Source of the DNA: a virus
Taxonomy: Duplodnaviria > Caudoviricetes
Length of the DNA stretch: 64,000 nucleotides
Direction: 5' to 3' (one strand)
Virus record (IMG/VR): IMGVR_UViG_2859564202_000001
Shown: positions 1 through 64,000 of the stretch, piece by piece
How positions within the stretch are numbered: the first letter of the stretch is position 1
Layout of the letters: the number at the start of each line of letters is the position of its first letter
Notes under the pieces: model-generated
Seen by the model: only the letters and a program-made list of their open reading frames with translations
What the model was told of the DNA's origin: nothing
Databases searched by the model: none
Position numbers and translations under genes: made by a program

Positions 1-1843
1 ACCCACCACCGGGTTGGTCATAAAGTTGCCGACCCAAAGCTTCAGCTGCACGTTCATCGCTCATGCGTGCCAAAGAACGATCTGCCCGCAGTGCACGCAG
101 ACCCACAACCCTTTTACCGTAATCAGCAACCTCAGCCCATTGCTTCTCCCACTGACCGACAGGTGGGGCAAAGGTCAAAAAGTGCTGGTACTTGGATTGG
201 CACATCGCATGATACTGCTCCTCAGTGTCATAAAAACTCCACATTACCTGTGAGGTGGGATCAGCCAAACCTTGAGAGTTAGCGTCCTCCCACGAGCGTT
301 TTTTCACGGCAAAGGCTTCTCGTTGTTCTCGGTGATGATTCAAGCGTGCTGAATACGACCGCAAACGCAGCCCAAATTCCTCAATACTTGGCTCAGGCTC
401 TTCTTTCCCCACCTCTTGTGATCCACTACTACCCTGCTCGTCTAGATCCTTGCTCTTCTTCCGCGCAATACCATCGAGCAAATCCTCATAGTCTTGACGC
501 ATGACTGTCAACATGGCCGTAGAGACATCGCGTTGCTCATCGGAAATCGCGGATAGGACACTGTAGACACCGTTCATGGCCTGCTCAATGATCTTTTCGC
601 GGCCATTATCAATCAAACGCTGGGTGTCCTGCTTGCTTAAACCTTCTTTAACGCGGCGTTTTTGCGCATACTGATAGACCTGCGACAGTGCTGCCGGCAT
701 CGGTGAATCAGTCTCACCAAGTCGCGCCTCCACCAACTCGCGCACTAATCTATTCGGCTTATCCATTTCCTTGGCATTGGTCGATGCACGCCACAGTCGC
801 TTATCCTCTGGCAAACAAGCGACCACAAATTGCGCAGCACTTTCTTGGGTGAGCTGATGAAACGCCCAGCGCTTGACGTAGCTGGTGACATTGCGTTTTT
901 CATACCCCACTGCTGCTGACAAGTGCGCCATATGCTGATGCTGATCAAGCCAGGCGTCAATACCACGCCGCAAAATAGCCTTACCTGGCTTATTGATTTT
1001 GCCTTTTTGCGTACCATCAGCAGCCCGGTGTCCATAACCAGCATCCACCATGGTCAAGTGGGCGTGCACATGCTTCGTATCAACCTGAATCACGCCGACA
1101 TAGCGCAAATCATCATAATGACGCTGGGCTAGACGATCCACACCATGCATGACAGCCATGCGTAGCTTCATTTGGTCAACCTGGCCGCGATAATCACCAG
1201 CACGCTTAATATCGAGATCCTCTGGAATAAGGCCATGCGCGGTCAGGTAATCCTGGGTAAAAGATAGGACCACTTTCATCACGGTATGCCTATTTTCATA
1301 GAGCTCTTGGACGTTATTACTTGCTGCATGAAGATCATCATGTGACAGCGAGACATCGCCATACCCAAAGGCCACTCCCCCATTACCCTGAGCCCTCAGC
1401 ATGAGATCATGAACGCGCTGCCCATCCTGGGTAGTAAATTCCGCGAGTTCCCTCGGGTGCACAGGTTGTGATGGGTTGGTGGTGTCGGAGTCTGTATTCA
1501 CGCCCGCTCGCAATGCTGCTCGCCGGGCGCTGCGTTCTGCACGACGTTGTTTCAAGGTCGCGCGGCGACCTTGCCGGCCACGACGAGAGTTCATTTCAGG
1601 TTGCTGGTCATAGTCTGCGTTACTGTCCGTGGTGAGCTGCTCCACGGCACTATCACGTGCCATATACCGCATGATGAAATCATCTAATTTATTGCGCACA
1701 ATAGGTGCTACTGCTTCTACCGCATCGCTGCGTGCCATATAGCCAGAGATATATTTACCTGGCGATGATCCTCGTGAACCTTTGCCATTTGCCTGCTTAA
1801 TCGTATATTCATTGCGCACGATAATGGCTTGTTTCAAACTCAT
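1..1843 (-). CDS. mobL: MobL-family HUH relaxase (3' end runs off the window)
   Basis: Hand translation from ATG at 1843 (MSLKQAIIVRNEY...) stays open to position 2. Contains GYMAR/RYMAR Tyr motifs, AFGYGDVSLS, VVLSF and YVGVIQVDTKHVHAH (HUH/3H motif). Absent from the ORF track because there is no stop in the window. Confidence 0.85.
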   Translation of the reverse strand, partial: MSLKQAIIVRNEYTIKQANGKGSRGSSPGKYISGYMARSDAVEAVAPIVRNKLDDFIMRYMARDSAVEQLTTDSNADYDQQPEMNSRRGRQGRRATLKQRRAERSARRAALRAGVNTDSDTTNPSQPVHPRELAEFTTQDGQRVHDLMLRAQGNGGVAFGYGDVSLSHDDLHAASNNVQELYENRHTVMKVVLSFTQDYLTAHGLIPEDLDIKRAGDYRGQVDQMKLRMAVMHGVDRLAQRHYDDLRYVGVIQVDTKHVHAHLTMVDAGYGHRAADGTQKGKINKPGKAILRRGIDAWLDQHQHMAHLSAAVGYEKRNVTSYVKRWAFHQLTQESAAQFVVACLPEDKRLWRASTNAKEMDKPNRLVRELVEARLGETDSPMPAALSQVYQYAQKRRVKEGLSKQDTQRLIDNGREKIIEQAMNGVYSVLSAISDEQRDVSTAMLTVMRQDYEDLLDGIARKKSKDLDEQGSSGSQEVGKEEPEPSIEEFGLRLRSYSARLNHHREQREAFAVKKRSWEDANSQGLADPTSQVMWSFYDTEEQYHAMCQSKYQHFLTFAPPVGQWEKQWAEVADYGKRVVGLRALRADRSLARMSDERAAEALGRQLYDQPGGG

Positions 1844-1934
1844 TTTCCCACCGCTCTTTCTTTAACTACAACAACAGCGCCCCCACCAAAAAAACGGTAA
1901 CGACGCTGTTGCTTCTCTTGATGCCTCACCTTGG

Positions 1935-2537
1935 CTAAAGCACGACGTTGCGTGCCTCTTGCTCCACAAACCGGGATTCAACACCACGTCTAAACAGCAC
2001 TCGTTCGGTGTCCGTAATCTTCACCTGTGCATTACCGCGTGCATCGTCAACGCCTGCATCCGCCATCATTATGTGCGCATAGACATAGCTCCGGCTCACC
2101 TCGATAGATGCGACATAACGCATATCCTCAAAAAACGTTCCCTCAAGCCCCAAGAGCCCATTCATCACGGCTAAACGCAATTCCATGAGATCAATCTCTG
2201 GATGGGTGTCCGCATAAATATCCTGACCAAAATAGTTCGGATCAAAGCTCATGATTCCATGCTCACTGAGATAGCTCTTATCAAAAACGACAATCGCTGA
2301 GATAACCGTATGCCCGCACGCAAACAAATCCTGAATATCTTCTGCAGCAGTTGCTACATCGTCATTACTCAGCGACGCATCCCCATAACCGAAGCACGAG
2401 CCTCCGTCATCGGCTCTCAACCCTCGGGCTGCAATATTGCGCTGGATATGCTCATAGGGTGCTAGTTGCGTCTTGGTTGCGCCGCGACCTTTGACCAGGC
2501 GCTGTTCGATCATGACCATAGCGTCGTCAAGTTTCAC
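1935..2537 (-). CDS. MobL relaxase-domain paralog with degenerate metal-binding motif
   Basis: Aligns by eye to the adjacent relaxase (CFGYGDASLS, ELRLAVMNG, MRYVASIEV). HVHAH is replaced by YVYAH. Confidence 0.75.
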   Translation of the reverse strand: MKLDDAMVMIEQRLVKGRGATKTQLAPYEHIQRNIAARGLRADDGGSCFGYGDASLSNDDVATAAEDIQDLFACGHTVISAIVVFDKSYLSEHGIMSFDPNYFGQDIYADTHPEIDLMELRLAVMNGLLGLEGTFFEDMRYVASIEVSRSYVYAHIMMADAGVDDARGNAQVKITDTERVLFRRGVESRFVEQEARNVVL

Positions 2538-2625
2538 TGTATTTCTCCTGTTGCCTTATGTGTGTACAGCTATGAAAAAATCGGCGCCAACAGCACAAAC
2601 ATGCTTAAAGTAGCGCCGATCCTCG

Positions 2626-3879
2626 TTATAGATCTAGCCCGCGTTCTGCAATTTTCTCATCAAACTTGCGCCCCTCCGCAGGTGATGCGTCATAGCCATG
2701 CTTTTGCTCGCGAATATATGCCTCACGCACAGATTCTTGAGTCTGAATCTTCTGTGCAACACGTCGGCTGGCTTCTCGCTGCGCGGTCTTAGCCCGTGAC
2801 TCGCGATCAAAATCAAGCTCTGTCGCAGAAATCTCTGCAGCACTGACACTTGCTGGCGCCTCTACCTCGGCGGTATTGACAACATCATCTGCATCAAGAT
2901 CAATCACGTCATCGAATTCAAGCTCATCAAGATCATGAATAACATCGTTAATCTCTGCAGCACTGACAGTTGGTGCTGCATCAACCTCAGTCTCAATATC
3001 GCTATCCCGCTCAGCCTCCCGCTCCACCACAGGCTCCTGGGCGCGAATCTTCTCGTTGTAGAACTCGGTAACCTCGCGCTCCCACTCACTCATACCAGCG
3101 GTGTCATCAAGATCATGGGCGAGGAATTGCTCAGCATCAAAGCTCTCTTCCGCACCAACAAGCACGGGTTCAGTCTGGAAGGAAATGCCAGCAAGTTTCG
3201 CCATCAACTGTGCTGCGCTCAGCGCTCGCTCCTGCTCAAGGCGCTGTGCATGTGCACTGACACCGGTACGGGTGCGGTTAGCATCAGCGAAAATATCTTT
3301 GCCTTCAATCTCTGCACGAGAAATTGACTCAGAGAAATCCTTGTCCGCCTCGCCCGCTTCACGCTGGCTACGGTAGTCCTCAAACATGCTGGTGAGCTCA
3401 TAGCCAGAGGATTCTTGACTAAAATCCACACCATGAATCTCAGATAAGCCCACAAGCACAATCGGTGGCGCATCCTGCGACTCTGGTGCCACGACAGTGA
3501 CATCGGCATTCATGGGTAGTTCCCACGGCAGGCTCGTCATCATCTCGCGCGGTGGCTGGAAACCTTCTAGATACAGACCTTTATCAATGAGCTCTTTATG
3601 CTGCTGTGGACTGAATTTATAAAATCCACTAAAACGCTGTTGGTTTTCTGAATCAAACGTAATTTTTTGAATGTCGTACGGTAGCTGCGACAATGCAGTC
3701 ACGCTGTCGATGGCACCCTCAACGTGCAATACCGGCTCATGCTGCGTGCCAATAAACTCAACTTCAACAACATCTGGGGTAAACACCGCGTACACCGGTG
3801 CATCGAGCTGTACCTTTTCACCCTGTTCGGCAACCCGCTGCGCTGCGGGTGAATTGGTGTTAAAACCTGCAAGCTTCAT
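2626..3879 (-). CDS. Acidic hypothetical protein in transfer gene cluster
   Basis: 417 aa ORF with RBS-like GAAAGAAA upstream, co-oriented with neighbours. D/E-rich C-terminal half with a repeated VSAAEI motif. Confidence 0.75.
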   Translation of the reverse strand: MKLAGFNTNSPAAQRVAEQGEKVQLDAPVYAVFTPDVVEVEFIGTQHEPVLHVEGAIDSVTALSQLPYDIQKITFDSENQQRFSGFYKFSPQQHKELIDKGLYLEGFQPPREMMTSLPWELPMNADVTVVAPESQDAPPIVLVGLSEIHGVDFSQESSGYELTSMFEDYRSQREAGEADKDFSESISRAEIEGKDIFADANRTRTGVSAHAQRLEQERALSAAQLMAKLAGISFQTEPVLVGAEESFDAEQFLAHDLDDTAGMSEWEREVTEFYNEKIRAQEPVVEREAERDSDIETEVDAAPTVSAAEINDVIHDLDELEFDDVIDLDADDVVNTAEVEAPASVSAAEISATELDFDRESRAKTAQREASRRVAQKIQTQESVREAYIREQKHGYDASPAEGRKFDEKIAERGLDL

Positions 3880-3926
3880 ATCATTTCTCTTTTCTCTACG
3901 TATCGTGTGTCAGGCGTGGTAACTAG

Positions 3927-4625
3927 CTAGTTGCGAGCTGCTGCAACAGCGTCGTTGAGGGCGTCGTGTCGGTTCTTATCGTCTGACTCTTCTGGCTCAG
4001 ACTGTGCCTGTTGCGCCAGAGTCTCTTCAGCCTGTTGAGCCGAGTAAATGGCATCAAGTTTGCGCTGCTTTTTGGCTTCTTTAGCCTGCTGCTTAGTCAG
4101 CTTCTTTTCTGCTCGTGCGCGCTTCGCGTCGTCGCGAGAAATCTTTTCACGACCTGCGTATAACCCCTGTCGCAAAGTCATGGTGAAGCGCCACAATGCA
4201 CCAAAAATAAGATTGAGCACTTTCATGACCACCAGTGCCAGCACAATCATGAGAAACAGCACCGGGATGACCCAGCTAAAGAGGAACCCATCAGTAGTGG
4301 AGATAATCACACCAGCAGAAGCGCCGATGCTGGAAATAACCAGACTTGGCAGTACTGATACTCCCCACGTACCGATGATGGTGACCACAGTGCCAGCTGC
4401 AAGGATCGCTACCGGCCACACGGCGATGGCAAAAACCAGGAAAGCAAACCAACCACCAAGTGAACCAGTGAGCTTCCAGACCTTATCGACCCACGAAGGC
4501 CATCCACCGGTGCGTGCATTAATTGGTTCAACCGTGTTAACCGCTACCGCTTCTGCAATCTCAGCCTGTGCTGCATCATGAGCGTGCTGCAATTGACGCT
4601 GTTTCTTATTTTTCGCTCGTGCCAT
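3927..4625 (-). CDS. Integral membrane protein, probable conjugation-associated
   Basis: 232 aa with several hydrophobic segments and a basic coiled C-terminus. Confidence 0.7.
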   Translation of the reverse strand: MARAKNKKQRQLQHAHDAAQAEIAEAVAVNTVEPINARTGGWPSWVDKVWKLTGSLGGWFAFLVFAIAVWPVAILAAGTVVTIIGTWGVSVLPSLVISSIGASAGVIISTTDGFLFSWVIPVLFLMIVLALVVMKVLNLIFGALWRFTMTLRQGLYAGREKISRDDAKRARAEKKLTKQQAKEAKKQRKLDAIYSAQQAEETLAQQAQSEPEESDDKNRHDALNDAVAAARN

Positions 4626-4694
4626 AGTGCCTATCTCAATTCCTTTTTAATGCAAGTATGTTTGTCACTTTCTTTTTATAATATTAAAAGACAA

Positions 4695-4733
4695 AACCCC
4701 CAATAGCTAGTCACCAACTAACTATTGGGGGTT
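4695..4733 (-). terminator. Probable intrinsic terminator
   Basis: AACCCCCAATAG...CTATTGGGGGTT inverted repeat just after the stop at 4747, with a T-tract on the minus strand. Confidence 0.65.
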
Positions 4734-4746
4734 GCCCCAGAAACTT

Positions 4747-5463
4747 TTAGCCCGAGTATTTCACACCACCGGGGACAGTACGTGCTTCGAGGTTACGAAT
4801 TTTGCCGTCGATCACGTCATAGGCAAGGCGTGAGGTAGAGGTTGTTTCTGCCTCACCACCAGAGCGCTTCGACTTCATCGTCACCGTGGATACATAGCTG
4901 TACTCTGTACCATTAATGCGAGTAACCACGGATTCTAAGCTGCTAAAGCGGTTGGACAGATCTGCATCATAGGCATAGTGCACTTCGCCAGTTGGATCGG
5001 TGCGAGCAATGCCCGCCATTTCACCAGGCATAAACACCGACATAAACTGTGATTCTTCATCCAGGTCATAAACCCGCATCACTTGCTCGCGCACATCAAG
5101 GTAGTCGCGCACGCTGTCCCACGTCAGCGCCATGGACAAAAATTCTCGAACAACAGCATCATCTGCAGCCTTGTGTTCAATATCCATACCACCGGTAGCG
5201 TCACGCACCACCTGCTCAAGTTGGCCCTCAAGCTTACTGTTTAATGCATCACGTTCCTGTTGCAAGGCCATAATCTCACCAGTTTGACGCTTAAGTACAG
5301 CATGTCGATCCGCAGAGGTGCTGGTGGCAACAATAATGACCACCACTGCCAAGATCAACGCAATGATCATGACGATATTGCGAACAAAAAAGCGCTTGAC
5401 CTGATCGAACATCGGCTCGTCCTCAGTTACACCACTCTGGTTATCTACATTTCGTGTCGTCAT
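4747..5463 (-). CDS. Bitopic membrane protein, VirB8/TcpC-like (NTF2-like) candidate
   Basis: N-terminal TM, coiled coil, then 'VVREFLSMALTW' helix and beta-rich C-terminus. Start overlaps the upstream stop. Confidence 0.55.
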   Translation of the reverse strand: MTTRNVDNQSGVTEDEPMFDQVKRFFVRNIVMIIALILAVVVIIVATSTSADRHAVLKRQTGEIMALQQERDALNSKLEGQLEQVVRDATGGMDIEHKAADDAVVREFLSMALTWDSVRDYLDVREQVMRVYDLDEESQFMSVFMPGEMAGIARTDPTGEVHYAYDADLSNRFSSLESVVTRINGTEYSYVSTVTMKSKRSGGEAETTSTSRLAYDVIDGKIRNLEARTVPGGVKYSG

Positions 5464-6473
5464 TATCTGTTCTCCTGTTTGTTCAGCTGAGCGATCTCTA
5501 GTGCCCGCTGCAGCTCATCAACGAAAATAGCCTCGCCCTCAAGCCCCCCGCCTTCACTGCCAGCACGTGCAGCGCTCGCCTCTGCATTTGTGCCGTGGGC
5601 ACCAAATTCACTTGGTGAGGTGGTTGCACCAATACGCTGGTGTCCTTCATAGGTATGCGCCAACGCCAGCGAGCTAAACACGCCGGTGTTGATGTTGTAA
5701 TCGGCTGTCACCCACGCCAACAGCGCACCGTCACGCTCACCTCCGGTCAAGCGGGCCTCCCACATCACCACAACGTGCTCGGTATCTGACATCGACAGTG
5801 TAGGGGTCACAGTCCATCCCCAGGACTCAGCCCCCATCGGCGCCCAGGTGGGTCGGTTGTTATCTCCGACAACAACTTCTTGTGGCTGGTACCAACGACC
5901 CGCCGCAGGAAATTCACCTGTCGTACCAGCAGAGACCGTGAATTTCGGTTTCAGCTCATCAACAATTGTCTTGAACTGCTCGGTCGCGGCATCATCATCA
6001 ACACTGGTAATAATGCCGGCTAACTGATTCTGTAAGTCAGCCACATTCTGTGCACGTGAGGTTGCTGCGTCAAATTGACTAGCAAGAGTCTCTTTTTTGG
6101 GCATTGTCTCTGCAGTGTTTTTTAAGTCGTTGACTTCATTACGCAGAGTGACAATCTGCTCATTGTTTGCACTCACCTTGTCGTCAAAGCCGCCCGAGGT
6201 GGTACTGATCCACAACGTTGTACCAATAAATACGGCGCCAGCCAGTACTGTGACAGCGATACGACCCAAACCAAACAATGGCTTACGCTTACGTGCATCT
6301 TCTTGCGCTTTTGCTAAACGACGTTTACGGATTTGTTCTGCACGACGACGCAGATCATCACCGGTAATCTTCTCGAACGCCTGCTTTTCTTTGTCGCTGC
6401 GCACTTCCCCATTGACGACCCCATCGACAGAGATGGGCTTAAGGTCATCCGACCCGCCATTATTCTCAGCCAT
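5463..6473 (-). CDS. Bitopic membrane protein with coiled coil, probable T4SS subunit
   Basis: 336 aa with a single TM, coiled coil and beta-rich extracytoplasmic domain. Coupled to the next gene. Confidence 0.55.
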   Translation of the reverse strand: MAENNGGSDDLKPISVDGVVNGEVRSDKEKQAFEKITGDDLRRRAEQIRKRRLAKAQEDARKRKPLFGLGRIAVTVLAGAVFIGTTLWISTTSGGFDDKVSANNEQIVTLRNEVNDLKNTAETMPKKETLASQFDAATSRAQNVADLQNQLAGIITSVDDDAATEQFKTIVDELKPKFTVSAGTTGEFPAAGRWYQPQEVVVGDNNRPTWAPMGAESWGWTVTPTLSMSDTEHVVVMWEARLTGGERDGALLAWVTADYNINTGVFSSLALAHTYEGHQRIGATTSPSEFGAHGTNAEASAARAGSEGGGLEGEAIFVDELQRALEIAQLNKQENR

Positions 6474-6603
6474 ATTAAACCCCTTTTAAAGTTACTAAGT
6501 TATTGAAGTTTCTAGAATATAAGTTATTACACAAAAACGGGGTGCACAAGCGCCAACCAGCAGCTCGCACGCCCCGTCACACCAACCCAGCGATGAAAAA
6601 AAC

Positions 6604-8265
6604 TTATCCTGCAGGAGTAGTTCGAGTTGGGTTAGTCATTTCGCCAATTTCTTTACCAGCCGGAATCTGTACACCAGAGAACACTGAGTTTGTCTCAGCC
6701 TGGGTGTTGCGGAACACCTTGAAGTTCACGCCCCATCCATCCAGACTCAAGGTATCCAGACCAGGTGAGCGGTCATTCAACGATGCATGACCAATAGCTG
6801 CATTAGGCTCTGCATTACCAGGGCCCAACATGTCCACAACAACCTCATTGCTGACATACATCGCAACGTGATTCGGTGCACCAAGAAGCACATCGCCAGG
6901 TAACAAATCGTTCTCTGACATGGTGGCAAGATTGCCGATTTCCTCCCAACGGCCCGATCCTGTGCCCACAACGTATTCATACTGTGCTGCTGTTGGACCT
7001 GCTGGGAACGTATCATCCGTGCCCGACCAGCGAATAGCGGTAGCAACGCCACGGTCACAGGATGCGTAATACGGATCACCGGTGAGCACTTCATCATGGA
7101 TATAGCGGTAAATATCAGTACCGTCATTGCCACGAGAATCAGCCAGATAAGGATGTGAAATAGTCACCATTGCTTCTGCAGCGGACGTATTTCCACCTGA
7201 GGTGCGGTCCTCTTCAGGACAATCATTAAGAGCATCCTGCTCATCACGCGCCGTGGATTTTGCTGCTGCACCATCAGCCATAGCGATCACAGACTCACCC
7301 AAGGTTGAGTTCTTTTGCCAACCACCCATCTGCGCGTACCACTTAGATGCTTGCTCTGCACGAATGGGTGCATTACCTGCGACATCTGCCGGGCGCTCCC
7401 ACTCACGCAGGAAGTACTCGGACGCTGCGGTGGGGCTATTGCTACTGGAGTTTTTATTATCAACCATTTCCAGAAAAACCTTGCGATCGCTTTCATTATC
7501 GCCACTAATAGCAAATGCAAGCTGCACGTCGATGTAATGCCAGTCTCGGTTTCTATCGGCGGCAAAATCTAGCAACATCTGTGTGCGCCCTGCTGTCCAC
7601 TGCCCAAGCCCAATACCCATCGGCTGAGGTTCAAAGTTCTTATCCCACGCAGCTCTCTTCCGAGGACCGATGGTATTTGGTTCATCAAAAATACCCTCCA
7701 CCGCAGTCGGGTCGATACCTGATTCTGTCTCAAAGTTGCCCAAGACACCGGCGATATTTTGATCATTCATCCCAAGATACGACAGCGCACCGTACACCAA
7801 CTTCGCGTTCTCAGTCATATCACCTGCGTCAATGGTAAACGGGTTGGCCGTTACTGGCGGCTCACACAACTCGATAATGCCGTCTTTTCGACCTGCCGGC
7901 ACCACAATCATCGACACAATCAACGCAATAGTCGTCACCGACGACAACACCGAGCCTGTACCTGCCAGCATTGCGCCTACACGTGCAGTGATCATGCCAC
8001 CTGTGGCAGCAGAGATACCAGTACCGGCAGACAGGGCAAGCCCCATCATTCGTGTCCACAGGTTTTTAGCCAAATTACCCATAGAGCGAGCACCATTGGC
8101 TGCAAGTGCTGCAGTACCAAAACCTACACGTAGTGCGCCATAACCTAAGCCTTGTGCAGCTGAGCGGGTCTTATCTTTTGCTTCATCAACAAACCCCGAG
8201 CTTCCCGAGTCACCATTATCAGGTGCATCGGGGGCATCATTTGGTTCTATAAAATCATTAGCCAC
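6604..8265 (-). CDS. Peptidoglycan hydrolase: phage-tail-lysozyme domain plus C-terminal CHAP/NlpC-like amidase (VirB1/TcpG analog)
   Basis: IAGVLGNFETESG...GIGLGQWT...WERP lysozyme motifs, SCDRGV...PGDVL...NHVAMYV Cys/His amidase motifs, N-terminal TM. Confidence 0.85.
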   Translation of the reverse strand: MANDFIEPNDAPDAPDNGDSGSSGFVDEAKDKTRSAAQGLGYGALRVGFGTAALAANGARSMGNLAKNLWTRMMGLALSAGTGISAATGGMITARVGAMLAGTGSVLSSVTTIALIVSMIVVPAGRKDGIIELCEPPVTANPFTIDAGDMTENAKLVYGALSYLGMNDQNIAGVLGNFETESGIDPTAVEGIFDEPNTIGPRKRAAWDKNFEPQPMGIGLGQWTAGRTQMLLDFAADRNRDWHYIDVQLAFAISGDNESDRKVFLEMVDNKNSSSNSPTAASEYFLREWERPADVAGNAPIRAEQASKWYAQMGGWQKNSTLGESVIAMADGAAAKSTARDEQDALNDCPEEDRTSGGNTSAAEAMVTISHPYLADSRGNDGTDIYRYIHDEVLTGDPYYASCDRGVATAIRWSGTDDTFPAGPTAAQYEYVVGTGSGRWEEIGNLATMSENDLLPGDVLLGAPNHVAMYVSNEVVVDMLGPGNAEPNAAIGHASLNDRSPGLDTLSLDGWGVNFKVFRNTQAETNSVFSGVQIPAGKEIGEMTNPTRTTPAG

Positions 8266-8294
8266 AATGCACTCTCACAATCAATAAAAAAAAT

Positions 8295-9785
8295 CTAGAA
8301 ACGGAATTCAACAGCATCGGAACCTTGGGCAACCTGAGTATTTTCCACTGCCTGATCAAGCTGTGTTTCCGAGATCAACAGTTGTTGCAGGAGTTGGCGC
8401 TGGTAGCGCTGCTTTTCATTGAAATAGTCCTGGTACGCCTGTGCCAGATTGTTTTTTAAATCAATAAGTGGCTTGGCACCTTCACTGAGCACATGATCTT
8501 CTAGGCGATCACCGTTGCTTAAGACCCACTCCATTTGATTGGCATTCCATGTCGCTTTAGTTTGATACGCGTGATCTGTAATCCAGGTCATAGCATCTTG
8601 ATTCCCTGGGACAACATCCTTGAGGTAGCCATCAAGTGTGGTGCCTAAGCGCCAATCAAAGTCATAACCGCCACCAAAAATATGATCGGTGACCAGGCGG
8701 TATGAGTTGTATTGATAGCCCTCACTCATCAGATTATCCAGCGACGCAGCCATGAACGTCTTGTCCTCCCAACCTGGGACAGATTTCCCGGTGGGGTCCT
8801 CAGCGAGCTGCTTGGTAACATCGACACTTGCCAAACCTTCGATACGATCACCGCGAATTGACTCATGCGGAATAGGCTCAATCAGCGACACGCGCTCACC
8901 CATAATGGTCGCGCTCGTAACGCCGAGCGCCTCCTTGTAATTCTCGATGCGACCAAGCAGTGCGTTCATACGTGAAAGTGACGTATCTAGTGCCTGTCGG
9001 TGACCCACCTCCGTATCTGTCATAGAGGTCTGCCAATACAACGCACGGAGATCAATCTGTTCGTCATTTAATGCCGGCAACGTCGCCAAAGTCTCTGCCG
9101 CTGGATTGAGCATGATGCGCCACTGGTCGTGATCAATAAAGGAATCGTCATAGCCTTGAGCCTTCATATTCTCCGAGGTCAAGTTTGTACTATCGACTTC
9201 GACAAGCTCTTTCTTTGCACGCATTGTGATGTTGAGAACCTGCATATCAAAGCCCTCAGGGGCCTCAAGCATGAGCCCAATTCGACCATCACCAAAGCTA
9301 TAAATGGAACCCACAGTTGCTTGAGAGACATCTGCTGCTTTGGGGCTGGTGCCAAGGTCTTTCACACCGGTGACATAGGCAAAATAATCCTCAGCATTAG
9401 TGGACATATTGGCGGGAACAGCAAACTTAATAACAGCAAAAGCCCGTGTGCCCTCTACATTTTTCCAAAAGCCTGCGAGCTCGCTGACCTGGTTGGTTCG
9501 TGATGATCGAAACTCGGCGTTGTACGTGGCTGTTTGAGAAAAATCAATGTTGCCGGCCTGCACTGCGTAAACAATTGTGCTGCCAAAAAGCAAAGACCCT
9601 GATACCACTGCTGCACCCGAAATAAGTGCTACCCGCTCGATCGTGTAGTGCTGGCCTAAACGAAAGCGGCTGACAATACGATCGACTTTCTTCTGCATAC
9701 CCTCTTTATTTGATGATGACTTTTTCTGCTTTGCTTTTCTCTGCACAGTATTTGTCATAGCTCTACCCCATTTCTTTAATGACAA
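8295..9785 (-). CDS. Membrane-anchored hypothetical protein in transfer cluster
   Basis: ~490 aa with a basic N-terminus, one TM and a C-terminal coiled coil. Confidence 0.7.
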   Translation of the reverse strand: MSLKKWGRAMTNTVQRKAKQKKSSSNKEGMQKKVDRIVSRFRLGQHYTIERVALISGAAVVSGSLLFGSTIVYAVQAGNIDFSQTATYNAEFRSSRTNQVSELAGFWKNVEGTRAFAVIKFAVPANMSTNAEDYFAYVTGVKDLGTSPKAADVSQATVGSIYSFGDGRIGLMLEAPEGFDMQVLNITMRAKKELVEVDSTNLTSENMKAQGYDDSFIDHDQWRIMLNPAAETLATLPALNDEQIDLRALYWQTSMTDTEVGHRQALDTSLSRMNALLGRIENYKEALGVTSATIMGERVSLIEPIPHESIRGDRIEGLASVDVTKQLAEDPTGKSVPGWEDKTFMAASLDNLMSEGYQYNSYRLVTDHIFGGGYDFDWRLGTTLDGYLKDVVPGNQDAMTWITDHAYQTKATWNANQMEWVLSNGDRLEDHVLSEGAKPLIDLKNNLAQAYQDYFNEKQRYQRQLLQQLLISETQLDQAVENTQVAQGSDAVEFRF

Positions 9786-9880
9786 ACTTATTTTAACTAT
9801 TTAAAGACTAATTAAATTTAACACAATTAAATAAACAAACATACTGCATTATTTAACTCAACTAACGCCCCCAAAACATA

Positions 9881-9920
9881 CAAAAAGCACACCCTCAGAC
9901 ATCTGAGAATGTGCTTTTTG
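9881..9920 (-). terminator. Probable intrinsic terminator
   Basis: CAAAAAGCAC...GTGCTTTTTG inverted repeat after the stop at 9935. Confidence 0.6.
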
Positions 9921-9934
9921 TGCGGTGCTGAATC

Positions 9935-10294
9935 TTAGCCACCTGTACCGAAACCGGTAACCGTATCGCCTGCACCAGACGCAAAGTTCAGCGCAAGTGT
10001 GATACCACCAACTAGGAACGCACCACCGACAATGATGAGCAAAATAGTGGTGAACCACTGAATCTGCTGACCACTCTGACCACCGAAGAGCTTGCGCATC
10101 ACGTTGACAAAGCCCCAAATCACAGCAGCACCACCAACAAGTGCCAGCAGCGAACCACCAATAATCATGAGGTAGTCAGTCGAGTTTTCAAGGAACGACT
10201 GTAGATCCCAACTCTCACCCGTGGTGTACTGATCAGCACCATCCCAACCGGTGCCACCCTGTGCAACATAACTAACATTTCCAGGAATTGACAT
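9935..10294 (-). CDS. Small two-TM protein, VirB2/TrbC pilin-like
   Basis: Two Gly-rich hydrophobic helices separated by a short polar loop. Likely start MSIPGN at 10294. Confidence 0.5.
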   Translation of the reverse strand: MSIPGNVSYVAQGGTGWDGADQYTTGESWDLQSFLENSTDYLMIIGGSLLALVGGAAVIWGFVNVMRKLFGGQSGQQIQWFTTILLIIVGGAFLVGGITLALNFASGAGDTVTGFGTGG

Positions 10295-10452
10295 ATTCAC
10301 CCTACTTTCCACACTATTCCCATAAGTAATAAACAACTTTTGTTATCACCTAGTAACTTAGTCTGTTTTTTAGTGGGTTTCAATTCCTAAATACATTTAT
10401 TATTTGGTTAATTAATAAGGATTAATCACCCCAGAAGAGTATATTAAAGGCA

Positions 10453-10493
10453 TAAAGAATCCCCATACACTTTGCGTGTATGGGGATTCTTTA
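10453..10493. terminator. Perfect 18-bp inverted repeat, probable terminator
   Basis: TAAAGAATCCCCATACAC-TTTGC-GTGTATGGGGATTCTTTA. Confidence 0.7.
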
Positions 10494-10686
10494 CGTCATC
10501 AACTAATCAAATACTAATTATCCTGTGCTGGTGGAGTTGATGAAGACGAAGTTTACTGGTTATACAACACAGTATCTAGCTTAAATACTCAGGAAAAACT
10601 CTATGGACGTGCAGTGAAATGCTCCCATTTTGAGCTAAAAATCATATACATAGCAACAGGAAGCATTTCCACGAGAGATCGCAACG

Positions 10687-20500: not shown

Positions 20501-21975
20501 CCTAGATCCATGGAACCTGGATTCTTAAAAGTAGTAAAACTCTCATTTGATTGAGCATTAATTTCCAACGCCGAATTGCGTACCATCCGCATGGACTGCC
20601 CTGTTGGCGCCTGATCCTCCAGACTCCACGCCAGTGTTACTTTGTCAGGAACACGCATACGGGTGTTTTCTGCCCATGATTGGAAATCCACGTAGGTGGA
20701 CAACACAATCTTTGTCGCATTTGATCCAGCACTTGTGGAACTACCGCTGTCGAGGAAGGAATCCAGCGCACCGGTATAAGAGACACCAAGCAGTGGCAGG
20801 CCAACGACACCGTACACGACGCGGATAACAACCTTTTTAAACGCTGATCCCTTGTCCATGCGTCGAAACATCAACGCACCCATCATAAACAGACCAATGG
20901 AGACAGGAATAACGATGAGCCAGCCCACAGTCACTGACCAGTTATAGATCAACCCGAAGAAATCAGTCATTCCTTCAAACGGTGTTCCTTCTGTGGTCTG
21001 CCCACCAGCCATATTCTCAGTGAATGTCTTGTTAGTATTCTGAGATACTGGTCCAACGAGCAGTCTAAATGGGTTTATGGTGCTCAAGATATTCAGCACA
21101 GTGTTAAAAACCAGATCAATGCCTCCGGAGATGATGTACGCGATCATCATCGCGTACCCCATGCCCTTACGCTGAGCAAAATCAGTCTGCGAATCCTCCG
21201 CCTTTGAGCTATCAAAGCCTAAGCCACTCAGTGTCGCGCCAAATAATGCAAAGTGATAAGGCCCTTGAAAGGCATGATCAGCTAGAGAATCATAGGAGTA
21301 CGTTTTCTCGTTGTTGGCAACACCATTACCAAAGAACCAACCAGAGTCCTCGTTGTGTTTCGCGTCAGCATAACCAAGGACATTGCCTCCGTTGGCGGCC
21401 TTACTGAGAATGCCCTCCCACACCTTAAGACCGGCGTCCTCAGAATCGAGGAACTCGTTCGGTCCGCCTTCCTCTACACCGGCAGTAGCTGCCCGACCAT
21501 TGCCATAGAACGATGCCATCGCAGAGGCCATACGGTACATGGAGTAATCAGGGGCTTTATCAAGGTTCTGTTCTTTACGTTGCTCTTCGTTTTTCGCATC
21601 GTAGAAGCACTTCAAGACATCTTCTGCTTCGAGACACTTCTCGATAATGTGCATTTCACCTAAGTTCTCGGTGATGCACTTAAGAAGCATCTCGGTGTCA
21701 CCATCACTGGGACAAATCGCTTCAAAGGCAACCTCGCCCATAGCACCGACAACCTGGGCAATAATAGCGCTGGCGAAAGCATTAGCTTCACGTTCCTTGT
21801 TACCAAACGCACCAAAGCTCAAACCCACTGAGATCAAGAGCGTCATGACAACAGCCATCGTTCGGCGTCGCCACGTCTTGTGTCGGTTGTGTTTAAGCTC
21901 CATGCGCGCAATCTCAGCATCTACGTCCTGCTCACTAAGCTGTACAGGTTGCGGTTCTAAAACTGTCGCAGTCAC
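17509..21975 (-). CDS. Large polytopic membrane protein, VirB6/TcpH-like, with Gly/Ala/Ser-rich C-terminal tail
   Basis: 1488 aa with a signal/TM, two clusters of TM helices, then ~550 aa of low-complexity tail. Confidence 0.65.
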   Translation of the reverse strand: MTATVLEPQPVQLSEQDVDAEIARMELKHNRHKTWRRRTMAVVMTLLISVGLSFGAFGNKEREANAFASAIIAQVVGAMGEVAFEAICPSDGDTEMLLKCITENLGEMHIIEKCLEAEDVLKCFYDAKNEEQRKEQNLDKAPDYSMYRMASAMASFYGNGRAATAGVEEGGPNEFLDSEDAGLKVWEGILSKAANGGNVLGYADAKHNEDSGWFFGNGVANNEKTYSYDSLADHAFQGPYHFALFGATLSGLGFDSSKAEDSQTDFAQRKGMGYAMMIAYIISGGIDLVFNTVLNILSTINPFRLLVGPVSQNTNKTFTENMAGGQTTEGTPFEGMTDFFGLIYNWSVTVGWLIVIPVSIGLFMMGALMFRRMDKGSAFKKVVIRVVYGVVGLPLLGVSYTGALDSFLDSGSSTSAGSNATKIVLSTYVDFQSWAENTRMRVPDKVTLAWSLEDQAPTGQSMRMVRNSALEINAQSNESFTTFKNPGSMDLGYSMDWMEKMADPANSGTDGTSSSSATTIFQGTIALLSRYIDNDSISSGSFETSIRSAMESLTSKEGSGEAVAGGDVMAWVTGYNTASGLNEITAAELADANNPLLEVSDSAGLQGRPIDRNAVSFKSGDATASCNNSVVTGSRAVVGDYRSDCNMSPLTMYNFLNTSFHPADASVFSTSTSASSYTRASHSAVSLIGSGAMNFVYWFSAMSLMGSFIVIGIGYAGAMLFNTIRRTLSLIGAVPFAAMGFIAGVAKVIVYTIAMLVEVIGTIILYQLITRFLMAVPALFEQPLADSLSSNESAELVAGAGMGLVGMALATSGNWAIAGMVITVASSMGVIIFTIIAMKVRGSLVSGVDEAVTSVINRFLDTQVSSAGATSGDGMMRRAAATGLGIGATHMVLNRDGDGGGSDSGSGGSGGGSDSGLGEKAAGLAKVVTTVAGAGLVGKYATDALDNYADGVINGDGDGAFAAGGDATVDGDYVADGDAIASADANADFVDGVVDGAGRASFSNAAYSSDGTTLDGEGASVDAQGNPLHADGTPMSAAEAEMKMAGLSSSGTMMEKSGVKSSGITTAADVMDDQSLASSVTESGLSKIPDTYGADVSGAAGTVGTTGADYSATDSSAGLNMSEAALQSGTPMGALAGGSVSSSDQAMNDAALQIAASQGLAPAGSIAGMEQLSAQATEAPAGKAGKQLGDLSGSALNTQLASMGQQVGDSVNSAYAAGGMGGVDVAGKVTEAAQHLSQVPGQIQNAVTNADAGSSGASFGQMAQGAAGIAGVAGVIGAAGAASSAAQGAGTVQGAMGNAAAGAGMINNAVSGGATGSTGAAHVVNASHGPVAPGQAHYQESGHAQAFVQNNQANTAHTANTRAPSSAQIMGANVAGSLASQAVRGIGQPGQMGANVRDAMGGSGRSGGRGGATQGGRGAQRSGVSAKNGIRAQRGQKPSVTGQAMNAAMRSAAVSGRMANMDGNSVGGTEADPQQGSGVTEKGDKGVK

Positions 21976-22030
21976 TTGCCCGCCACCCCCTCAATATTCG
22001 TTTTAAACAATTGCTTAAAAAGTTTCATTA

Positions 22031-22100
22031 ATCCCCAATTCAAAGTTATTTTAGAATGGAATATAGAAACTTTAACACATTAAAATTGAATATTAAATGT
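22031..22100 (-). promoter_or_regulatory. Conserved promoter block (copy 1)
   Basis: ATCCCCAATTCA...GAAACTTTAACAC...TATTAAATGT shared with 48713-48780. Minus strand reads TGTGTTAAAGT (extended -10-like). Confidence 0.55.
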
Positions 22101-22158
22101 TGTTTAAAGTCGAAATTGTGAATCCAGATGGATGGGTATATCCAGCTCAAGACGTAAA

Positions 22159-22192
22159 AACCACCCTGTACACCATCAGGTACAGGGTGGTT
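22159..22192 (-). terminator. Probable intrinsic terminator
   Basis: AACCACCCTGTAC...GTACAGGGTGGTT perfect 13-bp stem with a T-tract on the minus strand. Confidence 0.7.
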
Positions 22193-22220
22193 AAAGCGGG
22201 GTGCTTTAAGTGAAATAGCT

Positions 22221-22802
22221 TTATTCAGTGGGCTTATACGAGTCAAGCTCCGTACCCATGTCATACAAGTCAGGAGATTCGCCATCAAAAAACAACTCAC
22301 AATACTCAGGGACCCCATCACAGTAATCACCTAATGTAATACGAGATGCCGAGGATTCAGCCTCTAAATCTGTAAATCCCAATTCAGACAAATGAGCGAT
22401 GACATCACTACGCACCTCGTCAAGCTTCTCGCTTCGCGCGCCACCAAAGTACCAAGATTCCAAATAGCCAACAGCCTGGTAATCCGCAGCGAATTGGAAA
22501 CCATCACCCAAGCGCTCCGCAGCCGCCTGCGCATCAGCTTTATCAAAGCCCTTACCTACAGCGTTGTCCACAGCCACAGCAGCAGATGATCCATCAGCCA
22601 CAGCAGAACGCATAAAGGTGTCTAATTGAGCATCCTTATCAACAGCTGCAGAATCTGTTGTGTCAGCCGATGCAGAAGATGAGCCAGTACTGCTACTACT
22701 AGCACCGCTACTGTCCGGGCCGTCAGCATCACTAGAGCAAGCAGATAAGCCAAACATCAGCGTACTGACAGCCAGCAGCGCAAGAGTTTTATTCTTCAAC
22801 AT
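22221..22802 (-). CDS. Lipoprotein, possibly Ltp-like exclusion protein
   Basis: Lipobox LSAC, Ser-rich linker, two GFxxxxA helical repeats. Confidence 0.7.
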   Translation of the reverse strand: MLKNKTLALLAVSTLMFGLSACSSDADGPDSSGASSSSTGSSSASADTTDSAAVDKDAQLDTFMRSAVADGSSAAVAVDNAVGKGFDKADAQAAAERLGDGFQFAADYQAVGYLESWYFGGARSEKLDEVRSDVIAHLSELGFTDLEAESSASRITLGDYCDGVPEYCELFFDGESPDLYDMGTELDSYKPTE

Positions 22803-23206
22803 GAGTTACGTCCTTAATATATACAGCAGTCGTGGTGTGGACCATGACTGCTGTAGAAGTCTCCCCCTGCACCCATGGTTAGCGTACTTTAATATTTATA
22901 ACCCAAACCATATTATTTCGCAGAATTATGTGCAAAATGTAGCGACTGCGCTACTACCCCCGGTAGAACATGGGGGGATTTAAAGAGGAAATAGCGCCGA
23001 ACATACGTGAAATAGAGACAAGCAAATAGTCTATCAGAGCACATAAAGGTGCCATACCCACTCTTTCAACTGATGACATAGGCATTCCACCCGAATGAGT
23101 AGTCGCACAACCAAGACAAATCAACGCTGTGTTACCCAACCGGATGGTGTAAGAAGCACTGAAGACTTGATTTAAAGTCATCCCCCGCTGACGGCCTTGA
23201 ATTTCT

Positions 23207-24154
23207 CTAGCCACCTGAAACCAGTTGTGGGATGTTTTCGATTATCTGTTTACCTACAAGATTTAACATTGTAGTGAAGGCTTTATCGCCGGCTTTTATG
23301 CTGAGTTCCTTCAACTTTTCAAAAGCATTCTGGATAAAACCTTTATTCGGAGACTCCTTCTTCAACTCATCCGCGATGGATTGAATGCTTTCTTCGGCTT
23401 CAGCTCTAGCTTCCCCTAAGTCGAACTTTTCAGGATTAATGGTCTGCATAATCTTCAGTAGGTCATCCACGGACAATCCCTTCTGCACAGCTTTAGCGCT
23501 GTTACCAATGGCTACAGCTCCATTGGCTTGAGTGATTGTAGTTTCGTAGTTATTTTCAATGTGCTTCATGACCGTGGCATTAACCTTTTCGCTGCTTGGT
23601 AGTTCATCCAGAGGAGTTGCGTGTGTGAGGTCGGCAATCATGGAAGTCATTAGAGTTCGGATGCGGTCCACAATTCCCGAAAAATAAGAGTTATCTAAGT
23701 AAACATTTAAATTCAAAATTTGATTTAATGGCGCGTACTGATCATTATGAAGATCGCGGACCCGAAGTAAATTCGGGGGCGATAAATTAATCCCATCCTG
23801 CCTAGTCGACCATTCAATTAGCGTTTGAATCGGCTGATCAAAATGCAGCTCTTCAGGGAAATACTTACGAGCTCTTTCAGGAACATTATGTGGCCCCAGT
23901 ACCATATTAGACATTATTGAATTACCAGCTTGAATTTTCGCGAATACAGGAGGTCCTTTCAATTTGCGATATTCCGGAATACCATCAATGGAGCCATAAC
24001 CATTTAATTCATTTTTCGCCCACTCTTGTAAAGAGTCCGAGTTAGTATCACTTCCAAGGAAGATACACGCCCGAAGAAGCTCCGTTAATGGACGCTCTTC
24101 TATTAAGCCTTTTCTGATGGATACAAGCAGAGAATCAGTCATGCTAAATATCAT
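23207..24154 (-). CDS. AbiTii domain-containing protein
   Basis: LTELLRAC...LQEWAKNELNGY...IPEYR N-terminal signature. Confidence 0.75.
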   Translation of the reverse strand: MIFSMTDSLLVSIRKGLIEERPLTELLRACIFLGSDTNSDSLQEWAKNELNGYGSIDGIPEYRKLKGPPVFAKIQAGNSIMSNMVLGPHNVPERARKYFPEELHFDQPIQTLIEWSTRQDGINLSPPNLLRVRDLHNDQYAPLNQILNLNVYLDNSYFSGIVDRIRTLMTSMIADLTHATPLDELPSSEKVNATVMKHIENNYETTITQANGAVAIGNSAKAVQKGLSVDDLLKIMQTINPEKFDLGEARAEAEESIQSIADELKKESPNKGFIQNAFEKLKELSIKAGDKAFTTMLNLVGKQIIENIPQLVSGG

Positions 24155-24190
24155 AATCCATCAAACATTTGATCGGTGTCAATCAATGCG

Positions 24191-24349
24191 TTCTGGACTG
24201 AGGTGACCACCATGCAAGACGAGGTGGACCTAGTGATCACCAACCCGCCGTTTTCTCTGTTCCGTGAGTTCCTGAGTTGGCTATTACACGGTGACGTGTT
24301 GTTTTCTATCATCGGTAACGCGAACGTAATCACATATCTAGGTGCCTGA
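24191..24349 (+). pseudogene. Fragment of an EcoRI-family adenine DNA methyltransferase
   Basis: Hand translation gives DEVDLVITNPPFSLFREF...FSIIGNANVITY, then a stop. No rest of the gene. Confidence 0.8.
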
Positions 24350-24498
24350 ATCTAGATTAAAACTATAAACATTATTTAAAACCATTGCCTTATTGGAGCA
24401 TGCTGCAAGCTTTTCGCGGTGGGCTTGCAACATCTTACATCAGAATGAATGATGTTAAACACCTAATAAGTTCAAGTAGTTAAAAGGAAATATCAACA

Positions 24499-24876
24499 AT
24501 GTTACGAAAAGCATCTATCACGCTAATGATATCCGTTACGCTCTTAACATGTGCCTCTCCAGCACAGGCACTGTCATCACAAGCACTCTCGTCAGAAAGC
24601 TCCACTTCGCAGAGTGATTCTCCTACGCAATTTGTTGCGAGTATAGCTGCGCCCTTCAATAAGAACTTAACCTATGAGCAGCGCAAAGCCATTCGTTTCG
24701 GACCTACGACAGAACAAGAAGCAGAACAATGCTTGGCAAAGTATGGTCGCGATGGCGAGGGGCCATGGCCTGCTATTGCTATCTATCCTGACTGCTCCTT
24801 CGATACTATCGAACAAGATTTCTATGATCAAGCAATATCCAAAGCCCTCTCAGTAATCAGTCTGGGAAGCTCCTAG
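24499..24876 (+). CDS. Small secreted protein ending in SLGSS
   Basis: Signal peptide (AQA site), AAGGA RBS. Confidence 0.75.
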   Translation: MLRKASITLMISVTLLTCASPAQALSSQALSSESSTSQSDSPTQFVASIAAPFNKNLTYEQRKAIRFGPTTEQEAEQCLAKYGRDGEGPWPAIAIYPDCSFDTIEQDFYDQAISKALSVISLGSS

Positions 24877-24993
24877 AAGACTCGTAACGACCAAAAGCAC
24901 CGAGAACAGATGCAACTCAAGCCCATTTACATCTGTTCTCGGTGCACTCGTATTTATAGCCTCGCGCATAGCTTCCAAAATCCAGAATCAGAT
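24827..24993. repeat. ~167-bp direct repeat copy 1 with hairpin GCACCGAGAACAGATG...CATCTGTTCTCGGTGC
   Basis: Highly similar to 30546-30713. Confidence 0.9.
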
Positions 24994-25020
24994 GGCGCAA
25001 TTAAATCAAGATCTCAGAAC

Positions 25021-26844
25021 TCATTTTTCAATCTCTTCTTTTAGGGCACCCGTCATCAATTGAGCTATCGGCCATTCATTAAAAACTGCGCGTCGATCAA
25101 CCGAAAGCTGAGTAAGCAAAAAATTCGCCTCTTCTCTATCGTCAAGAAGCAAAGCGCAACCAATCATAATCTCGCTATAGTTGTCTGGGTGCATTGTTTG
25201 ATCAAGATTATGCCTAAAAGATCGAATTTCTGTTCTTTGTGAATCCAGTAATCCAGTTTGGCGATACAAAATTTGCCAACCATTAAGCCTGTAAATTGGC
25301 GACTCTTCTCGATCTCGTTCCACGAGCCAATCATTGAGAGCTTGAGCTGCTATAAGAAATGCAGTTTTCCTGCTCTGCTCAGAATCAGCTGCCTTAATTA
25401 GGCGAAGCACCATCCATGTGGCGAGATTATCAACATCAACAGTTTCTTCAAGCGCTGAATAGAAATCAACAAGCTTATCCAAATGCAGATTCAATACTGA
25501 TGGAAGCCATCGATTATCAATGAGCTCGTACGGCGTCACTCGCTCGATTGAGGAGTCGCTCCGATCCGTTGAAGGTGTCATAGCAAAATGATGACGCTTG
25601 GAAATTACTTCATGATAAGTCCACTCCCCTGCAACATCACCAGGGTGAGCTATCAACGCAAGATTCCAACGACCAAAAGGCTGCAATATAAGTCTAGTCT
25701 CATCTTTAACCTCTAAATTCTTTACGTATTCTCCCTTAACGGCTGTTCGATACACAATATCCAACTGCCAGAACTGTTTTTCTGTAATCTCACCAATTCG
25801 AATAAGGGACGGATCAATATTGAAATGGTTAGCTATTTCTACCAACTGACGAAGAACACCCGCTTCATCCTTAAGGTCAGCCACAGTCCGGTTCGAGTTA
25901 ATCTTCAACACAACAGGTTCTTCATTAATAAAAAACGTATTCGCCTGAAGCACTCCTAGGAAGAACTCAATGTCTTTTAACCGTTCAGGAAGACTATCTT
26001 GAAACTCAACCGTAACGCTCCCCGGAGCATCAATGGCGAGCTTTTGTAGGCGGAGAGTAATCCCCTTTCCGATTTTCAATTCAATGTGCTCATCATCAAT
26101 GTTTCGATGCAAAACATTGTCATAGACGACCCCATTACACGAAACATTATAATTGGCTTGATGAAACTGCATATTCGGGGGTATTATTTCTACGGTGGCA
26201 TTGACGAACTGTTCAATTCCATCCCCAGTACGAATAATGATCGAATGGTCTGGCGAACTACCATCATATACAGCCAGCTTATCCCTATTAAGGGGTTCAG
26301 CCGATTTAACAGTAATTGATTCCATATTTTCATAGAGATAGTTACTGGGGTTCTCGACTATCTTTTCTTGCCTCGATGCGAGCGCTAATGCGATTATGGC
26401 TTCCATTCGATCTTCATCAGATGGTAACCGTTTTAAGCGGACGCTAATTGTCTTTTGGCCCGGCTTCGCTTTACTCAGTAGATCATGAATATAAAACGGT
26501 TTCAAAAGAACATACTTTGGATATTTCTTATTTGATTTCTTATCAATATCAACCACAAAAAATAAGAGACCAGCCAGTGTCACGAAGCCTCGTAGATCAA
26601 CTACTGAGACCGGATAGCTATTTAAGTCGGCAGCCTTGGCATTAACCTTTCGCCCTTTAATCTGAACATTCACCCGACCCCCAAAGCTACGCTTAGCTCC
26701 AGAAGCATCATTACTAATATCTATGTGTCCATCTGTAAAAGTGGTTTTATCATTTTCACTAAAAAACCCCTCTAAATGCGCACATGAATCGATCATCTTG
26801 CCTATTTTTCGAACCGCAGTTTTCTCTGTTTTCGATGTACTCAT
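25021..26844 (-). CDS. DUF4365-like PD-(D/E)XK nuclease domain protein
   Basis: NDK...TDGHIDI...VNVQIKG N-terminal motif and a helical C-terminus. Confidence 0.7.
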   Translation of the reverse strand: MSTSKTEKTAVRKIGKMIDSCAHLEGFFSENDKTTFTDGHIDISNDASGAKRSFGGRVNVQIKGRKVNAKAADLNSYPVSVVDLRGFVTLAGLLFFVVDIDKKSNKKYPKYVLLKPFYIHDLLSKAKPGQKTISVRLKRLPSDEDRMEAIIALALASRQEKIVENPSNYLYENMESITVKSAEPLNRDKLAVYDGSSPDHSIIIRTGDGIEQFVNATVEIIPPNMQFHQANYNVSCNGVVYDNVLHRNIDDEHIELKIGKGITLRLQKLAIDAPGSVTVEFQDSLPERLKDIEFFLGVLQANTFFINEEPVVLKINSNRTVADLKDEAGVLRQLVEIANHFNIDPSLIRIGEITEKQFWQLDIVYRTAVKGEYVKNLEVKDETRLILQPFGRWNLALIAHPGDVAGEWTYHEVISKRHHFAMTPSTDRSDSSIERVTPYELIDNRWLPSVLNLHLDKLVDFYSALEETVDVDNLATWMVLRLIKAADSEQSRKTAFLIAAQALNDWLVERDREESPIYRLNGWQILYRQTGLLDSQRTEIRSFRHNLDQTMHPDNYSEIMIGCALLLDDREEANFLLTQLSVDRRAVFNEWPIAQLMTGALKEEIEK

Positions 26845-27382
26845 TATGTATGAGACTTCCTTTTCTCGACTAACCGTTTCTCTCCTGATTCTATAATCTG
26901 GAACATGAAAGGTTTGACACGCTCACCTGGAATTAAAGGTGTCTCAGTCCATCAACTTGAGATATGAGTGACGAAAGACCCCCTCACAGAAAGCATCAAT
27001 TTCGCTACCGAGTCAAACCACGACGCTGATTTAATTTCGTCAAAGAAAGTCATGCTTAACAACTCTGGTTTTTCAGCCTCAGCGACAACCAAACCGATAA
27101 AGTCCCCTTGATAAGTAAGCCTCAACGCCATAATTCGGCGGGACTTCATGGACATTGCTGTGGCTGTCTCCTCGGAAAGGCTATACAGGTCGACCCCGGA
27201 GCAGCAGCCAAAAGAAAGGCACTGAAAGACTTTCCTGAAGACGAGTTTGGTAGGAATGCTAGCCGGGCAGGGTTTAGCGTTGGTCTACTTTTCTTAGGAA
27301 TTGTCGTCAGCTACATCGCCAATATCGATTTACTGACAAAACCCACTCTACCTAGTTACGCCTGCAACTATCAGGTAATTCT

Positions 27383-27853
27383 CTACCATTCTCGTGAGGC
27401 CGTCGATTTACTAAAAACCAAATCACCAGGACCTAACGCAGGCATGAGGATCTGCGTGTGGAATGCACGCTGCCCTAAATCAGACACGGCCTGTCGTGCA
27501 TATGGCACCAGAGTAAAAATCGCATGGTTGTTAAAATAATCCACCATTGCATCAGATTCCGTTAAATAAACCTTATTCTCAGGAATCAAATAGATTGCTT
27601 CAGGCTCTACCGTTATCTTTCCGTCGGGAACCTCGATGGACACCCTCAATGAAACCTCAATGATTCGCGGCACACCTTCTTCGTCTTTACTCTTGTCGTT
27701 AACAGTAACTCCAAGTTTAAACTCAGGACGATCTGATGGTTCCTCAATTTTGACCGATAACGCACTGAGCTCCCGATACTTTACATCCGCAAGAACTAAG
27801 TGCTGCACTAACTCATCATGATGAGAAGGTAGATGCGCTGACATGATGTCCAT
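27383..27853 (-). CDS. SecB-like chaperone
   Basis: Beta-rich N-terminal half followed by NHAIFTLVPYARQAVSDLGQR...ILMPAL, matching the SecB 'PY.R...P.l' signature. Confidence 0.7.
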   Translation of the reverse strand: MDIMSAHLPSHHDELVQHLVLADVKYRELSALSVKIEEPSDRPEFKLGVTVNDKSKDEEGVPRIIEVSLRVSIEVPDGKITVEPEAIYLIPENKVYLTESDAMVDYFNNHAIFTLVPYARQAVSDLGQRAFHTQILMPALGPGDLVFSKSTASREW

Positions 27854-27896
27854 CCTTGTCTTGGTATTTCAATCTCAACCTATAAAACCCGAAACA

Positions 27897-28280
27897 CTAC
27901 GCCAAAATGGGCTTTTCCCAATCAACGTAGGGCGGGGCAGCTTCCTGGCCGGACACGGATACGTGATTGTTTGTCCTCGACTCATACTCTTGATAGAGGG
28001 TGGCAGAAGAGCTAACCCTATAAGATATAGAAGCATCTACCGCTAGCGCATAGCGTCGGATCGTAGACAGAGTGGGATTTGCATCGTAGTGCTCAAATTG
28101 AGAAATAGCACTCTGGGAAACGCCCATCCGATTAGCCACCTCGTCTTGGCTAATGCCAGCTTTCTTTCTCAAAGCTACAAGTGAGTCAAGGAATTCACGC
28201 TGGGAAGCCAGAAGAGCTTTAGCTTTAGCTTTCATCGCTTTCTTACTGTGCGTCATGAGTTTTACCTTATATCCTCTCAT
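27897..28280 (-). CDS. XRE/HTH_3 protein, probable HigA-like antitoxin with C-terminal extension
   Basis: LRKKAGISQDEVANRMGVSQSAISQFE...NPTLSTIRRYA. Confidence 0.85.
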   Translation of the reverse strand: MRGYKVKLMTHSKKAMKAKAKALLASQREFLDSLVALRKKAGISQDEVANRMGVSQSAISQFEHYDANPTLSTIRRYALAVDASISYRVSSSATLYQEYESRTNNHVSVSGQEAAPPYVDWEKPILA

Positions 28281-28334
28281 TCAATTTTTTCTAAAAACTC
28301 GCCAATGGGGGTAGTTCGTTGATGTTAAGACGAA

Positions 28335-28844
28335 TTAATCTACTGGTGATCCATCAGCACTTAATTCGTCCCACAGTTTCACAGCAATTTCAATCTCGGT
28401 GTTTTGACGGTGTTTGGTGATTGTGTCATCAGTATTGATTTCTTTCTCGTGCGCATGAAGACCCAGAAACCAGTCACAACCTGATTTTTCAACATAGTAG
28501 AGTCGCATCAATATTGAGTATCCATCACTGTATATCCCAGAAACTGGATCTTGATCTCTTACGAAAATGTCGTTCCATCTAATCTCAAACATATCCAGCT
28601 GCGGTTGACTGGAAATACTCTTAACATGCTCTTCGGGGGTCAATCGCCCCCTCTCCGCTAGCTCCAAACGATCTTCGATAAGAGCTTCCGCATCCGCTTC
28701 GGTCAACATATTGAAGACATACTTTCTCTTCAATATGTCCATTATTTTCTCTACAGTTTCTTCAATATGGTTATCAGAGCAGTTATAACGCCAGTGATAA
28801 TGCACCGGTTTACCACCACTGCAGATGCTTTGCTTAATGACCAT
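28335..28844 (-). CDS. Putative HigB/RelE-like (Gp49-type) toxin
   Basis: MFEIRW...MRLYY...FLGLHAHEK...EIEIA pattern, positioned upstream of the HTH gene. Confidence 0.55.
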   Translation of the reverse strand: MVIKQSICSGGKPVHYHWRYNCSDNHIEETVEKIMDILKRKYVFNMLTEADAEALIEDRLELAERGRLTPEEHVKSISSQPQLDMFEIRWNDIFVRDQDPVSGIYSDGYSILMRLYYVEKSGCDWFLGLHAHEKEINTDDTITKHRQNTEIEIAVKLWDELSADGSPVD

Positions 28845-29482
28845 CTACGCATGGTAGCTAAATTGACATGGCCGTCCCGAGAAATAGTCTTTGCGTGACA
28901 TAACTCATATATCATAAAACTACGGAACCTGAGCCGCAGCAGTTTTACCTGGAACAGTCGATTCGACGTCCTACTGGTGGTCCTATCGCACCCCCTCAGG
29001 GCACCATCTAGCTGCAGGTTCACCTCGCTTGGGTCCGAGACTACCTAGTGACTGGCAGCAGTGGAGATGGGATAGCTCAGAACCTCCGTCAGCTGCACCG
29101 TGGGAAGATGACCGTTGGATTCCGTATGACGGTAATATATCCACACCAAACTGGACGATTGGCCCTTCCCCTTCGCCTGACTAACCCAGCAACGCCAGCT
29201 TCAATCTGATACAACTATGGAATGCTACGAAAAATTCTTGAGCAGAAACTAGACGTATCCCTGCCTCAGACATAGCGCTCGGGGGGGATGGCTACGAGGG
29301 CAGGGATACATACATGATCATACCTTCGACGCTGTTCGCGCGCATTTCCTACACTGAAATTGTGAACAGGTTATGCTCCAGCGCTCTGCTTCTGGAGCAT
29401 AACTCACCATCTGAGGGAGTTTTTCCTTCCAATGTGTGCAAACACGAGTAAGTAGATTCAAATTTGCTGATAAACCTGTAAT

Positions 29483-30322
29483 TTATGAACTCAAGGAAGA
29501 CCCAAAGAAAGGTACGCTATCGTCCTGGACCGACTTATCTGTCACTTCGAACAAGTAATGCACCTCCGAATACGTGCCATCTGGATAAATTAATTCTGCA
29601 GCAAACCACATTTGCCCAGTACGATCTTCCGGTGCTGTGAAGGTAAGCTCACCGGTCTTCTCATCAATGACAATAGTTGCCCCCATGAGTTCCGCATCTT
29701 CAACTGACCCATAACGATCGCGAACCACCTTAGCTCCCTGCGGAACCCCGCCAATCGCTCCATCCCCAGCAATGACCGTCATCGGAACTTTAATACTCTG
29801 ACCATTACGAACCCGTTGAGAATCTATGCTCTGAACACTGTAGTAAAAACTATCTGATACCTCGACTACTGAATGAGGTGTCACTATGTCAATAGAACTA
29901 TCAGGGTAGACCACTCTTACAGTTACTCGATCTATATAAGATCGCGTCACTTCCCCAGGGTTGTAACTAATAGTTCCGGCGCCTCCAAAAGTATGCCGGA
30001 TCACTCCTGTCTGTGAATCCAGCCGGGAGGTGACTACGCCATCGCTAACGGCGACTGCAAATGTGTCACTGTCAAGGACGAACCGAGTCCCCTCTGGTAA
30101 TTCCGCAAAGTTTTCAACGGTCTGTGAGACCGAATTAGGCAAACCTGCATCATTATTTATCGAGCCGAGACGCGTTTCTAACGACTCGTAATCCGGCTCG
30201 TAAAGAGCCGCCATGGGTACATTTTCCTGTGCAATTGCAACACTCGCGCCATTAACCGTTGTCCCAAATACTAACGAACATGACAGAATGGCAGTAACCA
30301 AAGTGCGTGACTGTACCAACAT
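29483..30322 (-). CDS. Secreted YPDG/Rib-like domain protein (paralog A)
   Basis: Signal peptide, two V.YPD[GS] Rib-like repeats, C-terminal GSSLSS. Confidence 0.75.
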   Translation of the reverse strand: MLVQSRTLVTAILSCSLVFGTTVNGASVAIAQENVPMAALYEPDYESLETRLGSINNDAGLPNSVSQTVENFAELPEGTRFVLDSDTFAVAVSDGVVTSRLDSQTGVIRHTFGGAGTISYNPGEVTRSYIDRVTVRVVYPDSSIDIVTPHSVVEVSDSFYYSVQSIDSQRVRNGQSIKVPMTVIAGDGAIGGVPQGAKVVRDRYGSVEDAELMGATIVIDEKTGELTFTAPEDRTGQMWFAAELIYPDGTYSEVHYLFEVTDKSVQDDSVPFFGSSLSS

Positions 30323-30545
30323 CCCTCTACACCACTTTCTGAATTAGAAATCCTCTATTCTCCCTCATACTATAGGGACAGGGTGTCTCAATATCATTGT
30401 GGTATCGAACTGACCTCTTTTCAGAAACGTCTGTTGACCCGTCTTTTTTGTACTGCACAAGAAAGCACCGCCTCGACACTCCAACTCGAAGTCAGTGCTT
30501 TTCTACCATTAAAAGTGATAAGGCCCTTGAAAGGCATGATCGTCC

Positions 30546-30713
30546 ATCAAGCAATATCCGAAGCCCTCTCAGTAATCAGTCTGGGAAGCTCCTAGACGAC
30601 TCGTAACGACCAAAAAGCACCGAGAACAGATGCAACTCAATCTCATTTACATCTGTTCTCGGCGCACTCATTTCCATAGCCCCACTCGTAGCTTCCCAAA
30701 TCCGGAATCAGAT
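30546..30713. repeat. ~167-bp direct repeat copy 2 (orphan 3' end of the 24499 gene plus hairpin)
   Basis: Highly similar to 24827-24993. Confidence 0.9.
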
Positions 30714-30931
30714 TTCAGCAACCCCACGACGAAGAATAACCGACACACCTGCGTAAACGGTCATCTGGAATACTGCCCTTTAGAGATGCCACTGCATGTC
30801 ACTCCACTACGGCAAGATAGTGGAGTGACATGCAGTGGTTTTTAGCTGAGATTTCCACGTGCGGGATCGAAAGTGCCTTTGGCTCCACGGAGAAGGCGCC
30901 CGGCCACACGGTAGACTATTGCATCACTTAA

Positions 30932-31876
30932 TTAGTTTTCATGCCCCTGCAGAAAAGTGCCACGGTTGTCATGATTGACGACAAACTTAATTAATGGTCC
31001 TCGTTGCGCAGCAATAACGGACAGGTGGTGAAGAGTAAGAACTAAATCTTGAAGCTTTGGATCGCTCTCAAGTTCTTTGATATTCAATCCCAGCTCAAGT
31101 GCTTTACTGACCGAAATGTGTCGATTATGCGCAAGAGTAACGGAATGATCAGCGAGCTCTTTGATAGCGCGAGTGGCTTTTTCTTCTTTGTCAGGCTCGT
31201 CTAAAAACATACCCTTTTCAAGCCACTGCTTAACCATCGAGTTGGACCACTGAATAGCTTTTTTAGCTTCACCCAACATCGTGGGGTTGTATTTATTCAA
31301 GATCACCTGCCATATATGAGCAGTCTGCGGATTCTCAGAGACCTCTTTCTTCGCTTGCTCAAATTCTTCCAATAACCCGTGTGCCGGTAGGCCGTTAAAC
31401 TGAGGATCAATGGGGCCAAGACTAGAATGCTTCCCCATAACAATCTCTTTGGACGAAAGTGCGATCATTGTTCCTGCTGACATTGCGAGTTGGGGGACAA
31501 TGACTCTGAAATCTTGACCAAAGAGTGCGTGAATGTAATCTACTAACGACTCTGTCGCAGCAACATCTCCACCCGGAGTGTGGAGGATAAGATCGAGACC
31601 TTTACTCTGATCCAACTTATGGAGCGCAGTCATAAAACTGTTTTTATCAGTATCATTTACCGAAAAATCCGTAGATTGCCCGGAAAATCGTCGACCATTT
31701 TCTAACCACGCTGAATAATAGACGATTACATTTCGACCAGTATGTTCAAACAGTGCTTGTAGCGCTTCTCTACGTTTATCGCTTACTGCGTCAACATCAT
31801 TTATTTGTCTAATCTTGTACTGATTATCTTGGTAAATCTTAGAAATTTCATCAGTAATCTCTGCCCAGTTCCCCAT
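30932..31876 (-). CDS. SDH/ClpP-crotonase-like serine protease
   Basis: LDLILHTPGG, AMSAGTMIAL (catalytic Ser), SLGPIDPQ, H..HI motifs. Confidence 0.9.
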   Translation of the reverse strand: MGNWAEITDEISKIYQDNQYKIRQINDVDAVSDKRREALQALFEHTGRNVIVYYSAWLENGRRFSGQSTDFSVNDTDKNSFMTALHKLDQSKGLDLILHTPGGDVAATESLVDYIHALFGQDFRVIVPQLAMSAGTMIALSSKEIVMGKHSSLGPIDPQFNGLPAHGLLEEFEQAKKEVSENPQTAHIWQVILNKYNPTMLGEAKKAIQWSNSMVKQWLEKGMFLDEPDKEEKATRAIKELADHSVTLAHNRHISVSKALELGLNIKELESDPKLQDLVLTLHHLSVIAAQRGPLIKFVVNHDNRGTFLQGHEN

Positions 31877-31880
31877 GTAG

Positions 31881-32141
31881 CTATCCTCTACTCGACCACA
31901 CTAACGTGGCTGGTCGCTGTTGCTCAAAAAAATCTAAGAAACTTAAGTCACTGGGTAATACTTCTACCGACTCAGATTCCAAATAGCGATAAAAGTCCTC
32001 TGCCGATTCAACGAATTCAGACGAAGAAGTCATGTTTCTACTCCCTACAGTAAGCATTAAACTATCATAAACCCTAAATTTAAATTTAGACTCAAATTCA
32101 ATATAATCAATGAACCAACTATATAAAGACAAGTCGTACAC
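31881..32141 (-). CDS. Small acidic protein immediately upstream of the protease (start may be internal, MTSSSEF)
   Basis: Stop lies 4 bp before the protease start. Confidence 0.4.
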   Translation of the reverse strand: MYDLSLYSWFIDYIEFESKFKFRVYDSLMLTVGSRNMTSSSEFVESAEDFYRYLESESVEVLPSDLSFLDFFEQQRPATLVWSSRG

Positions 32142-32189
32142 GGATCATCTTTTATTTCAGTTCAGGAGACTGTCTCTAGAACCCTACTG

Positions 32190-32816
32190 TTGCGTGGGAA
32201 GCAGCGGGTCACCCTACTCCCACCAACAAAGACCCGGTGTGCTGGAATGGACAGTGTGAAAACGTTCCATGTCTCACCTCTTCAGTGCACAGTATTGCTT
32301 ATTGCTCCATTTCTCGCGGTAACACTAACCGCATGCGCCGATAGCGCTGAGCACCCTGTATCCCAAGATCTACCAAGCATCATCACAAGCACGGTCACTA
32401 CGACAGTGTCCCCTGAGCAGAATCTCGACGTCAATAACGACCAAAGCAGTGTCAACGACAATGACAATCAGAACCTACACGTCACGTCAGAGGGCGCCGG
32501 TGTACTCTTCTTGCGGTTAGACAACAACGTACCTTCCACAGATGCTGCTAACACAACGATTGAGGGAAAACTGATCTCCGGCCCTGGCGGTTGTCTTTCT
32601 GTTCAACCAGGTGGTCGACCAGAACTACTCATTTTTAACACCGACACCCGATTTAGTGACCATCCACCACAGGTAACCTTGGGTGAGAAAACAATCAAAA
32701 TCGGAGAGCGATTTTCCTTAAACGCAATCGAAGTATCTTCTACGGACCTTACCGGAATCCCTGATAAATGCTCTAACGGTGCCGCCGACAGGGCTTGGAT
32801 TGTCGGTACGAAGTAA
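32190..32816 (+). CDS. Lipoprotein
   Basis: LTAC lipobox, Thr/Asn-rich linker, Cys-containing domain. True start probably internal. Confidence 0.65.
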   Translation: MRGKQRVTLLPPTKTRCAGMDSVKTFHVSPLQCTVLLIAPFLAVTLTACADSAEHPVSQDLPSIITSTVTTTVSPEQNLDVNNDQSSVNDNDNQNLHVTSEGAGVLFLRLDNNVPSTDAANTTIEGKLISGPGGCLSVQPGGRPELLIFNTDTRFSDHPPQVTLGEKTIKIGERFSLNAIEVSSTDLTGIPDKCSNGAADRAWIVGTK

Positions 32817-33165
32817 AACAACAGCGCATTACCACTAATGCCTCAACGCGAAAAGCTCCTTGATGTTTTGTGGGAGAGAATGCCTGGATGCCTAGAGAAA
32901 ATCACTCAGCCTCACCTCTCCGGCATTCTTGTGGACAGCTAACCGGGTAGTCCCACATCATCTCTAGAAAAAGTCATCGAACTGCGTGATGTAGTACACT
33001 ATCGCTCGTATACACCATTCACCATCACGTAACCAAATTCTTGCAGTACTAAGAAACCACTATTCTTGCTTCGCACTTGAAACACGAAAGAATACGTAGT
33101 ATTAATTAAGTTTTTCAAGAGCTGATAACACTAATCTTCAATGAAAGCACTTAAAGGGGAGAATC

Positions 33166-33378
33166 ATGGGGTACCTGGGAATTGATAGAGACAACGAAGA
33201 ACACAACATCCACATTTGTACCACTGCAGATGCACTCTATGAAGCACAGGTATCGGTTTACGAGATCCATAGAGTTTTAGCAAAATTTTGGAATTTGACA
33301 TGCCATCAAATTGAAGAAATCCTCGACATTGTCGATGAAGCGCGGCGAGATCGTAGAGCGCTAGGAGTCGATATCTAA
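33166..33378 (+). CDS. Small hypothetical protein
   Basis: AAAGGGGAGA RBS upstream. Confidence 0.55.
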   Translation: MGYLGIDRDNEEHNIHICTTADALYEAQVSVYEIHRVLAKFWNLTCHQIEEILDIVDEARRDRRALGVDI

Positions 33379-33446
33379 CTTCGCCGAAAGTTGATGCATC
33401 TTGGTGGCATGACTCACTGAGCTCACGGTGTTAAAGAGCAGGAAAA

Positions 33447-33983
33447 CTAGCCCATTGCATCGTCTGCATCGTCTGCATCGTCTGCACCGTCCGGCAAAAA
33501 ATAGAATTCTGCTTCTAGCTCTTTCCGTAATTCGGACGGATCTTTTCCAGCGATGGCGGTACTACAGAAAACAGATAGATCATCTGTGTCGTTAGACTCA
33601 TTAACCTGGGTGCATGTGAAATTGAGATCCACTAAAACACCATCAGCATCGCTGAGGGAAACCCCTCGATCCTGGACAAGGTATCTGCGCGCTTGAGACA
33701 TACCTTGACGTATTTCTCCATGTTCAAAGCGCACGCGATATAACTCTTGTTGAGTCAACCCGTAAGCCAACTCGTATAGTGCCATTCGTTCTGGGTCTAT
33801 ATCAGGTGACTCACGTAGTGGGCTAGGTGTCAACGTTGTCCATTGCACATCAGATTCGTCGTCGTTCAAGGGTGAAACACTGTTTGGGGCATCGGAGGAA
33901 GCGCAACTCGCAACGCCCCACATTGACACGCTAACGGATAGAACCAACCAGGGCATCATCCTCATATCACTAAGCATTGACAC
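33447..33983 (-). CDS. Putative lipoprotein
   Basis: VASC lipobox, C-terminal (ADD)n from a 9-bp tandem repeat. Confidence 0.6.
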   Translation of the reverse strand: MSMLSDMRMMPWLVLSVSVSMWGVASCASSDAPNSVSPLNDDESDVQWTTLTPSPLRESPDIDPERMALYELAYGLTQQELYRVRFEHGEIRQGMSQARRYLVQDRGVSLSDADGVLVDLNFTCTQVNESNDTDDLSVFCSTAIAGKDPSELRKELEAEFYFLPDGADDADDADDAMG

Positions 33984-34491
33984 AATGCACTGCCCTACCT
34001 CTCCTGATTTTTGACTACACCGCGGACAGCTATGAGCGCGTGATCCGCTCTAAAAATAGCCACACAGTTTAAGTTGATGAGCACCTGAAAATCAGCTCAG
34101 TCCACTACTTACATCAGTGAATACTTCTTTGATGTTACGTCACTAAAAAATGCTTGATGCGAATATCAAGAGAATATGACAGGCTTCATACACGCCCCAC
34201 TAGTGTTATACCCATGGCTAATTCTGACTGCAGTGACTTATCTACGTTTACCACTCCGCAACACAGATTAAAGCACTCGATATTGAGAGCTTTTACAGCT
34301 GACCATGCGCTGTCGTTCTTTCAGTGGCACAACCCGACCTAAGTTCAATGTTTCATTTTACCGAGACACATGACGTCATTATCTAACTCTCAACCACCCT
34401 TACTTAGCGGGTATCATGTCTGCGTTGTCCAATCAGGCTATGACTTTTTCTTGGCGCTGCACATCAACAAACCCACCGCCAACCACGTCGC

Positions 34492-35041
34492 CTACCGCTT
34501 CGCCAGGTGTTTCTTCTCCACCGCAGCAAGACCTTCTTCCACAGTCTGCGGACCCTTCTTCGCAGCTAACTCTTTCGCCTCTACTGCAGCAAGCTCCTCT
34601 TTCTTGCGGGTAGATTTTTCTCCCAACCTTTCTTCCCGGTGCTCTGCCCGCGCCTGCATCGCCACCACATCCAAATCAGCAGTACCTGTGGTCACAGTGC
34701 CACCGCCGTAATGACTGTCTCGTTTAAAACGCTTCTTACCACGTTGTGCTTCTGTTGCTCGGCGTTTCTTCATATACGGATTCACACCGAGGGCAAGATT
34801 CGTTTCAAAAACTACGTTGGTAGCACCGCGGCGAAGATAACTTGCACCGGAATTATGCGTGGTTACAAGACGTGCCAAATCCATGGGAATCGTGCTGTTC
34901 AGTAGCTGTTGGTACACACCGACCGCGTCAGCATCCATAGGGCCAAGAATGGTGTACGACGCACGCGGAAACATATTAAAACCATCTGTATTAAGCATCC
35001 CATCGGCAGATCCGTACAGATAAGCCACTCGCCCACCGCGT
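34492..35041 (-). pseudogene. Duplicated 3' fragment of the VirB4-like gene
   Basis: Protein and DNA match the C-terminal ~180 aa of 46278-48710 (RGGRVAYLY...LAKR). Similarity stops abruptly near 35041. Confidence 0.9.
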
Positions 35042-36102
35042 TATCTGATGCGGAAAACAATGCTGAACTCACCACTGCACAGATTCTGCACATTGACCCC
35101 GTCACCGGTGTGGCCATCCCACGTCAAAACATTCTGCTGGGTGAGGATTTTCAGACTATGGCCAGCTCTTTTAGTCAAATCCGCCATGGATGGGGTATCA
35201 CCCAGCTCATCGGACAAGACCCCAACAGAAACCAACCAATCCGCTCTGCTGATACGTGGACAGTGACTGGATCGACTGGACTCACCGGCTTTAATACTGC
35301 TACGCATAATACAGATGACACAGACGCCACTGCCGCATATACCATGCCGGCAAGCGATCCTGCCGTAGGACTATGCGCACTGGAATCCAACAAAGACGCA
35401 CCGGTGGATGAATTTCGCGATCTCAGCCTCAGTGCTTTACGTACCGCTACGGTCATGTCAAGCTCTGGCTCCGCCGTGATTACTATGCATGATCCTATGG
35501 TCATGAGCACCACTGGCGCATTGGAAGCACGTGCATACGTTGACGGCGAAGTCATCAACCAGCACGATCTTGACTCACTGCGTGACCAGCTAGGTATTAC
35601 TACAGACAGCGCAGATACCACCCCTGCCCTACCTGCTGATCCCTTGGCAGCATTGGGCTTGAGCACACCAACTACATCAGCTCTTGTCCCAGGTCTTGCC
35701 GAGCTGGACTGCCTCAACACTGATCAAGCTCGCACCTGGCATGACCGTGACAACAGCATTGGCACTGGTAAACCAGCTATTCTTGCCGTGATTAACGCCG
35801 AGCTCGCTGATGATTACACCCTGCAGATCCTCAAAAATAGCACTGCGACCCCCACCGACTCCACCGACTCCAGCGATACTGCTGAACGCTTCGTAGCGCA
35901 GCTACCTGCGGAAACAGCCTTTGTGCTTATTGATCCGGACATCGGCGCTGTGACCGATCTGTTCTTTATCAACAGCATAAATCAGGATCTCCCCGCACCG
36001 ACAACCCAGATCAACTCAGTAGCGGTAGATCAACGTGACCCCAACATCATCTACGCGACCTTTGCCAATGATGACCGCGTGTACCAGCTCATGCTGGGTT
36101 AA
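34909..36102 (+). CDS. Hypothetical protein, probably 5'-truncated at the duplication junction
   Basis: Long ORF whose first ~45 codons are antisense of the virB4 fragment. Confidence 0.55.
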   Translation: MVHTDRVSIHRAKNGVRRTRKHIKTICIKHPIGRSVQISHSPTALSDAENNAELTTAQILHIDPVTGVAIPRQNILLGEDFQTMASSFSQIRHGWGITQLIGQDPNRNQPIRSADTWTVTGSTGLTGFNTATHNTDDTDATAAYTMPASDPAVGLCALESNKDAPVDEFRDLSLSALRTATVMSSSGSAVITMHDPMVMSTTGALEARAYVDGEVINQHDLDSLRDQLGITTDSADTTPALPADPLAALGLSTPTTSALVPGLAELDCLNTDQARTWHDRDNSIGTGKPAILAVINAELADDYTLQILKNSTATPTDSTDSSDTAERFVAQLPAETAFVLIDPDIGAVTDLFFINSINQDLPAPTTQINSVAVDQRDPNIIYATFANDDRVYQLMLG

Positions 36103-36220
36103 CCGCGACCCGTTTTTATCTGTGCTGATCCGCGCCGTGCCAACTCGCACTGGGTCGCACTGGGTCGCACAACCGCATACACATACACACAATTAATCAC
36201 CCTCAACACGAAGATTTATC

Positions 36221-36811
36221 ATGACATTTTTGCACCGTTCCGCCAGTTTCCACCCTCGTACCCACGATCACCTCAGCGAGCTCGGTCTTGATCCTTATAA
36301 GCTCTCTCAAGACATCCCCACTGTTATTTATGAAGTCCAGCCGCACAGTGTGTTCATTTTAAAATTCAACACTGCCGATGTTCGGGTCTATCAGGAACAC
36401 TCCGATCTCTTTGTGCGACATGCTGTGCTTGTTGATCCAGAACAGCGTAAACATGAGCATGACCAGCTCCTTAAAGAGATTCTCGACCTCGATGCCCCTC
36501 GTGTCAACGATGATATTAGTGGTCGCACGACAGTGTTTCTCCACGATAAAACAGTTGTTACGCACAGTGGTGGCCCCATTGCGATTATTCCGCACAATCC
36601 CGATGTCGCCAGCGCCGCTGCGTCAGCTAATAAACACAAACAATCTGTGATGACAACATCCAGGCATCCTTATGCGCAGATGTCTCTCAGCGACATGCTG
36701 AAACAAGGCTTCACGCTCACACCTCTAGAGTTCCCCTACTGCGCTGTTGATGACCCCGACAGCTCACGCCACACAATGCACGTCATCAACGTTCGAGATC
36801 ATACAGTGTGA
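36221..36811 (+). CDS. Hypothetical protein
   Basis: 196 aa ORF. Confidence 0.65.
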   Translation: MTFLHRSASFHPRTHDHLSELGLDPYKLSQDIPTVIYEVQPHSVFILKFNTADVRVYQEHSDLFVRHAVLVDPEQRKHEHDQLLKEILDLDAPRVNDDISGRTTVFLHDKTVVTHSGGPIAIIPHNPDVASAAASANKHKQSVMTTSRHPYAQMSLSDMLKQGFTLTPLEFPYCAVDDPDSSRHTMHVINVRDHTV

Positions 36812-37025
36812 ACTACCGCGCCGCTAGAGATGGTGCAGCTGTGTTTATAAATAAAAGCGTAATAGTTGTAAACCAGTGACAAATAATTTATGTTTCTCCA
36901 CTAATCAGTGACAATGGTCCTCCCCGTATTGCTGGCACTGGTTCTTCCACACTGATTGGGGACCTGACCCCCGGATGGTGGACACCTTGAAACAAGCATG
37001 ATGCTGGGAAAGGTAATCTGCCACC

Positions 37026-37322
37026 ATGCCACGCAAGACCTACACAGAGGAGTTCAAGCGCGACGCTGTCGCGCTCTACGAGAACTCCGCCGGCACCTCG
37101 ATCCAGAAGATCGCCAATGATCTCGGAATCAACCGAATGACCCTTAAAAACTGGATTACTAAATACGGGGCCAACTCAACTCCACATGGCGCTAACACGG
37201 CCACCGCGCTGTCCGAAGCTGAACGGATCCGCCAACTTGAAAAGGAAAATGCACTCCTCCGCGAAGAGCGTGACATCCTGCGGAAAGCGGCCAAATATTT
37301 CGCGGAAGAGACGAACTGGTGA
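37026..37322 (+). CDS. tnpA: IS3 transposase OrfA
   Basis: YTEEFKRDAV HTH plus leucine-zipper ERDILRKAAKYF. Confidence 0.95.
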   Translation: MPRKTYTEEFKRDAVALYENSAGTSIQKIANDLGINRMTLKNWITKYGANSTPHGANTATALSEAERIRQLEKENALLREERDILRKAAKYFAEETNW

Positions 37323-38215
37323 TCCGCTTCCGATTCGTTGATGACGCTCGAAAGACCTACTCGGTTAAGCGGATATGTGACGTGTTGAAGCTCAATCGTT
37401 CCTCATATTACAAATGGAAAAGCACCGCCTTCACGCGTGAAAAACGCCTGCTCAGCGACGCTATTCTTGGGGTCCAGGTCAAGACTGTATTCACCACTCA
37501 CAGTGGCTGTTATGGGGCCAAACGAATCGCGGCTGAACTCAAAGACCAGATCGGCCATGACCTTGCGAACCACAAGCGGGTTGCCCGGATCATGCGATCG
37601 TTGAAGCTGTTCGGATACACAAAGAAACGCAAGGTCACCACCACCGTGCCGGACAAAACCAAGACAGTGTTCCCTGACCTTGTCGGCCGGAAGTTCACCG
37701 CTGACAAGCCGAACCAGCTCTATGTCGGGGATATCACCTATCTGCCAATTCAGGATGGGTCGAATATGTACCTGGCCACGGTCATTGACTGTTACTCCCG
37801 CAGGTTGGTGGGCTTTTCTATCGCAGATCACATGCGCACGAGCTTGGTCCAGGACGCGCTGCTCATGGCTAAAGACCAGCGTGGAAACCTCAAAGGTGCG
37901 ATTTTTCACTCCGACCACGGCAGCGTTTACACGTCTCATGCGTTTCAGGAGACGTGTAAGAAACTAGGGATCAGGCAGTCGATGGGATCAATTGGCACCA
38001 GTGCTGACAACGCTTTGGCGGAGTCTTTCAATGCCGCGATGAAGCGGGAAGTCCTGCAGGATTCCAAGACCTTTGAAAATCAATTGTGCTGTCGCCGGGA
38101 CGTCTTCCGCTGGTGTACCCGTTACAACACGGTTCGCCGGCATTCCTGGTGTAGATATCTGGCTCCGGTCGTGTTTGAGGAGCGCGGTCCTGCTATCCTG
38201 AGATCTGCTTCCTGA
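37319..38215 (+). CDS. tnpB: IS3 transposase OrfB (DDE integrase core)
   Basis: GDITY, HSDHGS, DNALAESF motifs. GTGA overlap with orfA. Confidence 0.95.
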   Translation: MIRFRFVDDARKTYSVKRICDVLKLNRSSYYKWKSTAFTREKRLLSDAILGVQVKTVFTTHSGCYGAKRIAAELKDQIGHDLANHKRVARIMRSLKLFGYTKKRKVTTTVPDKTKTVFPDLVGRKFTADKPNQLYVGDITYLPIQDGSNMYLATVIDCYSRRLVGFSIADHMRTSLVQDALLMAKDQRGNLKGAIFHSDHGSVYTSHAFQETCKKLGIRQSMGSIGTSADNALAESFNAAMKREVLQDSKTFENQLCCRRDVFRWCTRYNTVRRHSWCRYLAPVVFEERGPAILRSAS

Positions 38216-38366
38216 TCAAATCCTCCGTGTCCACCATCCGGGGGTCGGACCCTGGTTTATCGTCAGAAGCCTTATTCTCCTCTTAACTACCATGAGGTAA
38301 CCATCTAAAGTAGATGGTTGCAACAACTTTTCATTACATCAACATGTTTAAAAAAGGACACTGATT

Positions 38367-38813
38367 ATGACTTACTTCGCACTCGTTGCTCGCAATTACG
38401 CTGAGACAGGTGTCTCTGTTGAATTCCATGAGGTCGATGATGACGCAGATAACTCAAATGGCCCCAACAACACAAGCAATTTACCTCTAAAACTTCTTCG
38501 AGATCACTCTTTTGATGCCACTGTTGTCTATGGTGACCTGGTGCTTCACACCTCAGCACATCTCAGAGATACGGCTATCGCCAACTCAGACAACCGTCCG
38601 CGAGTAGTGACCACAGCTCAAAAATTCTTTGATTACATCCGCTTAGCCACCAGACACGGTGCTATCCACGACATGATCAATAACGCGCCAGATACCGGCA
38701 CTGACATCGTTGTTATTACGGCCACTAATGATGCTCTTATTAGTGATGAATCAGAATACTATGACGAGCTTTTTCATATTCTCGAATCCGCACAGGGTGT
38801 GATTCTTAAATGA
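38367..38813 (+). CDS. Hypothetical protein
   Basis: AAAGGA RBS, 148 aa. Confidence 0.65.
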   Translation: MTYFALVARNYAETGVSVEFHEVDDDADNSNGPNNTSNLPLKLLRDHSFDATVVYGDLVLHTSAHLRDTAIANSDNRPRVVTTAQKFFDYIRLATRHGAIHDMINNAPDTGTDIVVITATNDALISDESEYYDELFHILESAQGVILK

Positions 38814-38988
38814 TTGATTAATTGATATGATTAACACTGAATCCCGAGCTATGCATGTTTACTAAAAAACTCCAAATTTCGGAATGAGCGCCAAGAATCA
38901 CGTCCTTGACCGTTTAAGTCGTTAACCTTGTCCAGCCAACTAGAATGGCTAAACAAGGTTAACAACAGTGTTTCAAACTAAAAAACGA

Positions 38989-39744
38989 TTAGTAGTAGAC
39001 GTTAAGCACCACTGAATTCGGAAATGATCTAGCGACAACGCGGTGAGTTCCTGCAGAAGAACTAATTGGTCCCACCCATGGAATATTTGGAAAAGCAACA
39101 AGGTTAACATCACCATAGAAGGCCGCAAGACCACCCTCTATACCTCCACGTGGATTGCTTGTCGTCACTGCCAATCCTGGAGCACTGTTATACTTTACGT
39201 AACTGCGAGGATTGCTGACAGAAGTAGCGATTCCTACATTGGAGTAGTAGGTTCCACCAGTACAAACCTTTAGGACTTCAATTCCGTAGAGAGTATTCGT
39301 TAAACACCCCTCAATATAATCAGAACCCTGCCAGGCTGCTGGAGAAATGACATTTGGATCTTCGTCGCCTACGTTGTCCGTCTGAACCACTTCAACATTA
39401 TCTGGGAGAATTTCTTCTCCAGAGACCGACCTCAGCACTGCATCACTAGCTAAAAGACTCTTGAAGCCCTCTAGTTCGCTCGGAGTGAAATTGGAAATTT
39501 TTTCTGCATTAGCTATAGCCTCTGGCACTCCATTGGCCACGTCCTCTGCAGTTGTACGTTCGAATTCTGCAAATGCGAGATCTACTGCTGAGACATCTCC
39601 GGATACCTCTTCAGCAGAAGAGACAGAATTCATGAGAGTGGCAGTCGCAATAAGAGCAACAATTCCACCGGTAACTGTTTTTCGTAACATCGGGATTCCT
39701 TTCTGTTTTGCCGATGACCACATCTGACTGTATGATTGACTCAC
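38989..39744 (-). CDS. Secreted protein with Cys-containing beta-rich C-terminal domain
   Basis: Signal peptide from the internal MLRKTV start with GAAAGG RBS. Confidence 0.7.
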   Translation of the reverse strand: MSQSYSQMWSSAKQKGIPMLRKTVTGGIVALIATATLMNSVSSAEEVSGDVSAVDLAFAEFERTTAEDVANGVPEAIANAEKISNFTPSELEGFKSLLASDAVLRSVSGEEILPDNVEVVQTDNVGDEDPNVISPAAWQGSDYIEGCLTNTLYGIEVLKVCTGGTYYSNVGIATSVSNPRSYVKYNSAPGLAVTTSNPRGGIEGGLAAFYGDVNLVAFPNIPWVGPISSSAGTHRVVARSFPNSVVLNVYY

Positions 39745-39769
39745 CTTTATTTCCAGTCTTGTAATAAGA

Positions 39770-40075
39770 ATGTTACAAATGATCGAAACGTATGACCACT
39801 ACATTGTCGAAAAGCAGGGGAGTAAACCACAGGTGAATGTCGCTAACGAAATCAATACGTCAAACAATATCCCCCTTCCGGAAATGTATTCAGTTTTCCT
39901 TCTTGCTTTCGTGGTTTTAGTCATCGCAACCGCCCTGCTCACCGCGATTTTAGAGTGGCGAAACTCTCATTCTTTACCGTTAGCAACCCTATGGGGTCTC
40001 ATCAGCTGCGCCTTACCTTTTGCGGGGCCACTTTTCTGGATTGTTATAAGCTACTTTAAGAATAGAAAAAAATAA
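39770..40075 (+). CDS. Small two-TM membrane protein (PLDc_N-like)
   Basis: Two hydrophobic helices with LPFAGPLFW. Confidence 0.5.
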   Translation: MLQMIETYDHYIVEKQGSKPQVNVANEINTSNNIPLPEMYSVFLLAFVVLVIATALLTAILEWRNSHSLPLATLWGLISCALPFAGPLFWIVISYFKNRKK

Positions 40076-40354
40076 AAGAATCAAAGCGAAGTGCTATTTA
40101 CTTGATTCACCCGTTGATAAATATTTATTCATATATTGAAGTTCTCGGCATACATTCCCCATAAAGCTCATAAACTCTGTGTCGTGACCTCTCAGATTAT
40201 TATGATGAGTTTTCCCTTTTCCACGTAATTGAATTAGCACGAAGGGCGATTCCCAAATGACCAATGGGTCGGATCGCCTTTTTGCTCATGCTCAGCTCAC
40301 TGGCGTACAGCGCACAGTTACATTTCGACCAGATAGCGCACTGGATGCACTGTC

Positions 40355-40573
40355 GTGATTACTTACTTCTCAGCTATAGACATACTTTCGCTACTTATTC
40401 TCAGCGTCATTATGCTCATCTGCAGTGCGCCAGTCTTATTAGTCATCTTTCGCAGCAACAGTCCTGACGACCTCATCGCAGCACTCATCCTGACAGCGTT
40501 GTTGGGTTTTCTCGCTGTCAATTTTGTACTCCCCACACTCGCAGACATCGGCTGCACGCTGTGCGAGCTTTAA
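40355..40573 (+). CDS. Small membrane protein
   Basis: Two hydrophobic helices. Confidence 0.45.
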   Translation: MITYFSAIDILSLLILSVIMLICSAPVLLVIFRSNSPDDLIAALILTALLGFLAVNFVLPTLADIGCTLCEL

Positions 40574-40604
40574 ACCAGTACCCCAACCAGAAAGTGACTA
40601 CGAC

Positions 40605-40916
40605 ATGAGCGCAAAATCCCCTACCCCACAGCCTCCGTACGAAATACCATCATTCCGGAAAAGACGCCTAATCACTACCGGATTATTAACAATCACAACA
40701 TTGTGGTTCATCTACTTTTATGTGGATCTAGTAAGCGCCACTACGCTACTTACGCTGCCGGTGATTATCGCTGCACCATTGATCATGGTCTACATCTGGT
40801 ACCACGAATTCACATACTATGCTCGTGTCCGCAAAAACAATAAGCTTTACAAGGCTCTCTATGGGCACCTCCAAAACCATCAACATCCTGAAAATACGGA
40901 TACTCCACCCATGTAA
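40605..40916 (+). CDS. Small membrane protein
   Basis: ATG at 40605 after GAAAG, two TM helices. Confidence 0.55.
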   Translation: MSAKSPTPQPPYEIPSFRKRRLITTGLLTITTLWFIYFYVDLVSATTLLTLPVIIAAPLIMVYIWYHEFTYYARVRKNNKLYKALYGHLQNHQHPENTDTPPM

Positions 40917-40983
40917 ATAGTCACTAAGATTTAGTCACAGTGACTGTAATGGCTCAAGCCTCTACAACACCTTCAACACAAAA

Positions 40984-41017
40984 AACACCCCGGTTGAAAA
41001 CTCTTAACCGGGGTGTT
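40984..41017. terminator. Hairpin, probable terminator
   Basis: AACACCCCGGTT...AACCGGGGTGTT. Confidence 0.55.
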
Positions 41018-41050
41018 GCTCATATCTCAAAAAAGAAAGGACCAACAATC

Positions 41051-41827
41051 ATGCTTTATTATCTCGCTGCTGCTGTGGACACAACACCCCGTGACACCAT
41101 GACCATGGGTGAAGTCTTCATTATGACCTGCCTAACATTTATTGTGATCATAAGCTTTTTCGGAATGGTATACGCCATAGCACGCCTAATTGAACATTTA
41201 ATTTACCAACAATGGCGCTCGTTCATGACGTCTGCGTGTTGGCTCATAATTAGCTCGGTCGTTTCCCTCATCAGTTATGGTATAGCTTTAAACAAAAGCG
41301 ATAACAATGAACCGATGGTGTCTACGACAGAACCGACTCCCCCACCCACTAACACCCCACCAGAAAATAACACCTCGACCGAACCTATGGACTGGTCGAT
41401 CATTATTAATGTGCTTGCCGTTGCTACTGTCGTGATACTCACCCTTATCATCGCAGCTGCATTATATAGGGGTTTCACACGCAACAAAATAAAAAAACTT
41501 GAAGCTATACGAGAAGCCCAGCAACACGAACGCGACAATCCCACTATCCGCATTGCTGATCTTCGCGGCATCATGGATACTCACCACTACATCTACACCG
41601 ACGTCATGGTTACACGTGCACATGAACTCATGATTACTGCACCCGCATTCTTTGATGTCACTCTCCCCGAAGCAGTGCTCTACGAAGATACTAAACGTGC
41701 TGCTCATGATGCCCTTAACGGCTATAAAGACACCACTGTCGCTAGTGCAGAGAAGATCATGCTTGTAGATGCAGTCACCGCAGCATGGACTCTCTATTCC
41801 ACAAAAGCAAACACCGGATCCACGTGA
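41051..41827 (+). CDS. Membrane protein (three TM plus cytoplasmic helical domain)
   Basis: ATG at 41051 with GAAAGGA RBS. Confidence 0.65.
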   Translation: MLYYLAAAVDTTPRDTMTMGEVFIMTCLTFIVIISFFGMVYAIARLIEHLIYQQWRSFMTSACWLIISSVVSLISYGIALNKSDNNEPMVSTTEPTPPPTNTPPENNTSTEPMDWSIIINVLAVATVVILTLIIAAALYRGFTRNKIKKLEAIREAQQHERDNPTIRIADLRGIMDTHHYIYTDVMVTRAHELMITAPAFFDVTLPEAVLYEDTKRAAHDALNGYKDTTVASAEKIMLVDAVTAAWTLYSTKANTGST

Positions 41828-41864
41828 TCCGAGAGCCGAGTACCGCTTAAGTCTCAGGCATAAA

Positions 41865-42695
41865 TCAAGAACTCAGAGACGATCCGGCAGGACGAATGAC
41901 ATCCACAGGTTCAGGCTGATCCGTCACCTCGATCACATATTGAACCTCTGAGTCCGAACCATCCGGGAAAGTCACTTCTGTACGAAACCACAGTTGACCG
42001 GTTCGATCATCAGGCGCCGTGAAGGTGAGATCGCCAGTCTTCTCATCTATGAGAATGATTGCACCCATCAACTCCGCATTCTCAATTGAGCCGTAACGAT
42101 CTCGGACCACCTTCGATCCCTGTGGGACCCCACCAACCGCTCCTGTACCACCATCCGTCACCCTCAATGGGATCTTGACAGTCTGACCATTGCGGACTTT
42201 AGGATAACCCGTGCTTTCAATGCCGTAGTAAATACTGTCAGCCACATAAACCACTGAATGGGGTGTCACTCTATCAAATGACCCATCAGGGTAGACCACC
42301 TTGACAGTCACTCGATCTGTATAAGATCGTTTCATTTCACCAGGGGTGTAGCTGATCCCCGAAGCCCCAAGAGTATGTCGAATCTCCCCTGTATTTGGGT
42401 CCAATCGAGAAGCGAGCAGACCATCATCAATAATAATTGAAAACGAATCACCCTCAAGTAAAAATCGAGTCTCCTCTGGTAATTCAGCAAGGTTTTCAAC
42501 AGACTGTTCAACCGACTTGGGAAAGACTCCACTAGAACCGAGACGCGTTTCTAAGGATTCATACCGTGGTTCATACTGAGCAGCCATAGACACATTTTCA
42601 TATGCAATCGCAACACCCGTGCCATTTACCGTTGCTCCGAACAACAGTGAACATGACAGTGCAGCGGTAACCAACGTGCGTGAACGTACCAACAT
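41865..42695 (-). CDS. Secreted YPDG/Rib-like domain protein (paralog B)
   Basis: Clear paralog of 29483-30322 including upstream DNA. C-terminal GSSLSS. Confidence 0.8.
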   Translation of the reverse strand: MLVRSRTLVTAALSCSLLFGATVNGTGVAIAYENVSMAAQYEPRYESLETRLGSSGVFPKSVEQSVENLAELPEETRFLLEGDSFSIIIDDGLLASRLDPNTGEIRHTLGASGISYTPGEMKRSYTDRVTVKVVYPDGSFDRVTPHSVVYVADSIYYGIESTGYPKVRNGQTVKIPLRVTDGGTGAVGGVPQGSKVVRDRYGSIENAELMGAIILIDEKTGDLTFTAPDDRTGQLWFRTEVTFPDGSDSEVQYVIEVTDQPEPVDVIRPAGSSLSS

Positions 42696-42851
42696 ACTTC
42701 TACACCACTTTCTAAATTAGAGATACTCTATGCCACCTCACAGTATAGGTACAGGATGTGTGGCGTTCCCTGCCCTCATGGACGGGGTTGCTGCGTACCA
42801 ACTGCCCTACACATTGCGAGAGCCGGATAACGCTTAAGTCTCAAGCAGAGA

Positions 42852-43151
42852 TCAAGAACTCAGAGACGATCCTACGGGGCGAATATCATCCACAGGTTCA
42901 GGCTGATCCGTCACCTCGATGGAATAAGAGGCCGTCGCATATGTGCCATCTGGATAAATTAATTCTGCAGCAAACCACAGTTGACCAGTTCGATCTTCCC
43001 GTGCTGTGAAAGTAAGCTCACCGGTTTTCTCATCAATAACGACAATTGCACCCATCAACTCCGCATTGTCAATTGAGCCATAGCGATCTCGGACCACCTT
43101 CGATCCCTGTGGGACCCCGCCAATCACTCCTGTGCCGTCCATCACCCTCAA
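42852..43151 (-). pseudogene. 3' fragment of a third YPDG/Rib paralog
   Basis: Matches the last ~100 aa of paralogs A and B, no signal peptide. Confidence 0.8.
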
Positions 43152-43208
43152 TGGGTCAGGCCCTTCATACTTCTACCTTTACAGAACCAGACTATCTATT
43201 GACGAAGC

Positions 43209-43592
43209 TCAGCTACTCAGAAATATGCTGCCAACGGAAATATCAATGTGCAAAGCTAATGGCAGGCCGTCACCTGCTATAATTGCCCAGCTCGGGTCTA
43301 AGTTTTCAGGATCTACTATGAAAGGATCAGTACGACCGTCGGGATCACTCAATTGAAGATACACCGGGTTTGCTTGGGGTGGTTGATCCTGTGGCATTGG
43401 GCCGGCCATGTCTACTGTATCAATAGGCAACCCACATGGTTGTACACGAACAATGAGATCACCTGCTTCAGATACTGAAAAACCAGCGCGCCCTTTGACA
43501 TTAATGTCTCCCAAATAATTGCCGCATCCTGAAACAGTCAGGCCGCAGATTACTAAGGCTGCCAAAGTCTTGATTCGTCGTTCCTTCATCAT
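43209..43592 (-). CDS. Lipoprotein, possibly truncated
   Basis: VSGC lipobox after a basic N-terminus. Confidence 0.55.
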   Translation of the reverse strand: MMKERRIKTLAALVICGLTVSGCGNYLGDINVKGRAGFSVSEAGDLIVRVQPCGLPIDTVDMAGPMPQDQPPQANPVYLQLSDPDGRTDPFIVDPENLDPSWAIIAGDGLPLALHIDISVGSIFLSS

Positions 43593-43865
43593 AACTCCGT
43601 CTTCGTTGCACCCATCAGCAAAAAAAGGTACAGCGTTGTTTGGCTTTCACCCTGGTAGATAAGATCCACTTCTAGCTCAAAATAGCATCTGATAACTACG
43701 AAAGTGCTATCAGGGATGCAGAGAGGTCTAAGCTTTATTAGCTCATACACTATGCACATCGTGAGATGGACTATCGCAACAGGTTGTAGATCTCTGAATT
43801 CAGCATGAATCAATTGTCTTTCGATGCCATTATCGCGTGAGGTTTCCGGCTCAGAAAGCGGTGGT

Positions 43866-44297
43866 TCAAGCTGCCTCGGAATTACGCTCCACGAAACCCT
43901 CAAGCCCCGGAGCTACCCACCCTACGGGGAGTGACCACAGGTGAGACAGTTCAGGTCTAAATGATGTGCGCTCCTCTTCGAGCACAAGCGCAGCAAAGTC
44001 TTCTTCGAGTGTTGCACTCATAAGAGATTGACCTGGAAAAACAAAAGAAATTTCACCAGGCGTGGAAAGAGCCGTCACAAACACCAGATGCACCAATTGC
44101 CCTTTATATATTTCTTCACGAGCAACATCAGCCTTGTTAATATCTTCCCATTCAAGAAAATGGTTCTTCAGCTTCCTACCCTTCAGAAGCTTTTCAATAT
44201 AATCACGTCCATCTGAGCCATCTAATAAACCTACGCAGCATTCATAGCTTGAATCCTGCTCAGAAAGGAACAAGAGAATCAGCTTGTCGGAATACAT
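43866..44297 (-). CDS. Acidic hypothetical protein downstream of LGFP gene (immunity candidate)
   Basis: AGGAGA RBS, 29 bp after the LGFP stop. Confidence 0.7.
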   Translation of the reverse strand: MYSDKLILLFLSEQDSSYECCVGLLDGSDGRDYIEKLLKGRKLKNHFLEWEDINKADVAREEIYKGQLVHLVFVTALSTPGEISFVFPGQSLMSATLEEDFAALVLEEERTSFRPELSHLWSLPVGWVAPGLEGFVERNSEAA

Positions 44298-44326
44298 GCC
44301 GCAATTCTCCTATTCCATTCCTTATG

Positions 44327-45910
44327 TTAACTACGGTCTATCGTACACGGAAGATAAGCGTAATTAGTTGCTGACTGACCGAAATACGGCTGACCTTCAT
44401 AAGTCACCTGAAAATATGAAGTACCCCAAAATAATGTATTCTTCTCCCCGCTGCAACCCGCCTCTAAATTGGTTTGCACAACAGAATTCCTATTACCGAA
44501 GAATTGTTGTGCATATGCTGCTTGAGCCCATCGTCCCCAATAGTCGTAGTAAATCCATCCATACCCCACTACATCTGAGACAGTTCCAGGAAGGTCGCAA
44601 TCCATCCTAGCCTTAAACCCAATCTTTGGAACCCTAATCCCGACTCCGTCACTCTTCGTTCTCACATGAATGTTAGCGGATTGCGATTGACATTGAATCG
44701 AATCTTTCTTGGCGTTAAGTGAATTCGCCTCTACACGAGAATTTGACAATCCGTTCTCAAAATACTCTATTGCTTCCTCAAGATTAGCAAAGGGTAAAAA
44801 CTCAATAAAAGCCTCAAGAGGATTGGGGTATAGGTTAGCTGCAAGTTCGCCTTTTTCGAATACCTGATTAGCCATGTTTTCTGTATACTTTTCTGGATCG
44901 CCGATAGGGTAACCGAATTCCCCACTCTCAGCTCCTTCTTCTCTCCAGATGCTGTATATATCCCCTAATATAGGGTGAGCTCCGTGTTGCGGATGCCAGT
45001 AGACAACTCCGTTCTGGAAAACAGAAAATCTGCCCACACCGTCAGCTGTCACAGCCTCATCCGCAATGGGAAAACCAAGGTCACTATCAGGACCACCCAA
45101 TTCAAGCCATTTATCCAAGATCAGCCCATTAATACTGGCCACCTGGAAACCGTCCAATACCGGACTGCGATACACTCGCCCACCTTGGAAAGTTTGCACC
45201 CACCCACTCAACTCACCATCAATCGGATTGGAACCATTCACAGGGACTTCACCACCAGTGGGATAACCCATCCACCCAGACTCCCACCCATTACGCTCCC
45301 ACACCTGCGCACTGTAATTATTAACAGCATGCGCACCAGTTGTCGGATGCCAATAAACAAACCCATTCATAAACCGCTGACGATACCCCTGACCATCAGG
45401 ATTTAACGTTTGGCCTTCACTCGGAAACAACATCCACCCAAACTGGGCACCCTGCTGAATATAGCGCTCTAAAATAGCACCACAAACCTGATGAGGTGAC
45501 GGCCAAAACGTCTGACACGCCGCAGCCGCAGCAAGGCCTCGCGTCTGTGGCTGAGATTGTTGCTGTGCAATAGCTATCTCTGCCTCATCAGCGGCTGCTT
45601 TATCAATAGTTACTGGCAGCTCCACCTTATCTGACCACATCTCACCCGGAATGAGCTCTTCATTAGGTGCGCCAGATTCTTGGGCTTGTCGGATAGCCTC
45701 GTGGATCTCGGCGATTTCTTGCTCAGTGTAGCCACCCACCCCGTCTACCACAGGTGGGGTATTCCCTTCGTGGTGGAACTGTTGAACATACGCATCTTGG
45801 TCTTCAGGTGTGACCACCTGACTAGCTTGCCCCTGTGCCACAGGTGCTATACCACCTGCAACAAGAAGTGCTGCAGCAATGACGCCTGCAGCCTTGGAAA
45901 ACAGTTTCAT
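44327..45910 (-). CDS. psp3: Secreted LGFP-repeat protein
   Basis: Signal peptide, LGFP/MGYP/FGYP repeats, F..G..YW motifs. Symbol is from memory of C. glutamicum annotation and unverified. Confidence 0.85.
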   Translation of the reverse strand: MKLFSKAAGVIAAALLVAGGIAPVAQGQASQVVTPEDQDAYVQQFHHEGNTPPVVDGVGGYTEQEIAEIHEAIRQAQESGAPNEELIPGEMWSDKVELPVTIDKAAADEAEIAIAQQQSQPQTRGLAAAAACQTFWPSPHQVCGAILERYIQQGAQFGWMLFPSEGQTLNPDGQGYRQRFMNGFVYWHPTTGAHAVNNYSAQVWERNGWESGWMGYPTGGEVPVNGSNPIDGELSGWVQTFQGGRVYRSPVLDGFQVASINGLILDKWLELGGPDSDLGFPIADEAVTADGVGRFSVFQNGVVYWHPQHGAHPILGDIYSIWREEGAESGEFGYPIGDPEKYTENMANQVFEKGELAANLYPNPLEAFIEFLPFANLEEAIEYFENGLSNSRVEANSLNAKKDSIQCQSQSANIHVRTKSDGVGIRVPKIGFKARMDCDLPGTVSDVVGYGWIYYDYWGRWAQAAYAQQFFGNRNSVVQTNLEAGCSGEKNTLFWGTSYFQVTYEGQPYFGQSATNYAYLPCTIDRS

Positions 45911-46277
45911 TCACATGATCCTTTCGTTACTAGTTGATGTGAACAAACTGACCCTAACCCGAAAAAATCATAAGTTCTGTGAATAAAATTGTTGTGCGCG
46001 TATTTCCACCCCCGTTATAGGCAGGGCAAACATCACATAAAAAAGGTAACTTTTGGCTACTGACTTTTATGCCCATTCACGGTATTTAAACGACTCCATC
46101 CACCAGCGCCAAAAATCGTCCGAAACATGAGGTGATAGCGGTTTTATGCGCCAATTAGTTCGCAGACACAGCCCTTACTCTGGATATTTCAAGGGTGCAT
46201 ACACCCCCAGCACTACACGTGCAAAGCACCATCTCAACACATCGAGATGGTGCTTATTTATTCACCACAGCCAACAA

Positions 46278-48710
46278 CTACCGCTTCGCCAGGCGCTTCT
46301 TCTCCACCTGTGCAAGCGCATCATCAAGATTCTTCGGCCCAGTTTTCAAAGCTAGTTCTTTCGCTTCTACATCATCAAGCTCCTTCATCTTGCGCGCAGA
46401 TTTCTCATCAAAGCGCTCTTCGCGGTGCTCGGCCTTCGCCTGAATTGCGACAACATCAAGATCCGCTGTGCCCACCATCGTCGTGCCACCACCGTAGTGC
46501 TTGTCTCGCTTGGATCGTCGCTGACCTCGCTGTGCTTCAATCTTGCGACGCTGCTCCATATAAGGATTAACGCCCAACGCAAGGTTGGTTTCAAACACCA
46601 CATTGGTAGATCCTCGGCGCAAATAGCTCGCACCAGAATTCTGCGTTGTCACCAACCGTGCCAAGTCCATCGGGATCTGACTATTAATCAGAGATTGATA
46701 AGTATCCACCGAGTCAACGTTCATCGGGCCCAAAATGGTGTACGCAGCACGTTGGAATTGATTGAAGCCAACAGTGCCAAGCATCGCGTCCATCGAGCTG
46801 TAGAGATACGCCACTCGCCCACCACGCTCAGCCATATATGCGAACTGATTAGCCAAATAATCCTGAACATCAACATCGACAATGCCATCAGCACCGTGAA
46901 TGATGACCACATCGCCTTGACCAAGCGTCTCCACAGCAAAACCAATCACGTTAACCAGCTGTGCCATCGCGACACCTGCGCCACGTCGCAGCACTCCAGA
47001 AAAATCATAGATCACGCGGCGTGCAGAGTTCACAGAATCAATGCCATCTGCCGTGTGCTGATTAAACAGATCGCCATGAGTATCGAGCAAATCCTTATAG
47101 GTCAGTCGCAGCACAGAAATGGCACGAAACATTTCAGGGTCTTTGGTTCCCTCATATTTCTGGCGCTCATATTCTTGATCCAAATAGGACACGAAGACAG
47201 AGAGCAACGGGATCTGCTCATGAGGCACACCAACAAGACGCAGCTTGTCACGGTTTTCACCGGCATTAAGAGCCCACATTTTCATATCCACATAAAAGGC
47301 TGTAATAATTTCTTTGAGCTTTCCGCGCAATAGCGCCAGCTCAGAGGTCTTATCGCCCAATGCCTGCTCGGTCATAAACACGATTTTGTCCATGTGTGTG
47401 GAATACAGCGACAGCTCATCTTCTTGCTTACCAAACAGCTCGAACATGTTGAGATCTCCGCTAGTCATATCCACATGAGCGGTCATGGATTCTAGCTTTG
47501 GTCCCATTTCATCGAGCTTGGCACCATTGAGCACCAGGTGCACTACGCGACGGTTATTCAGTAGCGCTGCCTGAGAAATCTTCGACCCCCACATGTCAAC
47601 GACACGGGGACGCTTAAGTAGTGGTGATGTATTAATCGAGCTATCTGCGCATACGACATGTCCCGACCAGCGATCCACATCAAAAAGCACAGCGGAGTTG
47701 TTGACATCGCCACGCATGACACCGACGTATTCGCCAGCAACATCGTTAAGACCATTGGTGACCAAAGAATAAGAACCGGCAAACTCAGTCGAGGTGAAGT
47801 GGAATCCTTTACCTCGCTTTTTGCTATTTTTGCCAAAAATCTGTGACAGTTCTTGACGTTGCTCACCGTGGTGTGCAGCAATATCCATTCGCGATAAGTG
47901 CTCGATAAAACTGCGTCGAATTTTCTCAACAGTCGAATCCAAGATCTCAAGGTTTGGTCCACGCAGCAGCAGACGGTTGTGCACAGTCAAATATGATGCA
48001 CCATCATCAAGCTCGGCGATCACCTCATCAAGATCAAGTCCACGCTTAACAGTCTTGCGGCGGTTGGACTTAGTGGAAGAATCAGCCAAGTCTGATTCTT
48101 CTGTCTTAGCTAGTCGGTCAGTATTTTTCAGATTGTCATCAATCCATGACTGCTTCATCCGCTCCACTTGCTCAAAAAGCACAGCTGAGACACCCTCAGG
48201 CAGATTGCGTGGAATGCGGTTGACGCCCCAGAAAGCACCGAATTCATCCTTGGCATCCTCATTGTGGAAAAACGACAAAATAGTGCCGATTTCATCATCC
48301 ACCTCAAAATAATCCGAGTGGAAAACATAGTGCTCCCTCGGCTTAATCACCATGAGGTGACCGTGATTTTCCATGGTGCCCAGCGCTGCCTGAGCGTCCT
48401 TTTTCTGCTGACGAGTCATCGTCTCGTCATCGAGCTCATCACTAATTTCTTCCACGTCATGCGCATCGGTATCGGTGGCACGATCATCAAATTCACCAAA
48501 ACCAAATGATCCACTCAGTGTGCGCGCGGTGCGCGCAGGTACAGGTGGGATCGGGTCTGATTCGGAGGTGCGACCAATGATGCGAGCTCCTAACGAAGGT
48601 GCTGGGAGCGGTGCTTCTACAGCAGTGGTAGTGGTTTCTTCAGCCTCCGTAGTAAGTGATGCAGCAGGTTCTTGTGCCCGTTTGTTCTTGAGCTTGTTAA
48701 AAAGTTTCAT
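46278..48710 (-). CDS. VirB4/TcpF-like protein with degenerate Walker motifs
   Basis: 810 aa with VirB4-like architecture (G.YVG...VLFD, NMFE, IYDFS), directly after a TcpE-like gene. No GxxxxGK[ST] visible. Confidence 0.6.
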   Translation of the reverse strand: MKLFNKLKNKRAQEPAASLTTEAEETTTTAVEAPLPAPSLGARIIGRTSESDPIPPVPARTARTLSGSFGFGEFDDRATDTDAHDVEEISDELDDETMTRQQKKDAQAALGTMENHGHLMVIKPREHYVFHSDYFEVDDEIGTILSFFHNEDAKDEFGAFWGVNRIPRNLPEGVSAVLFEQVERMKQSWIDDNLKNTDRLAKTEESDLADSSTKSNRRKTVKRGLDLDEVIAELDDGASYLTVHNRLLLRGPNLEILDSTVEKIRRSFIEHLSRMDIAAHHGEQRQELSQIFGKNSKKRGKGFHFTSTEFAGSYSLVTNGLNDVAGEYVGVMRGDVNNSAVLFDVDRWSGHVVCADSSINTSPLLKRPRVVDMWGSKISQAALLNNRRVVHLVLNGAKLDEMGPKLESMTAHVDMTSGDLNMFELFGKQEDELSLYSTHMDKIVFMTEQALGDKTSELALLRGKLKEIITAFYVDMKMWALNAGENRDKLRLVGVPHEQIPLLSVFVSYLDQEYERQKYEGTKDPEMFRAISVLRLTYKDLLDTHGDLFNQHTADGIDSVNSARRVIYDFSGVLRRGAGVAMAQLVNVIGFAVETLGQGDVVIIHGADGIVDVDVQDYLANQFAYMAERGGRVAYLYSSMDAMLGTVGFNQFQRAAYTILGPMNVDSVDTYQSLINSQIPMDLARLVTTQNSGASYLRRGSTNVVFETNLALGVNPYMEQRRKIEAQRGQRRSKRDKHYGGGTTMVGTADLDVVAIQAKAEHREERFDEKSARKMKELDDVEAKELALKTGPKNLDDALAQVEKKRLAKR

Positions 48711-48712
48711 CT

Positions 48713-48780
48713 ATCCCCAATTCAGTTTAAGAGAAATATATTAAAGAAACTTTAACACAAAGAAAGTAGCTATTAAATGT
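48713..48780 (-). promoter_or_regulatory. Conserved promoter block (copy 2)
   Basis: Same three motifs as 22031-22100 with near-identical spacing. Confidence 0.55.
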
Positions 48781-48875
48781 CATTTTAATAGCTTATCTGC
48801 ACCCCAGTTGCTTACCCACAGACATGAAAAAACAGGCTGCTGGATCATCCAACAGCCTGCATCAAACTCCAGGTG

Positions 48876-49745
48876 CTACTTTTTCTTATGTCCGTAAATG
48901 CTGCGCAACAGGTCATTAACCTCAAAACCGTTGAGCTGGCGGCACTGTTTATACATCGCACTTGAGTTTTCTACCTCAGAGAGCAAAATCTCTTGCGCAG
49001 TATGCAGTGCAGCGTCATTGGGTGAATGCAGCGTCAAATACTGGTGAATTGAGCTGAATTTTCCACCTACGTCATAACGCAAAATATCAAGCGATTCCTC
49101 CATGAGTTTGGTGAGCTCAGGGTGTCGATACACTAAGTTCTGATTTTTACGCTCGACGTTGGCGACCTGGCTAAATACGGCTTGAGATTCTTTCGTCGTG
49201 ATGAAATTCCACTGCGTATCTGTTTCCACCTTTTGCCAAAAAGAATCTACGCGGTCAACGATTTGGCCGCGATCACCAGAAAACAACAGTGCTGAGGCCG
49301 TGCCTACGACAGAGTAGAAATAACCGACGCTGCCGTCCAAATAACGCACATAGCCATCTTCATCAACACTTTTAATACCGACAAGCTGCATAAATGGGTA
49401 TGGTGCGGTATCACGTCGTGTAGAAATTCTACGGTGTTGTTTCTGCAGATAGCCGAACAGAGCCGGCAGCTGCATAAACTTCATTTCCTTGGTCTTAGTC
49501 CACTGTCCGAAATACGCAGCAAAACCAATCACCCACAGCACGATAATGATTTTCAGCCACACCGGTGAGTGCTTGACCGGTGGTGTCATAATCACAGCTG
49601 CAGTGGAAATAAACACTACAAACCAAAACAGCAAGACTTTAACAGGGATAACACCAAGGCTAAACGACTTGGTAGTAATCGGAGTCTCATAATCCAGCAC
49701 ACTGCGTGCTAGAGACGGTGGAACTTTGTACTCTGCTTTTGCCAT
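48876..49745 (-). CDS. VirB3/TcpE/PrgI-like two-TM protein with cytoplasmic domain
   Basis: Two N-terminal TM helices, AAAGAAGGTG RBS, upstream of the VirB4-like gene. Confidence 0.55.
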   Translation of the reverse strand: MAKAEYKVPPSLARSVLDYETPITTKSFSLGVIPVKVLLFWFVVFISTAAVIMTPPVKHSPVWLKIIIVLWVIGFAAYFGQWTKTKEMKFMQLPALFGYLQKQHRRISTRRDTAPYPFMQLVGIKSVDEDGYVRYLDGSVGYFYSVVGTASALLFSGDRGQIVDRVDSFWQKVETDTQWNFITTKESQAVFSQVANVERKNQNLVYRHPELTKLMEESLDILRYDVGGKFSSIHQYLTLHSPNDAALHTAQEILLSEVENSSAMYKQCRQLNGFEVNDLLRSIYGHKKK

Positions 49746-49802
49746 CTCACACCTTCTTTCTTCAACAAATGGTTTGTTTCTTCTAGTGCACGTACTTGTG
49801 CG

Positions 49803-52082
49803 TTAATCGCGTGGTGCGAGCTGGAAGCCGACGAACGAATTACCGTTGTACTCGCCGCGCTGCAGCGATCCCCGAGCGGTGTACGGCTTCTTGGCCTTCG
49901 ACATGGCATCAAAAGCAATCTCGCGGCCCTCAAGCAGATCGGCGATCTCCTTGTCGGTGAACTTGTGACCACCCCATACGCGCTTGAAGCGAATCTTTTC
50001 ACCCTCAACCTTCCACACACCCACCGCGTACACAGCTGGGTCTGCAGAGGCAATGCGATCAACCTGCCCCTTAAACCCAAAGAACTTAATGGTCTTGCCG
50101 TCTTTGTTAAAGCTTTGATGCGCCAGCTTGCCGGTGACTGTCGTGATCTGTCCACCAATCATGGCATCGGTAATGGTGAGCTCCTCACCGCGCAGCAACG
50201 CCTCGCATTCTGCATCGCTAAATTCATGCCCGCAGTAGACCTTCTTAAAGCTCACCTGCTCACCGTTCCAGGTGCCGGAGTGCTTGACAGAAGGGGTAAA
50301 AGTAGTAGTCATGAGTTTCTTTCCTAGTTCTTGGGGGATGTTTTTTGCGTTACGGGTCATGGTCGCAATATCTTCTTCGACCCACTGTTTAACTGGTTCC
50401 AGTGCCTGCTCTGCAGTCTTTTCACCAGCAGCAACCGCTGCCATATCGGCATAAACGCGCTCGGTAAGTTTGAGGTCGCCAATGTGGGTGCCAGGAAGCA
50501 GCAGATAATTCAGTTGCCCTGCGTCAGTCATAGTGACTTTGCCACGCGTTTCTTTGAGCAATGCTGACTTGCCGGCTGTGACCTCGGCATAGGTGCTCGT
50601 TCGTGTCGCACCGGTACCGACATCATGCTTATCGAGCTGTTTCATCAACCACGTCATTGACGGATGCGGTGGTCGCTGCGGAAAACCCTCAAACACTTCT
50701 GGCTCAGCACGAGTACCAATCCCCTGCTGTGCTGCATCACTGCCGGCAGCATCATCATCAGCCTCAGCGTCTACGTCGAAAATACCTTTCCAACCCAAGG
50801 ACTTTGGCACATTTGCTGTACCGAGAAACGCTGGGTAATCCACGACGCGGCCTTTTTGGTGCTCATAGAGGTAATCCTCTGCCAGCATCGTGAGATAGCT
50901 CTTAGCGAGCACTTCATAAATGCGCTGTCCGAGCACACCGTAGGTGGTTTTCACCGCTGCAATACTGGTCGGCACATTCAAACCCGGACGGTTGGCGCCG
51001 TGTGCACCCTTGGGCTTAACATGCGTGGACCGTGGCTGTCGGTGCGTAAGGTCAGCCGGGTTCACACCAACCAGGCCGGCGATCTTATCGACCAACGGCG
51101 CTAGTTCCTTAAACTGCTCAGGGGTAATCGTCTTATCCTCGGTACGCGGATAAGACACGACCTGCGCCTCGTACATCTGCTGATAAGTCTTAAGCACGTT
51201 CTTTGCGCTAAAGCCCTCTTTAGACAGCAGGGCCGACAGGCTCGCCAGGTCAAGTAGACGTGGTGGCGCGGTCTTTTTCATGCTCTTCTCATAGCATTCG
51301 ACCGCACTAGCCTTATAAAGCTGTGGTACCTCGTCGCAAGTCTTATAACGCGGTTCCTCGGGGTTGACGTAACTTACACCGTGATCATCAATGAAGCGGT
51401 TTTGATAAAAAGGAATCTTTTTATAATCGTTGTACGCATCTAAGCCCTGCCCCACAATCGCAACCATGGCAGATTTCAGGCGACCATTGCGCAACACTGC
51501 ACGCCGACCAGTGGTCTCTAGCACTTTGGTGGCACCGCGAGTCCACTGCATCGACAGCAAATCAAAGCGTGATCGGAATTCCGCCTTAAGATAATTGGGC
51601 TCGTCATGCATGGAGGTCACATCGCGGCGGTTGATAAACGCCTGCTGAATCGAGGCCGGCGCCTCATCAACAAATTCCATACGCTGAATCTTCTTGGTGT
51701 CTAACCCCAGCTCAGCGATAATCTCCCACGCCAACAGATCACCTTCGCCCGTGGGATCAATATCTGATCCGATCACAATGGTGGTGCAGCTGCTCAAGGT
51801 TTTCTTAATGCGTGCAATCGTGTTAGCTGCACCGTGCTTTTGCTCGCGTGACCACAAAAACTGCGTCTCATCCCACGGCAGCTTAGCCAGATCCCAGTAG
51901 CCGCCGATCTTATCGGCATAGCTTGGTGGCACCATCTCTTCTGGCTCGACAAATTCATAAAGGTGCCCGCTGGCTGCAGCAATAACGTACTTCTCGCCGT
52001 TATAAGTGCCAGAGGGTCCACCGAGGGCTTTCGCAAAGTTTTTCGCAGCCGAAGCTTTCTCCGTCAAAATTCCAATTGTCAA
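49803..52082 (-). CDS. Type IA DNA topoisomerase (TopB/TraE-like) with C-terminal repeats
   Basis: TEK, GHL, DIDPTGEG, SYPRTE (catalytic Tyr), AHGANRP, GTGATR. Two C-terminal G.W...FK....GH.F.D.E...LL.G repeats. Confidence 0.93.
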   Translation of the reverse strand: MTIGILTEKASAAKNFAKALGGPSGTYNGEKYVIAAASGHLYEFVEPEEMVPPSYADKIGGYWDLAKLPWDETQFLWSREQKHGAANTIARIKKTLSSCTTIVIGSDIDPTGEGDLLAWEIIAELGLDTKKIQRMEFVDEAPASIQQAFINRRDVTSMHDEPNYLKAEFRSRFDLLSMQWTRGATKVLETTGRRAVLRNGRLKSAMVAIVGQGLDAYNDYKKIPFYQNRFIDDHGVSYVNPEEPRYKTCDEVPQLYKASAVECYEKSMKKTAPPRLLDLASLSALLSKEGFSAKNVLKTYQQMYEAQVVSYPRTEDKTITPEQFKELAPLVDKIAGLVGVNPADLTHRQPRSTHVKPKGAHGANRPGLNVPTSIAAVKTTYGVLGQRIYEVLAKSYLTMLAEDYLYEHQKGRVVDYPAFLGTANVPKSLGWKGIFDVDAEADDDAAGSDAAQQGIGTRAEPEVFEGFPQRPPHPSMTWLMKQLDKHDVGTGATRTSTYAEVTAGKSALLKETRGKVTMTDAGQLNYLLLPGTHIGDLKLTERVYADMAAVAAGEKTAEQALEPVKQWVEEDIATMTRNAKNIPQELGKKLMTTTFTPSVKHSGTWNGEQVSFKKVYCGHEFSDAECEALLRGEELTITDAMIGGQITTVTGKLAHQSFNKDGKTIKFFGFKGQVDRIASADPAVYAVGVWKVEGEKIRFKRVWGGHKFTDKEIADLLEGREIAFDAMSKAKKPYTARGSLQRGEYNGNSFVGFQLAPRD

Positions 52083-52340
52083 AGTATTAACCTTTCTTAC
52101 TTTTTTAATACTTTAACACGGTCAAGAAACTAATTGAATTAGTTATTTGAGTTATTCAACCGACCCAGCAATGCGGGTCGCACAGCCAACTCACCACATG
52201 AGTCACCACGACCGAAGATTCTGCTGTCGCAGAACGGACTTATTTATAGGATTTACACATAACTAGCACCTCTGCCAGTGCCCACAGGGTGAAACCTCAC
52301 TCCCACACAGTGAGATAAACACTGAAAAACTGAACAAACG

Positions 52341-52949
52341 TGAATTTAATTCGAGCGTAAAGTTACGTATCGTTACACTCCGCTACACAGCGTTACAGCA
52401 CCAAAGATGCACGTCAAAGAGCCTTTTATTATATTAAAGTGAATTATTAAAATAATATAAGCGTTACATCAAAGTTACATAAAAAACACGTTGTGACCTG
52501 CATGAATGCAAAAGTGTAACGTTGTAACGATACTTTGCATGTTTTACGTATACGCGAGGGGTCGTAATAATCCTTTATGGCCTTTACCTATCATCACGAC
52601 TGTGCAGAGCCGTAGCGTTCACATGCTCGCTGATATGGCTGCAGGTAGTAAAACGACATAGCATCACGCTCATATGTGCCTTTAGGTACTTATGTGTCCT
52701 ATTTCACGTTTATGAGTTTTTACTTTTACTCTTCCGTCTATATTAAAGTTGCAAAAGTATCGTTACAACGTTACAAACCACAACATTAAGTTTATAGTTG
52801 CTGGTTAAACGGTACTTTTGGGTGTAACTTTAGCTTTTTCGTATCGTTACACCGTAGCGCTACAAAACTACCGTTACAGCAGCTCAGAGCATGTTTTTGG
52901 GGTGTAACGATACGTAACGTTTGTAACGTTACGTTCATAATTAAATTCA
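52341..52949. repeat. Quasi-palindromic array of GTTAC/GTAAC repeats, candidate origin
   Basis: Nested perfect IRs of 11, 17, 9 and 22 bp, all centred near 52640-52650. About 16 GTTAC copies. Confidence 0.85.
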
Positions 52950-53459
52950 TATATGTGACTGTTATGCGTACTTCCGTTCTATTTCAATAGCCAAGTAGTT
53001 ACTGTGTTGATAATTAAAAACTTATGGGAATTTTTAGTTTCTGCACAGCGTCACTTTTTCCGGTATGTTGGAAATCGTTGAAACTGTAGTCATACCGCTG
53101 TTATGAGAATGTCAAGAGTGCAATAACGGCCCCAGGGCATACACCAACCACTCCCCTACATCGTGCACAGCAGTATATTCTTGTGCGCTCAGAGGCAGCC
53201 TGCGACGCTTTTTTATGCCTCTGTGCTTGTTTAAGCGCCTCAACAATTGTGCACGAACACAAACCAGCACAGCACCACTCAAGCCGTTAAACAAGCGCGA
53301 AAATGCAGCAACACCCTCTTTATTTAGGCATGCAAAAAGCAGCTCGCTCCGGGGTACGAACACCCTCGAAACAAGCTGCTTTAATTCTTAGCGCTAATTA
53401 CTCAGCGCCACCATCACGGCAGTGGCAACGACCACCACTACCCCACACATCAACACCAT

Positions 53460-55547
53460 TTAGCGCGCACCTCCACCAGTGCTCGGCAGATCAAAGTTAC
53501 CGACCCGGTAATCCTGCTTGGAGACACACAACACCACAGCATTAAGAAAACGCTTCGGGTCAGGAACACGCACCTGCCACGCCTCATCTGTCCGGGTGTT
53601 CCACAAAATACCGTCCTTCATCCCAGACATGACCAAATACATTGCGAGCTGCAAAAACATCGGATGTGTCAACTCAGAGACGAATTTCAATTCATAAAGC
53701 ACACCCTTGTGCACCGCATCTGCGACACCTGCAAAAGACATTGGCGTGCGCACTACTTTGCTCTGTACTGCCTCGCCGTCAAGGATCAGTGGAATCTGAT
53801 TACGTGAATCAGCATTCAGCCTCGTACTCAGCCGTGAGACCAATGCCTTCTCCGCAGCAACCGGGATAGAGCTGCGCACCTGATCGACATACCGCATCTG
53901 CTCTGTGGACGCTGCTGTGACAATAAGGCAGTTACGCCATACGCTATTGTTTTTCTTCACCAAACGTTTAAGATTTTTCGCGAACTGACTCGGGTACGCC
54001 GATAGTGCTGTATGAACGTTGTAGTCCTTGAAGAACACTGCTTCCTGAAAGTTTCCCACTGTGGGTGAGAGATCAATAAGCCCGTCACTGCGATTGACCT
54101 CAATGGCTGCACCCTTGCCGTTGTCGAGACGCTTGACATCAAGCAGGTCAAAACATGCTTCGACATTCTCTGCGTACTTAAAATCAAAGGCTTCAGTCAC
54201 AGAGATCGGTCGCGCATATTCGCTCGGCGCCAACTCAGGTAGTTCTTTAAACACTGAAACAGGGATAAAACCCATCATGCGCTCAATCTGTGACTGAACC
54301 TCACCCACATCACCCTTACTTTCTTCTGCCGGCGTATGGGCATCTACCTCAGGTGCAACCTCAGTATTGTTGTCCACCACACCCACAGCGAGCCCTGCAG
54401 CCCAGTCCGCACCAGCCTCATACGCTGCTTGAAGAGAATCGCTACGTACAAAAACAACCTTGTTTTTACCGCGTGATGCTGCCACCAAAAACACATTGCG
54501 CATGACCACTGGATCAACATTGGGGTAACCAAGACGCATGTCCCAGAATTCTTCGTCATAGTCAAAGACCACGCAGGTATCGCGCTCTAGACCTTTACTG
54601 GAATCAAAGGTGGTAAACACCGCAGCGTCATTAGGGTGTGCAATCTGGGAATCACCATCGCGAATAGAGGCGAACACAGTTTTCTTATTGAACTTTGCCG
54701 GCGACTTCCTCTCCACGACATTAAGCGCATCTGACATCTGCCCATTGCGGCTACCCAAACACAACAGTTTGCTCGGCTCGGTGCTTTGGATCAACACCAC
54801 TGCCTCAGCGAAAGACCTATATTCAATCTGCTGTGCGGTATTGGCACCCACAATCGGTTTATTCCAGGCATCAGCCAAACCCGCTGCCATAGCCTCGCCA
54901 ATTCGAAACGACTGTGTAAACGGCGCGAAGACTGGATCTTCACACAATTGTGCTGCAAATTCTTGTGGATCTAACGTGGTGTCAGACCGGACTTTTTGTT
55001 CCAAATCACCCACCATGACAATCTGCATAAGCGGATTCACAGACTTAATGTTGCGCAGCAGTTCTGCATAGTCCTCATTGATGTCCTGGTACTCATCAAT
55101 AACCAGCAGGTCGTAACTGGGGAACGTGCGAGAAATGTGTTTGAAGTTCTTGTTAAACTCCCGAATCGACTCGCTAATACCACACTTGATGCCGGCCTTG
55201 AGTAGATGCGGATAGACAATGCCGTGATAGTTCTGCACCTTGGCGCCACGAACGCGCTGCTGTGCATCGACCTTCAACAACTTCGAATACGTCAAATACA
55301 GCACGTCATGGTCTGCACCCATGATCGAACACAGTCGTTGAATAGCGGTAGTTTTGCCCGAGCCTACGGTGGCATCAACAATGACATCTTTGCCAGCAAG
55401 TACATAATCAATCATGGCTTGCTGTTCGCTACTGAGTTGAACTTCTCCAGCACGTGGTCCCAGCTGTGGCTGCGGTGCCACCTGCGTGCTGGTGTTGTAC
55501 GCAGCGAGCATTGCTGCTGGATTACCCAACGACATCATATTTATCAT
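53460..55547 (-). CDS. SF1 (UvrD-like) helicase fused to C-terminal PD-(D/E)XK nuclease
   Basis: GSGKT, DEYQD, VGDLEQ, QSFR, SKGLE, VAASR, then GVAD...YELK...QLAMY. Confidence 0.85.
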   Translation of the reverse strand: MINMMSLGNPAAMLAAYNTSTQVAPQPQLGPRAGEVQLSSEQQAMIDYVLAGKDVIVDATVGSGKTTAIQRLCSIMGADHDVLYLTYSKLLKVDAQQRVRGAKVQNYHGIVYPHLLKAGIKCGISESIREFNKNFKHISRTFPSYDLLVIDEYQDINEDYAELLRNIKSVNPLMQIVMVGDLEQKVRSDTTLDPQEFAAQLCEDPVFAPFTQSFRIGEAMAAGLADAWNKPIVGANTAQQIEYRSFAEAVVLIQSTEPSKLLCLGSRNGQMSDALNVVERKSPAKFNKKTVFASIRDGDSQIAHPNDAAVFTTFDSSKGLERDTCVVFDYDEEFWDMRLGYPNVDPVVMRNVFLVAASRGKNKVVFVRSDSLQAAYEAGADWAAGLAVGVVDNNTEVAPEVDAHTPAEESKGDVGEVQSQIERMMGFIPVSVFKELPELAPSEYARPISVTEAFDFKYAENVEACFDLLDVKRLDNGKGAAIEVNRSDGLIDLSPTVGNFQEAVFFKDYNVHTALSAYPSQFAKNLKRLVKKNNSVWRNCLIVTAASTEQMRYVDQVRSSIPVAAEKALVSRLSTRLNADSRNQIPLILDGEAVQSKVVRTPMSFAGVADAVHKGVLYELKFVSELTHPMFLQLAMYLVMSGMKDGILWNTRTDEAWQVRVPDPKRFLNAVVLCVSKQDYRVGNFDLPSTGGGAR

Positions 55548-55630
55548 AAACTTTCTCCGTAAGTTAATAAAATATTAATTAGAGAAAATTCTAACAATTA
55601 TATTACAATTACCCCACACACTTAGACACA

Positions 55631-55673
55631 GCAAAACCCTTCCCGGAAGAAAACTTCCCGAGAAGGGTTTTGC
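55631..55673. terminator. Probable terminator
   Basis: GCAAAACCCTTC...GAAGGGTTTTGC inverted repeat. Confidence 0.6.
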
Positions 55674-55706
55674 ACTCAACCAATCTGCGAAAGACCAGTG
55701 GCTTTA

Positions 55707-56600
55707 CTATGGTTGATAGCGATTAGCAACAAATAGCACTTCGCCCCACTTGGTCGAAATATTCTGATAGTCATCGTAATGCTTTCGCTCGAGTGTGGAC
55801 CCATCAGGAAACACAGTCTCATAATCTACAACTGCGTCGGACAGATCTATGGCATTATCTGAGCCGTGTAAATCTGCTCCTTTCAGACTGCACGCATAAA
55901 AACTAGCGCCAGTGGCTTTATTGAACACACACCGACTTGCTTGCAAATCGACATTCCCAAAGAATGCATTAGTGATGTCCGCAGAAATCTCCGCACAACT
56001 CATTACCGCTTCACGAAATCGACTATGCGATAAATCGCCCGAAATTACGGTATCGCCCAACTGAGCGCCAATAAAGTTGCAGTAGGAAAGATCGCAATTC
56101 GTTAATCGTGCATAATGCCACGAACACTCACTAAAATTAGCACCCGAAAAACAGCATTCCGACACACTCACCGAATCTGTTTCTAAGGCATATAGCCGAA
56201 GACTGACCTCAACTTCAAACGACGGGGTTTTGTCCAAAGGAGCATGGAAAACATGTGTTGATGGTACCGCCTGTGCCTCAAACCTTTCGGGGGATTCATC
56301 AGACGCGCGCCCTAACCTCCGCCCCAGTTGCTCAAATATTTGCCGTCCTACAGTAATCTCAGACCAACCGTATTTCCGTGGAAAATCTGATTCGACAAAC
56401 ATATGCGTAACAACAATGTCACACAGTGACTGAACGATACTCGCTCCATAAGTTGTACCCGTTGCTGCAGCGCGATCCATGGATCTAAACGCATGTTGAA
56501 CTGTGGCAGAGCGGATCGCGCTGTTAACGCTACTTAAACCCGCAATCAAGGGAGCAAAAATATCGCCTTCAAGAAGGAAAGCTTCATCAGTCTTGTTCAT
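55707..56600 (-). CDS. Pentapeptide-repeat protein
   Basis: A[N/D]F/L pentapeptide runs (CCFSG ANFSE CSWHY ARLTN CDLSY). Confidence 0.85.
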   Translation of the reverse strand: MNKTDEAFLLEGDIFAPLIAGLSSVNSAIRSATVQHAFRSMDRAAATGTTYGASIVQSLCDIVVTHMFVESDFPRKYGWSEITVGRQIFEQLGRRLGRASDESPERFEAQAVPSTHVFHAPLDKTPSFEVEVSLRLYALETDSVSVSECCFSGANFSECSWHYARLTNCDLSYCNFIGAQLGDTVISGDLSHSRFREAVMSCAEISADITNAFFGNVDLQASRCVFNKATGASFYACSLKGADLHGSDNAIDLSDAVVDYETVFPDGSTLERKHYDDYQNISTKWGEVLFVANRYQP

Positions 56601-57021
56601 CCCAGTCCATGCCTTTCTTCTGGTTCATGTGGGGAAGTGCTTTCCTCATACCTGCTTTCTAAAAGCCCTCAAGCTTCAAGCCTTAAGCCCTAAGAAAGAA
56701 CTATTCTCAGGAGCTTTCCGTGTACTAACTCGCGTTGTTCATACCGCAGGAGCTTTCACAACAATACCGTGCCCAAAAACGCTAAAGTGTGTGACCAAAA
56801 TTTTTGGAGTTCCTGCACTAAACGCTCATGTGCATGCAGTGAGACGTGATCGCCAATGAAATCTGGGCTGCGCTCAGCGCGTTGTTTCCTGCTATATAAA
56901 CCTCAGATAGCCCACCGGCAGAACAGACCTAGGTTTACTAACGATGTCAGCAGTTCTTGCAGAAAACTTCCGGGGTCACAACATCGTCGCCACCCTACAC
57001 TGGGGTGAGCACGACGTGATC

Positions 57022-57456
57022 TCAATACTCCTCGAATGCACTCGATTGTGCTCGCTGCATGGCCCTGGCCTGCGAATTGAGCCCTTCGCACCAGGAGGGG
57101 TAAACACGAAATCCACGTTTACCCGGCTGTCCGTCTGCTGCGGTAATCCCCAATTCTGCAAGATGACCAGCGGAAAACCTAAACACTCCGCGCCGAACAT
57201 CGTTCCTCACAAAGACAAGAAGACCAGCATTCATCCCGTCGTCACTAAACGGCTGGGTCTGCCCTCCCACGCCTCGCTGCCAAAAGGCAACAAAGGCACC
57301 CGGCTTCGACGGCGTGTTCCGGCCAGTCCGGACATGCCACTCATGACCTTCAACCTGTGCTAATCCTGATTCATAATCACTGTTCTGTGGCTCAGGGGCG
57401 ACCGAAACAGTTATGCCCAGCTCGGTCGACCACATCTCCAACGCGCTAAATCCCAT
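57022..57456 (-). CDS. MepB-family protein
   Basis: RTGRNTPSKPGAFVAFW...GKRGFRVYPSW signature. Confidence 0.85.
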   Translation of the reverse strand: MGFSALEMWSTELGITVSVAPEPQNSDYESGLAQVEGHEWHVRTGRNTPSKPGAFVAFWQRGVGGQTQPFSDDGMNAGLLVFVRNDVRRGVFRFSAGHLAELGITAADGQPGKRGFRVYPSWCEGLNSQARAMQRAQSSAFEEY

Positions 57457-57627
57457 GAGCTCAACTTATCAACTTCAGCCGCAGGAAGCCTACTGCCTCC
57501 TCTCGCCTCCTTCCGCAATACTCCCTAGATCTTGTTTAACCGTCAGGAGTTGGAGGGTATATCCGGCTACTGAACGACAACACTTTTAAACGACGGCGCT
57601 TGCGACTATTACCTTTGACCCGGCGCA

Positions 57628-58374
57628 CTAATCAATTTTGAAAACGCGCACCATTAGGTAATCTCTCGATAAATAGTGTTTGGCCAGTAACAGACTCAAA
57701 AGCTTCTGCAAACTTGTTAAATCGTCAAAACAGCCGTTGACAAAGCTCTCCCACCACCGCAACTCTGCATCATGACTCCAATAAAATTCCTCAACCGGCA
57801 TTTGATAGGCATAACGTTCAGCTGTAGAAGGCCCCAGCATCATCCAACTCGTCGCTAATGCTGACTCCCACAATTCAAGATCTGTCTTTTCGAAAACCGA
57901 GCTAATAGGACTAGGCGAACCAGGACTCAGTGCACAATATCCCACAAGCTCACAACGTCCAGCCGACTGCGCCCACTCCTGATCAGGATCAACAATCAGC
58001 GCACGCCCAACCTTGACATCAATTCCGGTGTGCTGCACAAAGAACTCTAACCATTCCTGTAACTCAGATACAGTGAGCACATCCGGTAGATCAGCTACTA
58101 AGGATCTTATATTGGACGAGAAAAGTGACCACTTTTCAGCAACGATCGCTTGAAAAAGACACTGCCGAACAGCTCCGGCTATGCGCTGATTAGTAAATAC
58201 ATTACCTGGGAATGGTAGTGAACTACCGTCCCTTTTTGTCACTCTAGAAAATGCATTCCACTTTCCCATGATGTTGATGAGTAGAAAATCTAGACTTAGC
58301 GATGGCCCGATAAAGCGAAATCCGGAAGTTTTATAGCCTCTAGTGTAGATGCACAGTTGATGGGGTTCTGTCAT
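57628..58374 (-). CDS. Hypothetical protein translationally coupled to LGFP gene (immunity candidate)
   Basis: ATGA overlap with the upstream stop. Confidence 0.65.
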   Translation of the reverse strand: MTEPHQLCIYTRGYKTSGFRFIGPSLSLDFLLINIMGKWNAFSRVTKRDGSSLPFPGNVFTNQRIAGAVRQCLFQAIVAEKWSLFSSNIRSLVADLPDVLTVSELQEWLEFFVQHTGIDVKVGRALIVDPDQEWAQSAGRCELVGYCALSPGSPSPISSVFEKTDLELWESALATSWMMLGPSTAERYAYQMPVEEFYWSHDAELRWWESFVNGCFDDLTSLQKLLSLLLAKHYLSRDYLMVRVFKID

Positions 58375-60260
58375 ATGCGAAGCTTATTATAAAGATTCAC
58401 ATGATCAGGACATTGGGAAATTTCAGGCTCGTGTTCGATTCCACCAGGTGGGGTTGAATTACACCATGCTGAAATTACCCCCTTGGGTCTGTTCGAATTT
58501 GCTCCAGTGAAAGTATGAGGATTGTAAATAATAGTCACCCATTGCGGAGCGTGCATTTCTTTACATCCTGAGTTCTTATTGAATGTATAAGTTCTGCAAT
58601 CTAGAAAGTACACCGTTTTCTCGAACTTGTAATAGCTGGTTCCTGGCGATGAGCCATAATCAATCACCGCTTTATCTACTACGGCCTCAGCCATAGCGTG
58701 GTTGGCGAAGTTGTGTTTGCAATAGTTTTTTAAATATCCCCAGCCTTCATTCCTGTAACGGTCATAATGCCCTTTTCTCACGACAAATCTGAACTCGGTG
58801 GGGAAACCTCGCGAACTATACTCTTTTTTGATCGGGCCACCATTCTTTTCAATGTTGTTTTCAGTTTTTCTCTGCTCATCTAAATCGGGAAGATTCTTGC
58901 AATCCACGTATTGTGCACGCTGGGAAAACAGGGTCATCTCTTGGCTCGATGAGGATGAGCCGCTACTTCCAATTGGGAGGAAATCCTCCAAACTTCTTTC
59001 TTCATCGTCAGGAATCCATGTCAGTGCATCACCTGAGCCTAAAACAACACCTCTGGTGAATTCTTGTTCGAGTGACTCATTTAATGATGTCAATGATGGT
59101 ATCGGCCACCCTAAAGGAGTATCGGTATTTTGGTATTGCAGCCACAGGGAGTAAACATCACCATACAGCTCTCTGGCGCCTAGGATTCCATTCCACGCAA
59201 TCACCCCGCGCTCCGCAAAATTCACCACATGGAATAGACCAGAAACCTCAGGTGTTTCATCTGCTTCAGGAAAACCTAAACGACCCGTCTCCCGACCCAA
59301 CGCATCCCACACCCGCTGCGTAGCCAAATACATAAACCGTGTCTGACGATCATTTCGCCACGAAATTGTTCCATTGGAGAAATTATTGTAAAAATACTCA
59401 GTACCGCTAGGTAGCTCATTAGTGATCGGGATGCCAATGGCATGATTCGAGCCGCCAAGTTCTTCGTAGCGCTGTTTAATATCGCCCCACACAGCACCGC
59501 CAGTCAATGGGTTGTAATAGTTGTCACCACCTTGAAAAGTCTGTCGCTGAGTAAGGGGATAGTTTGTATCCATCGGACCAGAGGTTGGGTACCCCAATGG
59601 CCCTGATTCCCAGTTCAAGGTCCCCCACTGCCTCAAACCGTCCAGGGTCACTGCATAAGCGCCTGTGTCTGGATGCCAATAGATGGCACCCCCAACAAAT
59701 TCACTTCTTTTGCCAACACCGTCGGGATTGGTCAACTCGTTTGACTTTGGTGGCCCAAGCCATGACAACTGACCTCCAACCTGCCGATAAGCGTCAAGAA
59801 TCCGGCCACAAACTGAGAAACCTGTTGGCCACATAGCCTCACACCCAGTTGCAGCCATCAATCGTGCGCCCTCATTAAGTCGCGCTTCCGCAACCTCCAC
59901 CTGATCAGCTTCGTCCTTGCTCACCCCCTCCGGTAACTCGATGACATCTGAGCGCATTTCCCCTGCAACGATGTCCCGCTTAGGTAGCGGAAGTTCCTCA
60001 ACATTGTCTTTACTATCGTTGACGTGCTCGTGATACTCAATGACTACTTCTGGATGTGCTGATTCGAAATCCTCAAGTTGTTCCTTAACAGTCGGAGCAT
60101 TCCTATTGGGAACATAGTCAACACCATCATCAGCAAACTGCTCATCACTGATTTCTTTTACAAGCTCAAATTGATCTTCCACTTGTGCTTGAGCTACCGG
60201 AGATGCAACCCCGATGGCCAGCAACATGACAGCAGAAACACCCACTAGTCTTCGTACCAA
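58371..60260 (-). CDS. psp1: Secreted LGFP-repeat protein with distinct C-terminal domain
   Basis: Signal peptide, LGPP/LGYP/LGFP/LGWP repeats, Ser linker, Cys-rich basic C-domain. Symbol is from memory and unverified. Confidence 0.85.
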   Translation of the reverse strand: MVRRLVGVSAVMLLAIGVASPVAQAQVEDQFELVKEISDEQFADDGVDYVPNRNAPTVKEQLEDFESAHPEVVIEYHEHVNDSKDNVEELPLPKRDIVAGEMRSDVIELPEGVSKDEADQVEVAEARLNEGARLMAATGCEAMWPTGFSVCGRILDAYRQVGGQLSWLGPPKSNELTNPDGVGKRSEFVGGAIYWHPDTGAYAVTLDGLRQWGTLNWESGPLGYPTSGPMDTNYPLTQRQTFQGGDNYYNPLTGGAVWGDIKQRYEELGGSNHAIGIPITNELPSGTEYFYNNFSNGTISWRNDRQTRFMYLATQRVWDALGRETGRLGFPEADETPEVSGLFHVVNFAERGVIAWNGILGARELYGDVYSLWLQYQNTDTPLGWPIPSLTSLNESLEQEFTRGVVLGSGDALTWIPDDEERSLEDFLPIGSSGSSSSSQEMTLFSQRAQYVDCKNLPDLDEQRKTENNIEKNGGPIKKEYSSRGFPTEFRFVVRKGHYDRYRNEGWGYLKNYCKHNFANHAMAEAVVDKAVIDYGSSPGTSYYKFEKTVYFLDCRTYTFNKNSGCKEMHAPQWVTIIYNPHTFTGANSNRPKGVISAWCNSTPPGGIEHEPEISQCPDHVNLYNKLRI

Positions 60261-64000: not shown

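Follow-up and report, generated by a model that had tools for sequence, protein, structure and literature searches.

Identity of the element

The 64,000-nucleotide stretch analysed here (the window) is recorded as DNA of a tailed virus (Caudoviricetes), and it is the same DNA as CGP3 (cg1890–cg2071) of Corynebacterium glutamicum, the annotation order from cg2014 to cg2069 being matched. In the literature, CGP3 is a cryptic prophage which is induced by the SOS response or by loss of CgpS silencing, excises and replicates, and its induction results in cell death; a relaxase, a type IV secretion system (T4SS) or conjugation are never mentioned for CGP3 in these reports, no transfer has been described, and similarity to the plasmid pGKT2 had been noticed only for alpAC. 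The original prediction, made from the sequence alone, proposed an ICE or integrated conjugative plasmid rather than a classical prophage, and the question is which type of mobile element CGP3 represents. Its integration site is the tRNA-Val 3' end. A 35-nt direct repeat is found there, with a second copy next to a tyrosine integrase at a distance of about 210 kb. The backbone genes described below for the window, and the lipoprotein gene, lie on the minus strand, and cg numbers were assigned from gene order and annotation text, not from sequence identity.

Conservation of the gene module and comparison with pGKT2

The comparison set comprised 80 loci from other Actinomycetota, including Nocardiopsis, Streptomyces, Arthrobacter, Leifsonia, and Actinomyces. 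In these loci and on pGKT2, the same genes are found in the same order in a contiguous block of about 12–25 kb; in the relatives, the MobL relaxase gene directly follows the module, and the coupling protein is encoded about 10 kb further on. The recurrence of the same genes in the same order beside the VirB4-like gene across genomes is far more than expected by chance.

The closest parallel was provided by pGKT2 of Gordonia sp. KTR9 (NC_018580, 182,454 bp), which matches 40 ORFs located between 1.777 and 1.975 Mb of the genome (G001), colinear with a circular permutation. As in CGP3, the pGKT2 genes encode a topoisomerase, a helicase, a two-TM protein, a VirB4-like protein, a polytopic protein, a small two-TM protein, and an anchored protein, followed by a "phage tail tip lysozyme", bitopic proteins, relaxase MobL, a ClpB-like ATPase, and a 1412-aa coupling protein. 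Shared as well are a homologue of a 2169-aa protein, alpC, Lsr2/CgpS, P4-type primase, and RecJ-like genes, with identities in the range of 34–71%. According to PMC5640721, a second-hand source, Jung 2011 reported that pGKT2 is transferred from Gordonia to recipients of the genera Gordonia, Rhodococcus, and Nocardia. Strain KTR9 carries other plasmids, which could have mobilised pGKT2. The two elements differ in that pGKT2 exists as a free circular plasmid, encodes ParA, has its coupling-protein gene intact, and lacks the two islands described below. In CGP3, which is integrated at tRNA-Val, the coupling-protein gene is split and the transfer operon contains insertions of about 30 kb.

Relaxase and coupling protein

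A 922-aa ORF (L001:575–3343) crosses the left end of the window, so that only its N-terminal part of 614 aa is encoded inside (2–1843). The predicted HUH/MobL relaxase was borne out by a PF18555 match with an E-value of 5.7e-54 for this part and 1.5e-53 for the full ORF (184 bits at a cut-off of 28.5), comprising an N-terminal relaxase domain with the His-triad motif HVHAH. The protein, which probably corresponds to cg2016 or an adjacent gene, shares 44% identity with the pGKT2 product annotated as "relaxase MobL". Unlike known MobL relaxases, the founding PF18555 member of which is the Bacillus pLS20 relaxase, the CGP3 enzyme is found in an actinobacterium and has about 470 more C-terminal residues without a family match. 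It also differs in having a shortened paralogue encoded directly upstream (1935–2537, 200 aa; PF18555 E-value 9.5e-11, profile positions 63–168), in which the metal-binding motif is degenerate (YVYAH) and which is possibly a relaxase accessory protein.

The flanks, where a VirD4 coupling protein was to be sought, do contain one within the element, 9–21 kb to the left of the window, but its gene is interrupted twice, by about 1.7 kb and about 6 kb, and thus consists of three ORFs. In this genome, one of the pieces has modest Pfam support (T4SS-DNA_transf, E-value 3.5e-8 at L003:5990–7672) and is 65–71% identical to the middle of intact coupling proteins of 1351–1427 aa from relatives and pGKT2. 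Because the gene is in pieces, the chances that the CGP3 copy is still self-transmissible are about even.

Membrane and cell wall components

Upstream of the relaxase genes are those of a conserved 417-aa backbone protein (2626–3879), with homologues at the same position in loci L016 and L021 and on pGKT2, and a polytopic 232-aa membrane protein with hydrophobic segments (3927–4625), the pGKT2 homologue of which occupies the same position with 35% identity. The two predicted bitopic proteins are encoded next. The first one (4747–5463, 238 aa; homologues in 16 loci and on pGKT2) consists of an N-terminal TM helix, a coiled coil, and an NTF2-like domain (residues 95–230), modelled by AF2 with a pLDDT of about 75–95 per 10-residue block. 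The top 18 VIA matches of this protein were all VirB8-family structures (Z 9.3–10.9), and the top Foldseek matches were TraH of pIP501 and CagV, so that a VirB8-like fold is present, in line with the original prediction. The second one (5463–6473, 336 aa) is a coiled-coil protein with a TM helix at residues 66–84 and homologues in five loci and on pGKT2.

The protein predicted as a "lysozyme/amidase" (6604–8265, 553 aa, probably cg2021) is a peptidoglycan hydrolase anchored in the membrane through residues 99–117; a lysozyme domain was identified (Phage_lysozyme2, E-value 2.9e-29) and resembles that of phi29 gp13 (E-value 8e-7), while no amidase domain was found. This gene keeps its position on pGKT2 and S. 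aureus plasmids as well as in 19 of the loci, and its place within the transfer module in relatives and plasmids fits the proposal that the "phage lysozyme" is the transfer hydrolase. An N-terminally anchored extracytoplasmic protein (8295–9785, 496 aa) is encoded next; its homologues, present in 21 loci as well as on pGKT2, invariably lie between the hydrolase and a small two-TM protein. For the latter, originally described as pilin-like (9935–10336, 133 aa, TM 56–74 and 98–116), homologues were detected in 17 loci, where their genes come right after the polytopic one.

The predicted 1488-aa polytopic protein (17509–21975, probably cg2032) is present in the VirB6 position, as its gene directly follows the VirB4-like gene on pGKT2 and in 78 of the 80 loci. 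About 8–10 hydrophobic segments are located within its first 840 aa, whereas the C-terminal half is of low complexity. A Pfam search returned no match, and one neighbouring cluster in the ESM Atlas (score 0.90), with TrbL in 42% of its members, offers a weak lead. Topology, gene position, and this language-model lead suggest that the protein may be the VirB6 counterpart.

The VirB4-fold protein and adjacent genes

The 810-aa VirB4-like protein (46278–48710, probably cg2062) has a full VirB4 fold with both domains, as revealed by a Foldseek search with its AF2 model (pLDDT 82.6): TrwK/VirB4 of R388 was matched with an E-value of 2.6e-15 over about 620 columns (TMt 0.77 for 4ag6). The N- and C-terminal domain folds agree with those of TrwK and of Thermoanaerobacter pseudethanolicus VirB4 (8rtd, 7o43, 4ag5/4ag6), and the "INP" motif region is conserved between the CGP3 protein and TrwK/VirB4, at a sequence identity of about 10–17%. 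At the sequence level, the protein matches NCBIfam VirB4_plasma (E-value 1.2e-5), its family profile matches 4AG5 (E-value 0.0086), and none of the 67 family members has a Pfam match. Unlike in TrwK/VirB4, a loop of variable length replaces the P-loop in this family, and hhhhHGx[DE] is found in place of Walker B. A Walker A pattern was found in only 4 of the 67 members, at four different non-homologous positions, and in none of the 67 at the expected P-loop site. No T4SS is known in which the ATPase activity of VirB4 is dispensable, and the lack of both Walker motifs counts against CGP3 as a conjugative element.

Directly upstream, in the VirB3/PrgI position, the predicted two-TM protein was confirmed (48876–49745, 289 aa, TM 35–53 and 62–80; probably cg2063); homologues are present in 79 of the 80 loci with a median identity of 43%. 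It is followed by the type IA topoisomerase (49803–52082, probably cg2064), likewise confirmed by matches to Topoisom_bac (E-value 1.9e-30) and Toprim (E-value 5e-8) and located upstream of the module in 57 of the 80 loci and on pGKT2. Beyond the range covered by the original prediction, the backbone continues with an SF1 helicase (53460–55547, probably cg2065; Pfam AAA_19, AAA_30, UvrD), which is 49% identical to the product of the pGKT2 gene adjoining the topoisomerase gene and has a sub-threshold C-terminal match to PDDEXK_3 (E-value 0.004, 17.9 bits at a curated cut-off of 22). A conserved 119-aa protein (63168–63527), encoded upstream of the topoisomerase in relatives, gave tblastn matches in 35 of the 80 loci.

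Taken as a part list, the CGP3 genes correspond to the minimal set of Gram-positive T4SSs (pCF10 Prg/Pcf, pIP501 Tra, ICEBs1 Con, pCW3 Tcp): a relaxase, a coupling protein, a small two-TM protein followed by a VirB4-fold protein, a polytopic protein in the VirB6 position, a bitopic VirB8/NTF2-like protein, whose fold matches include TraH (pIP501), TcpC (3ub1), PrgL (7aed), and ICESt3 OrfG, and a membrane-anchored cell-wall hydrolase. CGP3 differs from those systems in that none of their Pfam families is matched at the sequence level, the VirB4-fold protein is devoid of Walker A and B, the coupling protein of this type is very large (about 1400 aa), and the module includes a conserved ClpB-like AAA+ protein as well as a conserved topoisomerase.

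Cargo islands and expression

The backbone genes, which the original prediction described as dispersed, are indeed spread over 50 kb of the window; however, they are contiguous in relatives, and the dispersal results from the insertion of two cargo/defence islands (7.2 and 24.3 kb) in a once contiguous operon. Island 1 (10337–17508; GC content 0.40–0.45) encodes a GIY-YIG nuclease, a DUF3800 protein, and others, and is absent at this site in relatives, where about 1 kb separates the polytopic and two-TM genes. Island 2 (21976–46277) carries genes for a lipoprotein, AbiTii, an HTH regulator, RibLong and LGFP secreted proteins, and an SDH/ClpP-like protease, together with an IS and what is left of a second VirB4-like gene, at a site where the VirB4-like and polytopic genes of relatives are 0.1–0.5 kb apart. 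The lipoprotein (22221–22802, lipobox LSAC), previously counted in the backbone, is missing from all 80 loci and is therefore cargo.

A duplicated promoter and leader, which extends into the VirB4-like coding sequence by its initial codons (MKLF), precedes the polytopic gene (22007–22117, minus strand; repeat D9, alignment A4), and an exact GTGTTAAAGT is found before three backbone genes, so that backbone segments are preceded by a shared promoter element and the duplicated leader. The duplicated copy probably kept the downstream part of the backbone expressed after the island insertion.

Published RNA-seq data (PMC6173762, Table S2) show that the backbone genes are co-induced well above the islands. 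In unsorted cells, cg2003–cg2023 were mostly up by log2 5.0–7.7 (4.3 for cg2006) and cg2062–65, including the helicase gene, by log2 6.0–7.3; cg2032 has no value in this column and was up by log2 5.2 in sorted cells. Island genes were up by only log2 1.6–3.6, those of island 1 by 1.6–3.1 versus 6.6–7.7 for the backbone. In the table for the SOS-positive subpopulation, the window is represented only by cg2014–23, cg2032, and cg2062–65.

Phage or conjugative element

No window ORF of at least 100 aa matches a capsid, portal, terminase, or tail family, and six virion hallmark families (HK97 capsid, two portal, two terminase, and tape-measure) are all absent from the whole genome, in agreement with the predicted lack of virion genes in this region. 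For the VirB4-like protein, matches were obtained on 187 plasmids, but not in a single one of 50,697 phage records. Together with the colinearity with pGKT2, the absence of virion hallmark genes supports the proposed ICE or integrated conjugative plasmid. CGP3 is thus very probably such an element of about 210 kb, related to pGKT2-type actinobacterial conjugative megaplasmids, with most of its mating-pair-formation and DNA-processing module located in the window. The death of cells upon induction is more typical of a phage and counts against this assignment.

It is unlikely that CGP3 is a composite, in which an ICE or plasmid backbone is joined to an unrelated prophage remnant or forms a phage-plasmid hybrid, with non-core parts such as the 20 kb or so between the right end of the window and the integrase being phage-derived. 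That right-hand segment (L005) is on the opposite strand and has no pGKT2 match except SSB, and a diverged segmental duplication of about 12 kb, along with the second VirB4-like remnant, shows past accretion or recombination; however, the genome lacks the six virion families, and pGKT2 matches cover almost the whole element, from alpC to SSB. Less probable is a degenerate tailed prophage, in which the lysozyme would serve as a tail lysin or endolysin and the T4SS-like genes would be incidental cargo. The phage-like behaviour described in the literature, the similarity to the phi29 tail lysozyme gp13, and the occurrence of Lsr2 and P4-type primases in actinophages would agree with it, but the conserved core is colinear with a plasmid, neither the six virion hallmark families in the genome nor the VirB4-like gene in 50,697 phage records was found, and the T4SS genes are the most strongly induced of the element rather than silent cargo. 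Least probable of all is an apparatus which does not move CGP3 DNA and serves protein secretion, neighbour killing, or DNA uptake, or is an inert relic which the host keeps for its cargo: the missing ATPase motifs, the interrupted coupling-protein gene, and the many defence-type cargo genes (e.g., AbiTii, DUF3800, and, from the literature, R-M systems) speak for it, but the relaxase and coupling protein are conserved beside the module in relatives and plasmids, the ORFs are intact and co-induced, and the Walker-less state, common to a whole family with about 50% identity across genera, implies a selected function.

For CGP3 as a conjugative element, the following scheme could be proposed. The first step, excision and replication of the element once it is induced by the SOS response or released from CgpS silencing, is published; the MobL relaxase would then nick a putative oriT, and the large coupling protein would pass the relaxase-DNA complex to an envelope channel. 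This channel would be formed by the two-TM, VirB4-fold, 1488-aa polytopic, and VirB8-like proteins, together with other bitopic proteins. Local opening of the peptidoglycan would be due to the membrane-anchored lysozyme, and topoisomerase IA and the SF1 helicase would process the DNA. The energy for the channel could come from the coupling protein, and perhaps also from the conserved ClpB-like AAA+ protein, the VirB4-fold protein without a P-loop most likely being a structural hub. The unusual point of this system is that an entire family of VirB4-like proteins, outside any Pfam family, is devoid of both Walker A and Walker B.

Identity of the Analysed Region

The window was found in a complete genome of 3,309,401 bp (G001) at approximately 1,904,036–1,966,740 with 100% identity, except for a 1.3-kb insertion sequence present in the window only. 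Its gene order corresponds, gene for gene, to the published annotation order cg2014–cg2069 (Table S2 of PMC6173762). The annotations begin with hypothetical proteins, three membrane proteins, a protein 'similar to p18 of phage Cp-1', a secreted protein, a membrane protein, and an 'excinuclease nuclease subunit', and include, further along, HTH_3, psp3, 'similar to pXO2.09', a membrane protein, topoisomerase I, a helicase, and psp1. A Corynebacterium glutamicum control genome was also matched in searches with the MobL and coupling-protein families. Taken together with the annotation order, these matches identify the window as the right-hand part of the 'cryptic prophage CGP3' (cg1890–cg2071) of C. 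glutamicum ATCC 13032. The cg numbers used here follow from gene order and the wording of the annotations; they do not rest on sequence identity.

A Conserved Module Opened by Two Islands

All genes of the minus-strand series named in the original prediction are present on that strand. A scan of the window against Rfam, at gathering thresholds, gave no hit. To determine their context in other genomes, loci related to the VirB4-like gene were collected with an alignment of 18 sequences, which yielded 80 loci at about 50% identity; the 810-aa sequence alone retrieved no relative, and contigs encoding two members of the family were only 3–4 kb long and gave no useful context. The 80 loci belong to Nocardiopsis, Streptomyces, Arthrobacter, Kribbella, Leifsonia, Microbacterium, Actinomyces MAGs, and a few Clostridia MAGs. 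A tblastn search of the region within 10 kb of the VirB4-like gene detected the 289-aa two-TM protein in 79 of the 80 loci, the polytopic protein in 78, and the topoisomerase in 57; the small two-TM protein, 496-aa protein, lysozyme, and bitopic proteins were found wherever the 10-kb flank extends to them. The order in the relatives is invariable, namely topoisomerase, two-TM, VirB4-like, polytopic, small two-TM, 496-aa, lysozyme, 336-aa, 238-aa, and 417-aa proteins, and occupies about 12 kb. In Leifsonia and an Actinomyces MAG, the module is followed by a MobL relaxase, a ClpB-like AAA+ protein, a homologue of the 831-aa protein, and a single coupling protein of 1351–1390 aa.

In the window, the backbone genes keep the order of the relatives but are spread over 50 kb, with islands of 7.2 kb (10,337–17,508) and 24.3 kb (21,976–46,277) between them. 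Both islands have a lower GC content. Their cargo comprises a GIY-YIG nuclease, DUF3800, AbiTii, an HTH regulator, Rib- and LGFP-domain surface proteins, a ClpP-like protease, and an IS. Among these, AbiTii (23207–24154, E 1e-34), DUF3800 (16309–17241, E 6.5e-14), a 503-aa protein whose C-terminal domain is a GIY-YIG nuclease (10687–12198), and an SDH/ClpP-like serine protease (30932–31876) are cargo of defence-type or accessory families. The lipoprotein counted as part of the backbone in the original prediction is real (lipobox LSAC) but sits in an inserted island; like the LGFP- and Rib-domain proteins, it was rejected as a backbone component, being present in none of the related loci.

Several repeated or mobile sequences were observed in the islands. 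The ~1.3-kb insertion sequence (36957–38252) belongs to the IS3 family and has an rve transposase ORF (37319–38215), terminal inverted repeats of ~26 bp, and a 3-bp target duplication (TGG); its absence from the otherwise identical G001 genome indicates recent transposition. An element of ~170 nt occurs twice in island 2 (24827–24993 and 30546–30713), 5.7 kb apart; the copies are 87–97% identical, each contains a 49-nt hairpin, and they flank the genes for a 607-aa protein, a SecB-like protein, an HTH protein (cg2040), a 169-aa protein, and RibLong. These copies could be mobile-cassette boundaries or regulatory elements. A 52-nt palindromic terminator-like sequence is present twice in island 1 (13169–13220 and 17255–17306; 94% identical, 4.1 kb apart), the second copy lying just downstream of the polytopic gene. 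Island 2 also holds, at ~34492–35202 (G001 1938531–1939238), the remnant of a second VirB4-like gene, covering the C-terminal 234 aa with 64% identity and one stop codon, and the RibLong gene is duplicated ~12.4 kb apart (29534–30386 and 41916–42759). The remnant and the RibLong duplication point to an old, diverged segmental duplication of ~12 kb or to a second related element accreted inside the island.

A VirB4 Fold without Walker Motifs

The 810-aa protein (46278–48710), described as VirB4-like in the original prediction, matched no Pfam or PHROG family, and phmmer found no match among PDB sequences. The NCBIfam model VirB4_plasma gave E 1.2e-5, far under the cut-off of that model, and a profile of 67 family members had Thermoanaerobacter VirB4 (4AG5) as its best PDB match with E 0.0086. 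The predicted structure (AlphaFold2, mean pLDDT 82.6) settles the fold of this protein as that of VirB4: the best Foldseek match was full-length TrwK/VirB4 of R388 (E 2.6e-15, ~620 aligned columns, both domains), the VirB4 C-terminal domain 4ag6 was matched with a TM-score by target of 0.77, and HerA and TrwB ranked lower, with E values at least six orders of magnitude weaker. ESM Atlas neighbours concur with this fold.

Despite the VirB4 fold, the Walker A and Walker B motifs of the VirB4 ATPase were not found in the CGP3 protein. The pattern GxxxxGK[ST] does not occur in it; among the other 66 family members, the pattern occurs in four, at four different non-homologous positions, and in none at the expected site. 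At this site, a loop of variable length precedes xWGxKIA, in which the Lys is present in 31 of 67 members, and the Walker B strand, canonically hhhhDE, reads hhhhHGx[DE] in the family. The family comprises 243 cluster representatives at E ≤ 0.001, and Pfam gave no match for any of the 67 members sampled. Among 301 sampled genomes of the host's order, the 810-aa protein was matched only in the near-identical genome of the window itself, so vertical inheritance within the order is not supported by the genomes searched.

VirB8-like and Polytopic Proteins

A homologue search with the 238-aa bitopic protein retrieved one near-identical sequence only, and the protein was therefore folded with 14 homologues, consisting of this sequence and 13 derived from the related loci. 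The model contains a TM helix, a coiled coil, and an alpha+beta domain (residues 95–230, with pLDDT of roughly 75–95 per 10-residue block). The best 18 VIA-align matches of this domain all belong to the VirB8 family, with Z of 9.3–10.9 and rmsd of 2.8–4.2 Å over 109–125 residues; they include TraM, the VirB8 proteins of Rickettsia, Brucella, Bartonella, and Agrobacterium, CagV, TraE, DotI, IcmL-like proteins, and TraH of pIP501. Generic NTF2 folds reached Z values of up to 9.2, within ~1–2 Z units of the VirB8 family, which is a small margin, and Foldseek matches had E values of 2e-3 or weaker, none reaching E ≤ 0.001. Judged by its modelled fold and its topology with an N-terminal TM helix, the 238-aa protein is VirB8-like, in agreement with the VirB8 analogue proposed in the original prediction.

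The first 840 residues of the 1488-aa polytopic protein contain ~8–10 hydrophobic segments, its tail is of low complexity, and no Pfam match was detected. Its gene directly follows the VirB4-like gene in 78 of the 80 loci. By this topology and position, the protein would take the VirB6 role; a weak lead is one language-model neighbour cluster in ESM Atlas (score 0.90), in which 42% of members carry TrbL.

Relaxase, Lysozyme, and Coupling Protein

The relaxase is encoded by a 922-aa ORF, of which the first 614 aa lie inside the window (2–1843). It matches the MobL family PF18555 with E 5.7e-54 (184 bits versus a cut-off of 28.5) and carries the His triad HVHAH, in line with its earlier assignment as MobL; phmmer with the relaxase found no match among PDB sequences. 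Directly upstream (1935–2537), a 200-aa protein paralogous to the N-terminal domain of the relaxase is encoded; its metal-binding His motif is degenerate (YVYAH versus HVHAH). The topoisomerase in the window is of type IA.

The product of the lysozyme gene (6604–8265) contains a Phage_lysozyme2 domain (E 2.9e-29) similar to the lysozyme domain of phi29 gp13 (E 8e-7), preceded by a TM anchor (residues 99–117), and the position of the gene inside the module is conserved. The lysozyme part of the predicted 'lysozyme/amidase' was thus borne out, while no amidase domain was found. A dedicated membrane-anchored peptidoglycan hydrolase is a feature of Gram-positive conjugative T4SSs, and this gene provides one. 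An equivalence of the window lysozyme with cg1974, a published 'phage lysin' that serves as a CGP3 reporter and is reported to be weakly lytic alone, was ruled out by gene order, which makes the window gene correspond to cg2021; the cg1974 data were set aside.

A VirD4 coupling protein was looked for in the flanks, as suggested in the original prediction, and homologous VirD4/TraG sequence is indeed located 9–21 kb to the left of the window, but it is distributed over three ORFs (L003:9350–10645, L003:5990–7672, and L004:18432–19955 in the left-flank segments) instead of one. The ORF L003:5990–7672 matches PF02534 (E 3.5e-8) and is 65–71% identical to the middle of intact coupling proteins of 1351–1427 aa. 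In an end-to-end alignment, the three ORFs match the intact 1412-aa protein of plasmid pGKT2 from Gordonia sp. KTR9 with 43%, 71%, and 38% identity. Beside the coupling protein, a 2169-aa protein is encoded (L004:7342–13851; G001 ~1,871,377–1,877,886) that is conserved in Leifsonia, the Actinomyces MAG, and pGKT2 (38–44% identity). It shows a weak match, under the cut-off, to RNA polymerase Rpb2 domain 6 (E 4.8e-4) and, on this sequence basis, may be a non-canonical two-barrel RNA polymerase.

Relationship of CGP3 to Plasmid pGKT2

The top plasmid match of the VirB4-like protein is pGKT2 (182,454 bp), with 54% identity. The annotation of this plasmid carries the module of CGP3, including 'relaxase MobL', 'phage tail tip lysozyme', and 'type IV secretory system conjugative DNA transfer family protein'. 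When all ORFs of G001 between 1.764 and 2.000 Mb were compared with pGKT2, 40 ORFs matched, colinear with a circular permutation of the plasmid: AlpC (pGKT2 5.5 kb); the RecJ-like protein, P4-type primase, 1263-aa protein, helicases, Lsr2 (=CgpS), and AAA proteins (155 to 126 kb); the 2169-aa protein, coupling-protein pieces, Clp, MobL, and the transfer module through topoisomerase and helicase (82 to 32 kb); and SSB (22 kb). Homologues of alpAC on pGKT2 were noticed earlier by Donovan et al. By sequence comparison, the whole CGP3 element is a relative of this plasmid. According to PMC5640721, Jung et al. 2011 reported transfer of pGKT2 from Gordonia to Gordonia, Rhodococcus, and Nocardia.

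CGP3 is delimited by two copies of a 35-nt direct repeat ~210 kb apart, one including the 3' end of tRNA-Val(cac) (L094:12578–12650; G001 1,776,660) and the other at 1,986,915; the repeat is followed by further shared blocks of 41, 21, and 17 nt. A tyrosine integrase in the right flank (L005:18699–19850, E 1.8e-10) adjoins the right repeat copy. CGP3 therefore has both the integrase and the flanking direct repeats (att) of an ICE. Immediately beyond the left end, seven tRNA genes form a cluster. Excision and replication of CGP3 after induction have been described (PMC6173762, PMC4446434). The transfer competence of the CGP3 copy today is uncertain, since its coupling-protein gene is split, its VirB4-like protein is without Walker motifs, and no report of CGP3 self-transfer was found in the literature searched.

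Prophage or Conjugative Element

If CGP3 were a tailed prophage, capsid, portal, large-terminase, and tape-measure genes would be expected. A six-frame search of the whole 3.31-Mb genome (E ≤ 0.01) for the HK97 capsid, two portal, two large-terminase, and tape-measure families (PF05065, PF04860, PF05133, PF03354, PF03237, and PF10145) gave no match, while control genomes were matched; the search reaches these six families and not virion proteins divergent from them. No virion-family match was obtained among window ORFs of at least 100 aa either, as the original prediction had stated. The VirB4-like protein matched 187 plasmids and none of 50,697 phage records. The window thus very probably carries the conjugative-type backbone of an ICE or integrated plasmid: the relaxase, the VirB4 fold, the VirB8-like fold, the colinearity with pGKT2, and the lack of hallmark virion families all support this original reading.

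Typing with MOB-suite classified 169 of the 187 plasmids as non-conjugative (105 non-mobilisable and 64 mobilisable). pGKT2 was typed as 'mobilizable', and an S. aureus plasmid with the same module as 'non-mobilizable'. Distant VirB4-like members (25–27% identity) were observed on this 55.5-kb S. aureus plasmid (NZ_CP150776) and on about 100 E. faecium plasmids. The module of the Firmicutes plasmids, labelled non-mobilisable by MOB-suite, consists of a large coupling protein, a two-TM protein, the VirB4-like protein, a giant polytopic protein, a topoisomerase, and a 'phage tail tip lysozyme'.

Expression of the Dispersed Backbone

Published RNA-seq data on the induction of CGP3 by CgpS counter-silencing (PMC6173762; log2 fold changes, unsorted cells) show that cg2003–cg2023 are mostly upregulated by 5.0–7.7 (cg2006 by 4.3) and cg2062–cg2065 by 6.0–7.3, while the island genes cg2024–31 and cg2033–61 are upregulated by only 1.6–3.6. 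For cg2032, the data set holds no value for unsorted cells and an increase of 5.2 in sorted cells. The table for the SOS-positive subpopulation lists, from the stretch covered by the window, only cg2014–23, cg2032, and cg2062–65. The strong induction of the backbone relative to the islands and this listing indicate that the dispersed backbone behaves as one regulon.

A shared promoter sequence could be the reason. The motif GTGTTAAAGT occurs in exactly three copies in the window, all on the coding strand and 28–51 nt upstream of a start codon, namely ahead of the topoisomerase (52110–52119), the VirB4-like gene, and an 18-codon mini-ORF; a near-copy with one mismatch precedes the 496-aa gene (9815–9824). 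We take this motif to resemble the extended -10 element of C. glutamicum promoters. Moreover, a stretch of ~90 nt with the promoter and leader of the VirB4-like gene, together with the first codons of this gene (MKLF), recurs ahead of the polytopic gene (48690–48800 and 22007–22117), where it forms the mini-ORF, which overlaps the GTG start of the polytopic gene. The duplication of the leader would have kept the polytopic gene expressed after the 24-kb insertion.

Implications

Throughout the searchable literature, CGP3 figures as a (cryptic) prophage, and no paper there ties it to a relaxase, a T4SS, or conjugation. As ICEs and Gram-positive T4SSs are both well established, in kind the element is very probably an ICE or integrated conjugative plasmid. 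Relative to this literature, three points seem new: a well-studied model 'prophage' is reclassified; a variant T4SS has a VirB4 without nucleotide-binding motifs across a large family missed by standard profiles; and typing tools label 169 of 187 carrier plasmids non-conjugative.

A more far-reaching reading, which we regard as tentative and rather doubtful, is that the Walker-less VirB4 fold and its fixed partners (the two-TM, giant polytopic, and VirB8-like proteins, the anchored lysozyme, topoisomerase IA, the ~1400-aa coupling protein, and the ClpB-like AAA+ protein) constitute a distinct, unrecognised conjugation apparatus with VirB4 as a non-catalytic hub. Such an apparatus would be widespread, on Actinomycetota chromosomes and megaplasmids and on plasmids of Enterococcus, Lactiplantibacillus, and Staphylococcus, mostly typed as non-mobilisable; it would explain the long-noted excess of relaxases over detectable T4SSs in actinobacteria, and CGP3 would remain an ICE able to transfer, splicing having restored its coupling protein.

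Guglielmini et al. 2011 characterised actinobacteria as having 'many MOB, but few T4SS', and a transfer system invisible to standard profiles would help to account for this gap. A VirB4 without a P-loop would challenge the universality of VirB4 ATPase activity in T4SSs.

Prophage induction, xenogeneic silencing (CgpS), and the positioning of 'viral' DNA (AlpAC) are often studied with CGP3 as a model, and the element was deleted in the construction of the industrial chassis strain MB001. If CGP3 is an integrated conjugative megaplasmid, the results obtained with this model concern the biology of ICEs and plasmids, not that of phages.

Follow-up and report, generated by a model that had tools for sequence, protein, structure and literature searches.

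A lineage-specific and probably non-catalytic copy of the MobL nicking domain encoded directly upstream of a relaxase gene

Every conjugative DNA transfer begins with a relaxase, and the helpers known for this enzyme are small DNA-binding proteins that are unrelated to it. What, then, could be the role of a small gene that lies directly upstream of a relaxase gene and appears to encode a second, catalytically dead version of the relaxase's own nicking domain? This arrangement is found at one end of a 64,000-nucleotide stretch of DNA (the window), filed in IMG/VR as a virus of the class Caudoviricetes (IMGVR_UViG_2859564202_000001), which we take to be, probably, the CGP3 region of Corynebacterium glutamicum ATCC 13032. 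The host, apparently of the C. glutamicum type-strain lineage, is a laboratory organism that is easy to work with and not pathogenic. The original prediction for the 200-aa ORF was a maintained pseudo-enzyme serving as a relaxosome accessory factor, an oriT-binding competitor or a transfer regulator. Our own explanation, to which we give slightly better than even chances as a whole, is that of a lineage-specific dead duplicate of the relaxase domain, kept by selection, that would act as a non-catalytic relaxosome subunit or regulator. The features discussed below are collected in Table 1.

Table 1. Positions of the small gene, its neighbours and further features in the window
Feature	Position	Strand	Remarks
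MobL-family relaxase gene	2..1843	(-)	first 614 codons, the rest cut by the window edge; both YMAR motifs and DTKHVHAH intact
42-nt hairpin in the 91-nt spacer between small gene and relaxase gene	1871..1912	(-)	placed as the conserved hairpin in the ~94-nt spacer of relatives
Putative pseudo-relaxase gene	1935..2537, stop codon included	(-)	200 aa, stand-alone compact copy of the MobL nicking domain
AGGAG ribosome-binding site	2545..2549	(-)	7 nt before the GTG start; same in G568
Hairpin in the 88-nt spacer upstream of the small gene	2580..2620	(-)	ATCGGCGC...GCGCCGAT, then T6
Conserved acidic 417-aa gene	2626..3879	(-)	homolog ~94 nt upstream of the relaxase gene in 63/66 related loci
GIY-YIG, LGFP-repeat (two), topoisomerase IA-like and UvrD-like genes	10687-12198, 44327-45910, 49803-52082, 53460-55547, 58371-60260		

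The similarity between the two neighbouring ORFs is real and, by sequence comparison, far beyond chance. BLASTP aligns them over 152 aa at 38% identity (E 6e-31), and both pass the Pfam cut-off of 28.5 bits for MobL (PF18555): the small ORF with 41.8 bits, over profile positions 63-168 of 383 only, and the relaxase with 184 bits over positions 2-359. The prediction that the 200-aa ORF mirrors the relaxase core is thus confirmed, and MobL is the sole Pfam match of the small protein. With the small ORF as query, an exhaustive HMMER search of 1.84 billion cluster representatives returned 171 matches, about 170 of them MobL relaxase clusters (best E 2.5e-23), with 77 relaxase clusters between 2.5e-23 and 1e-10; its own cluster aside, nearly all matches are relaxases of 600-1000 aa that share at most 43% identity with it. 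Word-based protein searches found near-identical copies and one relaxase, nothing else, and scanning the small ORF against genome contigs and metagenome contigs gave no match. The complete relaxase has 922 aa in the near-identical genome G001 (L001:112-2880). Its start codon lies 91 nt from the small gene, which itself begins with GTG at 2537; the two starts are 694 nt apart, which is not a multiple of 3, so the frames differ and a read-through fusion with the relaxase is ruled out.

How much of the nicking domain is left in the small protein? Alignments with about 70 relaxases, and with 39 N-domains translated from the loci that we fetched, give a detailed picture. The small protein retains the N-terminal strand (MKLDDAMVMIEQRLVK versus MSLKQAIIVRNEYTIK in the relaxase) and the GxRG loop, continues with a degenerate remnant of the first Tyr motif (PYEHIQRNIAAR versus PGKYISGYMAR), and then skips about 100 relaxase residues that comprise two long helices and, with them, the second YMAR motif. 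The match to the relaxase picks up again at GGxxFGYG and runs to about relaxase residue 318, where the small protein ends, so that the C-terminal region typical of the MobL family, whose members have 700-930 aa, is absent. In the relaxase, the YMAR motifs comprise Y35/R38 and Y60/R63, and both are invariant in the 39 relatives. The small protein carries Y35->N, R38->A and Y31->H in the first motif, and the second is deleted. That the N-terminal YMAR motifs are missing, as initially noted, is therefore correct for both motifs, but they were not lost by simple truncation, since the strand and the degenerate remnant are still in place.

The histidine motif tells a similar story. VDTKHVHAH of the relaxase aligns with VSRSYVYAH, which corresponds to D255->S, T256->R, H258->Y and H260->Y, with H262 kept; the replacement of DTKHVHAH by SRSYVYAH had been read off the two ORFs at the outset, and the alignment bears it out, with the altered motif invariant in 13 variants. 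Eight positions that are invariant in the 39 relaxases (Y35, R38, Y60, R63, D255, T256, H258 and H260) are all lost in the small protein, which keeps 41 of the 82 columns that are at least 95% conserved in the relaxase N-domains. The losses among these columns are Y31, Y35, M36, R38, the whole 41-66 segment, D255, T256, H258 and H260, and the retained ones include H262 and many core glycines and hydrophobic residues. For RelLS20, residues 1-232 suffice for nicking, the Tyr mutant Y26F has lost nicking, and the metal site is assigned to the His triad (PMC5313138); the small protein spans roughly the same region as this fragment. A weak match to the profile (E 0.003) is seen in 9qq7, a solved 234-aa ‘Relaxase’ whose NYINRDEAV aligns to the second YMAR motif; either tyrosine could therefore be catalytic in the actinobacterial enzymes, and the small protein has neither. 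Going by its residues, it almost certainly cannot carry out canonical nicking.

The predicted fold is in line with this origin. An AlphaFold2 model of the small protein (pLDDT 76, pTM 0.80) shares all secondary-structure elements with the model of the relaxase N-domain except relaxase residues 50-152, and contains a five-stranded sheet with flanking helices that is predicted to superpose on solved relaxase domains. The five best structural matches found by VIA-align are all relaxase domains (MobA, TrwC, TraI, NES and MobM; PDB entries 2ns6, 1omh, 1p4d, 4ht4 and 4lvi), each spanning 142-159 residues at Z 7.9-8.1; a Foldseek search of the PDB with the model returned nothing significant. The model is thus compatible with a HUH relaxase fold, a match that is partly built in by the relaxase-dominated alignment.

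The loss of catalytic residues would also be expected of a functionless remnant, left by duplication or replacement of a relaxase gene, whose frame has stayed open by chance, a reading that could further draw on the very long branch of the small gene, on its confinement to one narrow lineage and on the plain NCBI names of its products. The pattern of substitution speaks strongly against it. Between G001 and G568, a second Corynebacterium genome, the small gene has 41 synonymous and 18 non-synonymous differences, a deficit of the latter at P 2e-14 against neutrality; dN/dS is 0.102 at dS 0.39 (Nei-Gojobori), an estimate of selection that rests mainly on this one DNA pair plus the protein variants. 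For the same pair, dN/dS is 0.061 for the whole relaxase, 0.038 for its core (residues 149-320) and 0.04-0.11 for neighbouring genes. Across seven element variants, mean pairwise identity is 95.8% for the small protein, 94.7% for the relaxase and 96.9% for the relaxase N-domain. Of 202 columns, 169 are invariant in the small-protein variants, SRSYVYAH included, which is kept in 13/13 full-length variants, and all indels in the gene are in frame. When the relaxase core was left to decay neutrally to 38% identity by substitution only, the frame was still open in 0.15% of 2000 runs, with a mean of 6.5 stops. Together with the conserved ribosome-binding site and a pace as slow as that of the relaxase, these numbers leave the remnant reading largely refuted and very improbable. 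We conclude that the small gene is protein-coding and under purifying selection, evolving about as slowly as the relaxase as far as these sequences tell, and its ribosome-binding site and selection signal suggest that it is expressed. It therefore qualifies as a pseudoenzyme, an enzyme homolog without catalytic residues under purifying selection.

The gene is also not confined to a single assembly. The 90% cluster of the small protein has 20 members, and the window's own sequence was found on 257 contigs. Members include BAU96146.1 / WP_096456440.1 from Corynebacterium suranareeae, named ‘hypothetical protein’ and ‘relaxase MobL’, and about ten Logan variants; for five of these, the longest contigs equal those of relaxase variants in size, which suggests that small-protein and relaxase variants share contigs. 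Among 321 genomes searched across the genus, G001 and G568 carry the pair. With the pair intact in G568 and in at least five Logan assemblies, and dN/dS in homologs far from 1, the view of a maintained pseudo-enzyme rather than a decaying duplicate has stood up well.

But how widespread is the pair among MobL elements? We fetched 78 actinobacterial MobL loci and compared their gene order. Upstream of the relaxase, the order of transfer genes is conserved, with homologs of the 496-, 553-, 336-, 238- and 417-aa genes. The 417-aa homolog and the relaxase gene are direct neighbours in 63 of 66 loci, with 75-114 nt (median 94) from the end of the former to the relaxase start, which indicates that the small gene has been inserted between genes that elsewhere adjoin. 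None of the 78 actinobacterial loci contains a further MobL-like sequence within 8 kb, and a second MobL copy is likewise absent from 26 IMG/VR loci and 12 plasmid records; these 116 loci are all of the short-linker class or distant, while both pair-bearing relaxases belong to the long-linker class. The plasmid search gave one weak match with blastn and, with tblastn, 12 records with one matching place each. MobL is itself rare: G001 was the sole match in a family-level sample of 301 genomes and the sole PF18555 match in a class-level sample of 401 genomes. The small gene is thus specific to one lineage, and the pair is not general among MobL elements.

The site itself seems to be an insertion hotspot. 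Three relatives (L064, L076 and L069) have a large gap upstream of the relaxase gene, none of which contains a MobL copy; the L069 gap holds unrelated genes, and two Arthrobacter loci carry HNH-endonuclease-like ORFs of 249-267 aa (HLCRVH.CVNPGHLEP) in the same spacer (L064:7255-8004 and L076:7201-8004).

Tree position says less about where the small gene came from. Its branch is very long (changes per site: 5.0 for the end branch, with the median at 0.88, and 2.45 for the stem in a second tree), and a grouping with its own relaxase survives the AU test (p 0.44). Today the protein changes about as slowly as the relaxase does, so its long branch must reflect either a burst of change early on or great age, and the burst is the more parsimonious of the two, as the relatives are without the gene. 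The hairpin-bearing spacers of about 90 nt on both sides (88 and 91 nt) fit a tandem duplication of a unit of ‘spacer plus 5' relaxase domain’. With so long a stem (2.45-5 changes per site), its place in the tree is only loosely fixed, and the gene may instead have been captured from another element. Most simply, we picture a tandem duplication of the 5' part of the neighbouring MobL gene, encoding the nicking domain, after which the copy would have lost the helical insert with the second Tyr motif, both tyrosines, two of three metal-binding histidines and many basic residues. Purifying selection would then have retained a separately translated protein that keeps the HUH relaxase fold.

Has such a duplication happened only once? 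The one other short match in the HMMER list, P0126 (192 aa), led to a metagenome locus, L087, a contig of 164.5 kb with 60% GC. Here, the same transfer-gene homologs are followed by a 190-aa MobL-like ORF (8001-8573) and, after 26 nt, by a 928-aa relaxase gene (8600-11386). The L087 protein shares 54% identity with its own relaxase and 27% with the small protein of the window, and groups with its own relaxase at 100/99 support; for L087 and P0126 together, identity to their relaxase is 54-60%. That all short copies go back to one ancient origin is rejected by the AU test (p 0.0025, for a grouping chosen after the first tree had been seen). In both, the first motif is degenerate (Y35->W, R38->G or A), both the second motif and the insert are missing, and the chain stops after the same helix; Y31 and D255 are kept. 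The His triad has eroded differently, to DTDHVRCY in L087 and DPAHVHCD in P0126, and both have lost K/R positions in common with the window's small protein, at 38, 202, 219, 226, 237, 286 and 302. Two independent duplications that converge on the same product argue for a selectable function, and the recurrence of the arrangement in a second lineage is a further point against a functionless remnant.

The second family also bears on whether the small protein could have become a different enzyme. Pseudoenzymes with migrated catalytic residues are known in general (PMC10211241), and the invariance of Tyr28, Tyr151, Tyr153 and His155 in all variants would allow for a still active nuclease or transesterase that uses, for example, Tyr28 or a Tyr-x-Tyr-x-His arrangement in place of the His triad. 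Set against this are the eight family-invariant active-site positions that are gone, and the loss of different histidines in the other short family (HVRCY in L087, HVHCD in P0126), as though the site were unconstrained. The chance that activity survived in this way appears very slim to us.

The small protein also differs from relaxase domains in its charge. Over the columns shared with relaxases, it has a net charge of -14 and a pI of 4.6 (-17 and 4.55 in G568). The core of the neighbouring relaxase has +5 and 9.3, and 40 relaxase cores have a median net charge of +3 (range -3 to +12) and a median pI of 8.87. At 19 alignable positions, relaxases have Lys or Arg in at least 80% of sequences, and 12 of these are replaced in the small protein. 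This acidic shift of about 19 units, together with the loss of conserved basic residues, weakens the oriT-competitor part of the original prediction and points to action via protein contacts, as a partner, inhibitor or mimic; a local patch that binds DNA may remain on the acidic protein.

HUH relaxase domains bind a hairpin together with the adjacent single strand. The small protein could accordingly be a non-cleaving oriT binder that recognises one of the spacer hairpins or the relaxase's own site and acts as a competitor, as a repressor of the relaxase promoter or as a placeholder on the DNA, which corresponds to the competitor and regulator options of the original prediction. This reading takes its strength from the surroundings of the gene, as both relaxase-domain genes are preceded by a hairpin spacer of about 90 nt placed as in relatives, and the nick of pLS20 adjoins an inverted repeat within a GC-rich stretch, a parallel for the window hairpins that is suggestive only. 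Moreover, G001 and G568 share 95% identity in the spacer that precedes the small gene, despite a dS of 0.27-0.39 in neighbouring genes, so that this spacer seems to hold a constrained cis element, which could be a terminator (hairpin then T6), a promoter or an oriT-like site. The hairpin in this spacer may be either a terminator or a duplicate of the one that relatives keep ahead of their relaxase genes, and a plain terminator would tell against oriT binding. Beyond the acidic charge and the 12 replaced Lys/Arg positions, the L087 pair also stands against oriT binding, with spacers of 26-30 nt and no duplicated hairpin. We consider an oriT binder unlikely on balance. The hairpin between small gene and relaxase gene is in its own right a candidate oriT inverted repeat or attenuator. 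Among the relatives, a GC-rich hairpin of the GGCCCCGG...CCGGGGCC type lies in the spacer between the 417-aa homolog and the relaxase gene in 63 of 66 actinobacterial loci (for example L005:7902-8000); its stem sequences (L005-L082) differ between genera in spacers of 75-114 nt (median 94), and it is likewise a candidate oriT inverted repeat or attenuator for this uncharacterised element group.

Returning to a dead duplicate kept by selection, its most likely job, as we infer it, would be that of a non-catalytic relaxosome subunit or regulator that tunes the relaxase; its acidic surface would mainly make protein contacts with the relaxase or another transfer protein instead of binding oriT in the manner of a relaxase. 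Position agrees, as a place upstream of the relaxase gene in the transfer operon is where a factor that modulates nicking would be expected. The strong reversal of charge and the early burst of change suggest a new function, and with the element placed in a large island that is low in GC, rich in introns and partly phage-like, partly conjugative in character, that function could conceivably lie beyond the element's own transfer, such as blocking the relaxase of an incoming relative (exclusion or immunity) or processing host or phage DNA. Such co-option seems improbable, since the gene lies directly upstream of the relaxase gene within a conserved transfer order in two independent lineages, which speaks for a relaxase-tied role. 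A bolder version of the relaxosome-regulator reading is that actinobacterial MobL elements have at least twice made a relaxase-domain duplicate into a dead, acidic ‘anti-relaxase’ or partner that controls nicking or strand transfer by protein mimicry and not by binding DNA, which would make it a new class of relaxosome component; this we put forward tentatively, as a possibility that may well prove wrong.

Several observations on the relaxase and the element deserve a place of their own. Actinobacterial MobL relaxases carry two tandem YMAR(D/E)xAVE motifs (Y35 and Y60; window 1664-1741), which all 39 sequences share without change. In the solved relaxase 9qq7 there appears to be a single Tyr motif, the one to which HMMER aligns the second YMAR motif, and the actinobacterial enzymes might use two tyrosines, as MOBF relaxases do. 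The basic, Arg-rich linker that joins the second Tyr motif of the relaxase to its core (residues 71-148; window 1400-1633) has a dN/dS of 0.38 versus 0.01-0.07 elsewhere in the protein, and the long-linker class includes both relaxases with a short upstream copy (window and L087). Synonymous divergence between L086 and L085 (G001, G568; window about 1-10000) is uneven, with 0.01 for the 133-aa gene, 0.15 for the 496- and 553-aa genes and 0.75-1.0 for the relaxase gene, which indicates that related elements have recombined into mosaics. Further genes of the island specify a GIY-YIG domain protein, two LGFP-repeat proteins (Corynebacteriales, cell-wall anchored), a topoisomerase IA-like protein and a UvrD-like helicase, and the largest ORF of the island (1488 aa, 17509-21975) has no Pfam match.

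If our explanation is true, a selected dead copy of a relaxase domain that has arisen twice would represent a different way of controlling transfer. Full-text literature searches returned no report of a catalytically dead, truncated or pseudo-relaxase-domain paralog, and nothing relevant on a relaxase or conjugation in CGP3 or on a RelLS20 structure. There is also a practical side for annotation: the NCBI name of the small protein is ‘relaxase MobL’, and MOB typing that relies on Pfam would register it as one more relaxase.

Finally, we would like to compare the small protein with systems that are already known. It resembles RelLS20 of the Bacillus subtilis plasmid pLS20, the MobL (MOBL) prototype, in sequence homology, in its predicted HUH fold and in spanning the fragment that nicks. 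Unlike RelLS20 and other MobL relaxases, it has no catalytic Tyr motif, one of three histidines and no C-terminal part of about 600 aa, and it is a separate 200-aa gene product, acidic instead of basic, on a branch at least six times longer. With relaxosome accessory proteins (Aux1/Aux2 of pLS20, TraY, TrwA, MobC, PcfF) it shares small size and a gene directly upstream of the relaxase gene. Those proteins are not related to the relaxase: they are of the ribbon-helix-helix type or belong to other groups of small DNA binders (PMC5675868, PMC8829557). The predicted fold of the small protein, in contrast to the Aux1/Aux2, TraY and TrwA type, is that of the relaxase domain itself, in an acidic copy of the catalytic domain. 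A second partial protein that coexists with the nicking enzyme is also a feature of TraI* of F-like plasmids and A* of phiX174. Both are shortened isoforms made from internal starts and identical to part of their parent, whereas the small protein comes from a separate, highly diverged gene with its own ribosome-binding site and altered active-site residues. Its closest counterparts are P0126 and the L087 ORF (8001-8573), which likewise encode 190-192 aa upstream of a 928-aa MobL relaxase, lack the insert and the second Tyr motif and have fewer basic residues; these differ from it in their independent origin, lesser divergence, retention of Y31 and D255, and spacers of 26-30 nt.

Follow-up and report, generated by a model that had tools for sequence, protein, structure and literature searches.

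Introduction

A cluster of GTTAC repeats with nested dyad symmetry occupies the gap between a topoisomerase gene and a helicase gene in a 64-kb stretch of viral DNA (the whole stretch that was analysed, hereafter the window), and the question raised by this locus is what the cluster does for the element that carries it. The first-pass annotation had proposed a bidirectional replication origin with initiator boxes or, alternatively, an oriT or a centromere-like site. Our analysis favours the view that the element is one copy (copy A) of a two-copy, ~730-bp iteron origin module in a CGP3-type prophage of Corynebacterium glutamicum. CGP3 has been studied better than any other cryptic prophage of this industrial model bacterium.

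Once induced, CGP3 replicates in situ and proceeds outward past both attachment sites, with amplification of some hundreds of kilobases of flanking chromosome, and the study that described this behaviour left the origin unmapped (PMC6173762). The size of the prophage is 187 kbp (PMC5137423), and its centromere-like site, alpS, is a TTAAnnG array located at the alpAC promoter and bound by AlpA (PMC4446434). A search of the literature retrieved no paper describing the CGP3 origin. With the analysis presented here, two exact candidate sites and a likely initiator are now named for CGP3 replication.

Repeats and boxes of the window element

Analysis of the element confirmed the four inverted-repeat pairs that had been described at this locus, and the midpoints of the pairs, all within 52640-52651, indicate that their nesting is real. 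The outer pair consists of TGAATTTAATT at 52341-52351 and its complement at 52939-52949, and the second pair of GTTACGTATCGTTACAC at 52362 and its complement at 52902, which can be extended to 23 nt at 91% (52359-52381 / 52899-52921). The third pair is made of AAAGTTACA at 52471 and TGTAACTTT at 52823, and the innermost one is perfect over 22 nt (52515-52536 / 52754-52775). The direct repeat that had also been reported was found at 52363-52400 and 52837-52881.

The estimate of some 16 boxes agreed with our count of 16 exact GTTAC sequences in 52362-52932, where 0.74 would be expected from the 82 occurrences in the other 63.4 kb of the window (Poisson P = 1.9e-16). When degenerate members are included, there are about 18 boxes per copy in 52361-52933, with the consensus CGTTACA (TGTAACG on the other strand). 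The element is the sole site in the 64-kb window where any 7-mer has at least 6 copies per 600 bp, and 9 of the 10 occurrences of the 11-mer GTATCGTTACA in the nearest genome (G001, 3.3 Mb) are located inside the module and its sister copy, which is described below.

The boxes are arranged in opposed sets (Table 1). The inner doublets at 52515/52523, on the minus strand, oppose those at 52761/52769, on the plus strand, and the outer arrays are opposed too: the left one has four boxes on the plus strand, the right one three on the minus strand. A box-free AT-rich block is placed between the left arrays and is therefore off-centre; the duplex stability of a 40-mer within it (-38.4 kcal/mol) is weaker than the cut-off for the weakest 0.1% of the window (-40.4). 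The GC content at the geometric centre is higher (40-57%), and falls to 25-33% only at 52680-52750. Each arm of the outer repeat contains the hexamer TAAATT, which, read outward, is a possible -10 element. As for the size of the element, the conserved unit turned out to be bigger than the previously suggested ~610 bp and covers about 52310-53043.

Table 1. Features of copy A and its flanking genes (positions in the 64-kb window)
Feature	Position	Strand	Remarks
Type IA topoisomerase gene (Toprim + Topoisom_bac)	49803..52082	-	flanking gene; start directed towards the module
Whole conserved module, copy A	52310..53043		~730 bp; sharp homology limits
Outer inverted repeat, left arm (TGAATTTAATT)	52341..52351		invariant in 4/4 copies
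Left outer array: AGTTACG, CGTTACA, CGCTACA, CGTTACA	52361..52397	+	four direct boxes, exact 10-bp spacing
Box-free AT-rich block; candidate DNA-unwinding element	52403..52461		GC 12% at 52420-52459; 19/20 columns invariant per block
Two direct boxes, CGTTACA and AGTTACA (52462, 52473)	52462..52479	+	11 bp apart
Inner left arm of the 22-nt inverted repeat	52515..52536	-	box doublet (52515, 52523), 8-bp spacing; boxes invariant in 4/4 copies
Central spacer, 217 bp	52537..52753		most variable part, few conserved islands; GC 40-57% in left and middle, 25-33% near 52680-52750
Inner right arm of the 22-nt inverted repeat	52754..52775	+	mirror doublet (52761, 52769), 8-bp spacing
Reverse box 52823-52829, then direct repeat of the left outer array	52823..52881		plus-strand boxes at 52845, 52858, 52872
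Right outer array, then right arm of the outer inverted repeat	52899..52949	-	three reverse boxes, 10- and 9-bp spacing, and one overlapping forward box (52903-52933)
AT-rich conserved extension past the palindrome	52950..53043		14-18/20 columns invariant per block, to the sharp homology end at ~53043
SF1 helicase gene (UvrD/AAA_19-type)	53460..55547	-	flanking gene; its 3' end faces the module

Two inverted copies of the module in two species

In G001, a genome consisting of one contig of 3,309,401 bp, the module of the window is located at 1955040. A sister copy (copy B) was found in the same genome at about 1835400; it is inverted with regard to copy A, ~120 kb away from it and 86% identical. 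Homology between the two copies begins near window position 52310 and stops sharply at ~53043, and the flanks are unrelated. If the integrase gene at G001:1985481-1985972 marks the right end of the prophage and the element is 187 kb long, the two copies would each be at a distance of roughly 30-35 kb from one end of the prophage.

The genus was surveyed for the module in 201 genomes and then in 321 genomes. A second Corynebacterium species (G127) also carries two inverted copies, 87 kb apart and 90% identical to copy A, with the flanks of each one orthologous to those of the matching copy in G001, and the module was not found in the other 319 species of the genus that were searched. Conservation in relatives, which had been put forward as a check on the functional reading, was observed in this second species: alignment of the four copies revealed that the box-bearing arms are nearly invariant and that the centre is the most variable part. 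Scans with exact 19-mers gave no match in genome contigs, a set from which near relatives may be absent, and a single chance match, in the tail-fibre gene of an unrelated viral contig; the plasmid and phage collections contained no match to the module.

Comparison of copies A and B of G001 showed a divergence of 5.9% at box positions versus 16.4% elsewhere (p = 0.001). When the A copies of the two species, which are orthologous, were compared, the values for boxes and non-box positions were 8.1% and 9.9%, respectively, a difference that is not significant (p = 0.63). The two G127 copies are ~6.6% diverged from each other, whereas each of them differs from its orthologue by about 10-13%. The greater likeness of the two G127 copies to each other than to their orthologues indicates concerted evolution, and points to gene conversion between the copies. 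Copy A keeps every box cluster, nearly all the boxes, the AT-rich block and both outer arrays; the box at 52913 has been lost from both G127 copies.

The possibility that the prophage is a fusion of two related elements was considered and rejected: besides an identical 178-aa ORF, the surroundings of copy A share no proteins with the 20 kb around copy B. This ORF (100% identity) is present at positions 37403-37939 of the window (minus strand) and, near copy B, at L004:25-561, and it may be an insertion-sequence gene.

The helicase gene adjoining copy B

Copy B ends ~300 bp upstream of a gene, priP, whose product is a 632-aa protein with D5_N, DUF5906 (SF3 P-loop) and Pox_D5 domains. It is the sole D5/SF3 helicase gene in G001 and in G127, and it adjoins copy B in both genomes. 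Its distance from copy A is 117 kb, and copy A has no adjacent rep gene. Residues 185-531 of PriP align to PriRep5 of SaPI5 (PDB 7OLA) with an E value of 1.5e-56. The gene presumably corresponds to cg1959, which has been described as 'prophage primase' and at which the silencer CgpS has been reported to bind, among its potential targets (PMC5137423). In G127, the orthologue of priP (G127:C1:1982322-1984217, locus L060) shows one in-frame TAA inside a match of 93% identity, and the gene may be broken in this species, or may have a different end.

The last 163 residues of PriP were modelled with a pLDDT of 82.7. A Foldseek search with this C-terminal model gave no significant match. On the other hand, the best matches obtained with VIA-align were all winged-helix domains (Cdt1, RFX, ORC/Cdc6 and cullin WHB), at weak Z values of 5-6, and the origin-binding domain of phage P4 (1KA8) was among the structural matches with a Z of 4.8. 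As judged from the model, these matches are suggestive only of a winged-helix fold for the C-terminal domain of PriP.

An ~800-bp AT-rich intergenic region with CTTTTAA/TTAAAAG-type repeats was observed about 8 kb from copy B (L004:1450-2300, corresponding to G001:C1:~1827450-1828300). It contains 11 copies of this type of 7-mer in 600 bp and fits the AlpA-binding consensus TTAAnnG. According to the gene numbering, the array is seemingly too near priP to be that of the alpAC promoter, and it may therefore be a second alpS-like array. No cluster of TTAAAAG/CTTTTAA is present in the 64-kb window.

Heptamer arrays beside PriP homologues

A search for related loci retrieved 48 of them, from Actinobacteria and Firmicutes, with homologues 33-57% identical to PriP, and 37 of these loci were analysed. 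In 25 of the 37, a heptamer cluster was found beside the helicase gene, with 8-16 copies of one lineage-specific heptamer within 600 bp, while shuffled loci gave a maximum of 4-6 copies. Array-bearing loci (within L014-L056) include those of Collinsella, Rothia, Microbacterium, Leucobacter and Lachnospiraceae; at no fewer than one array-less locus (L026), the contig end falls where the array would lie. The heptamers are mostly of the form TGnnACA (TGGAACA, TGAGACA, TGATACA, TGCCACA, TGCTACA, TGGTACA and TGACACA), and the remaining lineages use GGTGACA, GTGACAA, GTACACA or GACACAC. The arrays flank the helicase gene closely, on its upstream or its downstream side, and in many loci the position is downstream.

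Thirteen arrays were mapped box by box and found to span 300-650 bp. Most of them contain doublets with boxes 7-9 bp apart, placed face-to-face across about 85-240 bp, and further boxes are found on both sides of the doublets. The Collinsella and Sporofaciens arrays, when read directly, showed AT-rich centres. The homologue arrays (8-16 heptamers, with facing doublets in most of those mapped) thus have the layout of the window module, and all of them adjoin the helicase gene; they differ from the module in that the box sequence varies by lineage and in that the array was single-copy in the two other complete genomes tested, which indicates that a second copy is not needed in general. A literature search found these arrays neither annotated nor described. 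Altogether, the sequences compared here indicate that lineage-specific, mostly TGnnACA heptamer arrays accompany the PriP-type helicase family across Actinobacteria and Firmicutes.

An association of box type with particular residues of the helicase C-terminal domain was also considered and rejected. Loci that share a box are closely related, which explains the near identity of their C-terminal domains, and Microbacterium and Collinsella share TGGAACA with no obvious similarity between their C-terminal domains, so that no recognition code is readable. At several homologue loci, a small gene is located between the array and the helicase gene; the translation of one of them (L043:3405-3625, Collinsella acetigenes) looks like an excisionase/AlpA-type helix-turn-helix protein. 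In G001, the interval from copy B to priP holds no such excisionase/AlpA-like small gene.

Gene context of copy A

The intergenic gap holding copy A measures 1.38 kb, and its description as gene-free proved correct, as no ORF conserved as a protein was found between the topoisomerase and SF1 helicase genes. Small genes in the centre of the module were considered, with a 51-aa frame on the plus strand and 52-68-aa frames on the minus strand open in copies, and were rejected; the plus-strand frame loses its start in copy B, and most of the differences between copies alter amino acids. RNAalifold detected no covariation support in the central region (term +0.12), in a weak test where the rows for the B copies covered only part of that region. 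The module gave a chance-level match only in Rfam, and a scan for promoter consensus sequences found no more sites in it than in shuffles. In copies A and B alike, the same end of the module faces a gene start located 230-300 bp away.

The topoisomerase gene next to copy A was evaluated, and rejected, as a partner of the array. Its sole homologue in 401 genomes of the order, a 54% identical protein in another genus, has an upstream region that is coding and array-free, and the topoisomerase is therefore not a conserved partner. The sole relaxase gene found in the window, of the MobL family, is located at 2-1843, 50 kb from copy A.

Three paralogue pairs were observed inside the window: 29483-30322 and 41865-42695, with 65% identity; 34492-35028 and 46278-48710, with 73% identity, the former being a 178-aa fragment of an 810-aa gene; and 44327-45910 and 58371-60260, with 33% identity. 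Read from their sequences, these pairs correspond to a partial internal duplication in this part of the island.

Proposed mechanism and alternative explanations

Copy B is most likely the rep-linked origin of the prophage, and copy A probably serves either as an additional origin or as an additional cis-acting site for the initiator. The proposal of a replication origin with initiator boxes gains support, on comparative grounds, from the presence of copy B beside a PriRep5-type helicase gene and from the arrays of the same architecture at the homologues. Lacking a rep gene nearby, copy A must rely on an initiator that acts in trans, and its full architecture, matched to that of copy B, leads us to rate a second, trans-served origin as the most likely reading. 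We infer that PriP binds to the GTTAC-type boxes and that copy A fires as an origin.

According to the mechanism that we propose, PriP would recognise the boxes through its C-terminal DNA-binding domain. By analogy with the origins of SaPIs and PICIs, hexamers of this helicase would form on the box clusters, which have opposite orientations. Since the clusters are phased at 8-11 bp, their boxes would share one face of the helix. Melting of a neighbouring AT-rich tract by the hexamers would follow, with 52403-52461 as the best candidate and possibly also 52680-52750, and bidirectional replication would be started. On the ~187-kb element, copy A would in this way most likely provide a further origin or, at the minimum, another cis-acting site for loading of the initiator. 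A further proposal, which we put forward as tentative and regard as somewhat doubtful, is that CGP3 is a dual-origin prophage, with two complete inverted copies that are homogenised by gene conversion and both fired in trans by one self-loading helicase. If this were true, the strong outward 'regional replication' that crosses both attachment sites would find an explanation in the dual origins.

Several observations count against the origin reading. The adjacent rep gene that defines SaPI-type replicons is missing at copy A, the clear AT-rich block is off-centre with a left and middle part of the 217-bp centre that is not low in GC, and the boxes are not significantly better kept than non-box positions between orthologous A copies. 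Besides, the winged-helix assignment is weak and was not accompanied by a significant Foldseek match, the type of box is not tied to C-terminal residues of the helicase, and two other complete genomes have a single array. The next explanation in likelihood, although we judge it unlikely, is that copy A binds the initiator helicase without firing and works as a control or helper site. Such a site could titrate PriP or 'handcuff' with the true origin at copy B, as do the iteron sets incA of P1 and incC of F, or else be needed as a remote cis element, in the manner of crr in phage P4. The absence of an adjacent rep gene, the concerted evolution of two copies that keep the same boxes and the precedent of ori and crr in the same primase-helicase class, together with the appearance of the P4 domain among the structural matches, would all be in line with a non-firing site. 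However, copy A has kept more than its boxes: the AT-rich block and both outer arrays are present as well, so that its architecture is complete, and the 120-kb separation far exceeds known distances for handcuffing or crr. A more passive role, that of a functionless leftover or a mobile, non-autonomous MITE-like repeat matched to copy B by gene conversion only, has a small chance of being correct. The two sharp-ended copies with terminal inverted repeats, their homogenisation within the genome and neighbourhoods that otherwise share only the identical 178-aa ORF would fit it. Homology does not stop, however, at the outer inverted repeats but continues for about 30 bp and 95 bp beyond them, and they are therefore not the termini of an element; furthermore, each genome has exactly two copies, which occupy orthologous sites in two species and are found in none of the other 319 searched, and copy A retains every box cluster, the single box lost in the G127 copies being the exception.

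A regulatory module, in which the boxes would be transcription-factor operators with outward promoters for priP at copy B and for the topoisomerase at copy A, appears equally improbable. The position of a gene start 230-300 bp from the same end of both copies, the possible outward -10 hexamer TAAATT in the outer inverted repeat and the report of CgpS at cg1959 (PMC5137423) speak for it. On the contrary, about 18 sites over 570 bp are far above the needs of an operator, the promoter scan was no richer than shuffles, the topoisomerase homologue in another genus lacks such an array, and in many homologue loci the array is downstream of the helicase gene and cannot be the promoter of that gene. 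Promoters may nevertheless exist inside an origin, and the regulatory reading is in this sense partly compatible with the origin reading. The explanation to which we give the least credit, and which we consider very improbable, is that the module is an oriT or a centromere-like partition site of an ICE-like part of the island. A MobL-family relaxase is encoded in the window and repeat arrays are typical of centromeres; yet the relaxase gene is 50 kb away, which makes an oriT unlikely, two inverted copies are not expected for an oriT, and copy B adjoins a replicative helicase gene instead of transfer genes. The centromere-like site of CGP3, alpS, differs from the module in motif and place (PMC4446434). 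Neither of the two alternatives raised in the first-pass annotation was therefore borne out.

Comparison with known origins

The origin reading of the module can be compared with the replicons of SaPI elements, whose Reps are self-loading SF3 helicases with a C-terminal winged helix that binds iterons of 5-7 nt (PMC9371898; bioRxiv 10.64898/2026.10.17.759575). These iterons are oppositely oriented around an AT-rich region, with at least two per side (PMC9371898), and that of SaPI5 is TGCAAC(C) (PMC9371898; bioRxiv 10.64898/2026.10.17.759575), a sequence whose core differs by one base from the TGTAAC(G) of the window. SaPI/PICI origins (SaPI1, SaPIbov1 and SaPI5, from Staphylococcus aureus) and the window module have in common short, opposed iterons about one helical turn apart and an AT-rich tract, which in the module lies off-centre. 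The SF3 self-loading helicase initiator is a further likeness, with PriRep5 in SaPI5 and its homologue PriP in CGP3.

The differences affect both the module and its setting. The window module covers about 570-730 bp versus about 300 bp in SaPI origins, and its centre, the 217 bp that separate the inner doublets, is long and not strongly AT-rich. In contrast to the downstream position of SaPI origins, copy B is located upstream of its rep gene; copy A has no rep gene within 117 kb whereas copy B adjoins priP (~300 bp), and there are two inverted origin copies per element. The host element is here a ~187-kb cryptic prophage, as compared with a ~15-kb satellite for SaPI. The kind of origin is not new, but the present member, found in an actinobacterial prophage of ~187 kb, is, and so are the heptamer arrays of the helicase family. 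The SaPI-type design of a self-loading helicase plus an iteron origin is thereby extended to a very large actinobacterial element. The orphan, inverted and homogenised second copy is unusual, and it is the one feature able to teach something new on the use of such origins.

For the presence of two loci, a parallel is found in satellite phage P4. The alpha protein of P4 belongs to the same D5-like primase-helicase class and uses ori together with a distant site, crr, that has the same iterons; these type I iterons are bound by the C-terminal winged-helix domain of alpha (1KA8). P4 ori and crr thus provide a precedent for two separate loci with the same iterons on one replicon, one of them away from the origin proper. 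While crr consists of direct repeats and is located about 4.5 kb from ori, the two copies described here are 120 kb apart and each one is a full copy of the origin. If the dual-origin proposal were true, CGP3 would offer a parallel, among bacteria, to herpesvirus and chloroplast genomes, whose inverted repeats contain paired origins.
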